From an uncultured virus (IMG/VR IMGVR_UViG_3300031521_000020) (lineage: Duplodnaviria > Heunggongvirae > Uroviricota > Caudoviricetes): 56,245 nucleotides of DNA. Shown piece by piece: positions 1-56,245 of the stretch. Position numbers and translations under genes: made by a program. The DNA lies in IMG/VR virus record IMGVR_UViG_3300031521_000020. One strand, given 5' to 3'. The notes under the pieces are model-generated. The model saw nothing but the letters and a program-made list of their open reading frames with translations. It had not been told where the DNA came from and made no database searches. Each line of letters begins with the position of its first letter. The first letter of the stretch is position 1.

Positions 1-201
1 CTCATATTTTTGTTCTTCAAATATTTTTGATAATTTATCTGCTTTTAATTTCAGGCTTGAACATGTCGTTCTAATACAAGAAACTATGTCACCCAAATGG
101 CCATCTTTTTTATTTATTAAATTCATTAAATTAATAATATCATCCATTATTAAACCACTCTCTTCTGGAAATTCCTGTAGCCCGTTTTGTGTTACTTTCA
201 T
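1..201 (-). CDS. hypothetical protein, truncated by window edge
   Basis: ATG at 201, open to base 1 (MKVTQNGLQEF...). Confidence 0.7.
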   Translation of the reverse strand, partial: MKVTQNGLQEFPEESGLIMDDIINLMNLINKKDGHLGDIVSCIRTTCSSLKLKADKLSKIFEEQKYE

Positions 202-204
202 ATT

Positions 205-633
205 CTATAAATTTTTTAAGTAAATGTAGTACTTGTGGTATTTCTTTAAACGCACAATGTCCTTTTCAGTCAATTCAGGTAATCTTGTAATATCCATATT
301 GTCCTCTAAGTCAGCTAATTTAATCTTAATAGCATCCTTATCCATTGCAACCCTATCAATATAATCTTTATATGGTTCATATTCTTTATGCGTTAAAATA
401 CTAACTAAATTAACAACACGAGGACTTACATATTCACCCAACTTTTCAGGTGTCCAACCTTTTATGTCTTCCAAAAGATCATAACAAAAAGCAGCTTCTT
501 TTAACTCATAATCTTCGCTATAATAGACCATCACTTTATCGGCAACCCTATTTAGATGGTAAACATATGGACTTCCACCCTTATCAACTTTATTACCAAA
601 TGCTTTTGTAACTATTCTAAAAATGTCTTCCAT
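205..633 (-). CDS. HD-domain RelA/SpoT-hydrolase-like (Mesh1-like) protein, HD changed to YD
   Basis: DKGGSPYVYHLNRVA, AAFCYDLLED, IKLADLEDN motifs. Confidence 0.8.
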   Translation of the reverse strand: MEDIFRIVTKAFGNKVDKGGSPYVYHLNRVADKVMVYYSEDYELKEAAFCYDLLEDIKGWTPEKLGEYVSPRVVNLVSILTHKEYEPYKDYIDRVAMDKDAIKIKLADLEDNMDITRLPELTEKDIVRLKKYHKYYIYLKNL

Positions 634-647
634 ATTAATATATTTTA

Positions 648-872
648 TTAAATGCTTTCTTCGTTTCCATAGAACCCTGTATCATAAATTGTGAAATTAA
701 ATTCTGAATATTTACCAACTTCATCTGCATCACCACTTTGTTCAAAACTTCTACGAATAGATCCATTTGAATAAACATTAATAGTACCTAGACATATACA
801 AACCTCTAAAGTTTCGGGCATATTATCAACTACACGTTTTAAACGCCGACACCATTTTTCTTCTTCCGTCAT
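648..872 (-). CDS. hypothetical protein
   Basis: ORF; start moved to MTEEEK to avoid overlap. Confidence 0.7.
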   Translation of the reverse strand: MTEEEKWCRRLKRVVDNMPETLEVCICLGTINVYSNGSIRRSFEQSGDADEVGKYSEFNFTIYDTGFYGNEESI

Positions 873-876
873 AATA

Positions 877-1224
877 TTATTTTTGTGAGTTCTTATTTGA
901 TAATATGGCAAGTTTTCCATCTACATCTAATCTTCCACCCCACCATCCGAGACTAAACCATCCACCATCTAAGGTTCTAACAAAAATAATTTCCTCGTAT
1001 TTTATTTCTATATATTCCGTTTCTAAAAGTCCTTTAACAAAATAGTCTGTTTCTTTAGAATATAACCAATAACACTGTTCAACCTCACTTTTCCAAATAC
1101 AAAGTGTTGTATCATCAATATCTTTAAATGGAATTATCTCTGTAATTTCAACAGTCAACCGTCTACTTTCCCATATTTTTCCATCATCAAAGTAATTGTA
1201 TTTTTTACCTATTTCTATTTCCAT
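877..1224 (-). CDS. hypothetical protein
   Basis: ORF after promoter 1285. Confidence 0.85.
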   Translation of the reverse strand: MEIEIGKKYNYFDDGKIWESRRLTVEITEIIPFKDIDDTTLCIWKSEVEQCYWLYSKETDYFVKGLLETEYIEIKYEEIIFVRTLDGGWFSLGWWGGRLDVDGKLAILSNKNSQK

Positions 1225-1382
1225 ATCAGTATATTTTTTTTACTTAATATTAATCATTTATTTATTTATTTATTGATTAGGCAACAAAGATATTATAAAA
1301 CATTTACTTGTAAAAATTTAATTTGTTAAAATATATTAAAAAACCACAAAATAAAATATAATGTGGTTAAATCAACTAAAAT

Positions 1383-1766
1383 TTAATGTATTTTTGGTTT
1401 GTTTTTTTTTTTCGGGTAAAGCTCTTTGTATTTATCCTTAATGAGATAATAAGATTTTGTCCACCTAATAATCATATACGTAGTCCTTTTATCACCTAAC
1501 TCTCCACATCTAATAATATAAGGAAAGATTAAAGTTGACATTGAATTCGATATATACTGCGCATTCAATCTTGACTTTCCTTTTAAATCTATCATCGAAC
1601 TTAAAATTGAAGATGTACTAACATCAAGTTCTTCAATTAATAAATTCACACCATTTCCATGGATAAAATGATAGCCATTTACCAATATATTCGTAATTTC
1701 AATAATGACTAAGATAATTGAAATATCTATAAGTATCCATAAAATTATAACTTTTATTATTTCCAT
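1383..1766 (-). CDS. hypothetical membrane protein
   Basis: N-terminal hydrophobic helix. Confidence 0.75.
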   Translation of the reverse strand: MEIIKVIILWILIDISIILVIIEITNILVNGYHFIHGNGVNLLIEELDVSTSSILSSMIDLKGKSRLNAQYISNSMSTLIFPYIIRCGELGDKRTTYMIIRWTKSYYLIKDKYKELYPKKKNKPKIH

Positions 1767-1779
1767 ATGTTTATTTATT

Positions 1780-2037
1780 TTAAATTATATGTTCTATTTT
1801 TAAATTTTTCTTTTTATAACAATTTTTTATCATTTTACTTCTTATATGTTGTAATAAAGGTATTGGTAAATTATTCTTTATTATCGTTCGATTATTACCC
1901 TCTATTAATACAAGTGAACCGTGAGTAGGTTTGATAATTTCAAATGGTTTAGGTGGCTTTATATAGCCTGAATTAACCATTTTGAATTCGTTCAATTCAA
2001 TAGCTGTAGGTTCATAGTTAAAATAATCATTCGCCAT
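1780..2037 (-). CDS. hypothetical protein
   Basis: co-oriented ORF. Confidence 0.75.
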   Translation of the reverse strand: MANDYFNYEPTAIELNEFKMVNSGYIKPPKPFEIIKPTHGSLVLIEGNNRTIIKNNLPIPLLQHIRSKMIKNCYKKKNLKIEHII

Positions 2038-2060
2038 AACAATAAAATTTTGATTGTTAA

Positions 2061-2192
2061 TTAATTCATAACAAAATAATACGTATCATCTTTCAACTGT
2101 TGTTGAGTTGAATTTTTAAGTATATCATTTACAAAATCCACATTTGTTTGAGCTATAAAGTTCAAAGTCTGTACCATATATATTTTTCTCAT
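2061..2192 (-). CDS. small hypothetical protein (43 aa)
   Basis: fills gap; MRKIYMVQ... Confidence 0.55.
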   Translation of the reverse strand: MRKIYMVQTLNFIAQTNVDFVNDILKNSTQQQLKDDTYYFVMN

Positions 2193-2197
2193 ATTAT

Positions 2198-2365
2198 TTA
2201 AAATTTTACAATCACATTCCCACCGTATTCCTTTAATGCCTCTTCCAACTTCGTAGCAAATTCACAGGTGAGGGCAGTATCTAAATCCTGATACACTACT
2301 GGTAGAGGGAAAAGTCCTTCAATGATAATTTCATCAGTTTCTGTTTTTCTAAATGTTAATTCCAT
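2198..2365 (-). CDS. small hypothetical protein (55 aa)
   Basis: fills gap; MELTFRKT... Confidence 0.65.
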   Translation of the reverse strand: MELTFRKTETDEIIIEGLFPLPVVYQDLDTALTCEFATKLEEALKEYGGNVIVKF

Positions 2366-2381
2366 ATTATTTTGATTTTAA

Positions 2382-2564
2382 TTAAAATGCGTCGATTATT
2401 ACCCCATTAAATGTAGTTGCATATGTTTTGGCAGTCCAATAACTCATTTTTGTTGTTGTTTTACCATCTGAATATTTAACTCTGAATTTCCCTTTAGAAT
2501 CGTTATCTATTCGACTAGCATAATCAAATAGTTTATAGTAATTTCTTTTCAAAAATCTAATCAT
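2382..2564 (-). CDS. hypothetical protein
   Basis: co-oriented ORF. Confidence 0.7.
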   Translation of the reverse strand: MIRFLKRNYYKLFDYASRIDNDSKGKFRVKYSDGKTTTKMSYWTAKTYATTFNGVIIDAF

Positions 2565-2574
2565 TATATTATAA

Positions 2575-2772
2575 TTAATTTAAAAAGGTTAAAATTACAT
2601 AACCAAAAATTTTACCAAGTATAACACCAAATAAAACTATAAAAATTAATTTATAAAATGTTTCTAATACCTGTTTACTACTTTCATATTTTCTATCAAT
2701 ATAATCGTCTTCTGTTTCAATTGCTCTTTTTATCATATTTTTAATGTATAAATTAAACCGCACCCGATACAT
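2575..2772 (-). CDS. small membrane protein
   Basis: C-terminal hydrophobic helix; start uncertain. Confidence 0.6.
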   Translation of the reverse strand: MYRVRFNLYIKNMIKRAIETEDDYIDRKYESSKQVLETFYKLIFIVLFGVILGKIFGYVILTFLN

Positions 2773-2861
2773 ACACCTAATACAGCATAAGCTATAAAAA
2801 CAATCAACCTAATAATTCCTATTTTAATTTTAAAATATATTTCTTTGTTCATATAATACCA

Positions 2862-3164
2862 TTAATTACTACCTATCAAAGCTCCAAGCAAAAAGAACAT
2901 AACACAAATACAAAGAAAAAGAAAAATATCAATCGAAAAACCACTATCTATTTCAGAATCAGCTTTATATTTTAATAAATTAGTTTTTGCATCAAAAATA
3001 TAAACACTATGCCGTTCATATGCAACCGTTACAGTTGTATCTTTTGGTAAATGCTGTAAATAACTTGTTGTTTCCTTTGCTGGATTAGTTACTGATTTAT
3101 TAACATCCTCATAACAAGATGATAGGGAGAAAGCCAAGGCTAATACTAATAATAATTTCTTCAT
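2862..3164 (-). CDS. putative lipoprotein with C-terminal TM
   Basis: MKKLLLVLALAFSLSS-C lipobox. Confidence 0.75.
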   Translation of the reverse strand: MKKLLLVLALAFSLSSCYEDVNKSVTNPAKETTSYLQHLPKDTTVTVAYERHSVYIFDAKTNLLKYKADSEIDSGFSIDIFLFLCICVMFFLLGALIGSN

Positions 3165-3193
3165 TTTCTTACATTTATTTTTTAATGGTTATT

Positions 3194-3475
3194 TTAATTT
3201 AAATATGATTTTATTTGTTTAACAATATCTTTTGGGACTATAAAATTATATGTAGATTTAATTTCTTCGTTTTCTTTATATGGTTTAATTGAAAACTTTT
3301 CTTTACATATTAATTTTCTTGTTTCTAAATTCAAAATACCTAATCTATTTTCAAAATTACAACCCATAATACTTATTGTTACATCTACAACATCGTTAAC
3401 TATTTCTTGACATTTAACATCAAGAATTAAATTTAATTCCCAGTTATTTAGTTGAAAGTTGAAATTCGTTTTCAT
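3194..3475 (-). CDS. hypothetical protein
   Basis: ORF after promoter 3499. Confidence 0.75.
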   Translation of the reverse strand: MKTNFNFQLNNWELNLILDVKCQEIVNDVVDVTISIMGCNFENRLGILNLETRKLICKEKFSIKPYKENEEIKSTYNFIVPKDIVKQIKSYLN

Positions 3476-3535
3476 ATATTAATTATAATTTTTTTGTACA
3501 AATGTACTAACATTTTATTTATAAAGCAAGTTGAT

Positions 3536-3934
3536 TTAGTTAAAATAATTTTTTAAATTAAAAAACTGTTTAAATTTATATCTATCCCAAAATCTCCAAT
3601 AAAAATGTTTTATTTTTTTACATCTATATTCTATTACCATTCGATGATTTTCAGATAAATTTTGATCAAATTTCATTTCAGAATATATTGAGACAATCTT
3701 AAATTCAGTATTATTAAAGTTTTTGATTTTTTCTTTATTATCAGCAATTATTGAATCAACAAATGTAGTTTTATATTCTTTCGATAATTCTGATATTGTC
3801 TTTGGGTATAAATCCGAAACTGAAAACCAAAACCTATACCCTTTCTTAAAAATTGGTGCTGTTTGGTAATCATAAATTGTCGTAATACATGTTTCCGCTT
3901 TATCGTTCAAATAAAAGGTCAAATTTGTTTTCAT
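3536..3934 (-). CDS. hypothetical protein
   Basis: co-oriented ORF. Confidence 0.8.
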   Translation of the reverse strand: MKTNLTFYLNDKAETCITTIYDYQTAPIFKKGYRFWFSVSDLYPKTISELSKEYKTTFVDSIIADNKEKIKNFNNTEFKIVSIYSEMKFDQNLSENHRMVIEYRCKKIKHFYWRFWDRYKFKQFFNLKNYFN

Positions 3935-4066
3935 AATTTAATTTGTTTTAATTGGTGTAATACAACTAATTTTAATTATTGAACCATCATCATTAATCAA
4001 TTCCAATATTTCTATTTGTCTTTTTGATAACTTTATAGTATTCATAGTTAGCTTGTTTTTTTAAGG

Positions 4067-4080
4067 TACTCAATTGAGTA
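4067..4080. repeat. TACTC-N4-GAGTA palindrome 1
   Basis: TACTCAATTGAGTA, intergenic. Confidence 0.85.
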
Positions 4081-4094
4081 TTATTATTATTTAA

Positions 4095-4892
4095 TTATCT
4101 AAGTTTCATTTGATTATAAAATTCAAACTCATGGTCGTTAACACATTGGTATTTGATAAGTTTCATTCCGTCTTTGTTGGCTTTTTCTTGCAGTTCAGCA
4201 TCACAACCATATAATTTTTCAATCTCTTCTGTCCATGACATAGTAAACGCACCTGTGATTAAATTAAGCCAAACATATTTATATTGGTAACTTTCCTGTA
4301 CATCAAGAAACTCACTTACAGATACACCAACATTATCATATTCAGCAGATTTTGCCCAATCTTCCAAAACCTTTTCTCTTGATGTTATTCTGAAATATTC
4401 TTTTAAATCTTCCACCATATTATTAATTGACTTTGGTTTTTCCTCGATAACATCTTCCACAGGAATACCCCATTTTTTACAATCATCCAATATGGATTCT
4501 GATGTTGAATCTCTCATGAACTCTTCCATTTTATCCAACATTTTTTCGTTTTTGATAATTGGTGTTATTTTTTTGTTATTTTCAGATTCCCAAATGTAAA
4601 CTATTTCTCCATCTGTTAATGTTCTCAATAAACTACAATTACCAATATATGTTTCTTGTAAATTAACTTTTTTCATAGTATTAGTTATTCCACTCCACCA
4701 CTCCAATGCTTTTTTAATTTTATTATCAACATACACATATTCAGTTCTTATTTCTGAAAGTGCCGTCACGTTGCTATCAACAAATACACGATTATCATTA
4801 TCAACAACACGAATTGTATATAGCGTATCATTTTCGCTTAATAACCGAAATTCATCACCTATTTTCAATGAGTTTAATAATACTTTTTCCAT
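4095..4892 (-). CDS. hypothetical mosaic protein
   Basis: 265-aa ORF with internal repeated module. Confidence 0.85.
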   Translation of the reverse strand: MEKVLLNSLKIGDEFRLLSENDTLYTIRVVDNDNRVFVDSNVTALSEIRTEYVYVDNKIKKALEWWSGITNTMKKVNLQETYIGNCSLLRTLTDGEIVYIWESENNKKITPIIKNEKMLDKMEEFMRDSTSESILDDCKKWGIPVEDVIEEKPKSINNMVEDLKEYFRITSREKVLEDWAKSAEYDNVGVSVSEFLDVQESYQYKYVWLNLITGAFTMSWTEEIEKLYGCDAELQEKANKDGMKLIKYQCVNDHEFEFYNQMKLR

Positions 4893-4905
4893 ATTAAATT
4901 ATATT

Positions 4906-5397
4906 TTATTTTAAAAGGTTTTTAATTTCTTCAACTACTTCATTTGGTATCTCTTGACACCACCAACCGATACCATATCTAAAATCGCCATCTTCATATA
5001 TTCCAATTGATTTAAGATAATTACATTCTTGTTCATAAGCCCATATACCACCCATATTATTTTCTTTACGGAATAGTTCAATTGCTTCGCATTGTGTCTT
5101 AGAACCCGACTTTAAATCATTCAGATTCCATTTATTATATAAAATAGAAATAGTTTCTAACAAAGGATTTTTAATAAATGTTTTTAATTCAGAAAATAAA
5201 TTACCTCCTGCAATTATATCTGTTTTCCTACCATTCCAAACGCCACAACTACAGCTAAAACACCACATCAATTCTATTTCGTTTGTTTCAAAGTTTTTGC
5301 ATTTCTTTTCGAATAATTCAACTTCAACCAAAACAGTGTTAACTCTTTTACCAATACTATTGTAGTCAATTTTTCCAAAATCAAATTCTTTTTTCAT
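4906..5397 (-). CDS. hypothetical phage protein
   Basis: ORF after promoter 5430. Confidence 0.85.
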   Translation of the reverse strand: MKKEFDFGKIDYNSIGKRVNTVLVEVELFEKKCKNFETNEIELMWCFSCSCGVWNGRKTDIIAGGNLFSELKTFIKNPLLETISILYNKWNLNDLKSGSKTQCEAIELFRKENNMGGIWAYEQECNYLKSIGIYEDGDFRYGIGWWCQEIPNEVVEEIKNLLK

Positions 5398-5470
5398 ATT
5401 CTATTTCTTTATTTGTTTTAATTATGACACAAAGATAAGCTATTTTAGTCTGTTTTGGAAATCAAATTTG

Positions 5471-5554
5471 TTAAAGTACTATTTGATCTATTGTTTTCGT
5501 GATTGACCCCTTACTAACTACATATTTCTTTTTTCCATTGATAAAAAAATCCAT
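5471..5554 (-). CDS. 27-aa peptide
   Basis: MDFFINGKKK...; stop is the promoter TTAA. Confidence 0.45.
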   Translation of the reverse strand: MDFFINGKKKYVVSKGSITKTIDQIVL

Positions 5555-5571
5555 AGTATTTAAGTTTAAGA

Positions 5572-5772
5572 TTATTTTTCCAACTCTTTGTTTAATTCAT
5601 CAATCATATCCATACTAACACATAACAAATTATCATAGTTTCCTGATTTTGCTTCTGTAATGTAAGCATCTATTTCTTCCTGACTTTTACCCTCACTTCT
5701 CATAGCACCACTAACATATCCCATTATACTAAATGCGTTACCATCAATACCCATTAACTCATATTTTTCCAT
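5572..5772 (-). CDS. conserved hypothetical phage protein
   Basis: DGNAF...EAKSGNYDNLL motif recalled from uncharacterised phage proteins. Confidence 0.85.
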   Translation of the reverse strand: MEKYELMGIDGNAFSIMGYVSGAMRSEGKSQEEIDAYITEAKSGNYDNLLCVSMDMIDELNKELEK

Positions 5773-5847
5773 AACCTTATTTATTTAAATTGTTTATTAA
5801 TTTTTATAATACAAAGATAGTTTATTTGAACAATAGTTACAAATGAA

Positions 5848-6393
5848 TTATGTTAAAGGAAACATATTTGTGATTAAAATTTCAGAAAGATAAATACTGT
5901 TATTACCATTATGACCTTTTTTATTGGTGTCATTATCAAAATCATTTTTAATACCACTCAAAAGTTCATTTAATGTATTTTTTGGGTTTGATTCTGATAT
6001 TAATACGTTTAAACACGTAGTAAAACACTTATCTTTTATTTGATAATTAATTATATATTGTTTTTTCATAATTTTACAAAAGTTAATTACATCCGAAAAA
6101 TTTTTAGCATCTGTTGTTTTAACTCCAACATATTTTGCTTTAAAATAGTTTTCAATTATCACATAATTAACAACTGTAGATATTGGATTATAAAAACATA
6201 TTAACTTACCATAAAGATTAATGAAACTAAAGGTTAAAAAAATAGGCTTTCCACCAAATTCACCAATAATTTCACCAAAACCATCACGTATTTCTTCCCA
6301 TTCTGTTTTAGTATGATATTCTTTCCACAAAGAATGTTGTTCAAAACTTGTTGCTTCAACAAAGTAAACAACTGAATTCATTTTATCTCTCAT
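5848..6393 (-). CDS. hypothetical protein, possible two-gene fusion
   Basis: internal MKKQ start at 6069. Confidence 0.75.
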   Translation of the reverse strand: MRDKMNSVVYFVEATSFEQHSLWKEYHTKTEWEEIRDGFGEIIGEFGGKPIFLTFSFINLYGKLICFYNPISTVVNYVIIENYFKAKYVGVKTTDAKNFSDVINFCKIMKKQYIINYQIKDKCFTTCLNVLISESNPKNTLNELLSGIKNDFDNDTNKKGHNGNNSIYLSEILITNMFPLT

Positions 6394-6404
6394 AATAACA
6401 TATA

Positions 6405-6608
6405 TTATTTATTATCAGTTACAGAATTAAACCAATATATACCAACAAATAAAGCACCCATACCCGTACAAAACACCGTGTAAGCTATTCTACCATCTTC
6501 ACTCCAACGGCTCATATCCCAATTAAATGGAACTATACCGCTAATCAAATAGGTAATCAACCAAGTAACTACAAATATTAAAACTGAACTCCAAAATCTA
6601 TTTTTCAT
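6405..6608 (-). CDS. small 2-TM membrane protein
   Basis: two hydrophobic helices. Confidence 0.75.
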   Translation of the reverse strand: MKNRFWSSVLIFVVTWLITYLISGIVPFNWDMSRWSEDGRIAYTVFCTGMGALFVGIYWFNSVTDNK

Positions 6609-6611
6609 GAT

Positions 6612-6977
6612 TTATTTTGTTTTTAAGTACCAATCCAAAAATTCAACAACCGCAACCCAAGTGTTAATTAACATACTTTCACCACGTACACCACTAAATT
6701 TCATAGGTTTTTTACCAACTTCAATACTTGAACCATGATTCGTTATTTCAATAAATGGAGTATACCCATCAATTTTAAGTTTTATTATTTTTTCAACTAT
6801 TGACATCAAAGTATCATAAGATAAATGGTATGTAACCGACCTGAAAGGTAGTATATAGTCACCCTCGATACTCCTCCAAGCATAAACATCGAGACATTTT
6901 ACAAACCCAGCAAATTCTAATATCAACCCACTACCTACTTCAATTTCTTTTTCTTCTAATTTTCCGTCTGTTGTCAT
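6612..6977 (-). CDS. hypothetical phage protein, paralog of 13364..13708
   Basis: ILEFAG...YHLSYDTLMSIVEKI. Confidence 0.8.
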   Translation of the reverse strand: MTTDGKLEEKEIEVGSGLILEFAGFVKCLDVYAWRSIEGDYILPFRSVTYHLSYDTLMSIVEKIIKLKIDGYTPFIEITNHGSSIEVGKKPMKFSGVRGESMLINTWVAVVEFLDWYLKTK

Positions 6978-6984
6978 AATATAT

Positions 6985-7173
6985 TTATTTATTAAATGTT
7001 TTATTATATTCAGTAATTAAAGAATCTTGTTCATTGTATAATTCTTCAACACTCTTTTTAATCAACTGTTGAAAATCATAATGTGAATTATAAAGAGGGT
7101 TAATTTTACTTTTCATTGTTTGAATGTTAATAACAACGCTCATCATTTCAGGATTTGTTTTTAGTACGCTCAT
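6985..7173 (-). CDS. hypothetical protein
   Basis: ORF after promoter 7202. Confidence 0.7.
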   Translation of the reverse strand: MSVLKTNPEMMSVVINIQTMKSKINPLYNSHYDFQQLIKKSVEELYNEQDSLITEYNKTFNK

Positions 7174-7272
7174 TATGTTTATTGTTTTTAAAATTATGAT
7201 ACAAAAATAGCTAAATCCGATGTAATATACAAATGGATTTAGCTAAAATATGTTAATTAAAATTATATTTTA

Positions 7273-8100
7273 TTATTTTACTGGATATGTCATTGGTACT
7301 CCTGACCCACCACCGAATATAATGGTAACATTATCATGATCTTTAATTAACTCAACTTTTTCCTTTTCAATTTCAAGTTGCCTTAGGTGAAGATATTCAT
7401 TAACACTCATACCCATTTGATTTTGGTATGATTTATCAGCAATAGCTTTATTTATTTCGGCTTGTTTTCTTGAAAGCTCGGCTGTAGCCCTTGCATTTTG
7501 GGTTAATACACTTTGATTTTGTGCTGCTGTTAATTTTGTTTCAGTTAATACTTGTTCAGGTGGTGTAATTGCACCGATTGAAACTTGTAGAATTTTGACA
7601 GGAATATTTAATTTTTTAGCGTATGCCGATAAGTCTTTGAAAATATCACTTTCTAATTTAGATGAAATGTCTCGTTTACTTGCCAAGTCAAACATTTTAA
7701 AAGCACTTGCCTTATCTCTAACCATCGTTCTAAATGTTGCCTGTAGGCTGTGTTCATACCACTTAGCACCAAAATTTTGATATAAATACGGTGTTTTACC
7801 TTGTTGTATTTGGACTTTCAAATAAACTGAAAAGGAAACAGGTGTATTATCCGATGGAATCATATTCTTAAAATCTTCGGTAATGGTAGTTGGTGTAATC
7901 TGAAATTCATAATGATCTGTAGTTACAACACACCAAATAGAACCTGTTGGGATAGGAGTAGTATCAACCCCACCATCACCAAAAATCATAGGTTTATACA
8001 CTAACACACTCTCTTCACCTGCATTTGGTGAAACCCGATAGCAACTGTTCATTGTAAACATTAATACAGTTAGAAAAATAATCGAAAATACTTTTTTCAT
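7273..8100 (-). CDS. SPFH/Band 7 (prohibitin-like) lipoprotein
   Basis: lipobox TMNS-C, band-7-like core (ILQVSIGAITPPEQV), Ala/Gln-rich coiled-coil tail. Confidence 0.85.
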   Translation of the reverse strand: MKKVFSIIFLTVLMFTMNSCYRVSPNAGEESVLVYKPMIFGDGGVDTTPIPTGSIWCVVTTDHYEFQITPTTITEDFKNMIPSDNTPVSFSVYLKVQIQQGKTPYLYQNFGAKWYEHSLQATFRTMVRDKASAFKMFDLASKRDISSKLESDIFKDLSAYAKKLNIPVKILQVSIGAITPPEQVLTETKLTAAQNQSVLTQNARATAELSRKQAEINKAIADKSYQNQMGMSVNEYLHLRQLEIEKEKVELIKDHDNVTIIFGGGSGVPMTYPVK

Positions 8101-8208
8101 AAATTCTTGTTTTTTTTAATAATTATTTATTTGTTTTTAATTAATTTTGATATGCAAAGATACTATAATAGTTTTAACCGTGAAAATGGAATTTGTTAAA
8201 TAATATAT

Positions 8209-8478
8209 CTATTTTTTTAATATGAACGTTGTGTCTTTTACTGAAACAACATTATCAATTTTTTGATAGTTTATAACCATTTTATAAGTTGGTTTACCCT
8301 TTAACACATTTGATTCACCAGTTCTAGTACCAACGAAAAAACCTAATATTGATACGGTTATTACAAGTAATATTATAAAAAGAAAGATTAAGAATACGTT
8401 TTTCTCTTTAACGATTAGATATGTTAATATTCCAATCACCAACGAATATATTAGACATAAAATAGTAATTATTTCCAT
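8209..8478 (-). CDS. 2-TM protein, paralog of 19079..19360
   Basis: LKG..Y.M.I.Y..ID....DT motif. Confidence 0.8.
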   Translation of the reverse strand: MEIITILCLIYSLVIGILTYLIVKEKNVFLIFLFIILLVITVSILGFFVGTRTGESNVLKGKPTYKMVINYQKIDNVVSVKDTTFILKK

Positions 8479-8508
8479 ATTTTTAATTTATTTATTTTTA
8501 AAATGTTT

Positions 8509-8781
8509 TTACCAAGTCGGAAAATTTATATTTTCATAATCAATTTCATACAACCGCAACCAAGTAATGTTTTTATTATTTTTCTGATATGAAATATGAT
8601 TAGATAAACCAAAGAAAAACTCACCTCGTTCTACTATTGCGTAAAGCTTACCATCAATTAATCCGTGGGTAGCTGCTGTTTCATAATCAAATTCATTATC
8701 AAATGTAGGTACGTATTTACGAACCTTTTCAACTTGTTGTTTCTTTATTAAAATTGTAATATCAATATTTGTTGCTCCCAT
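8509..8781 (-). CDS. hypothetical protein
   Basis: co-oriented ORF. Confidence 0.75.
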   Translation of the reverse strand: MGATNIDITILIKKQQVEKVRKYVPTFDNEFDYETAATHGLIDGKLYAIVERGEFFFGLSNHISYQKNNKNITWLRLYEIDYENINFPTW

Positions 8782-8911
8782 GATTAAATAAATTTTTTAG
8801 TTGTTATTACTATTTGAATATTAATTCGTTTTCAGTTAAGTTTTCATATAAAAACCCAAATAATTAATAATAAATTGATTGGTAAAAATGATAATTTTTT
8901 TATTTATATAT

Positions 8912-9163
8912 TTAGTCTTCGAAATACATTTTTTCAAACGGACAAATTAAAAATTCTTTAACAAATCCATATTGTTTATCTTTTGGAAACGAATCTAAAA
9001 CTTGCCTTATTCTATCATTGTCAGTTAAAATGAATCCACCTGTGATAAACTGTTCTCCATTTATATCAATAACTTTCAAATGATTAGTTTTATTAACGCT
9101 ATTAGCCAATAGTTCAACAATTTCATAACCATCGGTTTCAGGTGTAATATGTAGTACTTTCAT
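8912..9163 (-). CDS. hypothetical protein
   Basis: co-oriented ORF. Confidence 0.75.
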   Translation of the reverse strand: MKVLHITPETDGYEIVELLANSVNKTNHLKVIDINGEQFITGGFILTDNDRIRQVLDSFPKDKQYGFVKEFLICPFEKMYFED

Positions 9164-9186
9164 ATATTTATTTTTAAATGTTTCAA

Positions 9187-9456
9187 TTAATAAACAACAA
9201 CTTCCTGAACATAAATGGTAGTAGTATCGGTATCATCCTCATCATCTTTATCAAAAGTCACAAGAATTTCAAACGTACCTTCTTGTCCAAATCCATAATC
9301 ATTCATATCCAAATCTATTTCAGTTGGAATTTCACAATCAAAATGTTCAGTCAAAGCTATTTTAGCTTTTTCATTTAATTCAGTGCTATTGTAAGCCGAT
9401 ATAACTGCAACTGCAACGTTATCTGATTCTGTTAGTAAAAAATATTTTATTTCCAT
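9187..9456 (-). CDS. acidic hypothetical protein
   Basis: ORF after promoter 9484. Confidence 0.8.
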   Translation of the reverse strand: MEIKYFLLTESDNVAVAVISAYNSTELNEKAKIALTEHFDCEIPTEIDLDMNDYGFGQEGTFEILVTFDKDDEDDTDTTTIYVQEVVVY

Positions 9457-9524
9457 ATTATTTGTTTAAATTAATTTCTAATACAAAGATAGTAGTTTTA
9501 TTTTAATAGTAGAAATGAAATTTG

Positions 9525-9773
9525 TTAAATTACAACTTGTTTGATTGTATCGGTAATTGATTCTTTAACAATAACAATTAATCCTCGACTATCATCCGTA
9601 CTATCTATTAATTCAGCATCAGCATTTTCAAATCCTAATTCAAGAACTTGTTTACAAGCTTCAAACATAGCAGGAACTATAACATCTTTAATCATTCTAT
9701 CAGCAATTGACCAACCTTTTTCAACTGCAATATCATCTAATATTTCCTGTAAATTAATTTTCTTTGTTTCCAT
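9525..9773 (-). CDS. hypothetical protein
   Basis: stop in promoter TTAA. Confidence 0.8.
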   Translation of the reverse strand: METKKINLQEILDDIAVEKGWSIADRMIKDVIVPAMFEACKQVLELGFENADAELIDSTDDSRGLIVIVKESITDTIKQVVI

Positions 9774-9797
9774 AATAATTATTTTATTTTTTTGTCA

Positions 9798-10067
9798 TCA
9801 ATAAAGTTCTCTTTTTATAAATGCTTCCATTTCATCAATATATTCTAAATCTTCTCCCCACATTACACTCTCATATTCAAGCTCAAATTTATCTGTTAAG
9901 TCTTCTGAAAGATTATATAAACCTCCAGTACCACGTGTTTTTACTACATCCCAAGCTTTACCAACATCATCTGAATGACTAAGTTGTTGTTCTATTGCCA
10001 TCACTATTTTATAATGTGCTTCCAACCAATCCGTAAATCCATTTGGAAAATCTTTTTCTGTTTTCAT
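9798..10067 (-). CDS. hypothetical protein
   Basis: ORF after promoter 10104. Confidence 0.8.
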   Translation of the reverse strand: MKTEKDFPNGFTDWLEAHYKIVMAIEQQLSHSDDVGKAWDVVKTRGTGGLYNLSEDLTDKFELEYESVMWGEDLEYIDEMEAFIKRELY

Positions 10068-10148
10068 ATATTACAAAATGTTATTTAGTTAAATTTTGAT
10101 ACACAAAGATAATAGTTTTTATTGGTTTAATAAAATGTAAATTGTTAA

Positions 10149-10499
10149 TTATATTTCAATTAATTTAATTGCTTCTAAAATAACATATTCACGGGCTTGT
10201 TCGTAAGTGTCAAAATTATATTCTGAATTACAAGTTTTACCCATTTTACCAAACGTAACCCAATAACCTTTACCATTAATGTGGCTAAAAATAGGACAAG
10301 CAAACACATTATGTTTAATTCTAAGCCAATCAAAAACCTGATCCCAAAGCGGAGCTAAAATTTTTGTAAGTTTCAATTCATCCATTATTTTTTCATCTTG
10401 AATGAACCCTTCTTCATCATAAACTTTAAAACAAGTTTCATTAAAACCAACTTCTTTTAATTCTAATGCTATCTCGTAATTAACAAAATATTTTTCCAT
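10149..10499 (-). CDS. hypothetical phage protein, paralog of 18606..18995
   Basis: FV.YEIAL.LKE.G...APLW.QV..WLR.KHN. Confidence 0.85.
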   Translation of the reverse strand: MEKYFVNYEIALELKEVGFNETCFKVYDEEGFIQDEKIMDELKLTKILAPLWDQVFDWLRIKHNVFACPIFSHINGKGYWVTFGKMGKTCNSEYNFDTYEQAREYVILEAIKLIEI

Positions 10500-10505
10500 A
10501 ATGAT

Positions 10506-10727
10506 TTAATTAAATTTTGGTTTTTCACATTCGTATTCAATATCGCCTTTATATTCTTCAGGGATAAGGTAACAATCGTATTCATCGGCATCAATCACTT
10601 CATTAGCTTCATCCTCTGTTAGGTGTTGTATTGAATCAATTCGATGCACAATAGTTTTATAAACACCGTCAAAATTATATTCTAAAAACGTCATGCTACC
10701 AAATAATACTGTTAATTTATTTTCCAT
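10506..10727 (-). CDS. hypothetical protein
   Basis: ORF after promoter 10765. Confidence 0.75.
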   Translation of the reverse strand: MENKLTVLFGSMTFLEYNFDGVYKTIVHRIDSIQHLTEDEANEVIDADEYDCYLIPEEYKGDIEYECEKPKFN

Positions 10728-10797
10728 ATGTTTACTTTTTATTTGCTTTAATTAATTTCTGATACAAAGATAAACCTTTACATTGGTTTATGAAAAT

Positions 10798-11091
10798 TTA
10801 ATCTGTTAAAAATTCATACACATTTTTAAGTTTCATTGGGTCACCAACAGGTTCTTGTTTCTCACGAGAGTATATGATTTTAAAATGCTTATACCTACTC
10901 GATCTTAATATCTCATCTATTTGCACAGTAGATACATCTACATTTACTATTTTAGCATATTGTAAAGCAGCATCGTAAGCATCAAGACAATTGATTGAAC
11001 CACCACCAAAATAACCTAAAGACCAAATATTTCGCTTCATAGTGGTATCGTAATATTGGTAAAAATCACCTAATTTCGTTACATCTTCCAT
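10798..11091 (-). CDS. hypothetical protein
   Basis: co-oriented ORF. Confidence 0.8.
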   Translation of the reverse strand: MEDVTKLGDFYQYYDTTMKRNIWSLGYFGGGSINCLDAYDAALQYAKIVNVDVSTVQIDEILRSSRYKHFKIIYSREKQEPVGDPMKLKNVYEFLTD

Positions 11092-11104
11092 ATTATTATA
11101 TTAT

Positions 11105-11398
11105 TTATTTTGTTTCTTTTAAAACTAATTTCCAAACTTCTCCCCTTAGGAATTTTATATTTAATGATGGTAATGCTTTTTTTGTAGCAAGTCTTACTGC
11201 TAAATTTTCGTTATCAATATCCTTTTCGTGTTTAATCACTGTTCCTGTTCCACGTAGAAACCCATTTACATACATTAAACATTGCGTTGTTTTAGGGTAA
11301 GATTTACCAACATAATACATTCTCAATGGATGCCCTGTTAAATACTCTAACCTTATTTTTATACTTTTATCAGACGTTTCATAATTTATAGTTTTCAT
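11105..11398 (-). CDS. hypothetical protein
   Basis: co-oriented ORF. Confidence 0.8.
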   Translation of the reverse strand: MKTINYETSDKSIKIRLEYLTGHPLRMYYVGKSYPKTTQCLMYVNGFLRGTGTVIKHEKDIDNENLAVRLATKKALPSLNIKFLRGEVWKLVLKETK

Positions 11399-11403
11399 AT
11401 TGA

Positions 11404-11571
11404 TTAATCTTTTAATATTATATTTTCAATTGTAGTAATAGCATCTTTAAGTTCATCAATTCTACCAACCATTTCAAAATAATAATCATCTTTATCATAA
11501 TTGTACATCCCTGATTCCAACACTTCAAGTCTATTTTCTAATATTTTTAATATTTCATCAAATTTATTCAT
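11404..11571 (-). CDS. small hypothetical protein (55 aa)
   Basis: MNKFDEIL... after promoter 11598. Confidence 0.7.
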   Translation of the reverse strand: MNKFDEILKILENRLEVLESGMYNYDKDDYYFEMVGRIDELKDAITTIENIILKD

Positions 11572-11713
11572 AATATTTCTCTTCTTTAATTATAATACAA
11601 AATTATTAAATTAATTTTAATACTGAAAATGATTTTTGTTAAATAATAGGGTATCTGTGATTTAAACTAAATTCACTATCGATGACTGTAAGTAAAAAAC
11701 CACTTCCACCCTA

Positions 11714-12028
11714 TTATAAATATTTCACCAATTCAAGTATAAATTTTTGAAATTCAACCAAAGCTAAATCACAAGTCGATTGAGTGTGAAAATTATGTTT
11801 TGAATTCATATAACCTGTCAATTCATTACAGTTATCAAATCTACAAAAAACACTAAATAATCCGCTTCCAATATTATCATCAACATATATCTCCACGTTG
11901 TTTATTTCCCCATCAACCTTATAGCTGCCATTTCTAACTGCTTCATTGATTACCTTAGCGTTATAAACTAATATCATTTTGGTAGCCGCAGTTCTAAATT
12001 TGTGATCTAATACTTTTGTAACTTTCAT
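11714..12028 (-). CDS. hypothetical protein
   Basis: start moved to MKVTK, downstream of promoter 12067. Confidence 0.8.
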   Translation of the reverse strand: MKVTKVLDHKFRTAATKMILVYNAKVINEAVRNGSYKVDGEINNVEIYVDDNIGSGLFSVFCRFDNCNELTGYMNSKHNFHTQSTCDLALVEFQKFILELVKYL

Positions 12029-12116
12029 ATTATATAGTTTATTTTGTTTTTTATTATATTGTAACACAAAGATAAATTATTTATTTCAATTATAAAAATG
12101 AAATCTGTTAATTTAA

Positions 12117-12863
12117 TTAATTGCTGGTTTTTAATTTTTTAAGCATATCTTCAAGCTTACCTATTAGCTCTTGTTTATATAATGAGTGTTCAATATTTAA
12201 TGAAGACCACTCAACTGTACTTAATATAGGTTCGAAACTATTAAAATTCAATTTATCAGCCAATTCAATATTTTGAATACCTGTCGTTAAAAATAACGGT
12301 TTCAATAAACTACTTAAAATTGAAATAATTGAATCAACATCTTTTTCGGATTTAACTGTTATATATGATTTGTTAGATGTAAATAAGTTTATAGTTATTT
12401 CATCGCTTTCATCGTATTCGGACATATCAAGTCCATTAATACGCATAGTCATTTTATTGGTTGTACATCCATAAATATCTTTTTGCTCAAAGATATATGT
12501 TTCATTCGAGCCACATACAAAACCCAAATCTTTCAGAAATTCATTCACAACAAGATAAGGAAAAACAAACGGTCTATTATTTGGGTAATAGAAATCAGAG
12601 TGATAAGGTAATGATTCAACATATTTTTTAATAACATCTTTTAAAACAGATATTGAAGTATAAAAATATTTCACTTCATTAATAGGATTTTTAATATATT
12701 CACTCGGAATAATTTTAAATCCATCACCAACTCTCTCAACTCTACAATAATATTGAATATTAAGATTTTTACCACTACCTACAATTGGATTAAAAAGTAA
12801 ATAATGATCTTTAACATAGTCTTTATTGACTGTATAGTATTCTTTTAAATCTTTTAAGTTCAT
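12117..12863 (-). CDS. hypothetical protein
   Basis: 248-aa ORF. Confidence 0.85.
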   Translation of the reverse strand: MNLKDLKEYYTVNKDYVKDHYLLFNPIVGSGKNLNIQYYCRVERVGDGFKIIPSEYIKNPINEVKYFYTSISVLKDVIKKYVESLPYHSDFYYPNNRPFVFPYLVVNEFLKDLGFVCGSNETYIFEQKDIYGCTTNKMTMRINGLDMSEYDESDEITINLFTSNKSYITVKSEKDVDSIISILSSLLKPLFLTTGIQNIELADKLNFNSFEPILSTVEWSSLNIEHSLYKQELIGKLEDMLKKLKTSN

Positions 12864-12947
12864 GATATTTTTATTTTTTGTTTAAATATAAAAAGTTTTC
12901 ATATAGCACTTTAGAAATATTTTCATCTGTTATTTTAGACAATTTTT

Positions 12948-13304
12948 TTATTGAAATTTACTTTCGTTTTCTTTATAATTTATCATATATCCCTCATATG
13001 GAATGCACAATCTATCATATAACCCTAATTTATCAAGCGTATTTATTTGTGCCTGTGATGGCTTTATTTCGATAATAGGCGTACTATAAACGGTACTTCC
13101 AACCATACACCAACCTAATTTTTCAACATACTGTTTTGCGTGGGGTACATCGGGGAATAAAGTATTTACTATTTCATAGTGTATTGAAACACATTCACGA
13201 TTCAAACTACCTTTATATTTATGTATTTTTCCACTCCTATCAATCCAATATTGAGAATTACATCTTTCAATATTATGATTTTTATTCATCTGCTTATCTG
13301 TCAT
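12948..13304 (-). CDS. hypothetical protein
   Basis: co-oriented ORF. Confidence 0.8.
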   Translation of the reverse strand: MTDKQMNKNHNIERCNSQYWIDRSGKIHKYKGSLNRECVSIHYEIVNTLFPDVPHAKQYVEKLGWCMVGSTVYSTPIIEIKPSQAQINTLDKLGLYDRLCIPYEGYMINYKENESKFQ

Positions 13305-13363
13305 AATAATATTAAGTTTGGTTTTGTTTTTATTTACTTATTAAAATCAAAATTGTTAAAAAA

Positions 13364-13708
13364 TTATTTTTCAATAATTGATTCAAAAATGTCGGGGTTC
13401 TTCTTATAAAAGGTAATAAAGTCAAATATTTCTTTAAAAAGAATTTTAATATTAAATGTTGATGCTGCGTTCATGATACCATAATCCCATTCATCCATTT
13501 CAGCTAAACATGCTAAGTTTGAACATTTTAATCCAACAGGTATTAACCAATCAAAAGATACATCAAATAATAACCTATCGAAAGTATTATCAGTCGTATA
13601 ATGCAGAGAAAGAATTTCTTCTGCATCGTACCAACCAAGTGAGGTTTTTTGCATACCAATAAATTCTGCAATAGCAATATTTTTATCTAAATTTTCATCA
13701 CCCATCAT
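13364..13708 (-). CDS. hypothetical phage protein, paralog of 6612..6977
   Basis: IAEFIG...FDVSFDWLIPV. Confidence 0.8.
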   Translation of the reverse strand: MMGDENLDKNIAIAEFIGMQKTSLGWYDAEEILSLHYTTDNTFDRLLFDVSFDWLIPVGLKCSNLACLAEMDEWDYGIMNAASTFNIKILFKEIFDFITFYKKNPDIFESIIEK

Positions 13709-13780
13709 AATATTTATGTTTTTATTTAATTTTAATACACAAAGATAGTAAAATATATTGAATAGTAAAAATGTAATTAG

Positions 13781-14071
13781 TTAATTAATTATTTTACCTA
13801 TACCGTAATCTCCGAACATATATTCAAATGGATTAATACCATTTTCAACTAATATGTTATAATATTTTTGATCTAACGGATGATAAATGTCTTCCACTTT
13901 TAAAGGAACAAAGAAATAAGGTTTATTATTAATAACTTTCATTTCAGCACATAGCAATATATCGTTTAATATATCATCTAATGTAGATTGAAGCTTTTCA
14001 CCATTATATTCATACTCAACCACATTATTTAAAAGTACCTTTTCAGCATTTGTTAACTGTATTGTTTTCAT
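13781..14071 (-). CDS. hypothetical protein
   Basis: stop in promoter TTAA. Confidence 0.8.
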   Translation of the reverse strand: MKTIQLTNAEKVLLNNVVEYEYNGEKLQSTLDDILNDILLCAEMKVINNKPYFFVPLKVEDIYHPLDQKYYNILVENGINPFEYMFGDYGIGKIIN

Positions 14072-14088
14072 AACTTATATTAGCTTAT

Positions 14089-14343
14089 TTATTTAGCTTC
14101 GTAATAAGATGGGTTATCAATTATGGACTTTTCTTTATCCATTGCATCGGATTTAGTCCTAAAATTATATGTGTGAATTATAGGTAACGAAGTAACCGTT
14201 TGTTCTTTATAAATATATAAAGTATATTTATAACTTGTCATGTATTCACTTGTTAAAGGATCGCAATTTAGTTTAGCTCTCTCATCACTTCCTTTTGGAA
14301 ATTTTGAAGCCTCAAATGTTCTTTTTTTAATTTCTGTTTTCAT
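14089..14343 (-). CDS. hypothetical protein
   Basis: co-oriented ORF. Confidence 0.75.
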   Translation of the reverse strand: MKTEIKKRTFEASKFPKGSDERAKLNCDPLTSEYMTSYKYTLYIYKEQTVTSLPIIHTYNFRTKSDAMDKEKSIIDNPSYYEAK

Positions 14344-14358
14344 ATTAATTATAATATA

Positions 14359-14571
14359 TTAAATTTCTTTAAAATTTATATTTTCACTTCTTAGAACACC
14401 CATAAGAAATAACAAAGCGGTATCTGTAGCGGTAATACCTTTCCATTGATATATTCCATTACCTAAATAGGTAGCATACCTTTCGAAATTTTTTCTATAC
14501 TTTGCTTCAATATCAACATTTTTAGGTAGTTTGCTTTCTAAATATTTTTCTCTATCATTTATGTTTATCAT
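14359..14571 (-). CDS. hypothetical protein
   Basis: ORF after promoter 14604. Confidence 0.75.
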   Translation of the reverse strand: MININDREKYLESKLPKNVDIEAKYRKNFERYATYLGNGIYQWKGITATDTALLFLMGVLRSENINFKEI

Positions 14572-14640
14572 GGTAATAATTTTTTATGTTTTTAATTACA
14601 GTACAAAGATAATATTTATTATTTACTTATGAAAATGGAA

Positions 14641-14874
14641 TTAGTTAATTTTTTCTAATTGATAAACCTCAAAATCATAAATAACATCCGAACAACTTTG
14701 ACAATACAATGATATACGACCATCACGTTCAATTGATTGAATGGTAAATTCATTTTCAGTTACCTGATACCCCTGTTCTTCTACAACTATTTTAAGTACA
14801 TCTTCGCTCAAAGCAAATGTATCTTCGTTCAACATTGCGTGAAATGCTTCTAATAACGATGTTAATTTTTTCAT
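14641..14874 (-). CDS. hypothetical protein
   Basis: co-oriented ORF. Confidence 0.75.
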   Translation of the reverse strand: MKKLTSLLEAFHAMLNEDTFALSEDVLKIVVEEQGYQVTENEFTIQSIERDGRISLYCQSCSDVIYDFEVYQLEKIN

Positions 14875-14885
14875 ATTATTTATAT

Positions 14886-15173
14886 TTATTTTAATAATTG
14901 TTTTAAAGCGTTGTTAATCCCATTTACTAAGTCTTCATTTGATAAAGTTACAAGGCAATGAAATATTAAATATCCCATATATTCAGTGTTAATATAATCA
15001 TTTACAACACCATTATCCTCAAGATTTCTTGAAAAATTATAACAATCCTCATCGGCTAATATTTTTTCAGTTATTTTTTCAATAGAAATACTATCCCAAT
15101 TATAACCCTGCTGAAGCCAAGCACTTCTACTAATATCATCGATTGTTATTATTAATTCTTTTTTCTTTTTCAT
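14886..15173 (-). CDS. hypothetical protein
   Basis: co-oriented ORF. Confidence 0.75.
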   Translation of the reverse strand: MKKKKELIITIDDISRSAWLQQGYNWDSISIEKITEKILADEDCYNFSRNLEDNGVVNDYINTEYMGYLIFHCLVTLSNEDLVNGINNALKQLLK

Positions 15174-15192
15174 ATAACATATTAGCTTTAAA

Positions 15193-15206
15193 TACTCATT
15201 TGAGTA
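15193..15206. repeat. TACTC-N4-GAGTA palindrome 2
   Basis: TACTCATTTGAGTA, intergenic. Confidence 0.85.
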
Positions 15207-15209
15207 TTG

Positions 15210-15680
15210 TTATTTAGACATTCGCTCACCATTCATAAATGCTGCTAATCTGTAAGCCTGTTGAAAGTTTTTACAATTAGCGTATTTAGGTTGATCCAAA
15301 TCAGTTAATTCTTTACCCCATACCTTACCATCAACAACCACCGAATTACCAACCGCTTCAAATTTTGACTGATTAAAAGTACGATGTTGATATAATACTT
15401 CCTTTGTTACCACATCCACAATCTTAACAATACAGTCTGATAAAATAATACCGCCACCTAATGACCTGCTATTATTAATTAGTAGTGGACATTTTGTTCC
15501 TGTTGATTTACCAACCTTACCAATAATATCATTTTCCTCATTCCAACTTTTTCCATCATCATCACCGTACCACAATCTAATTCTCCAACCGTATTCATTG
15601 GTTGCGTGTAATATTTCCATCACAGATTTTGGCGTTCCCTCGTTGAAACTCATACCCTCAAACATAATTTGCTTTTTCAT
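15210..15680 (-). CDS. conserved hypothetical phage protein
   Basis: RIRLWYGD..GKSW.EE.D..G.VG.STG..CPLLI.N.RS.GG motif recalled from phage proteins. Confidence 0.85.
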   Translation of the reverse strand: MKKQIMFEGMSFNEGTPKSVMEILHATNEYGWRIRLWYGDDDGKSWNEENDIIGKVGKSTGTKCPLLINNSRSLGGGIILSDCIVKIVDVVTKEVLYQHRTFNQSKFEAVGNSVVVDGKVWGKELTDLDQPKYANCKNFQQAYRLAAFMNGERMSK

Positions 15681-15683
15681 GCT

Positions 15684-16061
15684 TTACAAGTTTAATAATG
15701 CGTTATTAATATTCAACATTTGTTCATTAACCTTAATCATTTGTTTTCGAATGCTTTCAAGCTTTGCGTTTGTTGAGTTTTTACTAATAAAAGTGTGTTT
15801 CAATTCTTCAAACATTTTCTCTGCTTCGGGTCGGGTTGCTTCACTTACACATGAATCCCACGATTTATCCAAATGTTCAGTAAAAAGTCTAATATCAAGT
15901 TCTACCCCCTCAAACATTAAGACTATATCATATTCAGTATCTCCTGTTCTTTCAGCCTTACTTTCTATTTTATCATTGATTACCTCTTTCGTCAAGCAAT
16001 TCAAAATCATATGAGAAAGTAACGTATTTTTTTGTGTAATTTCTTTAGTTTTGATTAGCAT
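15684..16061 (-). CDS. hypothetical protein
   Basis: ORF after promoter 16105. Confidence 0.8.
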   Translation of the reverse strand: MLIKTKEITQKNTLLSHMILNCLTKEVINDKIESKAERTGDTEYDIVLMFEGVELDIRLFTEHLDKSWDSCVSEATRPEAEKMFEELKHTFISKNSTNAKLESIRKQMIKVNEQMLNINNALLNL

Positions 16062-16152
16062 ATATCAGTTTTTATTTATTTATTTTAATTTGGTTATTAT
16101 AATACAAAGATAGTGCTTTAACTTCAATTGTAAAAATGGAATTTGTTAAAAT

Positions 16153-16353
16153 TTACCAACTTCTTCGCCCACCGCTTTTTCTTTTAGCATCCTGTTCAAC
16201 GCTTTCTATATTACATTTTTTAATTAATTCATTAAAACCCTGTAAATCAACATCACCTCTAACAGTAATTCTATGTAAAAATTCAATTCTTTCAGGTAAC
16301 TCATCCATTCTGTAAATAATATTTGATAAGGCATTTAGTCCAAGTGCATCCAT
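16153..16353 (-). CDS. hypothetical protein
   Basis: co-oriented ORF. Confidence 0.7.
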   Translation of the reverse strand: MDALGLNALSNIIYRMDELPERIEFLHRITVRGDVDLQGFNELIKKCNIESVEQDAKRKSGGRRSW

Positions 16354-16356
16354 AGT

Positions 16357-16587
16357 TTAATCAATTAATTTAGTTGGTGGTTCATTAAATAAGTTCAATT
16401 CTTTCAAACAGTCATCACAAATAGAAACTTTCATACCGTTTCCATTACTTCGCATAAAAGTTGTTACCTCCTGATAAGGATAAACTAAACTATACCTTGT
16501 AACACTTAATTTACCTCTATCACAAAAGCTACAAGAAGTAGTATCTTTATAAACGTTTTCTCTTTTAATCTTCATTATTTGTATCAA
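16357..16587 (-). CDS. Zn-finger-like small protein
   Basis: CSFC...ICDDC. Confidence 0.75.
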   Translation of the reverse strand: MIQIMKIKRENVYKDTTSCSFCDRGKLSVTRYSLVYPYQEVTTFMRSNGNGMKVSICDDCLKELNLFNEPPTKLID

Positions 16588-16804
16588 TTATTTCAAAACC
16601 CATCATTGAAGCATTATCCTCTATATCGCAATTTATTTGAGATATTAGCTCTTCATTTGTTAAACTATCGCACAGTATTTTTTGAGCTTCTTCATCGGTG
16701 CAATTACATACGTTTTTTACATCATCAATATGCCAAAGGTTATCAACAAAATAACCGTTTGATTTTAAAAAATCCTTTGCTGTTTCTACTGTTAAATTTT
16801 TCAT
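16565..16804 (-). CDS. hypothetical protein
   Basis: ORF after promoter 16846. Confidence 0.8.
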   Translation of the reverse strand: MKNLTVETAKDFLKSNGYFVDNLWHIDDVKNVCNCTDEEAQKILCDSLTNEELISQINCDIEDNASMMGFEIIDTNNED

Positions 16805-16890
16805 AATGTTTTTTATTTAAATTGTTTTAATTTTTAATTGATATACAAAGATAATATTTTACTTTTGGTTATCAAAATCAAATTTGTTAA

Positions 16891-17088
16891 TTATTCAATG
16901 TCTGTATGCCCGCATCTGTTACAAGTTATATTACTGAACATTACACCACTTTGTGAATCTCCAAAATCATGAAGACCTAAAGCACATAACAGGTTACCAA
17001 TAACTATCCACCTATAAATCACTTTAGTTATTAAACATAATAAAGCTAATACAATAATACCAATACAAATCCATTGTTCAATTTCCAT
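16891..17088 (-). CDS. small membrane protein with C..GLH...C.RCG
   Basis: TM plus Cys/His motif. Confidence 0.7.
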   Translation of the reverse strand: MEIEQWICIGIIVLALLCLITKVIYRWIVIGNLLCALGLHDFGDSQSGVMFSNITCNRCGHTDIE

Positions 17089-17094
17089 AATATT

Positions 17095-17613
17095 TTATAA
17101 TTTTATACCAATTAAATTATTATTTAAAATCTTTTCGCCTTTTTCTTTTAATGTATCAACGGTCTTTTGAATCAATGACATACCAACTGGTGTACCCAAC
17201 ATTTGAGTTATAGTATAATTTTTCCAACCCGTTGAATTCCATCCATTTTCAACTTTGTAACAAATATATTTTTGGAAATCCTTTTCCATTCTATTTTTCA
17301 ATCTCGCAGCATCCCTTTCAGCCAATTTTTTTTCAACTGCTTCATCAATAAAATTTTCAAGTGAATAATTCATTTTAAAAATTTCATTATTTAATGTATA
17401 TTCTTTACAAGGCATTGACTTAAAATAATTTTCAATATCACGAATATCATCATAGCTAAATTTAGGGTATCTATTATAATCGGTATTTCCACCACGACCA
17501 TTGTTTTTTGCATATCCAACTTTTTTACCGTCAGCATAAATATCGGCATTGAAACAATAAGTTTCGTCACTATTGCCTAAACTGATTTTAATATTCTTAA
17601 TTTCTACATTCAT
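17095..17613 (-). CDS. conserved hypothetical phage protein
   Basis: SDETYCFNA..Y.DG..VG.A.N.G.GG motif recalled from phage proteins. Confidence 0.85.
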   Translation of the reverse strand: MNVEIKNIKISLGNSDETYCFNADIYADGKKVGYAKNNGRGGNTDYNRYPKFSYDDIRDIENYFKSMPCKEYTLNNEIFKMNYSLENFIDEAVEKKLAERDAARLKNRMEKDFQKYICYKVENGWNSTGWKNYTITQMLGTPVGMSLIQKTVDTLKEKGEKILNNNLIGIKL

Positions 17614-17682
17614 AATTGTTTATCATTTAAAATTCATACTACAAAGATATATCAAAATAATTATATTTGAAAATGTAATTTG

Positions 17683-18228
17683 TTAATAAAACCTTTCCCC
17701 TACTATTTTAATAGATATATCCCTTAGTGTATAATACTCATCACTATATTTTGCATCATCATCCATATATCCAATAATATTATCTCTGAAAGAAATATCT
17801 TTTTGTTTACATAAATTTAATAATAATGGTCTTAAATACTTCCAACCGCTTACCGAATATTGTGAAACATATAAAATTTCTTTACTGTATTTATGTGAAA
17901 AATAAGAAGTGAATAAATCAACCATTTTAGAACAAATACCTTTATTTAAATAGTTTTTATTTGTTGAACAATAAGAAATTGAATAGTGTTCTTCATTTGA
18001 AAAATAGGCAAATTTGGTAACTCCATAAATATGTTCTTCATCATAACAAACCACGAACACCAACGAATCATTATATTCTTTACTTCCATAAAAATGACAG
18101 CCAAAATCATCATAACTGAAATATTTAATTTGTTTTAAATCATTAACATAATTTTCTTTTGGTAAACATCCACAATAAACTAATTTAGAAAATTCACTTG
18201 CCGTCATTGATTCAGTTTTCATACCCAC
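17683..18228 (-). CDS. GNAT-like acetyltransferase (putative)
   Basis: motif-A-like STNKNYLNKGICSKM. Confidence 0.55.
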   Translation of the reverse strand: MGMKTESMTASEFSKLVYCGCLPKENYVNDLKQIKYFSYDDFGCHFYGSKEYNDSLVFVVCYDEEHIYGVTKFAYFSNEEHYSISYCSTNKNYLNKGICSKMVDLFTSYFSHKYSKEILYVSQYSVSGWKYLRPLLLNLCKQKDISFRDNIIGYMDDDAKYSDEYYTLRDISIKIVGERFY

Positions 18229-18329
18229 TTATCTTTTAAATTATTTGATATACAAAGATACATAAAAAAGAAATGCAACCAAAACAGAATATGTTAATTG
18301 ATTGCATTTATATTTATTTTTGTATTTAA

Positions 18330-18605
18330 TTAGATTGCCATTACATAAATATTTGAAATATTAGCACATGGATGTTCTGCATTTTTAGCTCGATTAAGCC
18401 AATCCTGCGCATTATCAATCATTTTTGGTAACTCTTCCAAAGTATAATCAAACTTATATTCATCAATATCTGAACCCGACATTCCAAGAAAATTATCTTC
18501 TTCATCGCACCACATGAAAATCCACGGTGTGCTATTCATTGAAGCTAATAACCTAAATCTGTTTTTACCGCTACCTAAAGCCATTTCTAAATTTAACTCT
18601 TTCAT
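18330..18605 (-). CDS. hypothetical protein
   Basis: co-oriented ORF. Confidence 0.75.
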   Translation of the reverse strand: MKELNLEMALGSGKNRFRLLASMNSTPWIFMWCDEEDNFLGMSGSDIDEYKFDYTLEELPKMIDNAQDWLNRAKNAEHPCANISNIYVMAI

Positions 18606-18995
18606 TTATTTTTTTATTAAATCTATTACTTTTAAAATAGCAGATTCACGAGCCTCGTAATAATCTGATTTTTTTGATAGTATTTTAAAATGTGACTGAA
18701 TATCACCACCCTTAAAAATATAATTTATAATTTTTTTACAATCATACCCTTCCAATACATTATATGTAATATTATAATTATGCTTTTCCCTAAGCCAATT
18801 AATAACCTGTTGCCATAGTGGGGCATTTACTTCACCAACTAAATCTATACCATTCAAATCATCGGTAGCAAAATTAACCAAAACACCCTCATTTGATATA
18901 ATGCTTTTAATGTAAACCCCAAAACAATCATCACCTATATAACCCAACTCTTTTAATAGTAAAGCAATTTCATACGTTACAAATTCTTTTTCCAT
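18606..18995 (-). CDS. hypothetical phage protein, paralog of 10149..10499
   Basis: shared motifs. Confidence 0.85.
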   Translation of the reverse strand: MEKEFVTYEIALLLKELGYIGDDCFGVYIKSIISNEGVLVNFATDDLNGIDLVGEVNAPLWQQVINWLREKHNYNITYNVLEGYDCKKIINYIFKGGDIQSHFKILSKKSDYYEARESAILKVIDLIKK

Positions 18996-19078
18996 AATTA
19001 TTTATTTTTTATAATACAAAGATATGGTTTAACACTGACATTCTAAAATATAATCTGTTAAATAAAATAATTATATAC

Positions 19079-19360
19079 TTATTTATTATTTTTAAGTACA
19101 TAAACTGTGTCAATAGGTATATATACTGAATCAACCATCTTATAACTTATTTTCATCTCGTATTGCATATTCCCTTTTAATGCATCAATTTGACCTCTTT
19201 CATATCCTAATTTATTTGGTATTAAAAATAAACAAAAACTTGACATTGAAAATATTATAGACACAAGAGTAATCGTATTAAAATTACGACCATCATAAAC
19301 CAACCAATAACCCAACCCAACTAATATAATTAATAACACTACAAATCCTAATACTTCCAT
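19079..19360 (-). CDS. 2-TM protein, paralog of 8209..8478
   Basis: shared C-terminal motif. Confidence 0.8.
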   Translation of the reverse strand: MEVLGFVVLLIILVGLGYWLVYDGRNFNTITLVSIIFSMSSFCLFLIPNKLGYERGQIDALKGNMQYEMKISYKMVDSVYIPIDTVYVLKNNK

Positions 19361-19384
19361 AATTTTTAATATTTTAATTAATTT

Positions 19385-19579
19385 TTATTCTATATCGTTT
19401 TTATAATCAGTTTCATATTTTTCCAATAGTTCAATGACATCATCAACTTCAAATTGTGGGTCATTTATCATATTGAATATTTCATCCGCTTCATGCAATG
19501 ATAAAAAATATTCTAACACTTTTATTAGCTTATCATCCGTATCATTTCGGGTATCTCTTATTTGTTGTTCATTTTTCAT
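19385..19579 (-). CDS. hypothetical protein
   Basis: co-oriented ORF. Confidence 0.7.
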   Translation of the reverse strand: MKNEQQIRDTRNDTDDKLIKVLEYFLSLHEADEIFNMINDPQFEVDDVIELLEKYETDYKNDIE

Positions 19580-20048
19580 GATAATATAAATTTTTAATAT
19601 TTATTACGTCTAATAATTTTTCACACGATTCACTGTCTTCAACAAACAAATCCATCACAATTTCTGAAAATCCACTTAATATAATTAATGTTTCTTCATC
19701 TACAGGAAAATTTTCAAATTGGTCATCCTCACCAAACTTATAAATACAAGGACTTAAATTAAATTTGTTTATGTACTTCCACATATCATCTTTAACAAGT
19801 TTACAAATCACAAGCCGTTTATAATAATCGCACTTACCCTCTGTAAAATTAGGTTTACTAATGATAGTAAAAAACTCTCCGTTATCAATAATTCTCCAAT
19901 GATTTAAACAACTTTTATCGGAACGATAATTACTTATACCCTCAACAGGACAATGATCGAACCACTCGTCTAAGCGTTCAAGGTCATAGTGTAGTTCAGT
20001 ATTTTTATCTGCAATAAAACCATCGTATATTTTAATTGAATTTTCCAT
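19569..20048 (-). CDS. hypothetical protein
   Basis: co-oriented ORF. Confidence 0.8.
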   Translation of the reverse strand: MENSIKIYDGFIADKNTELHYDLERLDEWFDHCPVEGISNYRSDKSCLNHWRIIDNGEFFTIISKPNFTEGKCDYYKRLVICKLVKDDMWKYINKFNLSPCIYKFGEDDQFENFPVDEETLIILSGFSEIVMDLFVEDSESCEKLLDVINIKNLYYHEK

Positions 20049-20070
20049 TGTATTAAATGTATTTATTAGA

Positions 20071-20084
20071 TACTCAAATGAGTA
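20071..20084. repeat. TACTC-N4-GAGTA palindrome 3
   Basis: TACTCAAATGAGTA, intergenic. Confidence 0.85.
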
Positions 20085-20091
20085 TATTTAT

Positions 20092-20295
20092 TTATAAATT
20101 ATTCTTAACCAACTCATCACCATCGAAAGATATTGATATTTCCTTTGTGTAAACTTCTGAATATTCGGGAGAAATTCCAACTGTATCTGCCTGAACTAGT
20201 TCCTGTAATTCTTTTAAATCACCACCGCCATTTGATTTTATAACCTTATCAATAATATAATTACAAAATTTTATTTCGTTTTCTGATGAGTTCAT
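20092..20295 (-). CDS. hypothetical protein; N-terminus shared with 20870..21094
   Basis: start moved to MNSSEN. Confidence 0.75.
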   Translation of the reverse strand: MNSSENEIKFCNYIIDKVIKSNGGGDLKELQELVQADTVGISPEYSEVYTKEISISFDGDELVKNNL

Positions 20296-20531
20296 AATTC
20301 TTTTCTCCATATTTTTAATAATTTCAATAATTTTTTAATTTGAACATCATCACCTATTTCAATTATTTCAATTATTTCTTGATAAGTAGGATATGATGGT
20401 ACTAATACCCAATCATTTGGTTCTGATATTAGATACTTACCTATTAAATCTTTATGATAAATTCTATTTTTTAAAAATGTAGAATATTCTGTTGATTTAC
20501 ATTTAAAATAATTTGATTCCTCTTTTATCAT
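20292..20531 (-). CDS. hypothetical protein
   Basis: ORF after promoter 20554. Confidence 0.75.
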   Translation of the reverse strand: MIKEESNYFKCKSTEYSTFLKNRIYHKDLIGKYLISEPNDWVLVPSYPTYQEIIEIIEIGDDVQIKKLLKLLKIWRKEL

Positions 20532-20594
20532 ACATTTTGTTTTAATTATAATACAAAGATAGTCTTTAACTCTGATATATGGAAATGAAATTTG

Positions 20595-20846
20595 TTAAAT
20601 AATTGGTGGTGTGAACATACGTTTTAATTCCTCATTTTGCTCGTGCCAATTATTTAAACTCTTCATTAATAACTCCAACACATCACTACTCATATTGGTA
20701 ACGTTATATGCTTCATAAACACCATCAATCAAAGCAATACTTTGTGTTCCATGTTGACCAAGTTTATTGGATAAAGTTATGTATTTAATCAAAGATTTTG
20801 CAATATTTTTCTTTGCTGTTGTAAGTTGTTCATATTCGGTCTTCAT
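20595..20846 (-). CDS. hypothetical protein
   Basis: stop in promoter TTAA. Confidence 0.8.
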   Translation of the reverse strand: MKTEYEQLTTAKKNIAKSLIKYITLSNKLGQHGTQSIALIDGVYEAYNVTNMSSDVLELLMKSLNNWHEQNEELKRMFTPPII

Positions 20847-20869
20847 AACAATGTACTTATTTATTTAAG

Positions 20870-21094
20870 TTAAAACTTTTTAAACTCCTGTAATTCTTCA
20901 ATAGCAATCTTTTTATTAAATTGCATTAACGCACCATATATTAATCCCATAAGGAAAGTATATCTTAACATATCATCAAAAGAATATAATTGAATTAGTT
21001 CCTGTAATTCTTTTAAATCACCACCATCTTTTGATTCTATAGCCTTATCAATAATATAATTATAAAACTTCATCTCATTTTCACGTGAATTCAT
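20870..21094 (-). CDS. hypothetical protein
   Basis: ORF after promoter 21135. Confidence 0.8.
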   Translation of the reverse strand: MNSRENEMKFYNYIIDKAIESKDGGDLKELQELIQLYSFDDMLRYTFLMGLIYGALMQFNKKIAIEELQEFKKF

Positions 21095-21175
21095 ATATCT
21101 GTTTTTTATTTGATTAAATAATTAATTGATAGTGTAAAGATAAGCTTTAACTATGATATATGGAAATAGAATTTA

Positions 21176-21535
21176 TTAAAAATATTCAACCAAAACAAAT
21201 CCTTCGGCTTCATATTCCTTGATAGCTTTTATAATTTCCGATTTGTAAATATTTCTATCACTACAACAAAATATTTCATCATCAACAAATATTTCAACAT
21301 GAAAATGAAATACAGATGTAATTACTAATTTGAATTTTTTTACATTTGCTGTTGGTTCTTTATTCAAAAAATTAGTTGCTTTATGGTAATCATAAGCATC
21401 TTTGATTGAATCAAATTCCAAACGATAAGAATCATGAGTACACGTTTCAAATCTTTCAGTTCCTTTGATTTTATAAATCTGAATATCCAACGCATTCAAT
21501 TCACGGGTCATTTCTAAATCTGTTTTCATATTCAT
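21176..21535 (-). CDS. hypothetical protein
   Basis: start moved out of promoter 21574. Confidence 0.8.
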   Translation of the reverse strand: MNMKTDLEMTRELNALDIQIYKIKGTERFETCTHDSYRLEFDSIKDAYDYHKATNFLNKEPTANVKKFKLVITSVFHFHVEIFVDDEIFCCSDRNIYKSEIIKAIKEYEAEGFVLVEYF

Positions 21536-21614
21536 ATGTTTTAATTGGATAAATATTTGTTTTAATTGATACACAAAGATAATACTTAACAGTGATATAC
21601 CGAAATGAAATTTG

Positions 21615-21915
21615 TTAAAATGTTATCAACATTACTCTTGTCTTTGAAGTTTTTTCTTCAATCCAAATGTGTGAACCACTTTTACTAACATCAAACGATG
21701 GTAGCATATCTTGTAATTCCTTATTAACTATAGTTAAAACAAAATTCTCAATAGTGGTAGTATTAGCAAATTCTTTTGATGTTTTATCACCCATACAATC
21801 ATTCTTATTTTCTTAAAAAAATATAATCCCCATTATTATTCCAAAATGCTATTTCGTTTATGGGTTTACTTATTTCGCTCATATTTACCACTTGAAATAA
21901 TCTTGCTGTTCCCAT
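21615..21915 (-). pseudogene. probable 99-aa gene split by one extra base near 21813-21821
   Basis: 301 nt from ATG to TAA; removing 1 nt gives an open frame. Confidence 0.45.
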
Positions 21916-21919
21916 ATAT

Positions 21920-22237
21920 TTATTTTAAATTTTCTAATTCAGTTACAACACTTTTCAATTCTTCTAAATACTTTGTAAAGTCCGCAACACTTTCGCTGAT
22001 AGTAAAAGAAGTTTTATAACTTTTATCTTGTCGGTACAAATCAATTTCTTCATCTATATTAAAATCATTAACATATTTAATGAATTCTTCTATTGAGAAT
22101 GGTTGAAGTGTAATAATCATATCTACACCGCCATCTGTCCAACTTTCAATTTCTGCACATTGTTGATTATCCTGTTTAAATAACTCAACATTATATTCAT
22201 GTTCCTCAAAAAACTTTTTTAATTTAGTTGTTGTCAT
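21920..22237 (-). CDS. hypothetical protein
   Basis: co-oriented ORF. Confidence 0.8.
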   Translation of the reverse strand: MTTTKLKKFFEEHEYNVELFKQDNQQCAEIESWTDGGVDMIITLQPFSIEEFIKYVNDFNIDEEIDLYRQDKSYKTSFTISESVADFTKYLEELKSVVTELENLK

Positions 22238-22263
22238 ATATACTTATTTTATTATTTGTTTAG

Positions 22264-22277
22264 TACTCAATTGAGTA
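22264..22277. repeat. TACTC-N4-GAGTA palindrome 4
   Basis: TACTCAATTGAGTA, intergenic. Confidence 0.85.
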
Positions 22278-22283
22278 TGTTAA

Positions 22284-22874
22284 TCAATATTTTAAATCAA
22301 TAATTTGTTTATCAAAAAAACTCTCAATTTTTTTAACCTCGTTCAGTTTATTCAAACATATAATAAGCTTTAAATAATTTTCTTTTCTATTTAATAATGC
22401 TAATTCATTATAATTGTTATTCTGAAAATCCAACCTTTTAGAATTATTCTGAATAAATGCACCATCGGATAATTTAACTAAATCAATATATGAACCAAAA
22501 CTAAAAGATAGTGAGAAAGATTTAATACCACCTATACGACCATCAAATAGTCTTTGATCGTAATTTTCCATATGAAATACAATTGCTGAATTTCCATACC
22601 CACTTCTAACATCACTAACGCTAACTTCATTTTCTGATAATGGTACAATCCAATATGCAGACCACGTAAAACCTGCAGTTCTTGTATTACCATCGTCTAA
22701 AAAATCTTCATTTTCTTCTCTGAAAATTTGAATTTCGGGAAATTTTAATGCATGATATTTAAAAAAATATTCCATAAAGTTAGATATTCCTTTATTATAT
22801 CTAAGAAAAGTTTCGTACATTTCTTTACTTAAATTTTTAACTTCGTTCAATGCAACTCTGTCTTTCATTTTCAT
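22284..22874 (-). CDS. hypothetical protein
   Basis: ORF after promoter 22923. Confidence 0.85.
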   Translation of the reverse strand: MKMKDRVALNEVKNLSKEMYETFLRYNKGISNFMEYFFKYHALKFPEIQIFREENEDFLDDGNTRTAGFTWSAYWIVPLSENEVSVSDVRSGYGNSAIVFHMENYDQRLFDGRIGGIKSFSLSFSFGSYIDLVKLSDGAFIQNNSKRLDFQNNNYNELALLNRKENYLKLIICLNKLNEVKKIESFFDKQIIDLKY

Positions 22875-22920
22875 AATGTGTGTATGTTTTATTTGTTTAA
22901 TTATTTATTTTTGATTACCC

Positions 22921-22975
22921 TACAAAGATACTGTTTAACGTTGATATATAGAAATGGAATTTGTTAAATTAATTA
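22921..22975 (-). repeat. 55-bp promoter duplicated at 40438-40492
   Basis: Identical copies. Confidence 0.9.
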
Positions 22976-22979
22976 TTAA

Positions 22980-23225
22980 TTAATTATAAACGCTCAAACT
23001 AACCCACTCATCAGACGAACGTACTTCAATATCCATATTCCCAAATTCAGCGATTAACATCTTTTTGATACGATAGCCCTCATTAAAATCTGCATCCCCA
23101 CTATGACCACCAAAAGAATGTTTTCGTGTACTAAAGAACACTTCATCAACATCGTTTGAATTTGGTTTAAAATATGAATTTCTAATAACAAAATTTTTAA
23201 TGTTGATTTTTAAATTTTTGTCCAT
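22980..23225 (-). CDS. hypothetical protein
   Basis: co-oriented ORF. Confidence 0.75.
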   Translation of the reverse strand: MDKNLKINIKNFVIRNSYFKPNSNDVDEVFFSTRKHSFGGHSGDADFNEGYRIKKMLIAEFGNMDIEVRSSDEWVSLSVYN

Positions 23226-23244
23226 GATGATTATTTTTATTTGT

Positions 23245-23430
23245 TTATCCGATTAGTGTTTCGTATTCTTCAATGGTAATATTACCCTCTTGCAGATTGA
23301 TTTTGGCTCTAATGATTTCAATTAAATCATCCACTGCATCACTATCCAAAGGTTCATTTTCAAAACCATCTTTGTACTCTTCAATTATAGGTAATAATTG
23401 TTCAATCCAAGTATTCATTTTTTTACTCAT
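23245..23430 (-). CDS. hypothetical protein
   Basis: co-oriented ORF. Confidence 0.7.
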   Translation of the reverse strand: MSKKMNTWIEQLLPIIEEYKDGFENEPLDSDAVDDLIEIIRAKINLQEGNITIEEYETLIG

Positions 23431-23450
23431 AATAATTTATTTTTTTGTTG

Positions 23451-23663
23451 TTATTTTATTGGGTGAATATTACCCATTTTAATTAATTCATCGAGACCTA
23501 AGATACATTCTTTTTTTGTATCAATTAAATCATCAGCACAACCATCAATCTCAACATACCAATAATATTTATTATCTTCTTCATGGTATATTCTTACTAT
23601 ATTAACATCTTCAATAAAACCAACAACCTTATAATATCCTGCACATAATCTTTTAATTTTCAT
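23451..23663 (-). CDS. hypothetical protein
   Basis: ORF after promoter 23691. Confidence 0.75.
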   Translation of the reverse strand: MKIKRLCAGYYKVVGFIEDVNIVRIYHEEDNKYYWYVEIDGCADDLIDTKKECILGLDELIKMGNIHPIK

Positions 23664-23731
23664 AATTATATTTTAATTAAATTGATAATACAAAGATACT
23701 ATTTAACATTAATATATCAAAATGAAATTTA

Positions 23732-23977
23732 TTAAAGAATATTTATATGATTTAAACAACGATCTTTACAGTTAACACTTGATTCCATATCACTCAAATA
23801 GTGAGCAAACTGCTTTTTAGCTTTCTTACCATTTTTCAAAATCCTTGCAAATTGAACCACATTATCCTCTCTGATAGTAACAACGTACTTACACCCATCA
23901 TCCAATCCTTTAAGCATAACCCATCCAACAACTTCGAATTTCGTACCCACTGAAAAAATTACATTATCATTTTCCAT
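23732..23977 (-). CDS. hypothetical protein
   Basis: stop in promoter TTAA. Confidence 0.75.
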   Translation of the reverse strand: MENDNVIFSVGTKFEVVGWVMLKGLDDGCKYVVTIREDNVVQFARILKNGKKAKKQFAHYLSDMESSVNCKDRCLNHINIL

Positions 23978-23980
23978 AAT

Positions 23981-24283
23981 TTATATTTTTGCTAATTGAA
24001 TTAAAACACCATCTTGCAAATTAGTCGTTACTTTTTTTGTACCCACAATAACCTTTAAATAAACAACTGTATTAATATTTTCATCAATCCAATTTCGTTT
24101 AAATCTTTTTAGTGTTGTAATTTCAATTGTATATTCAAAATCCTCAACGTGTACCCTTTTATTTGGCTTTTTAAATCTATTATAAACAGCTAAAAATGTT
24201 TGTCCATTCAAAAGAACATAATACATCTGTTTAGGGTTATAATGTTCATTAAAAGTATAATAATCAGGTTTAATTGTGCTCAT
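23981..24283 (-). CDS. hypothetical protein
   Basis: ORF after promoter 24317. Confidence 0.8.
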   Translation of the reverse strand: MSTIKPDYYTFNEHYNPKQMYYVLLNGQTFLAVYNRFKKPNKRVHVEDFEYTIEITTLKRFKRNWIDENINTVVYLKVIVGTKKVTTNLQDGVLIQLAKI

Positions 24284-24324
24284 ATTTTTACTTGTTTTTT
24301 AATTAATTTGATAGTACAAAGATA

Positions 24325-24356
24325 AAAAAAAGGATTCACTTTCGCAAACCCTTTTT
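24325..24356 (-). terminator. Intrinsic terminator embedded in promoter
   Basis: GGGTTTGC-GAAA-GTGAATCC followed by T run. Confidence 0.7.
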
Positions 24357-24431
24357 GTTAATTTTATAAATATAAAAACCCCATTATATATTTTAGCGAA
24401 TTAGTACTTAACATTTCTGTTGCATCCTTTC

Positions 24432-24788
24432 TTAATCACATTTTATATAATGGAGTTTAATAAATTCCTCATACAATTGTTCATTTGTTAAATCACGTCC
24501 GTCTGAAACATTTTCATCACACCAAGTTTTGAATGTAATTGCTTCTTTTTTTATTTTAATGGCTATTTCATCTTCGAACAATGTTTCGGGAACATCATCT
24601 TCCGTTTTATACATATCAATTAAAGTATAAGCACCTATAGAATCAACAAAACTATATCCGTTCATTTCATCAACAACATATTTTTTAGGTTCTTCAATAG
24701 TATCATTAATACAATTCCACATTTCAACCAATGTTTCACAAACAAAAACATCATCACCAATTCTACTTACCAAATGAAATTTTCTCAT
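24432..24788 (-). CDS. hypothetical protein
   Basis: co-oriented ORF. Confidence 0.8.
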   Translation of the reverse strand: MRKFHLVSRIGDDVFVCETLVEMWNCINDTIEEPKKYVVDEMNGYSFVDSIGAYTLIDMYKTEDDVPETLFEDEIAIKIKKEAITFKTWCDENVSDGRDLTNEQLYEEFIKLHYIKCD

Positions 24789-24808
24789 AATATAATAATG
24801 TATTTATA

Positions 24809-25072
24809 TTAATAATCTTGACTGTTTAATTTATGATTAATATCATAAAGACTTGTAATTTTACCTTTTTCCTCATTGTCAGGTAACATTTTAATAATCT
24901 TTTTATACGCTGCAACATCCTGTACATCCATATCAACCTCACCATTGTGAACATGTAACCACCATAGAATAGTTTGAATATTTTTAGTATTCAATTTGAT
25001 ATTAATATCAAACGATGGATTAAATTTATTAAATTCTTTATTTAAAGGCTCTCCAAGTGTATTTATTTCCAT
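24809..25072 (-). CDS. hypothetical protein
   Basis: co-oriented ORF. Confidence 0.75.
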   Translation of the reverse strand: MEINTLGEPLNKEFNKFNPSFDINIKLNTKNIQTILWWLHVHNGEVDMDVQDVAAYKKIIKMLPDNEEKGKITSLYDINHKLNSQDY

Positions 25073-25082
25073 AATTATTTAG

Positions 25083-25283
25083 TTAAAAACTACCACTAAT
25101 TTTAATTGTTTTGTAAATACCATTACTCATAATACAAGCTTTTCTTACTTCATTATTTTCTTCTTCATCACTTGAACAATATCCACACGAATGTTGATGA
25201 ACTACTTCCTGTGTATCACAATCAACTGTTGTAAACTGTTGGTACATATCATCACTCGTAACAATTACAATATATTTTTTCAT
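25083..25283 (-). CDS. hypothetical protein
   Basis: co-oriented ORF. Confidence 0.7.
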   Translation of the reverse strand: MKKYIVIVTSDDMYQQFTTVDCDTQEVVHQHSCGYCSSDEEENNEVRKACIMSNGIYKTIKISGSF

Positions 25284-25295
25284 TCATTAAAGTTT

Positions 25296-25457
25296 TTAGG
25301 CAATGGTTATTACCATTTCTTCTATTTCATTTGGGTTACAAATATGTTTAACATCTAATCCAAAAGCTAATCCTCTTTTTATTGCTGCTTCAATATGTTC
25401 AATATCAAAACCATTATCGGGAATGATAAAACTTACAACTACTACTTTCTTTTCCAT
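25296..25457 (-). CDS. small hypothetical protein
   Basis: start moved to MEKKV. Confidence 0.7.
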   Translation of the reverse strand: MEKKVVVVSFIIPDNGFDIEHIEAAIKRGLAFGLDVKHICNPNEIEEMVITIA

Positions 25458-25480
25458 AACGATTGTTTTATTTTGCTTAA

Positions 25481-25708
25481 TTACCAATTTTCAACATAAT
25501 TATCTTGACATACAAAACAATGTCCTTCTTTTCTTATACAAGGATTAATAACATCATCATCTGATTCATCAATAACAAACATTTGGTCTTCATAAGATTT
25601 TGACCAATTTTTACCTGTTTGTTTAATCATTCGTTTTACTTCTTCATCTGCAAATTCTTCTCGAATTTGTCCGATATTGTGAGACATTTCAGTTATTAAT
25701 GTTTTCAT
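25481..25708 (-). CDS. hypothetical protein
   Basis: ORF after promoter 25743. Confidence 0.75.
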   Translation of the reverse strand: MKTLITEMSHNIGQIREEFADEEVKRMIKQTGKNWSKSYEDQMFVIDESDDDVINPCIRKEGHCFVCQDNYVENW

Positions 25709-25783
25709 ACGATTATTATTATTATTGTTTTAAATTGTATTACAAAAGTAGTGAATTTAATTGATTGGCTGAAATGAAATTTG

Positions 25784-26146
25784 TTAATTTAATTCGAATT
25801 CTACTCTTCTCACATAAATATAATGGTCTGACCAAATTTCTTCATTTGTAAATTCAATAGGGCAAACGTGATAATTAATATTATCAAAAGGTATATCATC
25901 TTCAAAATCTACATCTTCAAAATCATTCCCATCAACAATACAAATACTACCATCTGATAATTTGATTTCTGTACCATCAGGTATTAAAATTGATTCAGCA
26001 TCTTCATCTGAAATATCAAAACTGCTTTCGCATTCAGGACAAACGGTATAAAAAGCACAATCATCTTCTAATTTATCATATCCCCAACTTGTTAAAACAA
26101 ATTCATGTCCGCAATTTAAACAGTTTACAAGCGTTTCTTTTTTCAT
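25784..26146 (-). CDS. acidic Zn-ribbon protein
   Basis: CLNC...CPEC. Confidence 0.8.
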   Translation of the reverse strand: MKKETLVNCLNCGHEFVLTSWGYDKLEDDCAFYTVCPECESSFDISDEDAESILIPDGTEIKLSDGSICIVDGNDFEDVDFEDDIPFDNINYHVCPIEFTNEEIWSDHYIYVRRVEFELN

Positions 26147-26227
26147 ATAATATTATTTTAATTGATTTATTAATTTAATTCATACACAAAGATACGGTTT
26201 AACTTTGATATAATGAAATGGAATTTG

Positions 26228-26563
26228 TTAAATAATTGTTTTAAGATATTTAACAACTTCGGGGTTTAAACGAACACTTCTATTACCATCCCTTACAATA
26301 CTTGTTTTAATTATAGTATTTAAACTATTTTCAAAGTTGGTAATTTCACACGTTTTAAGATATTTAATGATAAGTTTATATTGATGTTTATAATCATGGT
26401 ATTCAGGAGAAAATGGCTTTCCTATTATTTGACTTGAATTAATAATAAAGCAATTAGAATCACTATCTAAACGCTTTATATTTGCATTGTCGGGTAGTTC
26501 ACTTATTTTAGTGTATAACTGCTCTTTAATAGCTTCTATTTGACTAATAAGATCTTTTATCAT
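26228..26563 (-). CDS. hypothetical protein
   Basis: stop in promoter TTAA. Confidence 0.8.
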   Translation of the reverse strand: MIKDLISQIEAIKEQLYTKISELPDNANIKRLDSDSNCFIINSSQIIGKPFSPEYHDYKHQYKLIIKYLKTCEITNFENSLNTIIKTSIVRDGNRSVRLNPEVVKYLKTII

Positions 26564-26760
26564 AATGAATCTGCATTTATTTTTATAACTAAACCATATA
26601 ATACACCAAAACCATCAACAATTTCAAAATGTTCTTTTTTAACTAAATTCAAAATAGAATTTTCTTCATCCTTTGAAAGAACACCAACGATATTTGGACA
26701 AAAGAACACACTACACATATAAGAATCCACATTGAATAGGTCGTATTTTATCTGCTTCAT
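26560..26760 (-). CDS. hypothetical protein
   Basis: ATGA-coupled to next gene. Confidence 0.7.
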   Translation of the reverse strand: MKQIKYDLFNVDSYMCSVFFCPNIVGVLSKDEENSILNLVKKEHFEIVDGFGVLYGLVIKINADSL

Positions 26761-26772
26761 AATAATATATTA

Positions 26773-27054
26773 CTAAAATTTACAGCTAAATTTAACGCTT
26801 TCACCAAATTGTTCACGACTTCCTTTTCTACAACATTTTTCAGGTTTCAAACCACTTCCACATTCGCATATATCTAAACCGTAATGATTAACACAATGAT
26901 TACAAGCGTATGTAGAATGCATTTCATTACTATATTTCAAAGATAGTCCAAACTTCTTTAAGTTCTTTCTTTTTAGCGAATTGTTTTCACCGTTTTCAAA
27001 ATAAACGGTTACAGCCCCACAATTACAAAATGAATGGTCAACTATTTCTTCCAT
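26773..27054 (-). CDS. Cys-rich protein with SEC-C-like motif
   Basis: CECGSGLKPEKCC resembles CxCGSGKKYKxC(C/H). Confidence 0.7.
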   Translation of the reverse strand: MEEIVDHSFCNCGAVTVYFENGENNSLKRKNLKKFGLSLKYSNEMHSTYACNHCVNHYGLDICECGSGLKPEKCCRKGSREQFGESVKFSCKF

Positions 27055-27061
27055 GATGATA

Positions 27062-27304
27062 TTAGTTTTTACAGAGGTTATTTTCTAACGCAAATTTAAG
27101 CAATCCAATTGTACCGTCATGATAATTATTAAAACCTAAGTCTTCACCTGTTTTAATTAGCACATTGTCAATCCACAGTTCGCCACAACTTTTCTCTGCT
27201 TCTTTTGTTGAAAACCAACGAATTTCAGTATTACCCCAAAAAGTAGGATAGGATTGATAATATTTTCCATTATTCCAACTCCAAAATTTATAATTAAATT
27301 CCAT
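27062..27304 (-). CDS. hypothetical protein
   Basis: ORF after promoter 27341. Confidence 0.75.
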   Translation of the reverse strand: MEFNYKFWSWNNGKYYQSYPTFWGNTEIRWFSTKEAEKSCGELWIDNVLIKTGEDLGFNNYHDGTIGLLKFALENNLCKN

Positions 27305-27428
27305 AATTGTATTTGTTTATTTGTTTGAATTATTATAATGCAAAGATACGGTTTAACATCGACATATACAAACCAATTTTGTTAAATTATTTATCTTATT
27401 CAATATTGTACTTTTATCAATATTATAA

Positions 27429-27932
27429 TTAATTTATTAATTCAAACAAACCTGTTTTCTTTTCTATTTTTAAAACCCCACGTTTCAAAATATTTTTATC
27501 ATATTTATTTTCCAAAAATAGATAATTATCTGTATTCATGGTAGAAGATGCGTTGCAATAAAATTCATTTGTTTCAATATTGAAATAATCGGATTTGATA
27601 GAATAAATTACGCCACCCATTAAATAAGGGGAATTATATGGTTCAAAACAAACCTTTTCTTCACCTTTTTCATTTAAAATACACCACTGACTCTCAAGAT
27701 GCTTTGGTTTATTACTACCACTCATTTTAAGTATTTCTTTTGAATAAAACGCTTCAACGTATTTCAATAACATAATATATCCATCCTTAACTCTGCCGTC
27801 CCACATGCCTGTTCTGTAGATGGCATCATTTACTTTTTTACCATCAACATACAGATTAAAAAAATCCTTTGATGATTTGTTCCATTCTTTACGATATTCA
27901 AGTGATAATACAATAGGTTTTAATTCTAACAT
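27429..27932 (-). CDS. hypothetical protein
   Basis: 167-aa ORF. Confidence 0.85.
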   Translation of the reverse strand: MLELKPIVLSLEYRKEWNKSSKDFFNLYVDGKKVNDAIYRTGMWDGRVKDGYIMLLKYVEAFYSKEILKMSGSNKPKHLESQWCILNEKGEEKVCFEPYNSPYLMGGVIYSIKSDYFNIETNEFYCNASSTMNTDNYLFLENKYDKNILKRGVLKIEKKTGLFELIN

Positions 27933-27947
27933 AAGTTTATTTGTTTT

Positions 27948-28136
27948 TTATTTATAAGTAATAAAAATTTTATCAACATGCTCTGCATCAAAAATAGGCA
28001 TCATATGTTCATCTTTCATAATAAATTTAACAAACGGTTCAAATAATAATCCGTTTGGTGCTTTAATAACAATTTCTTTATCCTGTAAAGAATCTTTCAT
28101 TAAGCTTATTTCTGCAATAAATTCTCTTACTGTCAT
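27948..28136 (-). CDS. hypothetical protein
   Basis: ORF after promoter 28164. Confidence 0.75.
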   Translation of the reverse strand: MTVREFIAEISLMKDSLQDKEIVIKAPNGLLFEPFVKFIMKDEHMMPIFDAEHVDKIFITYK

Positions 28137-28200
28137 AACTTGTTTTAATTATTAATTGATATACAAAGATAGTCTTTAACAATGATATATGGAAATGAAA

Positions 28201-28413
28201 TTAGTTAAATATTTGGCTGTGTTTATGATATACACCAACTAATTGATAATAAGAGTCTAATTCGTTAAAATTCTCATCCATAAATTTTTCTGCTTCTTGT
28301 TCAGTATCAAATTTATGTGCATTTTCTAAATTTTTAGAAAATTCTAAACTCAAATCGATATATGAATAATATCGATTATTTTCAACATCTAATATTATAT
28401 ATTTTTTTTTCAT
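28201..28413 (-). CDS. hypothetical protein
   Basis: co-oriented ORF. Confidence 0.75.
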   Translation of the reverse strand: MKKKYIILDVENNRYYSYIDLSLEFSKNLENAHKFDTEQEAEKFMDENFNELDSYYQLVGVYHKHSQIFN

Positions 28414-28417
28414 ATTA

Positions 28418-28654
28418 CTATAGTTTTACATACCTTTTAAAAAAAGGATAATATACCCTCATTTCCATCCATGTACCTGAAATACTTATAAACGTAAACC
28501 AACTTGAACTAACATCCTGATTATACTTATATGGTTCACAAGCTTCTTTAAGTTGCTTTTCAGAATCCTTTGTAACATCAAAAGGAAAATCCTCATGTAA
28601 CCATTTTAATGTTTTTTTATCCCTGTATTCAACTCTTATTTTATCTACTACCAT
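28418..28654 (-). CDS. hypothetical protein
   Basis: ORF after promoter 28694. Confidence 0.75.
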   Translation of the reverse strand: MVVDKIRVEYRDKKTLKWLHEDFPFDVTKDSEKQLKEACEPYKYNQDVSSSWFTFISISGTWMEMRVYYPFFKRYVKL

Positions 28655-28753
28655 ATTATTATTTATTTAGATTGTATTAATTTGATTACAATGTAAAGAT
28701 ACGGATTAACATTTGATTATACTAATTGAATTTGTTAAATTTTAAAATTATTG

Positions 28754-28957
28754 TTAATCCCAATTAGCAAAAGGAATCTCAATCCAACGTTCACCATCAA
28801 CTTCACTAATGAAAGTAGAACAACTATCAAACCACATATATTCACGGTCTAAATACTTCCAAATACAACGAGTATACCTCACGTACAAATCCGATTCATG
28901 ATTATCAAATTCAGCATCGGGAAATATTAATTTTAGTTCTTTCTTTATTTCTGTCAT
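28754..28957 (-). CDS. conserved hypothetical phage protein
   Basis: DNHESDLYV...F.S..DG..W.EIPFA motif recalled from phage proteins. Confidence 0.8.
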   Translation of the reverse strand: MTEIKKELKLIFPDAEFDNHESDLYVRYTRCIWKYLDREYMWFDSCSTFISEVDGERWIEIPFANWD

Positions 28958-28962
28958 AACAT

Positions 28963-29280
28963 TTAATTTTGAATATTAAAACCTAATTTTTTAGCATCCG
29001 AAATTTTAACGTGAAATATTTCACTATCAGAAACAGTCCATTCAGCAATCATCCAATGATTACCTCCTGTTACATCGCAAAATTTTTCCCAACCACATGT
29101 TATTTTTATACATCCCAATGTGATAGGAACGGTTTTCTCTTCGATGACTATAGGTATTAAATTATATGCGTTAACCCATTCATCCTCACTCAACGCATCC
29201 ATACTATCATCATAGCCATATAATCTACCTGCTTTAAAAGCGTTTCTTAAATCCTCTTCCGTATATAATTTTTCTTCCAT
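28963..29280 (-). CDS. hypothetical protein
   Basis: YTEEDLRNAFKAG motif. Confidence 0.8.
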   Translation of the reverse strand: MEEKLYTEEDLRNAFKAGRLYGYDDSMDALSEDEWVNAYNLIPIVIEEKTVPITLGCIKITCGWEKFCDVTGGNHWMIAEWTVSDSEIFHVKISDAKKLGFNIQN

Positions 29281-29308
29281 GTTAATAAAGTATTTTTGAT
29301 TAATTAAG

Positions 29309-29322
29309 TACTCAAACGAGTA
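29309..29322. repeat. TACTC-N4-GAGTA palindrome 5
   Basis: TACTCAAACGAGTA, intergenic. Confidence 0.85.
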
Positions 29323-29691
29323 TCGTTGTTTCTAAATCAATTAAAAATTCATCTGTTAAATTTGATTTTCTGTTGTCGAAATTATTTCATTTCCTGTTTC
29401 TTCACACATAATTGTACCTTGAAGTTGTACAAAGTTTGCCCCTTTACGTTTACAATTATTTAATACTTCGATTAGTAAATCAATTTCAATATCTCTCATA
29501 GTATTAATATATTTATTATACGAAGTACTTAATGTTCTTAATATTCTTTTTCATTAGCTTTTCTTCTCATAGCCTTTGCTAATTCCATTTTTTTTATATT
29601 TTCCATAATCGATAAATTGTTTTATTTGATTTATTGTAATACAAAGATAGTCTTTAACATTGATATATACTAATGTAATTTGTTAAATAAT

Positions 29692-29928
29692 TTAATCACA
29701 CTCATTTTCATCAAATTTTGTTTTAGATTTATCAATAAAAAAATCATTTCCTATTATCATTGATATTGAATCTTTAAGTGATAAATTTGCAATTTCAACC
29801 TCTTCATTCTCATCAATATCCATGTTAATATAGTCTTTATAATCATCTACTAATTCTTGTTTTGATTTAGCATTATAGCCTGTAGCCATATATCTTTTAC
29901 ACTGTTTATCGTAAAGTCTGTAATACAT
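29692..29928 (-). CDS. hypothetical protein
   Basis: ORF after promoter 29984. Confidence 0.75.
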   Translation of the reverse strand: MYYRLYDKQCKRYMATGYNAKSKQELVDDYKDYINMDIDENEEVEIANLSLKDSISMIIGNDFFIDKSKTKFDENECD

Positions 29929-30002
29929 AATTTTATAGGTTTTAAATTGTTTTATTTGATTAAATTACTTTTAATTGATAGTACAAAGATACGGTTTAAC
30001 AT

Positions 30003-30347
30003 TCAATTATCAAAATGTAATTTGTTAATAGATTTATAACTTTTACTCAAACCAAAATTATTTTTATTATCTACTTTCAATTCTAAATAATTTGAAATTT
30101 CTTGTTTTTGTTCAACCGTTGTCATATTGGAAAACTCTGTAAAATCATAGAGTATAAACAATATAGAACGCCAAATATGCTCTACTTTTCTTTTTTGGTA
30201 TGCAGTACCATGACCAAAATATTTAACACCGTACAAGCCTAATTTAGAACATATTTCTTCATGTACTTCATCTGATTTTTTACCATGTCTCAAAAGTGCT
30301 AAACAAAATTGAGATGTCTTATAAGAACAAAGATTCATTGATTTCAT
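30003..30347 (-). CDS. hypothetical protein; C-terminus reads into next promoter
   Basis: start moved to MKSMN. Confidence 0.75.
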   Translation of the reverse strand: MKSMNLCSYKTSQFCLALLRHGKKSDEVHEEICSKLGLYGVKYFGHGTAYQKRKVEHIWRSILFILYDFTEFSNMTTVEQKQEISNYLELKVDNKNNFGLSKSYKSINKLHFDN

Positions 30348-30351
30348 ATTA

Positions 30352-30585
30352 TTATTTTTTAGGTTTAATAACTTCATAAGTACACTGAACACTTTTATTT
30401 AATATTTTAACATCTGCATTTAGCATGTATCTAACAGCCTTACCATTTATAAACAAAGTTGCATCGCCATTATAACCATCTCTTGATGCTCTAATGCAAT
30501 GCAACCAAAATAATGATATGCTTTCGTTTTCTTTTTTAATGAACGGATTGTTTAAATTACCAAATTGACACGCTACTGTATTCAT
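30352..30585 (-). CDS. hypothetical protein
   Basis: ORF after promoter 30619. Confidence 0.75.
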   Translation of the reverse strand: MNTVACQFGNLNNPFIKKENESISLFWLHCIRASRDGYNGDATLFINGKAVRYMLNADVKILNKSVQCTYEVIKPKK

Positions 30586-30667
30586 AATGTTTTTGTTATT
30601 ATTTGATTAATTATAATACAAAGATACTGTTTAACATTAATATATCAAAATGTAATTTGTTAATTTT

Positions 30668-30916
30668 TTAAAATTGTTTCAGACCACCATTTTCATCAGT
30701 GTTATATTCATAAGATAATAAATATTTCATTTGGTTCAATTCATTAACTGAAATATCAAAACAATCACAAACCTCTTCATCACAATACCGATTTTTACGA
30801 CTGTTGTTTGAATAATCATAGTCATAAGCCATTGTTAAAATCTCTTCAATTTCAGGTACTAAAAAGACTTTTTCGCCATTGTCTGATAATACGGATGCGT
30901 TTTTGTTGAATATCAT
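30668..30916 (-). CDS. hypothetical protein
   Basis: single-gene promoter cassette. Confidence 0.75.
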   Translation of the reverse strand: MIFNKNASVLSDNGEKVFLVPEIEEILTMAYDYDYSNNSRKNRYCDEEVCDCFDISVNELNQMKYLLSYEYNTDENGGLKQF

Positions 30917-31005
30917 AATACCACTTTTTTATATAATTAATTAAATTGTAATGCAAAGATAGTCATTAACATTGATATATCAAAATAGAATATGTTAAAT
31001 TATGT

Positions 31006-31374
31006 TTAATCTAATTTCAAATCAATTGCTTGTGTCATTTCACCTAATTTAACAAATAAGGTTGCCGAAATTAAAATATCATCAACTTCACCGATAAAAA
31101 TAGTAGCTTCCAAATCTCTTGAATGTAAATCTAAATCTGTTAAATCATATTTACAATCCCCAAACACTTCTAAATCGACTTCTAACGTTAAATCAACCTC
31201 TGTTTTTTCACCATCGAAAAACCAATTAGAATTAACAATATCCAAAATAAATTCCCTATTTTCACGTTTTAAAGTGATTGAGCCAAACCCCTCTTCCAAA
31301 TCATTGTTACTGACATTTCCATCAAAAACAACAACCGCATGTAAAATAGTAGCACCTTTAATTTCTTTTTCCAT
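31006..31374 (-). CDS. acidic hypothetical protein
   Basis: co-oriented ORF. Confidence 0.8.
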   Translation of the reverse strand: MEKEIKGATILHAVVVFDGNVSNNDLEEGFGSITLKRENREFILDIVNSNWFFDGEKTEVDLTLEVDLEVFGDCKYDLTDLDLHSRDLEATIFIGEVDDILISATLFVKLGEMTQAIDLKLD

Positions 31375-31389
31375 AATATTTTTAGTTTG

Positions 31390-31689
31390 TTAAATTTTTT
31401 CAAAATAGTGAATATATGTACCTCTTTCGGTATCACAATTGTAATATGAGTAAGATTCGCATTGACTTTTAAAGGATAAATCACTATCTGTATCAAAAGA
31501 ATGCATACAATTAAACAAATGATTTGATATAGGGCAAACACTTTGATAAGGTTGAAATGGTATTTTATTTGATGACTGAATAAATACAGTAATTCCATCA
31601 GCATAAAGCTTTTTAGCTTTAACTATATTAATTTGTTTTAGTGTTGTCATTTCACCAAATAAATTACCTGTAACTTGAATGTTTTTCAT
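31390..31689 (-). CDS. hypothetical protein
   Basis: YYNC..E.G.Y..Y C-terminal motif. Confidence 0.8.
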   Translation of the reverse strand: MKNIQVTGNLFGEMTTLKQINIVKAKKLYADGITVFIQSSNKIPFQPYQSVCPISNHLFNCMHSFDTDSDLSFKSQCESYSYYNCDTERGTYIHYFEKI

Positions 31690-31698
31690 AATTAAATA

Positions 31699-31944
31699 TT
31701 ATTTAATTAATGTAATTTCTGTTTCAAATAAAAGTTCATCATCATTATCATAAAAAATGACTTCATAAGTGGTGGAATTAAAGTTGTTTATATTTTTATA
31801 TTCAACTACCTCAATTAAACTAGTATTACACAATTTCATATTTGCTTTAAATTCTTCCGAAGAGTATAAATCACGATTGTTAATTTGATTATCTTTAACA
31901 ATTGTTTCAATACTATATATTTTCAAAAAATCATCTATTTTCAT
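31699..31944 (-). CDS. hypothetical protein
   Basis: ORF after promoter 31978. Confidence 0.75.
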   Translation of the reverse strand: MKIDDFLKIYSIETIVKDNQINNRDLYSSEEFKANMKLCNTSLIEVVEYKNINNFNSTTYEVIFYDNDDELLFETEITLIK

Positions 31945-32018
31945 ATTACTTTATATTTGCTTTATTAAATTGATATACAAAGATATTATTTAACTTTGAT
32001 ATTCTAAAATGGAATTTG

Positions 32019-32288
32019 TTAAATTTGAGAAATTGTTTTTATAAATATTTCATCTGTATCATATACCCAAGTTTTAAAACGACCTTTAGTATTTTCATTG
32101 CGATGTTTAACCAATATAGCCGTAAAAATAATTAATGTTTTATCATCAATCATTAACGTTTCATCATATTCAACGTCAATACCCATAGTATAGTTATCAT
32201 TATTATTATTAGATATTAATGCGTATACTACCAAAAATGATTTTTTCATGTTGTTTAATTGTGTTGAACCTTTTTTCGGCGTATTCAT
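32019..32288 (-). CDS. hypothetical protein
   Basis: stop in promoter TTAA. Confidence 0.75.
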   Translation of the reverse strand: MNTPKKGSTQLNNMKKSFLVVYALISNNNNDNYTMGIDVEYDETLMIDDKTLIIFTAILVKHRNENTKGRFKTWVYDTDEIFIKTISQI

Positions 32289-32293
32289 TAATA

Positions 32294-32650
32294 TTAGAAT
32301 ATATGTATTTGTTTATCATCCCCCAAATAAATGTTACATTCTTTTGTTTTCCTACAAATTTCCTGTAACACATCGTTGTTATCATCAAAAAATCCTGCCC
32401 CATGTCCATTACGACTCAATAAGAAGTTATGACCTAATAAGCTATCAGTATAGGTATTCGCTTCTTCAATAGCTTCATTTGATTTTTCAATCTCTTTAAT
32501 GAAGTTGATAATATCTAATCTTGATATTTCAGTTGAATCATCGCAAACATCAATAATGGAATACCCATCAAATTCAACATCCACCCATAATAAAGTTTCT
32601 AAATAAGAATTAAGAACCTCATCTATATTAAAATGTTTTAACTTTACCAT
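32294..32650 (-). CDS. conserved hypothetical phage protein
   Basis: GHNFLLSRNGHGAGFFD motif recalled from phage/plasmid proteins. Confidence 0.85.
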   Translation of the reverse strand: MVKLKHFNIDEVLNSYLETLLWVDVEFDGYSIIDVCDDSTEISRLDIINFIKEIEKSNEAIEEANTYTDSLLGHNFLLSRNGHGAGFFDDNNDVLQEICRKTKECNIYLGDDKQIHIF

Positions 32651-32723
32651 AACTTTTTGTTATTTTATATTGTTTTATTTCTAATTGATATGCAAAGATA
32701 GTGTTTAACATTGACTTATGAAA
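32647..32723 (-). repeat. 77-bp promoter+leader+ATG duplicated at 36917-36993
   Basis: One mismatch between the copies. Confidence 0.9.
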
Positions 32724-32733
32724 ATGGAATTTG

Positions 32734-32913
32734 TTAAATATTCCATTTAGCTTTATACCTAATAATGAAATCATCAGGAAATTGTGAAACAAAACCACAA
32801 CGAGGGCAAACAAATTGACTACCATTGAAACGTGTACGAGGGTTATCACAGCCACCTCTTTCGTTTCTTGATATGTTATTACCGCAATACGGACTATAAT
32901 CTTTTTCGGTCAT
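32734..32913 (-). CDS. 59-aa Cys-containing (Zn-ribbon-like) protein
   Basis: MTEKDYSPYCGN...CPRCGF; stop in promoter TTAA; missed by track. Confidence 0.75.
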   Translation of the reverse strand: MTEKDYSPYCGNNISRNERGGCDNPRTRFNGSQFVCPRCGFVSQFPDDFIIRYKAKWNI

Positions 32914-32956
32914 AACTTTATTATGTTTTATTGATTAACTTCTTGATACAAAGATA

Positions 32957-32985
32957 AAAAAAGGTTTACTTTCGCAAACCTTTTT
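32957..32985 (-). terminator. Intrinsic terminator embedded in promoter
   Basis: GGTTTGC-GAAA-GTAAACC followed by T run. Confidence 0.7.
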
Positions 32986-32986
32986 G

Positions 32987-33175
32987 TTAAAAATTTTTTA
33001 AATCTTGTTTTGTAGCATATTCAAATAACTGAATAAATTGATGAAATTCTAAATCACAAAGACGTTTTGTTTCAAAATGTTCAAACATATATTCCCACCT
33101 GTTTGATTCATTCCAATCTAATAGATAGTAATAACTTCTACCCGAAACCTCTTTATCATCTATCAATTGTTTCAT
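32987..33175 (-). CDS. hypothetical protein
   Basis: stop in promoter TTAA. Confidence 0.75.
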   Translation of the reverse strand: MKQLIDDKEVSGRSYYYLLDWNESNRWEYMFEHFETKRLCDLEFHQFIQLFEYATKQDLKNF

Positions 33176-33182
33176 ACCTATA

Positions 33183-33497
33183 TTATTGTATTAAAAACTG
33201 ATTTAAAAGTTCTTCAATAGTGAAAAATGTTCTTCCATCAGGGTAATTTGGGGTATCATAATAAAATCTTTCACCATCAAAATTATATTCCTTTGCACAC
33301 CATATGCTAAAATCGCACATTTTATTTGTTAACTTTTGTTCAGCGAATATAACACCTTGCAAATGTGCTTCTTTTCTTGATTCATACATAGCCCTGTCTC
33401 TTGAACCGATTGGCATTAAGCTACCATAAGGAAATTGCTTGTAAGCATCCCTTGAAACCTCTTTTCTATCTATTAATACTTTTGGTTCTTTTTCCAT
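33183..33497 (-). CDS. hypothetical protein
   Basis: ORF after promoter 33536. Confidence 0.8.
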   Translation of the reverse strand: MEKEPKVLIDRKEVSRDAYKQFPYGSLMPIGSRDRAMYESRKEAHLQGVIFAEQKLTNKMCDFSIWCAKEYNFDGERFYYDTPNYPDGRTFFTIEELLNQFLIQ

Positions 33498-33576
33498 AAC
33501 TGTATGTGTTTATTATTTGATTAAATTTGATAATGCAAAGATACGGTTTAACAATGACATTCTAAAATAGAATTTG

Positions 33577-33789
33577 TTAAATAAAAATATCATTAGATAA
33601 AAAATTTATTAAATCTTCCGCTTTAAAAACATAACCATGACAATCATCACCACCATTTGCTTCAACTTTGAAGTCATATCTAAAATCTTTACTACCTATT
33701 GTTACATCTGCAAATCTATCACAACTTTCATGATATACATTTACTTTAACAATAACTTCTTTATTATTTATAGTTACAATTGCTTTCAT
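33577..33789 (-). CDS. hypothetical protein
   Basis: stop in promoter TTAA. Confidence 0.75.
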   Translation of the reverse strand: MKAIVTINNKEVIVKVNVYHESCDRFADVTIGSKDFRYDFKVEANGGDDCHGYVFKAEDLINFLSNDIFI

Positions 33790-33796
33790 TATTTGT

Positions 33797-33973
33797 TTAA
33801 ATTAAAAAATATATAATTGTTAAAGTTATAGATATTTCACTTATAAAGGCATATATAAAAACAGATGCCCCATTTATTAACCGCCCTCTCATTAAATGCG
33901 AACGCTCTACTATATCAGAAATAACATTTGCTATTGTAATAATCAACGTAAAATAAACAATTATACCCAACAT
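33797..33973 (-). CDS. small membrane protein
   Basis: two hydrophobic segments; start uncertain. Confidence 0.5.
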   Translation of the reverse strand: MLGIIVYFTLIITIANVISDIVERSHLMRGRLINGASVFIYAFISEISITLTIIYFLI

Positions 33974-34100
33974 TCGAGGAAAACCAAAATTTCGACAATA
34001 TAGGCAATTTATCAACCTCTTTTAAACGACTTACCTTTACTTTCAAACATAAGTTCATTGAATCCAAAATTGTAACTGCATCCATATAAAACGACTGAAT

Positions 34101-34298
34101 TTATTTATATATTAAACCTTTTTCGGCTTTTTCCAAATCTTTGTTTTCAGCACCCCTAAACCACGCATCCCAATAATTTTTAGAATTTGAATCCTTTTCA
34201 AGTAATCTAATAATCATTTCTTTTACATTCTCACCGTATGAGTTTATATCACTTAGTAAATTGTCCGCAATTTGTTCACTTGTTAGTATTTTTTCCAT
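34101..34298 (-). CDS. hypothetical protein
   Basis: co-oriented ORF. Confidence 0.7.
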   Translation of the reverse strand: MEKILTSEQIADNLLSDINSYGENVKEMIIRLLEKDSNSKNYWDAWFRGAENKDLEKAEKGLIYK

Positions 34299-34328
34299 AA
34301 AAGTATATGTTTAATTGTTTTTTTTAGG

Positions 34329-34342
34329 TACTCAAACGAGTA
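34329..34342. repeat. TACTC-N4-GAGTA palindrome 6
   Basis: TACTCAAACGAGTA, intergenic. Confidence 0.85.
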
Positions 34343-34355
34343 TTGTGATATTATA

Positions 34356-34616
34356 TTATTTTAAAATGGATGGATTTTTAGGATTTAAATTTAATTGGTT
34401 AAGAAATTTCAGATCAATACTATCACAAAATTCTGCATTACCATCATTTGTAATAAGCCATTTATAAGTAATAGCAAAATTACCTGAATTAGTTTCAAAA
34501 GATATAATTATGTGATTTGTATTATCAACCAAATAAAAACCTTTTGATATATCACTTGTATTAATAGCAACAATTTTTAAATTGTTTTTATCCGCAAAAT
34601 ATTTAACTATTCTCAT
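34356..34616 (-). CDS. hypothetical protein
   Basis: co-oriented ORF. Confidence 0.75.
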   Translation of the reverse strand: MRIVKYFADKNNLKIVAINTSDISKGFYLVDNTNHIIISFETNSGNFAITYKWLITNDGNAEFCDSIDLKFLNQLNLNPKNPSILK

Positions 34617-34632
34617 ATGTTTTTTATTTATT

Positions 34633-34947
34633 TTAATACCAAAGACCCATGTCAGTTTGAATTATTTGTTTATTATCCTGTAAATGAGAAATCACTTCAC
34701 TTGAACATATATCATAAACATATGCATCCTCCTGAATTTGTTTTTTAATAGCATCATCTTCATCATTTAAAAAGAAAATGTATTGATTCCAATCTACAGA
34801 AACATCACCATCTCTCACAAATACATCAAGCCATAGTTCAAGTCCACTTTTTTTGTCTTTAACCAATACCGAAAAACCATCGATTGCATCACCAGTATAT
34901 TTAATTGCTTTTGGATTGAAATTCTTTATTACCTTTAATATGTCCAT
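34633..34947 (-). CDS. hypothetical protein
   Basis: ORF after promoter 34990. Confidence 0.8.
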   Translation of the reverse strand: MDILKVIKNFNPKAIKYTGDAIDGFSVLVKDKKSGLELWLDVFVRDGDVSVDWNQYIFFLNDEDDAIKKQIQEDAYVYDICSSEVISHLQDNKQIIQTDMGLWY

Positions 34948-35030
34948 AACCTGAATGTTTTATATTGATTAATTAATTTTATTGTAATACAAAGATACGA
35001 ATTAGCATTTTAATATCAAAATCAAATATG

Positions 35031-35255
35031 TTAAATAAGATCTTTTGGATCAAAAAATACGTTATCCTGAATTGTACCATCAGAAAATTTAACAAGTCCT
35101 TTATTTAAACCAAATTTGTTAAATAAATGAAAAGCTGCTATTTCAGAATTGGTTTTAGGTTTTTTAACAATAGGAACAATACTAAGAACATCCACAACCT
35201 CAAAAGTACCTTTTTTACTGAAAGGGTGGTCTGTATATACTTTTACTTTTTTCAT
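35031..35255 (-). CDS. hypothetical protein
   Basis: stop in promoter TTAA. Confidence 0.75.
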   Translation of the reverse strand: MKKVKVYTDHPFSKKGTFEVVDVLSIVPIVKKPKTNSEIAAFHLFNKFGLNKGLVKFSDGTIQDNVFFDPKDLI

Positions 35256-35749
35256 AATGATTCAAATTTGTTGGTTAAAGTTTTTTCATTATTCAATATA
35301 CTGTTTCTGTCAAAACCTGAAACATATTTGAATAGGTTACTTAATGGTATTCTGTATTGTCTGCTATCAAGGTTTATAATAGTATCAGTACAAACAAGCA
35401 ACATTTTAGAATTAACATCAGTTATAAAAAATTTGTTAACCCCACAATGAACAACATCCCCAACCATCGGAACATAATCAAACAACGATTCATCATAGTT
35501 ATGTGATATGGCAAATTTAGGATTGTAAGAACGTTTAACATCAACTTTAATATTATTGTTATTATCCTTACAAGCATTAAAGAACTTACTTGCATCCTCA
35601 TCCTCTTCTAAATAAACCCTGTTCAATGTCATTCCTGAACACCCTGAAATATCCGATGGTTTTAAACCACTAAGCAAAAAATCTTTTTTTAATACAGAAT
35701 AATATCCGTGTGAACAATTATCAATGAATATTACTTTAATGGTTTTCAT
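35252..35749 (-). CDS. conserved hypothetical phage protein
   Basis: D..SHGY..V...IS..S...VYLEED.DA motif recalled from phage proteins. Confidence 0.85.
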   Translation of the reverse strand: MKTIKVIFIDNCSHGYYSVLKKDFLLSGLKPSDISGCSGMTLNRVYLEEDEDASKFFNACKDNNNNIKVDVKRSYNPKFAISHNYDESLFDYVPMVGDVVHCGVNKFFITDVNSKMLLVCTDTIINLDSRQYRIPLSNLFKYVSGFDRNSILNNEKTLTNKFESL

Positions 35750-35834
35750 AATATGAATGTGTTTTTATTTGATTTTATTTTAAATTCGATATGCAAAGAT
35801 ACGGTTTAACATCAATATATGAAAATGAAATATG

Positions 35835-36329
35835 TTAAAAAGATACAAATGTTTCAGGGTTAACATGTTCCTTTGATTCTTCTATTGATGTTCTGTATTG
35901 GCATATAAAAGTTTTACCTCTTTTACTACTCCACATACCGCCACCTAACGTATCAATATGATAACATTTAAATTGTTTGCTATATGTAAGTTTTAGTTCG
36001 TTATCATCTTTTAACACACCAACTGTTTTACTCCAAACACGACCCCATTTATCAGCGTATAAAGTTCTTATAGTATTACCTTTAAAATAAGGATGTTTGT
36101 ATTTTTTAAGTGAAATAATTTTATCAATTTTTGAATCTAAAAATAAAACAACTGCCATTGTTTCTTCATAAGAATGATGGTTTTCTTTTAAATACTTTTT
36201 AGCCAGTTTTATAGCATCATCTTCTGTTTTAACAAAACCGTTTTTTATTTGGGTTTTTAAATCCTTAATGAATTTATTTCTTAATTCGGGAATTATCCCA
36301 CTAAGTAAATATAAATCACATTTTCTCAT
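35835..36329 (-). CDS. basic hypothetical protein
   Basis: stop in promoter TTAA. Confidence 0.8.
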   Translation of the reverse strand: MRKCDLYLLSGIIPELRNKFIKDLKTQIKNGFVKTEDDAIKLAKKYLKENHHSYEETMAVVLFLDSKIDKIISLKKYKHPYFKGNTIRTLYADKWGRVWSKTVGVLKDDNELKLTYSKQFKCYHIDTLGGGMWSSKRGKTFICQYRTSIEESKEHVNPETFVSF

Positions 36330-36342
36330 AACATTACTTTAA

Positions 36343-36553
36343 TTATATATTAGCTTCTTTTAATGGGATAAAACCGTATAAATCAGAAAATTTATATACA
36401 CTATTAATTGTTTCTAAAACATCTATATTTGAAATATAAAAATCATCAAATACATCCCCAAATACTAATAAAATTAAATCGCTTTATTTCATCGTTAAAT
36501 TTATAATTAACAAGTAAAGCTTTAAGCTTATCTAAAAATTCTTGTGCTTCCAT
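36343..36553 (-). pseudogene. probable 69-aa gene with one extra base near 36483
   Basis: 211 nt from ATG to TAA after promoter 36589; removing 1 nt gives an open frame. Confidence 0.5.
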
Positions 36554-36650
36554 AACTGACTGATTTATTTATGTTTTATTTGATAATGCAAAGATAGACT
36601 TTAACAACCACATACCGAAATCTAATTTGTTAAATTATAGGCTTAATTTT

Positions 36651-36920
36651 TTATTCAATAACTTTTCTAACACATCTCCAAAATCCTGATGTTAAATCAA
36701 TCAAATCAGGATTGGGTTCAATATTCCCATTAAGTTCATCAATTTCAATTTGGCTTGTATATTCGTTTACTTCATCGATAAAACTCATACCACCCCAATG
36801 AACAAAGAATTTTTCAAATACACCCAATTTAAAATCACGAGGGTTTTCCTTACTGACTTTTACGTGTTTAATAAAACCGTTGTCAGTTTTATATCTTATT
36901 GTTTCAAAACTTGTTTCCAT
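36651..36920 (-). CDS. hypothetical protein
   Basis: single-gene promoter cassette. Confidence 0.8.
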   Translation of the reverse strand: METSFETIRYKTDNGFIKHVKVSKENPRDFKLGVFEKFFVHWGGMSFIDEVNEYTSQIEIDELNGNIEPNPDLIDLTSGFWRCVRKVIE

Positions 36921-37002
36921 AACTTTTTGTTATTTTATATTGTTTTATTTCTAATTGATATGCAAAGATAGTATTTAACATTGACTTATGAAATATTATT
37001 TG

Positions 37003-37776
37003 TTAAAAATGTCTAGTTGTTTCAAAATACACGCAATCATCTGTTACAACAAAATATATTTCACCAACATTTTCATATGAATAACCTTTCATTGTTTGAT
37101 TAGTAAATATGTAAGGGCAAACAATACTATTAATACCAATTGATTCAAATATATCCGTCAAATCGTAATTTTCAAGAATAAAGTTATCGGATAAATTTCT
37201 ATATTCGTTATATTTCTTCTTTGTTATCTTATCATCTTCGTTATTTTTTGAAGATTCAAGATAAGCTTCATAATATTTTTTAATATTTTCAGGATGACTT
37301 TCAATTATCAATTTAGTCATTCCTTGATATTTGAAGTTATAGTACTTTCGGTCTTCATCATTTCTATCATCAGAAAATGACCCATAACAATATGACCCGA
37401 TTAATGGCTCAAGCTCGTAAAAATAAATCGCTTTTTTATTAGGAAATAACCCATTAAGAAATGAAACTGCTTCAATCATGTCTTGACTATCTTTTCTTTC
37501 CTCAACATAATCTTTCCATGCTTTTTTATTAAGAAACTCAATAGTCTTTTCATCCTTAATAATTGGAATGTTAAATTCAATTTTAGCTTTCTCTTTTTTA
37601 CATTTATATTTAGAACAACAAAACGCCCACGATTCAATACCAATATAATAATGCTCAGTTTCTTTTAACAAATGTAAAGCTGTCATTTCAACACCACTCA
37701 TCATTTTAACTTTTACAGTATGCTTGATAGTGTGAAATTTCAAATTGTGCGGAAATACTCTTTTAGGTCTACCCAT
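37003..37776 (-). CDS. hypothetical protein, N-terminal GRPKR (AT-hook-like)
   Basis: 257-aa ORF. Confidence 0.85.
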   Translation of the reverse strand: MGRPKRVFPHNLKFHTIKHTVKVKMMSGVEMTALHLLKETEHYYIGIESWAFCCSKYKCKKEKAKIEFNIPIIKDEKTIEFLNKKAWKDYVEERKDSQDMIEAVSFLNGLFPNKKAIYFYELEPLIGSYCYGSFSDDRNDEDRKYYNFKYQGMTKLIIESHPENIKKYYEAYLESSKNNEDDKITKKKYNEYRNLSDNFILENYDLTDIFESIGINSIVCPYIFTNQTMKGYSYENVGEIYFVVTDDCVYFETTRHF

Positions 37777-37786
37777 GATAATATAT

Positions 37787-37987
37787 TTAATTAAAAATTT
37801 TTAATAAATTAACCTTTTCTATTTCACATTGTTTCTGACATAGTGTAATGAAAGAATCAATTCCAATTAAATCAAATACAGTATCATACATACATGTAAA
37901 CGCAAGCTCAACATCCCACCCATTTATAACTAAGATGATAAAACCATTTACGGCTGCATTTAATGAACGTGATTGTTTATTTTTCAT
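37787..37987 (-). CDS. hypothetical protein
   Basis: ATGA-coupled. Confidence 0.7.
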   Translation of the reverse strand: MKNKQSRSLNAAVNGFIILVINGWDVELAFTCMYDTVFDLIGIDSFITLCQKQCEIEKVNLLKIFN

Positions 37988-38352
37988 AACGATTGAATTA
38001 TAATACCTAAATCTATTAAATCATTTATACATTTATTCTTATAGTCTTCATTTCTTAACTGAATCATTTTAGATGACCGAATAGTAGGATTAATATCTTT
38101 TGAATAAATATTACTTAATTTACCAATTATTAATGTAAAGTGAATTGTAGCCTGTTTAGTTTGTATTGAAATCAAATTAGTACCTTTAATATATGGATTT
38201 TCACTACTCCAACGACCATTTTTATTACCACTTAATTCATACTCTATTAAACGGTTAGAACTTATCACAACATTTGAATCATCAAGTGAAAATGAAATTA
38301 TATCATCTTTAACCAACGATAAAAAGTCTTTAACTACTAAAAATGTTTTCAT
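37984..38352 (-). CDS. hypothetical protein
   Basis: ORF after promoter 38392. Confidence 0.8.
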   Translation of the reverse strand: MKTFLVVKDFLSLVKDDIISFSLDDSNVVISSNRLIEYELSGNKNGRWSSENPYIKGTNLISIQTKQATIHFTLIIGKLSNIYSKDINPTIRSSKMIQLRNEDYKNKCINDLIDLGIIIQSL

Positions 38353-38432
38353 TTTACTTTTAATTACATTTATTTAATTTATTTGATATAACAAAGATAA
38401 GCTTTAACTTTTATATATCGAAACCTAATTTG

Positions 38433-39230
38433 TTAAATAACGTTTGTTATAGGGAATATGTATTCTAAGTAATATCTTGTTAAAGAATAAACATCAGACC
38501 ATTTAGATTTTTCATTTGGGAAGTTAGTGTTAATAAATGATAATCCTGTATTATAATAATATTCTTTATCTATTTCTTTTTTAACTTCTGTTATTTTATA
38601 AACGTTTCCCAACATATCATCTACTTTAAAATCAGCTATTTTATTAGCCATTTCATTTTCAGCAAAATATTGTGAATGCAAATTAAAAACTTCATCACAA
38701 GCAAATGTTAACAAATCCAAGCTATGAGTAGAATCACCCACTTGACCAATTTTAACTTCTGTAAATTCAGGGCGAACCAATGAAAGGGAATTCCAAATTG
38801 AATGAACATCATCTTTTTCAATCATTTCAATCAGTGAAGGAAGTATTTGTTTCATTGTTAAAAAATGGTCATCAACATGTGCATCAGAGGTTTCATCATC
38901 CATTTTTTCACGGTCATCATTTATAGTGAAAACAGACATCCTATCTCGATATGAAATTTCTTTGTCCTTGTTAACAGTAATAAATGTAAAATGAGAACCG
39001 TATTGTCTTACCAATAAATAAACATTATCTTTAACCAATAAAAACCAATCATAGTTTTTACCCTCATGAAATTTGAGTTTATCAAAAGAGAATTTATCAT
39101 CAACTGTATTGATAGGTAAATACTTTAATAAATAATCAAAACTGAATCTTAACTTCTGCATGAGTTTATTTTTATAAACTATGTCACGTTTAAAATGGTC
39201 ATCATTGAAAGTGAAAATTTCTTTTATCAT
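38433..39230 (-). CDS. hypothetical protein
   Basis: 265 aa; stop in promoter TTAA. Confidence 0.85.
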   Translation of the reverse strand: MIKEIFTFNDDHFKRDIVYKNKLMQKLRFSFDYLLKYLPINTVDDKFSFDKLKFHEGKNYDWFLLVKDNVYLLVRQYGSHFTFITVNKDKEISYRDRMSVFTINDDREKMDDETSDAHVDDHFLTMKQILPSLIEMIEKDDVHSIWNSLSLVRPEFTEVKIGQVGDSTHSLDLLTFACDEVFNLHSQYFAENEMANKIADFKVDDMLGNVYKITEVKKEIDKEYYYNTGLSFINTNFPNEKSKWSDVYSLTRYYLEYIFPITNVI

Positions 39231-39302
39231 ATTGTTTATTTGATTAAATTGATATGCAATACAAATGTAGATAAAATAAACGGTTGACTAAAATTGAATT
39301 TG

Positions 39303-40061
39303 TTAAATTAGTTTATTTAACATTTTAAGTGCTTCTTCCATAGCCCGTCTATAACTAGTCCATTTAACATTTCCATTATCATCCACAACATTAAAACTAC
39401 CTATTTTAGCATAATAATGAGTTCCATCATCCCACCGTTTAATAATAATTTCTTCTTTTGTAGGCTTAATTTCATCAGGGTACTGTAATACACTACTTTC
39501 TCTTGTCTGAATGATTTTAAACCCATCTAATAAACCCATGTATTGCATTCCATTGGTAAGTAATAACGCATGACCTTTATCAATCGAATCATATCTATTT
39601 AAAAGTGTTTCATTTTCTAAATGAGATGCAGTGGTACAAGGTGCAACATTTTCTTTTAATAACTTACTAATTGAATTACCAAAAACAGTTATTAAATTAT
39701 CATCATCGTTATTTCGAATAAAATCACGTACACCATTTTCAATCTCTTTACCACAATATTTTTCAAAATGATGATATACCTCATTCTTTGTTTTAGCTAA
39801 TAAAAACCAATTAGGATAAACAGAATTATCTATTGCAACAATTCTTACAAAAACATAAGATTTTGGTGCAGTCAGTCTATTATCAGGATTTATTTGTCTA
39901 CCCATACAAATATCTAACGGTGGAGTATTACGTATGTTATCCCATACTTTCTTTTTAACATATGGCTTATCATAACATGAACAACAAAATATTCCCGATG
40001 GGGTATTATATAAACCCTCATTCGGCTTAAATTCATAACCACAACTTTTACATATTATCAT
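39303..40061 (-). CDS. hypothetical protein with N-terminal Zn finger
   Basis: CKSC...CCSC; stop in promoter TTAA. Confidence 0.85.
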   Translation of the reverse strand: MIICKSCGYEFKPNEGLYNTPSGIFCCSCYDKPYVKKKVWDNIRNTPPLDICMGRQINPDNRLTAPKSYVFVRIVAIDNSVYPNWFLLAKTKNEVYHHFEKYCGKEIENGVRDFIRNNDDDNLITVFGNSISKLLKENVAPCTTASHLENETLLNRYDSIDKGHALLLTNGMQYMGLLDGFKIIQTRESSVLQYPDEIKPTKEEIIIKRWDDGTHYYAKIGSFNVVDDNGNVKWTSYRRAMEEALKMLNKLI

Positions 40062-40091
40062 AATAACTAACTTTATTAAATTTATATATTA

Positions 40092-40391
40092 TTATAATCC
40101 TATACCTAAAATATCATCATTATCATTTGATACACAATACCATTCTTCTTCTGTTATTATTCCATTAATACCCATACCTTTTAATTCATCAGTTCTATCT
40201 TTTATAGTTTCACTATTGATTTTAATTTGTGGATATGTACCTGTATAAATAGTTGATGGCATTTTAAACGCCTGAACTTCAAAAATAGATGGTAAGTTTT
40301 CACCAAACATATTATCATCGACGGCTGCAACTATAATCATTTTGCCGTTTACAGATTTTTGACAAATCATTTTAAAATAAGATGTTTTCAT
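40092..40391 (-). CDS. hypothetical protein
   Basis: ORF after promoter 40440. Confidence 0.8.
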   Translation of the reverse strand: MKTSYFKMICQKSVNGKMIIVAAVDDNMFGENLPSIFEVQAFKMPSTIYTGTYPQIKINSETIKDRTDELKGMGINGIITEEEWYCVSNDNDDILGIGL

Positions 40392-40485
40392 TTATTTACT
40401 TTTATTTGTTTAATTATTTATTTTTAATTAATTACCATACAAAGATACTGTTTAACGTTGATATATAGAAATGGAATTTGTTAAA

Positions 40486-40875
40486 TTAATTAGTTTTGTA
40501 ATCCCAATTTCCAATAATAATAGCTTTAACTTCAATAAACTCACAAACCATATTAACATTTTTATCAACAATTTCAAAATACATTCTTTTTATAATTGTC
40601 AGCTTATCTGAATACAACTTCTGTCCATTATTTACAAGGTTATATTTTAATTTCTGAATTAAACTATTAAATACTTCTCTATATATAACAGTTGTATATT
40701 TAGAATTGCCACTACCCAAAGAATAAATCTCATAAGGTATAGATGTACTAAGTTTAAAACAATGAGCGTTATTACCATTGTTAAAGTCAGTAATTATATT
40801 AATATTAGAATCAGTCTTTCTATACTGCTCTAAATATATCATAAAATTATCAGGTAACAAACCAACGTATTCCAT
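40486..40875 (-). CDS. hypothetical protein
   Basis: ORF after promoter 40907. Confidence 0.8.
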   Translation of the reverse strand: MEYVGLLPDNFMIYLEQYRKTDSNINIITDFNNGNNAHCFKLSTSIPYEIYSLGSGNSKYTTVIYREVFNSLIQKLKYNLVNNGQKLYSDKLTIIKRMYFEIVDKNVNMVCEFIEVKAIIIGNWDYKTN

Positions 40876-40951
40876 AAGACTATTGTTTTAATTATATTTG
40901 ATATGACAAAGATAAACTATTAAAACCATTATAGGAAATGGAATTTGTTAA

Positions 40952-41534
40952 ATAAAATATTTGTTTTATATATGACACGCTCGCATTACAAAAATTTACC
41001 TCTTTGAATTTGGTACTGTATGTGTGCTTATAATGAAATGTTTATAGTAAAAATATTAACATGTTTTTTAACATATATACATTTATTACGTAAAATAAGG
41101 TAAAAACAACTCATATTTAACGTACTCATTTGAGTATCTGCATATTACAAAGGTAACAAAAAGTGTGTAAATAGACTATTTTTGTTACCTTTTTTATATA
41201 TAGTATAGTTAATTAGAGAATAAATGGTATATAATAATACGAACTCTGAAAGAGTGAGAGAATGAGCGTAGCGAAATGAGGGAGGAGGACGGTCATGTAT
41301 GTTAAATTTTTAACAAAATTTTGGTTAAATAAATATTTAACCTTATTTAACTAACTTTACATTTGTAGCATAAAAAAGTTAAATTATCATAATGTTAATA
41401 AAAACATATTTAAACTATCATATTGTTAGCATACCGCATAAGGAATTTTTTCACTTGTAAAGTAAACGTATGTTAATTATGTCAAAAAGATATTTTTGAC
41501 AATGGGGTTAAAATTTTAACCCCAAAATTGATTA
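40952..41534. other. Long non-coding palindrome-rich region (origin/control-hub candidate)
   Basis: Longest ORF-free stretch; multiple inverted repeats; purine-rich tract 41248-41292. Confidence 0.5.
41123..41136. repeat. TACTC-N4-GAGTA palindrome 7
   Basis: TACTCATTTGAGTA, in non-coding hub. Confidence 0.85.
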
Positions 41535-41702
41535 TTAATACTTCCATTGGAATTTTACAAATAGAATAAACAAAGTTTTAACATTCGTTTCAGTGTTCGT
41601 TAATAATAACGGTTTCCAAAACCAATCCCAATCCCATATAATTAAAACACGATTGTAATAATATACCCGACCCTCAAAAGTAACTTCAAAATTGTTTTTC
41701 AT
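41535..41702 (-). CDS. Trp-rich small protein (55 aa)
   Basis: MKNNFEVT...WDWDWFWK. Confidence 0.6.
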   Translation of the reverse strand: MKNNFEVTFEGRVYYYNRVLIIWDWDWFWKPLLLTNTETNVKTLFILFVKFQWKY

Positions 41703-41727
41703 ATTATTTGTTTAAATGGTTTATAGG

Positions 41728-41741
41728 TACTCGAATGAGTA
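41728..41741. repeat. TACTC-N4-GAGTA palindrome 8
   Basis: TACTCGAATGAGTA, intergenic. Confidence 0.85.
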
Positions 41742-41751
41742 TTGAATCATA

Positions 41752-41943
41752 TTATAAAGGTAATATAGGATATTTCACAAAGTTATCCAATTGCCAAACC
41801 GCTTCACGAAGTAGTTTATAACGTGCTACAATACGTTTGTTATCTTTGCGAATGATACAAAAATACTGTAGTCCGTCCATTGCAACCTTTTTGCTTATTG
41901 TAAGGTCAACGCCTGAATATGTGATTGTTTTGTATGCTTTCAT
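41752..41943 (-). CDS. hypothetical protein
   Basis: co-oriented ORF. Confidence 0.7.
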   Translation of the reverse strand: MKAYKTITYSGVDLTISKKVAMDGLQYFCIIRKDNKRIVARYKLLREAVWQLDNFVKYPILPL

Positions 41944-42027
41944 TTAATTACTTATTTAATTATTTTATGTGTTATTAAAATGAAATTTTAATAAATGTCA
42001 AAAAAGGATTTTTTGACAAAATATTGA

Positions 42028-42150
42028 TTAACCCTCAATTGCTGCTTTCACCAAATCAAGTGCAAGTTGAAATACATCTTTTTCATTTTGGTTAAAAAAT
42101 GACAATGGTTTAATACCATCAATAATTTTAACAATTTCTTCTATTTCCAT
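42028..42150 (-). CDS. small hypothetical protein (40 aa)
   Basis: MEIEEIVK... Confidence 0.55.
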   Translation of the reverse strand: MEIEEIVKIIDGIKPLSFFNQNEKDVFQLALDLVKAAIEG

Positions 42151-42163
42151 AATATATTTTATT

Positions 42164-42412
42164 TTAGATTGGATTATTAACAAGTTCAATTGCTTTACTT
42201 AAAGCGTAAAGTAAATTTAACATTTGTTTGTTGGTATCTGTTGACGTATAGAAGTCAATACATTTGCCTGTTTTAATACTATACATATCCAACGCTATGT
42301 AGCCGTTTCTAGCCTGAATTTGTACACATCTACCTGATGGTTCAAGGTTTCTGTTAAAGCGGTCTAATGCCCCTTGTAATTCGTTTACTAATGTTGTTTT
42401 ATTTGTTGCCAT
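42164..42412 (-). CDS. hypothetical protein
   Basis: ORF after promoter 42456. Confidence 0.8.
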   Translation of the reverse strand: MATNKTTLVNELQGALDRFNRNLEPSGRCVQIQARNGYIALDMYSIKTGKCIDFYTSTDTNKQMLNLLYALSKAIELVNNPI

Positions 42413-42589
42413 AACTATAATGTTTTGTTTTAATTACTTTTATTTGATTACCTTACAAAAGTACGGTATTAACTTCAATTGTGGAAATAGAATTTGTTAA
42501 AATTACAATAAATTTTTATTAAGATCTTTTAACTGAAAATATTTGGTTATATGAATTGTTTTGACTACCTTTGCCATATCATATGATTC

Positions 42590-42660
42590 GAGAGATGTTG
42601 GCGGATGTTAAAATATTTAATAGACCGAAGATTATACTCCTTTTGGTTCAATAATTATTT
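42590..42660 (+). ncRNA. Candidate structured sRNA, copy A (most diverged)
   Basis: Follows promoter 42529-42573; GAGAGATGTTGG-CGG..CCG-AAGATTATACTCC; no ORF. Confidence 0.5.
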
Positions 42661-42662
42661 TT

Positions 42663-42727
42663 TTAACAATTGATATATAGTATCCAACGGAGAATATACT
42701 CCAGATTTATTGTCTGCCAACCTCTCT
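42663..42727 (-). ncRNA. Candidate structured sRNA, copy B
   Basis: Follows promoter 42743-42787; AGAGAGGTTGG-CAGA..TCTG-GAGTATATTCTCC-N21-GTTAA. Confidence 0.65.
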
Positions 42728-42783
42728 ACCTTTATTATGATACAAAGATACGGAATAAGGTTGACATACGGAAATGGAATTTG

Positions 42784-43002
42784 TTAAATTATTTGAATAT
42801 CAATTATTTTAAATCGTTTAATTAAATTGTTTTTGTGTTTTGTACAAACGTTCATTTCGCTTACATAACCTTTTGTATTCTCTGCTTTGACTTTGTATTT
42901 TGCATTGTATTTACATTGTCTAAAAATAGGTCTCATTTGTGTGTCTGTAAACCTGTTGTAACTATAACCATCCTCAACGTGTTGTTCACATCTTAACCCC
43001 AT
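42784..43002 (-). CDS. hypothetical protein
   Basis: start moved to MGLRC; stop in promoter TTAA. Confidence 0.7.
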   Translation of the reverse strand: MGLRCEQHVEDGYSYNRFTDTQMRPIFRQCKYNAKYKVKAENTKGYVSEMNVCTKHKNNLIKRFKIIDIQII

Positions 43003-43003
43003 A

Positions 43004-43300
43004 TTATTTGTGGAATTTATAAGGCTGTTGATAACCTTTGATTTTTTTATTTGGATAGAATGGTATTTCATCGTGTGGAATTGACTGAAGTATAAAAGGT
43101 TCTGCTTCTCTCATAGCTTTGTTTTCACGCTCTGTTAAGCTGTTTAGTTGGTCTGCAAGTTCTAATATTTTACTTTGTTCGCTGTTTGGTTTATACTCCA
43201 CAACTTCAATACCCTGTTCTCGTGCTTCTATAATGCGTTGTGCAATGGTTGTAGATGTTCCATACGTACCGCCAGCACCAATTATAATTACGTTTTTCAT
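43004..43300 (-). CDS. hypothetical protein
   Basis: N-terminal VIIIGAGG. Confidence 0.75.
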   Translation of the reverse strand: MKNVIIIGAGGTYGTSTTIAQRIIEAREQGIEVVEYKPNSEQSKILELADQLNSLTERENKAMREAEPFILQSIPHDEIPFYPNKKIKGYQQPYKFHK

Positions 43301-43521
43301 TACAATAGGTTGAAATAAAAATCCATAATGTCTTTATTAGTATATGAATTATCAACATACTTAATAAATTTCTTTTGGGCTTCTTTTTTCATATCATTGA
43401 AAAGTCTTTTACATTGATTGAAATTACCATAGAGATATGAATCAATAAGATAATCAAAATATTCTGATTCGGTTGTAAAATCCAACCCTTTTGCTAATGT
43501 AATAAGATTTTTCTTTGCCAT
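43300..43521 (-). CDS. hypothetical protein
   Basis: ORF after promoter 43561. Confidence 0.8.
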   Translation of the reverse strand: MAKKNLITLAKGLDFTTESEYFDYLIDSYLYGNFNQCKRLFNDMKKEAQKKFIKYVDNSYTNKDIMDFYFNLL

Positions 43522-43620
43522 GATATTTTATGTTTTTATTTGTTTAATTTAATTACAGTGTAAAGATACGGTTTAACAACGACATTCTAAAATAGAATTT
43601 GTTAATTTATAATGTTTATT

Positions 43621-43782
43621 TTATGCATCTTGTGCCGTTTTTTGTCCTAAATAAATCCAATCGCTACTATTTGCTACAATACCATATAACTCAGATTTTG
43701 CTAAATCTTCTGAAGGTTGATGATAAACGAACATTTGTAGACCCGAAGTTCTGTGTTGAAATACGTGTGCTTTATTTTTCAT
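43621..43782 (-). CDS. small hypothetical protein (53 aa)
   Basis: MKNKAHVF... after promoter 43816. Confidence 0.65.
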   Translation of the reverse strand: MKNKAHVFQHRTSGLQMFVYHQPSEDLAKSELYGIVANSSDWIYLGQKTAQDA

Positions 43783-43856
43783 AATAACTTGTTTTGTTTA
43801 ATTATTTTGATAGTACAAAGATACGCTTTAACAGTGATATACTAAAATGTAATTTG

Positions 43857-44135
43857 TTAAAGTTTTGACATTACTTCTTTAGCTATTTCAATACCACAAG
43901 TAAAAATCAAACGATTGTATATTGTCTTTGTTATTTCGGCACGTTCTTTCAATAGGTCTTCTGTCATATACCCAAGCCTATTTTGTTGACGTTGTAATGA
44001 TTCTAAATCATCAATCCTATTACGCATACCAAAGAACTTTGCAATGGCTATACGAGCTTCTGTGTGGTCATTATAATCTGTTAACAATGCCACGTTGTTG
44101 AGCATTTGTTTATATTTAATTTCTTGTTCGCTCAT
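43857..44135 (-). CDS. hypothetical protein
   Basis: stop in promoter TTAA. Confidence 0.8.
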   Translation of the reverse strand: MSEQEIKYKQMLNNVALLTDYNDHTEARIAIAKFFGMRNRIDDLESLQRQQNRLGYMTEDLLKERAEITKTIYNRLIFTCGIEIAKEVMSKL

Positions 44136-44353
44136 AATATATTATTATTATTTACTTGTTTTTTATTCTTCGTTCAACTTAGCAATTTCATATAGTAGCA
44201 ATGCAAATTCATCTAATTCATTTATCTTTTTATCTAATTCTTCTCTCTGTTTTAATAAAAGAACAACTTCGCTATTTTCTGAAAGGCAATTAAAATCAAT
44301 CATAATATTTATATTTTAACAATTATCAATTTGGACTATATAATTAATTAAAA

Positions 44354-44635
44354 TTAAAGTGCTGCATCAAGAGCTTCCTGAATATAAATTTTTTGGAACT
44401 CATGTAGATTACTTGAATTTTCCATTAACACTTCAAGTGCCGCAAGCATTTTTGGCGATGCAGCAATTAGTTTTGCATTTGCTTTATATTCTATTTCATC
44501 AATAAACGTTGAATTTATTGTAGCAATTGTAGGATATGTTACAACGATATTTTCATTTGTATTTTTTGATTGTATAGTTGGATATTTATCACCACTTATA
44601 AACCATTCGCCTTTTGTAATTTTAAGTTTTTTCAT
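44354..44635 (-). CDS. conserved hypothetical phage protein
   Basis: TKGEW...ANAKLIAASPKMLAAL motif recalled from phage proteins. Confidence 0.85.
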   Translation of the reverse strand: MKKLKITKGEWFISGDKYPTIQSKNTNENIVVTYPTIATINSTFIDEIEYKANAKLIAASPKMLAALEVLMENSSNLHEFQKIYIQEALDAAL

Positions 44636-44650
44636 AAATATATTATTAGT

Positions 44651-44953
44651 TTAAGCTATAACTAAATAAGTGTTTCTATCTTTTAGATTAATCATCATCA
44701 TAAAACAAAAAAAACGTGTTTCAGTTGATTTTAAGTAAACGACCTTTGCATTGGTATCTTTTGACCTCATGTAGATTGTATCAGAATCGGTATGACAATA
44801 ATGTTTTTTAAATGGAAATTTGTTAATAAATTCCAAATCCATTTCTTCACAAAATGTTAAATAATCTTCACGTGAAATTTTAACACGTTGGGTATACACT
44901 GTACCATCTTCAGACCAATGTTTTTGATAGCTTACTTTATACGGATTTTTCAT
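44651..44953 (-). CDS. hypothetical protein
   Basis: co-oriented ORF. Confidence 0.75.
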   Translation of the reverse strand: MKNPYKVSYQKHWSEDGTVYTQRVKISREDYLTFCEEMDLEFINKFPFKKHYCHTDSDTIYMRSKDTNAKVVYLKSTETRFFCFMMMINLKDRNTYLVIA

Positions 44954-44959
44954 AAAACA

Positions 44960-45118
44960 TTATTTATTTATTTCTACAATTCCCATAATAGTGAATCCTA
45001 ACCCCTCAACGGTCTTATCACCCCACACTGTAGGTATTAAACCAACTTTATTTATTTCAAGATTAAGAAGTTGTAAAACTGCTTCACCTACTTTTATTGC
45101 GCATTCTCTTTCTGACAT
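44960..45118 (-). CDS. small hypothetical protein (52 aa)
   Basis: ...TVWGDKTVEGLG... after promoter 45153. Confidence 0.7.
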   Translation of the reverse strand: MSERECAIKVGEAVLQLLNLEINKVGLIPTVWGDKTVEGLGFTIMGIVEINK

Positions 45119-45210
45119 AATATGTTTATTTGAATTAATTAAATTGATATGACAAAGATAAGCTTTAACATTGATGTATGAAAATAGAATTTGTTAAATA
45201 AAATAATATT

Positions 45211-45471
45211 TTACCATCTTGATAATTTGCTGTTATATTCTTCAGCGGTACAAATTTCTAATTCAACATACTTTTTTTTGTAATGCCACCAACCATCACA
45301 ACTTTGTTCCCATATTAAAGTTAAAGCATTTTTAACATCACATTGCCTTAAACATGGGTAGACATTGTTTTGTTCTGTACTGATTCCACGATTATTTAAG
45401 AATGTCCTTTGAAATGACATTTGGGATAAATCACCATCGAGAAAAAAATTATATTTTTCTTTTTCTGACAT
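45211..45471 (-). CDS. hypothetical protein
   Basis: single-gene promoter cassette. Confidence 0.8.
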   Translation of the reverse strand: MSEKEKYNFFLDGDLSQMSFQRTFLNNRGISTEQNNVYPCLRQCDVKNALTLIWEQSCDGWWHYKKKYVELEICTAEEYNSKLSRW

Positions 45472-45558
45472 AACTGATTGGTTTATTTATTTGAATTATA
45501 TTACTATACAAAGATAAGCTTTAACAATGATATATCGAAATAGAATTTGTTAAATAAA

Positions 45559-45981
45559 TTACGGTGCAGTAGTCCAATAATAATATTCACCATAAAAGTT
45601 ATTACGCTCTTCGCCTGTTTCGCTGTCGATGTTGTACTTTTTATATAAAGCTTGCCATACATCATCATTTGGGAATAGAATCGGATGGCAGTCCTCACAA
45701 TGACACTCACTTGCACCATCCTCAACATATACATCGTGTTCACTTTCAATACGCTTACCACAAAAGCGACAAATATAAACACCACCATCATTTTCCCATT
45801 CTTTAACATCTGTATCAGTGAATAGTATTTTACCATCCATATTTTCAACAATAAATTTTTCATCAGCATTACCCATATTTTCTATTTCCCTTTCAAATAC
45901 ATCAAAAAAGATGTCATTCTTTTTGTTGATAGTACAAATGTGTGTAGCTACACTTGTTATAATTTTAAATTGCCTTTTCAT
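45559..45981 (-). CDS. Zn-finger-containing hypothetical protein
   Basis: CRFC...HCEDC. Confidence 0.8.
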   Translation of the reverse strand: MKRQFKIITSVATHICTINKKNDIFFDVFEREIENMGNADEKFIVENMDGKILFTDTDVKEWENDGGVYICRFCGKRIESEHDVYVEDGASECHCEDCHPILFPNDDVWQALYKKYNIDSETGEERNNFYGEYYYWTTAP

Positions 45982-46066
45982 AAAGCGTTTGTTTTATTAA
46001 TTTGTATATGCAAAAGTAAAGAAAAGGATTCATTTTCACAAACCATTTTTGTTAAAGGATGTTAGA

Positions 46067-46080
46067 TACTCATTCGAGTA
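46067..46080. repeat. TACTC-N4-GAGTA palindrome 9
   Basis: TACTCATTCGAGTA, just upstream of promoter 46011-46055. Confidence 0.85.
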
Positions 46081-46269
46081 TTGTTAATTATAGGATAATA
46101 AATTGATTAAAAAAATCGTTTACTTCTTTGGATTCTTTACCATATTTTTCACTAAGTTTATCCAATTGTTTATCAAGTTCTTTATATTTTCTACATCTCC
46201 TATCAGCGGTTTCTGATAGGTATTTGTATACTGTTAGATGATTATTAGTTGTTTGTACCATATTATTAA

Positions 46270-46599
46270 TTATTCTTCTTCATCTTTTGGAAATTCATAA
46301 AATTCACTATTGATTATAGCATCAACACATTCATCCATCAATGAACCTAGATTTTGATCCAACGAGAAGTTTTCATCAATCTCAGAATAACAAAAAGCTA
46401 CCAATGGACTTTTTTCTTCTGCTTCACTAAGTGCAACGTGTTCGGCTCTAAAAACAGGCGTTCCATCAACTTTTGAATCAATATCAATGTTAAAAATGAT
46501 ATAATCCTGTTCGTTGGTTCGTTGGTCTACAACTTCAATCTCAAAAAAATTCATTTTATTCACCGCTTCCCACTGTTGGGCAATTGTTAAATCTGTCAT
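46270..46599 (-). CDS. acidic hypothetical protein
   Basis: co-oriented ORF. Confidence 0.8.
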   Translation of the reverse strand: MTDLTIAQQWEAVNKMNFFEIEVVDQRTNEQDYIIFNIDIDSKVDGTPVFRAEHVALSEAEEKSPLVAFCYSEIDENFSLDQNLGSLMDECVDAIINSEFYEFPKDEEE

Positions 46600-46624
46600 A
46601 ACTATTTATTATTTATTTGTGAAT

Positions 46625-46849
46625 TTAAAATTGTTGAATAAACATCAGAGACTTGTCTGTAGAAATAGTTAAAAAACCATCAGAGACTTGTTTATAAAAG
46701 TGAGAGACCTTAAAAGGTTTTTCAATATTCTCTTTTAATAATTCGGAATAAATGTACATAGATTCTGAATCAAAGGAAACAACGCTAAAAGTGTTTATTT
46801 CATCCTCAACATAAAATCGTAACCCTATTTTTAAAAAGTCTTTTTTCAT
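46625..46849 (-). CDS. hypothetical protein
   Basis: ORF after promoter 46875. Confidence 0.75.
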   Translation of the reverse strand: MKKDFLKIGLRFYVEDEINTFSVVSFDSESMYIYSELLKENIEKPFKVSHFYKQVSDGFLTISTDKSLMFIQQF

Positions 46850-46933
46850 AACATTGTTGCTTTAAATTGATATGTAAAAGTAATATATTTTAATCGTTGG
46901 TACAAATGGAATATGTTAAAGTAATTATTTACA

Positions 46934-46947
46934 TACTCATTCGAGTA
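46934..46947. repeat. TACTC-N4-GAGTA palindrome 10
   Basis: TACTCATTCGAGTA, just upstream of promoter 46875-46919. Confidence 0.85.
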
Positions 46948-46949
46948 TC

Positions 46950-47225
46950 TTATTCATATTTTAAGCAATTTTTTGCGGTTGGAACGGTTGAATAAACTTC
47001 ATTACCGTTTTTATAGACTTTAAAGCCTACTATTCTATTAACTGCATTCATTTGAATGATTCTTTGTCTTGCCTGATAACATATTGATGATAAATTCAAA
47101 CGCCCATCGTAATACATTACAGAATCACTACCACAACCCTCAATAGGATATTTCATATCCCAATTCATTTTTCCATCAACCCATTTACCTGTTGACATTT
47201 CATAAAAACGTACATAGTTTTTCAT
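46950..47225 (-). CDS. hypothetical protein
   Basis: GSDSV...DGR motif. Confidence 0.8.
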   Translation of the reverse strand: MKNYVRFYEMSTGKWVDGKMNWDMKYPIEGCGSDSVMYYDGRLNLSSICYQARQRIIQMNAVNRIVGFKVYKNGNEVYSTVPTAKNCLKYE

Positions 47226-47416
47226 TTATCAATATTGTTTTTGTTACTGATTTGATAATTAATATCATTTTCCTTTAAGAATTTTTCACATTCATCTGAA
47301 TGTATAAAAACGTTAATATATGCCCCATTGCGGTATGCAGGTTCAAATTTAACACTTCTATCTTCACGGTATGTGAATTTTAACCATTCGTTTATTATAA
47401 TTGTTTTCATAACCAA
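47222..47416 (-). CDS. hypothetical protein
   Basis: ATGA-coupled. Confidence 0.7.
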   Translation of the reverse strand: MVMKTIIINEWLKFTYREDRSVKFEPAYRNGAYINVFIHSDECEKFLKENDINYQISNKNNIDK

Positions 47417-47426
47417 TTTTTTTTAA

Positions 47427-47627
47427 TTAAGGTATTAAAGTAAATTTATATTCACAATCATCAATAACACAAAAAACCGTTTGATAAGAATAAACATCTT
47501 TTTCAGGATTATATAAATTAGCAAATACACAATTGTCGTGAACGTTAAAAAATTTAATTTCTAAACCGTTTCTATTGGCATGCTTCAATAAAATATTTAT
47601 TTGCTGCAATACTGTTAACGTTTTCAT
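47427..47627 (-). CDS. hypothetical protein
   Basis: ORF after promoter 47657. Confidence 0.75.
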   Translation of the reverse strand: MKTLTVLQQINILLKHANRNGLEIKFFNVHDNCVFANLYNPEKDVYSYQTVFCVIDDCEYKFTLIP

Positions 47628-47811
47628 ATTTTGTTTGTTTTAATTAAATTGATATGTAAAAGTAATTCATTTCAACCATATACCGAAATGGAATTTGTTA
47701 AATAAATTACTTTGTTTTTTAACAAATTCCATTTTCACGAATGGATTCAAAAGATTATCTTTGTTGTATAATTAAAAGGAAATAAATCAATTCATTAAAA
47801 ACTTATAAGTT

Positions 47812-48171
47812 ATGAAAGCAATTTTAGTTAAAGACAACGATTTTAAAACCATTGGTTTTGAAGTTACAACGGACGAAGGTAGCCGTATTTTCAATTACGG
47901 AATTTCCCCACGGTCGATGAATTACACAAAGGAAATAGATGTTAAAAAATACCTACTCAAAATTTTTGAACTTGTAAGACTTGAAACGTTAATTTATGAA
48001 CAGGAAAGATTTGTTAGTAAATTTTTCGATGTAGCATCAAAAAACAAATTAGTTAACAGTGTTAAAAATGCTGACCCAACTATTAAATTAAGTGCTAAAT
48101 TTCAGGAAAGTGACGAAATGATTAAACAAAATAAAAATGAAATAAAAAGAATAATTGATAGCTTTATTTAA
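47812..48171 (+). CDS. hypothetical protein
   Basis: ORF after + promoter 47719. Confidence 0.8.
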   Translation: MKAILVKDNDFKTIGFEVTTDEGSRIFNYGISPRSMNYTKEIDVKKYLLKIFELVRLETLIYEQERFVSKFFDVASKNKLVNSVKNADPTIKLSAKFQESDEMIKQNKNEIKRIIDSFI

Positions 48172-48196
48172 CTAAACTTGACATAAAATGACTTTG

Positions 48197-48233
48197 CTTA
48201 ACCTATATTGATAGAAATATGGGTTAAGTTTTT
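48197..48233 (+). terminator. Terminator after 47812..48171, possibly bidirectional
   Basis: CTTAACCTATAT-N8-ATATGGGTTAAG-TTTTT. Confidence 0.6.
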
Positions 48234-48244
48234 ATTAAGTTTTT

Positions 48245-48312
48245 TTAACAAAAAAAGTTTAGATGTCAAGGAGACCATACTTCAGGATTTGTGCATCCTG
48301 TCAACCTCTCTC
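48245..48312 (-). ncRNA. Candidate structured sRNA, copy C
   Basis: Follows promoter 48329-48373; AGAGAGGTTGA-CAGGAT..ATCCTG-AAGTATGGTCTCC-N20-GTTAA. Confidence 0.65.
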
Positions 48313-48339
48313 ATCCATTATTGTAATACAAAGATACAG

Positions 48340-48368
48340 AAAAGGGCTTACTTCTGCAAACCCTTTTT
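48340..48368 (-). terminator. Intrinsic terminator embedded in promoter
   Basis: GGGTTTGC-AGAA-GTAAGCCC-TTTT. Confidence 0.65.
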
Positions 48369-48386
48369 GTTAAATTAATTTATTTT

Positions 48387-48740
48387 TTATTTTAACAAAT
48401 CCCATTTTATTCCATCATTCAATTCAATTCTTTTATTCATTTTTTCAATTAAATCCATTGCAATAAAATGAAATTGATGACTATCATTTGTTAATTCAAA
48501 TTCTGAAAAAACATTCAAATTAAAACGGTTAACTTTTGTTTTCATAACCAACAATCCGTTTTTATCAAATTTTGACTCTTGAATAAAGACCTGATAATGC
48601 TCAAATTTACTTTGCGCTTGTAGGTTACAAAGAATGTTTTCTAAAGCGTTTAAAGCACTGCTAAACGTGTTTGTAACACTATTGAACTTTCCACCTGTCA
48701 TGTTATAAACTTCAATTGTGAAAATAGATTTCTTTTCCAT
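48387..48740 (-). CDS. hypothetical protein
   Basis: start moved to MEKKS, after promoter 48767. Confidence 0.8.
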   Translation of the reverse strand: MEKKSIFTIEVYNMTGGKFNSVTNTFSSALNALENILCNLQAQSKFEHYQVFIQESKFDKNGLLVMKTKVNRFNLNVFSEFELTNDSHQFHFIAMDLIEKMNKRIELNDGIKWDLLK

Positions 48741-48901
48741 GATGCTATATTGTTTTGATTTCGATGTAAAAGTAATATAATATAATGGATTAGTAAAATG
48801 GAATTTGTTAAAATAATTAATTTGTTTTTTAACAAAAAGCATTTGTTTCGTGTTGGTTAAAAGCTTACTTTTGTATTATAAATTTATTAAACGAAAACAA
48901 A

Positions 48902-49195
48902 ATGAAATATCCAAAAGCTCAATTTGACTTACTTGTAAACGGTTTAAAAGTAGTAGTTAACCATTACGGAATAACTTCTAAGGAAAAATGTTTAACCGAT
49001 TCTATGTTACATGAATTACATTTTAAAGTCTTTGTAAACTACAACTATTTAGTTAATAATTCAAATGTTAATTTAGATTCTGATGGTGTACGTATTTTAC
49101 CATTAACCGAAAGTTTTGAGTTATATCCAAACAATTGTGTTGATGATAACATTGAAACGGCTATGAAAGCAGCAATAAAATTAATTTTTATTTAA
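48902..49195 (+). CDS. hypothetical protein
   Basis: ORF after + promoter 48829. Confidence 0.8.
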   Translation: MKYPKAQFDLLVNGLKVVVNHYGITSKEKCLTDSMLHELHFKVFVNYNYLVNNSNVNLDSDGVRILPLTESFELYPNNCVDDNIETAMKAAIKLIFI

Positions 49196-49207
49196 CAAAT
49201 AAAAAAT

Positions 49208-49429
49208 ATGTTAACACAAAAGCTTATTAAAGTTCAACTAAACGATTTTGTTTTTGTAACAACTACAAAATACTATTGGTTTTTACAAAATGGAATTTTA
49301 AGATGTGGCGAAATTGGTCGTTTGATTATAATTGAAAAAGGTATTGAACCATATACCAATGGTAAATGTAATTTAACAAATAAACTAATTGTTGAAAAAT
49401 ATATTAGAGAAAATATTCGTTTTTATTAA
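49208..49429 (+). CDS. hypothetical protein
   Basis: stop in promoter TTAA. Confidence 0.75.
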   Translation: MLTQKLIKVQLNDFVFVTTTKYYWFLQNGILRCGEIGRLIIIEKGIEPYTNGKCNLTNKLIVEKYIRENIRFY

Positions 49430-49523
49430 CAAATTCCATTTTGATATATCAATGTTAAACACTATTTTTGTATATCAATTAATTAAAACGAAATAATTAA
49501 ACGCTTTTAAAAAATATACTATT

Positions 49524-50054
49524 ATGATTAAGACAAGTGAAAAAATTGCAGTTGAGAATTACCCTTGGGGATTTCGATTAAAAACCACTTTGTATGATTC
49601 TATGGAATTTAGCCCTAAAAAGGGTTACAGGCACGTTACACAAACTATTGACCCGAAAACAGGTAAATTGTGCGCACCAAAAAAATCAACTTATTACGCT
49701 TTGTTGGTTCGTTATTACAACGATGATAACCATATCAAAACAATGGCATTTGATTTTAACGGTATAGAATCAATAAACAAAGGTTGCAAATTTGTTAATG
49801 AAAACATTGAATTATTTGATAATAATGAAATTCAATATTTTTATGGTTATATCAGAATGATGGCAATAGTTGATTTAAAAGCTAACGTAATGTATTGCGG
49901 TTCAAAATTTGAAGATTTAAAACCATTATACGACCCATTTATTGAACTATGTGAAAAAGGGTTATCCAATGGCTGGAATTACTTTAGTGAATTACAATTG
50001 GATGTTGAAGCTATTAAATCGTTGGAAGATGTTAATTACAATCCATTCAGATAA
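49524..50054 (+). CDS. conserved hypothetical phage protein
   Basis: VENYPWGFRLKT...QT.DPKTG...PKKSTY motif recalled from phage proteins. Confidence 0.85.
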   Translation: MIKTSEKIAVENYPWGFRLKTTLYDSMEFSPKKGYRHVTQTIDPKTGKLCAPKKSTYYALLVRYYNDDNHIKTMAFDFNGIESINKGCKFVNENIELFDNNEIQYFYGYIRMMAIVDLKANVMYCGSKFEDLKPLYDPFIELCEKGLSNGWNYFSELQLDVEAIKSLEDVNYNPFR

Positions 50055-50074
50055 AAAATCTGATTTAATTTAAC

Positions 50075-50107
50075 AAAAAGCATTTGCAGTTGTAGATGCT
50101 TTTGTTT
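50075..50107 (+). terminator. Intrinsic terminator embedded in promoter
   Basis: AAAAGCATTTGC-AGTT-GTAGATGCTTTT-GTTT. Confidence 0.6.
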
Positions 50108-50153
50108 ACTTTTACATATTGAAATTAAATAAAACAATTTAAAAAATAAAGTT

Positions 50154-50369
50154 ATGAATACAATTAGTGTTTTTGTTGGGGTGGATGAATTTATTTGTAA
50201 ACAATTTGATGGCGGAATTGATATTTGGGAAAAAAACATTTTTTTAGGCGAATTAGAAGGCGTTAACATTCCTGATGCAGAAGATAATGATGAATTAGAA
50301 AATTTTAATAAAGAGGTTGAAAATTGGTTAGAAGTTAATTATTATAATTCTAAATCAATTGATTATTAA
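50154..50369 (+). CDS. acidic hypothetical protein
   Basis: ORF after promoter 50070. Confidence 0.75.
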   Translation: MNTISVFVGVDEFICKQFDGGIDIWEKNIFLGELEGVNIPDAEDNDELENFNKEVENWLEVNYYNSKSIDY

Positions 50370-50390
50370 TCAAATAAACAATATACGGCT

Positions 50391-50567
50391 ATGAACTTAG
50401 AACTTAAAAAAGCGATTTTCAATTATATGATTGACAACCACAAAGTTTTTCAACTTGTTAACCATACGAAAGAACATTTCAGTCAATACATTTATTTACC
50501 AAACGGTGACTATTGTATCGGTGGAATTGAGGTTGCAGATTTTATAAATGCAGTTGATAAACTTTAA
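50391..50567 (+). CDS. small hypothetical protein (58 aa)
   Basis: stop in promoter TTAA. Confidence 0.7.
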   Translation: MNLELKKAIFNYMIDNHKVFQLVNHTKEHFSQYIYLPNGDYCIGGIEVADFINAVDKL

Positions 50568-50648
50568 CAAATTCCATTTTCGTTAATGGGTATTTTTCAT
50601 TACTTTTACGTATTGAAATTAAAGAAAACAAAATTAAACAAACGCCTT

Positions 50649-50756
50649 ATGAAAAAAGTTATAGCATTCGTAAAAAAACGTTCAAAAGCTGAAAAATTGG
50701 TATTTGCCTGTTTAGCTTATTATTCAATCGGTTTATTCATAGCAAGCAACCTATAA
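50649..50756 (+). CDS. 35-aa membrane peptide
   Basis: after promoter 50564; hydrophobic C-terminus. Confidence 0.55.
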   Translation: MKKVIAFVKKRSKAEKLVFACLAYYSIGLFIASNL

Positions 50757-50765
50757 TAGAAACAA

Positions 50766-50888
50766 ATGAAAACACTAAAAAAAGTTAATATAAATTTAGT
50801 TATCGCATTGGTGGTTTTAGTTTTATTCATTATAGGTATTTCACAAGCGGATTTTTCAAACCATTTTAGTAACATTATTTGTAAATAA
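50766..50888 (+). CDS. 40-aa membrane peptide
   Basis: single hydrophobic helix. Confidence 0.55.
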   Translation: MKTLKKVNINLVIALVVLVLFIIGISQADFSNHFSNIICK

Positions 50889-50895
50889 AATCATT

Positions 50896-51090
50896 ATGAG
50901 AGTAGAGGCAAAAAAATACATTGGAACGTATAAGGTTTACAGAGTGTTTAAAGTAAGTCGTCGACGTGAAATTTTGAGAAGAGGTTGTACAAGAGAAGAA
51001 GCAATATCAATTGTTAATAGATATGAAAACAGTAATCGAAGTATGGTATGTTTTGATAGGCAATTTACAGCGGACAAATATTACAAATAA
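50896..51090 (+). CDS. basic hypothetical protein
   Basis: co-oriented ORF. Confidence 0.75.
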   Translation: MRVEAKKYIGTYKVYRVFKVSRRREILRRGCTREEAISIVNRYENSNRSMVCFDRQFTADKYYK

Positions 51091-51102
51091 AACCCTTAAC
51101 TT

Positions 51103-51246
51103 ATGGAAACAAATTTAATTACTTGGGGCGATGGTCATAAACGGTATGTTAAAGACTGTGAAAAAGCTGAAATTGCAGCTTACGAAAAAGCATTTTATTT
51201 TGACGATGTTAAATTAAATGACATACCAATAAAACGGAATTTTTAA
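51103..51246 (+). CDS. small hypothetical protein (47 aa)
   Basis: stop in promoter TTAA. Confidence 0.65.
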   Translation: METNLITWGDGHKRYVKDCEKAEIAAYEKAFYFDDVKLNDIPIKRNF

Positions 51247-51320
51247 CAAATAAGAGTTGCGGGAATGAAATATTTCCCGTATCTTTGTAAGGTAATCAAA
51301 ATTAATTAATCAAAAATAAA

Positions 51321-51491
51321 ATGAAAAAATATAACAGTCAAACAGGTTGCTACAAAATTGATATTTTTTTAGATGGTTGTTATATATGTAGTACTGAACA
51401 ATCCAAAACATGTAAGGCTGCAAAGGAACGTTTTAAAGAAGTTAACGTACCAACGACAATGAAATTAACAGCACACTTTTTTAAATATTAA
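51321..51491 (+). CDS. small hypothetical protein (56 aa)
   Basis: single-gene cassette; stop in promoter TTAA. Confidence 0.7.
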   Translation: MKKYNSQTGCYKIDIFLDGCYICSTEQSKTCKAAKERFKEVNVPTTMKLTAHFFKY

Positions 51492-51558
51492 CATATTTCA
51501 TTTTAAGGAATGAAGTGAAAATATTATCTTTGTATCATAATTAAAACAAACAGTTTTT

Positions 51559-51843
51559 ATGAAAGCAATTATTAGAGTGACAGGTCAAATTAACGGGAAT
51601 CACAAACTTGTTAATAATTTGGGTGGTTCTATTTTTAACAGAAATGGAATGTTTTATTCTTATATTTTGTATTATAATACTATTTCACAAGCCAAAAAAG
51701 CAATTCAATATGCTCACAAGCAATTAAAAGAAGATGGTAGTGAAAAGTATAAAGATAATAGTGGAATGTCTTATGATGCAAGCAGAGCACAAATTGAAAT
51801 AATTTCAGTTGAACAATTTAACAAAGAAACTCTTAAATATTAA
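51559..51843 (+). CDS. hypothetical protein
   Basis: ORF after promoter 51488. Confidence 0.8.
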   Translation: MKAIIRVTGQINGNHKLVNNLGGSIFNRNGMFYSYILYYNTISQAKKAIQYAHKQLKEDGSEKYKDNSGMSYDASRAQIEIISVEQFNKETLKY

Positions 51844-51848
51844 TCATT

Positions 51849-52109
51849 ATGAAAAATATTAACCCTACCAATTCAAGTGAAAAACAAGTTGTTGAACATT
51901 TATTATTTTTAATCGATGAAATTATTCTAATGTATGCATTAAATAAAAATGTATTCTATTTAAGACCTCAAGGAATGAATACAATTATTGAAAAAGCGGG
52001 TATCAATTTAATGGAAGTTAAGGTTAATGAACATCTTTATACATTTGGTGGAATTACTGAAAAGTTTTACGATGATGTGGTCGAATATTTTTCCGATTTA
52101 GAATCATAA
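51849..52109 (+). CDS. hypothetical protein
   Basis: co-oriented ORF. Confidence 0.75.
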   Translation: MKNINPTNSSEKQVVEHLLFLIDEIILMYALNKNVFYLRPQGMNTIIEKAGINLMEVKVNEHLYTFGGITEKFYDDVVEYFSDLES

Positions 52110-52187
52110 TTTAACAAATTCCATTTTCACGAATGGTTTAAATATAGTACATTTGTGAACATTAAATAATTAAATAAATCAAACACA

Positions 52188-52574
52188 ATGAAAAAAGTTT
52201 ATATAGATGAAGAATTGGTTGAAGCTTACAAACATTTAATAAATGTTAAAGAAGCAATAGACATCAATACATTATATATGTGGTTTGATGATAATGAAAT
52301 TGATTACAGTAAATTGAATGAGTTGGATATGTATATCTATTACATAAAAGCGAATAGTGAACAAACGTTAATACCACAAAAATATGTTGGTAGTACTTAC
52401 AACGGTGAAAAAATTGAATGTATTAAAACCGATTGTGAAGGAAATTTAACAGTTGTTACGAATAAAGAGCAAAAAATATTTGAGTGCTATTGTAGTGTTC
52501 CAAACGAAATGAATGCAGATTATTTACTTTGCGAAATTCAACACGAAAGAGGTATAAACGTAAGCAAATATTAA
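52188..52574 (+). CDS. hypothetical protein
   Basis: single-gene cassette; stop in promoter TTAA. Confidence 0.8.
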   Translation: MKKVYIDEELVEAYKHLINVKEAIDINTLYMWFDDNEIDYSKLNELDMYIYYIKANSEQTLIPQKYVGSTYNGEKIECIKTDCEGNLTVVTNKEQKIFECYCSVPNEMNADYLLCEIQHERGINVSKY

Positions 52575-52645
52575 CAAATTCCATTTTCACGAATAGACAA
52601 TTTAAACTATCTTTGTGATAAGAAATTAATAAATAATCAATCGTT

Positions 52646-52969
52646 ATGGAAACAGATAAAAATATTTTAATTGAAGTTCAGTTCAGGAAATTTAAATACG
52701 GGAATAAAGAAGTAATTGCCGTTTTTCCGTACCAAATTGAGGGGGAAGATTATGTAGGTTCTTATATGCGTGTCGAGCAACATTCTGTTTGTAGGTGGGA
52801 TATAAACGACTTTACATGTAATGCAAAACCATCAGAATATGCAGACCTATTGAAAGAATTAAAATCAATCGGTTACGATGTTAAAATCGTTACACGTCGT
52901 AATCATTCACGTTATTTGAAAGAATTATATAAAGAAAAAATAAAACGTTATAACCAACAATTTAATTAA
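52646..52969 (+). CDS. conserved hypothetical phage protein
   Basis: FRKF...VIAVFP...SYM.V.QH...A.P.EYA.LL.EL..IGY motif recalled from phage proteins. Confidence 0.85.
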   Translation: METDKNILIEVQFRKFKYGNKEVIAVFPYQIEGEDYVGSYMRVEQHSVCRWDINDFTCNAKPSEYADLLKELKSIGYDVKIVTRRNHSRYLKELYKEKIKRYNQQFN

Positions 52970-52975
52970 AATAAT

Positions 52976-53146
52976 ATGAGTTGGAAATATATTTTTAACA
53001 GTTCGCTACGCCCATCGATGTGGGGGCATATTGATAAGGCAATTGAAGTGGCAAAAATTGCTGGTTATGAATTTTTAACTTGGAATGGATTAATATATAC
53101 GATTGAGGGAAAAGTAACAAGGTTTGATATATCAGATTTAAAGTAA
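52976..53146 (+). CDS. small hypothetical protein (56 aa), related to 56124..
   Basis: EVAKIAGYEFLTWNG. Confidence 0.7.
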   Translation: MSWKYIFNSSLRPSMWGHIDKAIEVAKIAGYEFLTWNGLIYTIEGKVTRFDISDLK

Positions 53147-53248
53147 AATAATTTAAATAAAATACCAATGGCAAAAACATTAACATATAAGGATAAACAA
53201 CCTTACAAAAAAATAAGCAAACAAGAAAATAAGTGGAATTAATTTTAG

Positions 53249-53283
53249 AATCCTTTAACACAATAAATGTTAAGGGATTTTTT
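53249..53283 (+). terminator. Terminator facing sRNA D
   Basis: AATCCTTTAACA-N7-TGTTAAGGGATT-TTTT. Confidence 0.6.
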
Positions 53284-53291
53284 AACTTCAG

Positions 53292-53357
53292 TTAACATTA
53301 TTTTATTCTATATAACGGAGAAAATACTTTAGTTTTGTTACGACTACCAACCTCTCT
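53292..53357 (-). ncRNA. Candidate structured sRNA, copy D
   Basis: Follows promoter 53375-53419; AGAGAGGTTGG-TAGT..ACTA-AAGTATTTTCTCC-N20-GTTAA. Confidence 0.65.
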
Positions 53358-53521
53358 ACTCTTATTTTATGATACAAAGATAGTGCTTTTCATTGGTATT
53401 TCAAACCCGAATTTGTTAAAAGAATATGTTTTATTTAGATCATTTTTTAACAAATTACATTTGCTTTGTATTGGTAATTTCACTACATTTGTATATCAAT
53501 TAATTAATAAATCAAAAGATT

Positions 53522-53977
53522 ATGAATGATAGCGAAGTTTGGATTGAAAGTGATTTGTATATCGATGCCCAAAATAAATTGGAAAAATTGATGGGTGTAT
53601 CTGAATACGAAAAATTTTGTAAGGACTACAACAAAAAAATGATTGAACAACGTTTTTTAGAACAACTACCATTTTTAACAATTGATAGTATTTTAGAAAA
53701 CAAATACGGACATTTCGAAACATGTGATGGGGATTGTTCAAGTTTTTCATATTTCGGTGTATGGGTACGACAAAATAAATTTCGTTACGATTTAACAATT
53801 GATACCAAACGTTACAACGGTCAATTTTTTAATCCATATTACAGCCAAAAGTATGAAAATTTAACAAAGGAGAATGCACAGTATTTGATTAATTGTGAAG
53901 CTGAAAGAATGAACGAAATTGGTACTTTTTACGTTCCTTATTCTGTAATTGTTCAGGAGTTAATAAAATTAATTTAA
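53522..53977 (+). CDS. hypothetical protein
   Basis: single-gene cassette; stop in promoter TTAA. Confidence 0.85.
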   Translation: MNDSEVWIESDLYIDAQNKLEKLMGVSEYEKFCKDYNKKMIEQRFLEQLPFLTIDSILENKYGHFETCDGDCSSFSYFGVWVRQNKFRYDLTIDTKRYNGQFFNPYYSQKYENLTKENAQYLINCEAERMNEIGTFYVPYSVIVQELIKLI

Positions 53978-54056
53978 CAAATCCCATTTTCGAATACCAA
54001 CGAAATACATTATCTTTGTATATCGATTAATTAAAACGAACTAAAATAAACGCCTT

Positions 54057-54665
54057 ATGAAACTGACTGACAAAGAAATTGAAGAGTATAAAGCATTAGC
54101 AAAATTTGAATCTGATGAACGTGCCAAATACAGAAAAGAACAGGCTATAAGAATTATTAATGCACGTAAAGAAATGAATGAAATGGTTAAAAACTTTCAG
54201 TCTTTTCTATTGGAAAATAAATCCCGTTTAATTGGGAAAAAATTGTTTGTAATGGGTGGTAATAGAACTAAATTTTTTGATGAATTTTTCAATGAATTTA
54301 CTGAAAAATTTGGCTTAACATTTGAAAACAGAAAAGGGTTACAATGGTTTTTTCTTGATAAAAAAAGTGATTACACCTCTTTGGAAATTTCAATATGTGT
54401 TAACGGTGGCTATTATTCAGGTGGGGAACACAAATTTACAACCGCTTATTGTACGTATGTTAGAAAATCGTTTTTTGACTTAATTATGATTGATTCTGAC
54501 AACAAATTTGTTGATGCCGATGTAGAACCTCGTTTAGAAAAAGAATACAGTTATGAAGCCTATGAAGCTGCAAAATTGGCTATTAAAAATTTGGAAAAAG
54601 AAATAAACCTAATTCAAGATAAAATTTCTGAATGGAAAAAAGAAATACCAACGGAACTAAGATAA
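54057..54665 (+). CDS. hypothetical protein with coiled-coil ends
   Basis: 202-aa ORF after promoter 53974. Confidence 0.85.
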   Translation: MKLTDKEIEEYKALAKFESDERAKYRKEQAIRIINARKEMNEMVKNFQSFLLENKSRLIGKKLFVMGGNRTKFFDEFFNEFTEKFGLTFENRKGLQWFFLDKKSDYTSLEISICVNGGYYSGGEHKFTTAYCTYVRKSFFDLIMIDSDNKFVDADVEPRLEKEYSYEAYEAAKLAIKNLEKEINLIQDKISEWKKEIPTELR

Positions 54666-54780
54666 AATACAATTTTATTTAACAAATTCCATTAGCAAAT
54701 TATAGGATAATTACCTATCTTTGTGTATCAATTAAAAGTAATTAAACAATATAAACAAATAATATTAACATTTAAAACTT

Positions 54781-54870
54781 ATGGCATATGAAAAAAACAT
54801 TTTAACAGCTAAGTACTGTATTGGAGTCGATGAACTCAACAATCCTGTTTATGTAATTCACAACGTTTAA
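54781..54870 (+). CDS. 29-aa peptide
   Basis: first ORF after promoter 54679. Confidence 0.5.
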   Translation: MAYEKNILTAKYCIGVDELNNPVYVIHNV

Positions 54871-55096
54871 CAATCGCCTAAAAACACACGAATAAAATGG
54901 AACGTAACAAAGGACAGCCGTAAAGCTTAAAACTATAAACCCGTAACCGATGCACTACATTAGAAATCCAACCAAAATATATATCAAAATATAATAACAT
55001 AAAATTCCTTTCAACACAAACTTTTAATCAATACATTTGGGCGCACAGATGCAAATTAGAGATAAGCGGTTGAAAGGGATTTTTCTTTAACTTCTA

Positions 55097-55161
55097 TTAA
55101 CGAAAAATTTCACATCGTGTTGGAGAAAATACTCCAGTGTTTAACCTGCCAACTCTCTCTC
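55097..55161 (-). ncRNA. Candidate structured sRNA, copy E
   Basis: Follows promoter 55173-55217; GAGAGAGTTGG-CAG..CTG-GAGTATTTTCTCC-N20-GTTAA. Confidence 0.65.
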
Positions 55162-55302
55162 TTATTACAATGTAAAGATACAGCAAATAATCCATATACC
55201 GAAATAGAATTTGTTAAAAACTAAATATTTAATTTAACAAATTTGATTTTGAACAATGAATTAAAAAGCGTACATTTGTATACAATTTAAAACAAAGGAA
55301 TT

Positions 55303-55473
55303 ATGAAAAGGACAGATTTTGATTTTAACAGTGTTTGTACAGCTTTGATTGTATTAGTTCTTATTGTTTTATTTGGAATTGCAGCCGTGCAATGTGATAA
55401 GACCAACAGAACACCTAAAACAGGCTTGACGTGGGTTAAAGATGCTAATGGAATAGAACATTCAATCAAATAA
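55303..55473 (+). CDS. small membrane protein (56 aa)
   Basis: after promoter 55234; single TM. Confidence 0.7.
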   Translation: MKRTDFDFNSVCTALIVLVLIVLFGIAAVQCDKTNRTPKTGLTWVKDANGIEHSIK

Positions 55474-55552
55474 AAATTGTTAACGAATTTTGATATATTG
55501 GTTATTTTATATATCTTTGACCTATCAAATAATTCAATAAAACATTACGATT

Positions 55553-56047
55553 ATGAAACTTGGAACTGAAACAGGTAGTTTATTCAATCACTTGATGTCA
55601 AATAATGAATCTAAGCCAGTTGTGGGTCAAGGTGCAACTATTTTGCATTGGACTGATAGAAGTGCTTATGAAGTTATTGAAGTCTCTAACGGTGGTAAAG
55701 AATGCAAAATTCAACGGTATGACCCCGAACGTGTTGATGGTTTGGGAATGTCAGATAGTCAAGAATATAAATACGAAAAATTAACAGAAGAAGTTCGAGA
55801 TTTAATTTTTCGCAATGGTGCGTGGCGGTTCAATTGTACTGAAATTGTTTTCACAAAAGAATTTTTAGCAACGTGTACAAAATTTGCAATTGCATTGAAT
55901 TTAACACCTGAACAAAGATTAGAAGTTTATCAAGGCGAAGTTTATCCATCAAAAGTTGTTGAGGGTATTACAAAATTCAAAAAAGTATATCCAAAGGCAA
56001 ATATTATATTTGGAGTTAAACGTGAATATTATGATTATTCTTTTTAA
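55553..56047 (+). CDS. conserved hypothetical phage protein
   Basis: PVVGQGAT...WTDR.AY...G..REYYDYSF motif recalled from phage proteins. Confidence 0.85.
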   Translation: MKLGTETGSLFNHLMSNNESKPVVGQGATILHWTDRSAYEVIEVSNGGKECKIQRYDPERVDGLGMSDSQEYKYEKLTEEVRDLIFRNGAWRFNCTEIVFTKEFLATCTKFAIALNLTPEQRLEVYQGEVYPSKVVEGITKFKKVYPKANIIFGVKREYYDYSF

Positions 56048-56123
56048 TATCCTTTAACAACTTTCATTTCGGACTATTATAAAAAAAGCATATCTTTGCA
56101 ATACAATTTAAAACAAATAATTT

Positions 56124-56245
56124 ATGAAACATTTGGATTTAATACAAATGATTGACCGCAATGGCGTTAAATTTATACCTATTATGGAATTAGCAAAAAT
56201 TGCAGGGTATGAATATTCAACAATTCATTGGAGTGGTAAAAAGGG
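56124..56245 (+). CDS. hypothetical protein, truncated by window edge
   Basis: after promoter 56054; ELAKIAGYEYSTIHWSG. Confidence 0.7.
   Translation, partial: MKHLDLIQMIDRNGVKFIPIMELAKIAGYEYSTIHWSGKK

Follow-up and report, generated by a model that had tools for sequence, protein, structure and literature searches.

The repeat that runs through the small-gene region of this uncultured virus most probably forms a promoter array resembling the promoter-early stem-loops (PeSLs) of T4-like phages, and the genes that it bounds are likely to be reshuffled by homologous and microhomology recombination. The virus itself is a jumbo phage of roughly 360 kb. A sequence-only reading of the window (the whole stretch of DNA analysed, 56,245 nt) had proposed that the repeats carry attC-like core words and are crossover points through which promoter-plus-gene units are exchanged. 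The units, their shuffling and the recombination between elements stand in our analysis, but the attC-like crossover words do not.

The element and its genomic setting

The element is 45 nt long, and a profile scan (score >16) identified 72 copies in the window (Table 1). Markov-shuffled windows gave no matches in 20 shuffles with the first profile model, and at most one weak match across 10 shuffles with the second. The spacing from TTAACA to the -7 box is fixed at 37 nt in 55 TTAACA/-7 pairs. Within the -7 box, TAnnTTTG, the TA and TTT are invariant (70/70) and the G is kept in 87%; the -33 region reads ATTT followed by T, C or G, and an ATG lies 66-105 nt past the element's first T in 65 of 72 copies. 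Elements are present at 59/149 gene junctions, and neighbouring copies are more similar to each other than far-apart ones (rho -0.25, p=0.0005). No tRNA and no Rfam family was detected in the window.

Judged by its sequence, the element is a putative Bacteroidota primary-sigma -33/-7 promoter (TTTG, TAnnTTTG), preceded at about -49 by the word TTAACA. The available text of PMC7366714 gives the Bacteroidota consensus as TAnnTTTG at -7 and TTTG at -33, and that of PMC9723704 places the -7-type box at -12 to -5. The element shares both boxes, the 20-nt spacer and the short A-rich leader to the ATG with the promoters described there, whereas the added TTAACA at about -49 goes unmentioned in the available parts of either paper. 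Nor is it described in the openly readable full texts searched; a preprint notes UP elements, unspecified, in phage promoter PBfP1E6 (available part of 10.1101/2025.03.18.644028). The parts seen of PMC4503421, PMC12386605 and 10.1101/626366 held nothing decisive. A comparison with Bacteroides phage B40-8 gave no support for a link to its strong promoter: that phage lacks the 37-nt spacing, with one TTAA at 37 nt from a -7 box.

The same arrangement occurs outside this phage. In cellular genomes, TTAACA lay 7-8 nt upstream of TTTG in 51/120 matches against 2/9 expected (p=6e-7), and 68 of the 80 cellular matches listed had Bacteroidota titles; a long frame ended at TTAACA in only 4 of the 51. 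The TTAACA/promoter pattern was found at 41 IMG/VR loci, some of them within tRNA clusters, and unrelated phages carry the same spacing, with stops seldom overlapping the element there. In the small-gene region of a distant 362-kb relative, the -33/-7 core is present and TTAACA is missing. Cultured phages gave no element match and none was close in protein searches, and the element was absent from loci retrieved through the SPFH gene. The element would act as an early promoter in which TTAACA has a role.

The core region of the phage is represented by IMG/VR record G004 (147 kb), which is 100% identical over 6,735 nt of flank. CheckV estimated 41% completeness for the 147 kb; in total ~221 kb were examined and ~140 kb are unseen. 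The 147 kb of core region contain no element, and the 25 kb of flanks contain 11. G004 encodes UvsX-like and SbcC-like proteins, a tail tube, a sigma factor and endonuclease VII; Gp23 is absent from its 147 kb and present in the distant relative G005.

PeSLs are described for the T4-like phages phi1/RB49, PST/T4 and nt-1/KVP40, and their upstream stop codons typically lie in an AT-rich region ahead of the -35 box (available parts of PMC2839356, there the legend of Fig. 2, and PMC4122927). As far as these sources go, the two systems share dozens of host-type promoter repeats in a variable orphan-gene region, upstream stops in the AT-rich part ahead of the promoter (here within -21 to +10 in 51 of 64 elements), chimeric elements and indels arising between copies (here one clear case of a gene indel bounded by elements), occasional copies that have a hairpin between their two boxes, and rarity or absence in core regions. 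They differ in promoter type (-33/-7 of Bacteroidota here, sigma70 -35/-10 in PeSLs) and in density, with 72 copies in 56 kb compared with about 50 per genome. A stem-loop is not part of each element here: with 46 nt folded each, a strong hairpin (RNA fold below -13 kcal/mol) was predicted in 5 of 72 and a weak one in 2. A fixed TTAACA word provides the stop in the present array. Circles and promoter activity have been demonstrated for PeSLs; for the present elements both are putative.

Table 1. Features of the promoter-element array and its neighbourhood (positions in the window)
Feature	Position	Strand	Remark
Promoter-element array, 72 copies, ~158 small genes	1285..56098	both	consensus TTAACAAATT.cATTTt-N20-TAtcTTTG
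Leftward arm	1285..47701	-	elements and genes nearly all minus
Rightward arm	47719..56098	+	
Divergent element pairs	47701/47719, 48811/48829, 53419/53447, 55217/55234		
Element with terminator-like hairpin inside	24316..24361	-	
Further elements with internal terminator-like hairpin	-7246, -48373, +50070, +51243		
Stops formed by TAA of TTAACA	9525, 13781, 17683, 20595, 21176, 21615, 23732, 25784, 26228, 32019	-	21176, 21615 and 23732 added to the 22 listed earlier
Stops formed by TAA of TTAACA, continued	32734, 33577, 35031, 35835, 37003, 38433, 39303, 42784, 43857	-	
Stops formed by TAA of TTAACA	49429, 50567, 51246, 51491, 52574, 53977	+	
27-aa ORF ending in TTAA of element -5474	5471..5554	-	26th overlap; below gene-caller limit
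SPFH/Band 7 protein	7273..8100	-	sole Pfam cut-off pass among 43 window proteins scanned
GTTAA subfamily, 30 copies	16105..49470	both	GTTAA at +27/+28
Elements +51488 and +52111	51488..52155	+	one chimeric element in relative B, two intervening genes absent
Promoter and leader, near-identical to 36917-36993	32647..32723	-	element +14 to ATGG
Second promoter and leader copy, element -37006	36917..36993	-	1-nt shorter spacer
Element -22967, near-identical to element -40484 from -8 to +53	22914..22975	-	flanking genes unrelated

Stop codons in the TTAACA word

A co-oriented upstream gene ends within 400 nt of 64 elements, and for 25 of these its stop is the TAA of TTAACA. The earlier claim of at least 25 unrelated ORFs stopping in TTAA was accurate: all 22 stops then listed coincide with this TAA, three more complete the 25, and a 27-aa remnant makes 26. 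No BLAST matches (E 1e-3) were found among the 25 proteins. Relative B has a 92-aa gene at the corresponding place, which the remnant matches over its first 8 codons only (7/8); the remnant is therefore probably a gene that was cut internally and reads on to the TTAA.

The coincidence exceeds chance against both backgrounds that we applied. With stops drawn from triplets at -60 to +10, 25 overlaps were observed and 9.5 expected (57 elements, p<1e-5); in the narrow window of -21 to +10, 18.2 were expected (51 elements, p=0.028). The sequence-only reading had named genome compaction plus TAA frequency as what would undo it, and this explains most of the overlap, with the residual excess of the narrow window remaining. 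TAA ends 141 of the 158 window genes. With deep read-through excluded, 39% of frames that enter the last 15 nt in random phase have their stop at offset 0, equal to 25/64; this entry length was picked post hoc, and lengths between 9 and 60 nt give values from 53% down to 15%. In-frame stops numbered 35/64 against one third expected (p=3.6e-4). In relative B, a second TAA lies at -10 in 26/52 copies and stops accumulate there as well. Stops overlap the element in 25/75 cases among the relatives (relative B 12/37; short relatives 13/38), the same rate as in the window. Recoded stops were considered and rejected, coding cover being barely altered by TGA or TAG read-through.

Stops thus fall in TTAACA mainly through the compaction of genes against the promoter. 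TTAACA would be the promoter's 5' edge, so that deletions and stop-codon drift would push the upstream gene toward this edge; the gene would finally end directly ahead of TTAACA or on its TAA, the last stop ahead of the promoter core. Short common words (TAA, TTAA) may also guide deletion joints to this position.

Among internal genes ending in TAA followed by C, a T precedes in 11/13 (p=0.01), and the TTAAC word may therefore act as a preferred joint as well as a wall. Some orthologues have their stop at nearly the same place whether they lie within a unit, as in one phage, or at offset 0, as in another. A dedicated exchange system joining units at TTAAC, at once stop and promoter edge, with its recombinase or annealase encoded in the unseen 140 kb, seems to us very unlikely. 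Such a system would make any TTAA-ending gene dockable on or off a promoter, giving integron-like behaviour without attC hairpins; it is compatible with the internal TTAAC excess, the offset-0 orthologues and the residual offset-0 excess.

The GTTAA word and the comparison with integrons

An inverted GTTAA follows in 30 of the 72 copies (26 at +28, four at +27) after a 23-nt spacer, close to the roughly 29 copies reported before. In the integron-like reading, the TTAAC...GTTAA pairs would be minimal attC-like sites that a tyrosine recombinase cuts, with the stop overlap left as a footprint of cassette capture. Both words do stand together in these 30 copies, the available text of PMC5027507 describes attC sites with which the array shares a TTAAC near the upstream stop, the downstream inverted GTTAA and small unrelated genes in arrays, and the 25/64 overlap and the unseen ~140 kb leave it some room; we nevertheless hold this reading to be extremely improbable and, as a site-specific system, largely refuted.

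Just 8/72 copies have both strict attC words, RYYYAAC and GTTRRRY. As the caveat to the original proposal had it, the repeats are shorter than attC and lack its dyad: the 35-nt span has a mean fold of -1.9 kcal/mol, no better than shuffled interiors, and on average 2.3 inner pairs in register (27 copies). An attC site forms a single-strand hairpin that has R and L boxes, extrahelical bases, a central spacer and a terminal structure; neither the L boxes, the extrahelical bases nor the hairpin of attC described in the available part of PMC5027507 are present. The pairing is also near-confined to one phage, GTTAA being found in 5/114 copies in relatives (relative B 4/52, short relatives 1/62) and 0/11 in the phage's own flanks, yet stop overlap persists in those relatives; in the window, overlap is unlinked to GTTAA (13/29 with, 12/35 without, p=0.45). 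Spacer positions +17 to +27 track the downstream gene (p=0.003, 29 pairs) and not the upstream gene (p=0.30, 14 pairs), pairs that are not independent, which is the opposite of what crossover at GTTAA would produce. Among viral loci, none matched the exact consensus and one matched the GTTAA-pair pattern.

Further differences concern the organization of the array. Its units bear their own predicted promoters, whereas integron cassettes are mostly promoterless; 90 of 149 junctions have no element, whereas integron coding sequences each have their own site; and exchange points vary, whereas integron crossover takes place at a fixed R-box point. No integron integrase, which in integrons goes with attI and Pc, was found in the ~221 kb examined of the roughly 360-kb phage. 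The remark that the window holds no recombinase was borne out for tyrosine recombinases, of which G004 contained none and tblastn found none in G004, the window or the flanks; G004 likewise contained no serine resolvase. The proposed wider search did yield the UvsX-like recombinase. A 286-aa tyrosine recombinase encoded by a distant relative could be counted for the integron-like reading, but its score of 158 falls short of the integron-integrase cut-off (265), and that relative's genome lacks the elements.

The two words could instead be operator half-sites for a phage or host regulator, marking a subclass of early promoters, with the stop overlap incidental. This would agree with the constant distance between the inverted words in 30 copies, with a tandem TAAC at -10 in 13/52 relative B copies and with the positioned TTAACA of cellular promoters. 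We nevertheless consider it highly improbable: GTTAA copies also share the rest of their spacer (identity outside the GTTAA columns 0.59, against 0.37 in other copies), which points to the spread of one copy, and no regulator was identified among the 43 of 158 window proteins scanned. Operator half-sites would be compatible with a promoter array as an addition to it.

Shuffling of promoter-bounded units

Gene order is strongly rearranged between relatives, and the repeats bound promoter-plus-gene units, as had been proposed. The elements also recombine with one another. Where the window has elements +51488 and +52111, relative B has a single chimera whose 5' part resembles the former and whose 3' part resembles the latter, with the switch at a shared GAATG (+19 to +23). 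Near-identical duplicates precede unrelated genes, and in the 32647/36917 pair the genes before and behind are both unrelated; duplicate ends differ between cases and one stops at an ATG.

Aligning related phages, the check suggested originally, showed that joints vary in position and do not fall at GTTAA. New gene joints had an element in 12/20 cases, an enrichment that was not significant in four comparisons (p=0.16, 0.27, 0.052 and 0.17), so the data do not establish shuffling through elements as the dominant process; the relatives are only 70-78% identical, and many events are therefore superimposed. Contigs of four peat runs compared with 19000-38900 (82% likeness) represented the same strain at low depth and thus supplied no strain breakpoints; most of their joints had sides under 30 nt. 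One joint, from 32646 to 36917 (depth 2.4, one contig, within the 77-nt duplicate), could reflect either a true deletion or an artefact of assembly and was left out of the counts.

The 8/20 new joints without an element, the intragenic break at 5471-5554 and the duplicate ending at an ATG are what would be expected if the promoters were passive and genes moved through illegitimate recombination wherever a boundary is AT-rich. We think this unlikely, given the chimeric element with the loss of two intervening genes, the near-identical copies before unrelated genes, the 30-copy subfamily with a common spacer sequence, and the conservation of 1/33 junctions with an element in either genome against 5/21 without (script count).

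In the PeSL-like array that we favour, the repeat would be a strong early promoter for the primary sigma factor of a Bacteroidota host, and the phage would have placed one ahead of each group of one to five small genes in its variable region. Many similar 45-80-nt copies would then offer general homology to the phage's own recombination system, which would delete, duplicate and convert promoter-bounded units, with the remaining joints arising at A-rich leaders or inside genes. The UvsX-like protein may be the agent of exchange, and circles may be its intermediates.

The array provides no new integron-like system. It would add a jumbo phage of Bacteroidota, with elements at unusually high density, to the T4-like phages of Proteobacteria from which promoter-bounded gene shuffling is known. 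The array and its relatives amount to a natural library of >180 promoter variants, and TTAACA at about -49, positioned in cellular promoters too, is a candidate upstream element of strong Bacteroidota promoters.

A repeated putative promoter

In gene direction the element reads TTAACAAATT.cATTTt, about 20 variable bases and then TAtcTTTG, and 72 copies lie in the window. TTAACA and the TA are 37 nt apart in 55 cases, every other distance accounting for nine cases or fewer, and an ATG lies 66-105 nt past the first T in 65/72 elements. The available text of PMC7366714 gives TAnnTTTG at -7 and TTTG at -33 as the boxes for the primary sigma factor of Bacteroidota, and that of PMC9723704 places the -7 box at -12..-5; with the box set there, TTAACA falls at -49..-44. 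A scan of cellular genomes (one per species), allowing a free gap of 3-11 nt from TTAACA to TTTG, returned at least 120 matches. The gap was 7 or 8 nt in 51 of the 120 listed (p=6e-7), and a long frame ended at the TAA of TTAACA in four of the 51. On sequence evidence, we consider TTAACA to be part of the promoter; standing 7-8 nt before the -33 TTTG, it is a candidate upstream promoter element. Among the matches listed (L205-L324, mostly Bacteroidota), a second (T)TAAC often lies one turn upstream.

The identical layout was found at 41 IMG/VR loci without DNA similarity to the window, often singly and sometimes within tRNA clusters. An unrelated 287-kb phage, G006, carries 19 copies in 40 kb, with stop overlap in one of the eight that have a called upstream gene, as counted by a caller whose training set was the window and which may overlook genes in G006. 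In this phage a separate cluster of TTAACA promoters precedes small genes, and the phage has one protein in common with the flank of the window. The small-gene region of a distant relative, G005, is dense in -33/-7 promoters, with A-rich upstream tracts where TTAACA would stand. Phage B40-8 did not show the 37-nt TTAACA/-7 spacing, and a full-text literature search, with subscription papers outside its reach, found no description of the TTAACA word. A cellular-genome contig (L286) holds an element whose spacer is closely like those of window element +54679 and locus L056; that genome (G001) has only two pattern matches, and the contig may be a piece of phage DNA binned with it.

Gene ends and the GTTAA partner

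The sequence-only reading listed 22 stops coinciding with the TAA of TTAACA and claimed at least 25 ORFs ending on TTAA. All 22 were confirmed, and overlap was counted at 25/64 elements, in addition to a 27-aa ORF at 5471. This exceeds chance under both nulls, with 9.5 expected when stops were drawn from -60..+10 (p<1e-5) and 18.2 when drawn from -21..+10 (p=0.028). As the excess is large against the former and small against the latter, the main fact is that the gene ends right at the promoter, from which most of the coincidence follows. TAA is the stop of 141/158 window genes. A random-phase frame entering the last 15 nt, with deep read-through excluded, stops at TTAA in 39% of cases, matching the observation; since this share falls from 53% to 15% as the entry point moves from 9 to 60 nt, compaction is a sufficient rather than a proven explanation.

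Overlap rates were alike in relatives, at 12/37 in relative phage B (L077, L109, L059) and 13/38 in 28 short contigs. In B, 26/52 copies have another TAA ten bases upstream, where 7/37 stops fall. ORF 5471-5554 agrees in 7 of its first 8 residues with a 92-aa gene that B carries at this position, after which its frame continues to TTAA; an intragenic deletion followed by read-in would leave such an ORF. Two findings hint at more than compaction. A T precedes the stop in 11/13 internal genes ending TAA-C (p=0.01), and several orthologues are internal in the window and overlap TTAACA in a relative with the stop hardly shifted; both may be traces left where promoters were gained or lost via short common words.

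An inverted GTTAA, claimed for about 29 copies, was present in 30/72. The reading of these words as attC-like crossover points failed on every testable feature, as defined in the available text of PMC5027507. The partner is rare elsewhere (0/11 in the phage's own flanks, 4/52 in B, 1/62 in short relatives, 0/30 IMG/VR loci), the 35-nt TTAAC-GTTAA span folds no better than shuffles and strict core words are paired in 8/72 copies. By these features the array is not an integron array. Stop overlap is independent of GTTAA presence. Spacer identity outside GTTAA is 0.59 among GTTAA copies vs 0.37 among the others, and similarity is greater between neighbouring copies (rho -0.25, p=0.0005, 56 copies), which together fit one GTTAA variant spreading by conversion or duplication. 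Were crossover to occur at GTTAA, +17..27 would be linked to the upstream gene. This segment tracks the downstream gene (0.50 vs 0.41, p=0.003, 29 pairs) without tracking the upstream one (p=0.30, 14 pairs), which speaks against such a crossover with only moderate weight because the pairs are non-independent and the null is unmatched for region; +6..16 tracks both genes.

Gene order and the strand switch

Gene shuffling is real, and the repeats participate in it as had been proposed, but not alone. B and the window have common genes at 65-80% DNA identity in different order. Of 26 junctions in relatives whose two genes both have orthologues in the window, six (one with an element) are conserved and the other 20 new. 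Twelve of the new junctions have an element and eight lack one, one of these eight merely omitting a doubtful 35-aa ORF. Enrichment of elements at new junctions was not significant (p=0.16 and 0.27; 0.052 against the window's 59/149; 0.17 for B alone). In the clearest event, the B element preceding the 52646 orthologue has a 5' part like +51488 and a 3' part like +52111, switching at a common GAATG, and two intervening genes are missing. Two near-identical copy pairs are flanked by unrelated genes, one of 77 nt ending at ATG and one of 62 nt. The paralogous pair at 20 kb (see table) is a local duplication. Contigs of four runs provided no strain differences that could be used.

In T4-like phages, repeated early promoters (PeSLs) flank orphan genes, with upstream stops in their AT-rich part, and recombine to give deletions and circles (available text of PMC2839356 and PMC4122927). 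By analogy, the array appears to work like PeSLs; the element is not classed as one because a strong hairpin is found in only 5/72 copies.

Window genes are minus-strand as far as ~47.7 kb, after which most are plus-strand. All copies of a common 70-nt sequence (AGAGAGGTTGG ... AGTAT..TCTCC ... GTTAA), ~45-120 nt past each element's first T, are close to this switch, with homologues in B and the right flank. Its consensus fold is weak (-3 kcal/mol, double change in 1/8 pairs) and it has no Rfam match; it may represent a small RNA, a promoter of a different class facing the other way, or something origin-related. The back-to-back element arrangement is retained in relatives, and the sign of GC skew reverses near 48 kb; the region is a possible origin or genome-entry region.

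Features of the window, its flank and other phage records
Feature	Position	Observation
ORF-less elements	-42787, -48373, -53419, -55217 (weaker: +42529)	precede common 70-nt sequence
Back-to-back element pairs	47701-47719, 48811-48829, 53419-53447, 55217-55234	17-28 nt apart
Paralogous small genes	20092-20310, 20870-21094	78% alike over 147 nt (20192-20338 vs 20991-21137)
Gene reading deep into an element	30003-30347	sole case; TGA at +22 of element -30028
GmrSD N-terminal domain protein	L094:8662-9510	left flank, same contig
GHKL-ATPase protein	L094:3429-5012	left flank, same contig
DnaB-like helicase and other frames	L364:3368-5887, L362:7801-8937 (G004)	PHROG 'terminase' segment in common
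G006 promoter cluster	143.8-152.6 kb (L341)	

The phage and a putative mechanism

The window (26.6% G+C) has ~158 small genes by a codon-model caller. Among 43 larger proteins scanned, one passed the Pfam cut-off (SPFH) and eight matched PHROGs, mostly of unknown function. A 263-kb metagenome contig (L080-L089 and other loci) contains the window sequence at 100% identity, and the runs containing this DNA are peat metagenomes. The IMG/VR record G004 matches the flank at 100% over 6,735 nt and thus adds 147 kb of the same phage; its completeness rating of 41% implies a genome of ~360 kb. Its proteins, with 80/84 of those >=150 aa covered in one scan, include a UvsX-like recombinase, an SbcC-like nuclease subunit, helicases, a tail tube and a sigma factor. 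Many homing endonucleases and one transposase-family gene are encoded too; the common 'terminase' segment may mark inteins. A profile search of G004 and a tblastn search of G004, window and flanks turned up no tyrosine recombinase, and G004 yielded no serine resolvase, ~140 kb of the genome lying outside these searches. G005 encodes a XerC/D-like enzyme scoring under the integron-integrase cut-off.

Overall, the observation behind the sequence-only reading holds and its interpretation is supported in part. Most likely, host polymerase would transcribe each unit immediately on infection. Selection would preserve TTAACA and the boxes while deletions strip spare DNA, and stops would therefore gather at the promoter edge, for which the modelled compaction suffices. 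The UvsX-type system of the phage may be the agent that pairs similar copies and so deletes, duplicates or converts units, and additional joints would arise at A-rich leaders or inside genes; products of both kinds of event are seen.
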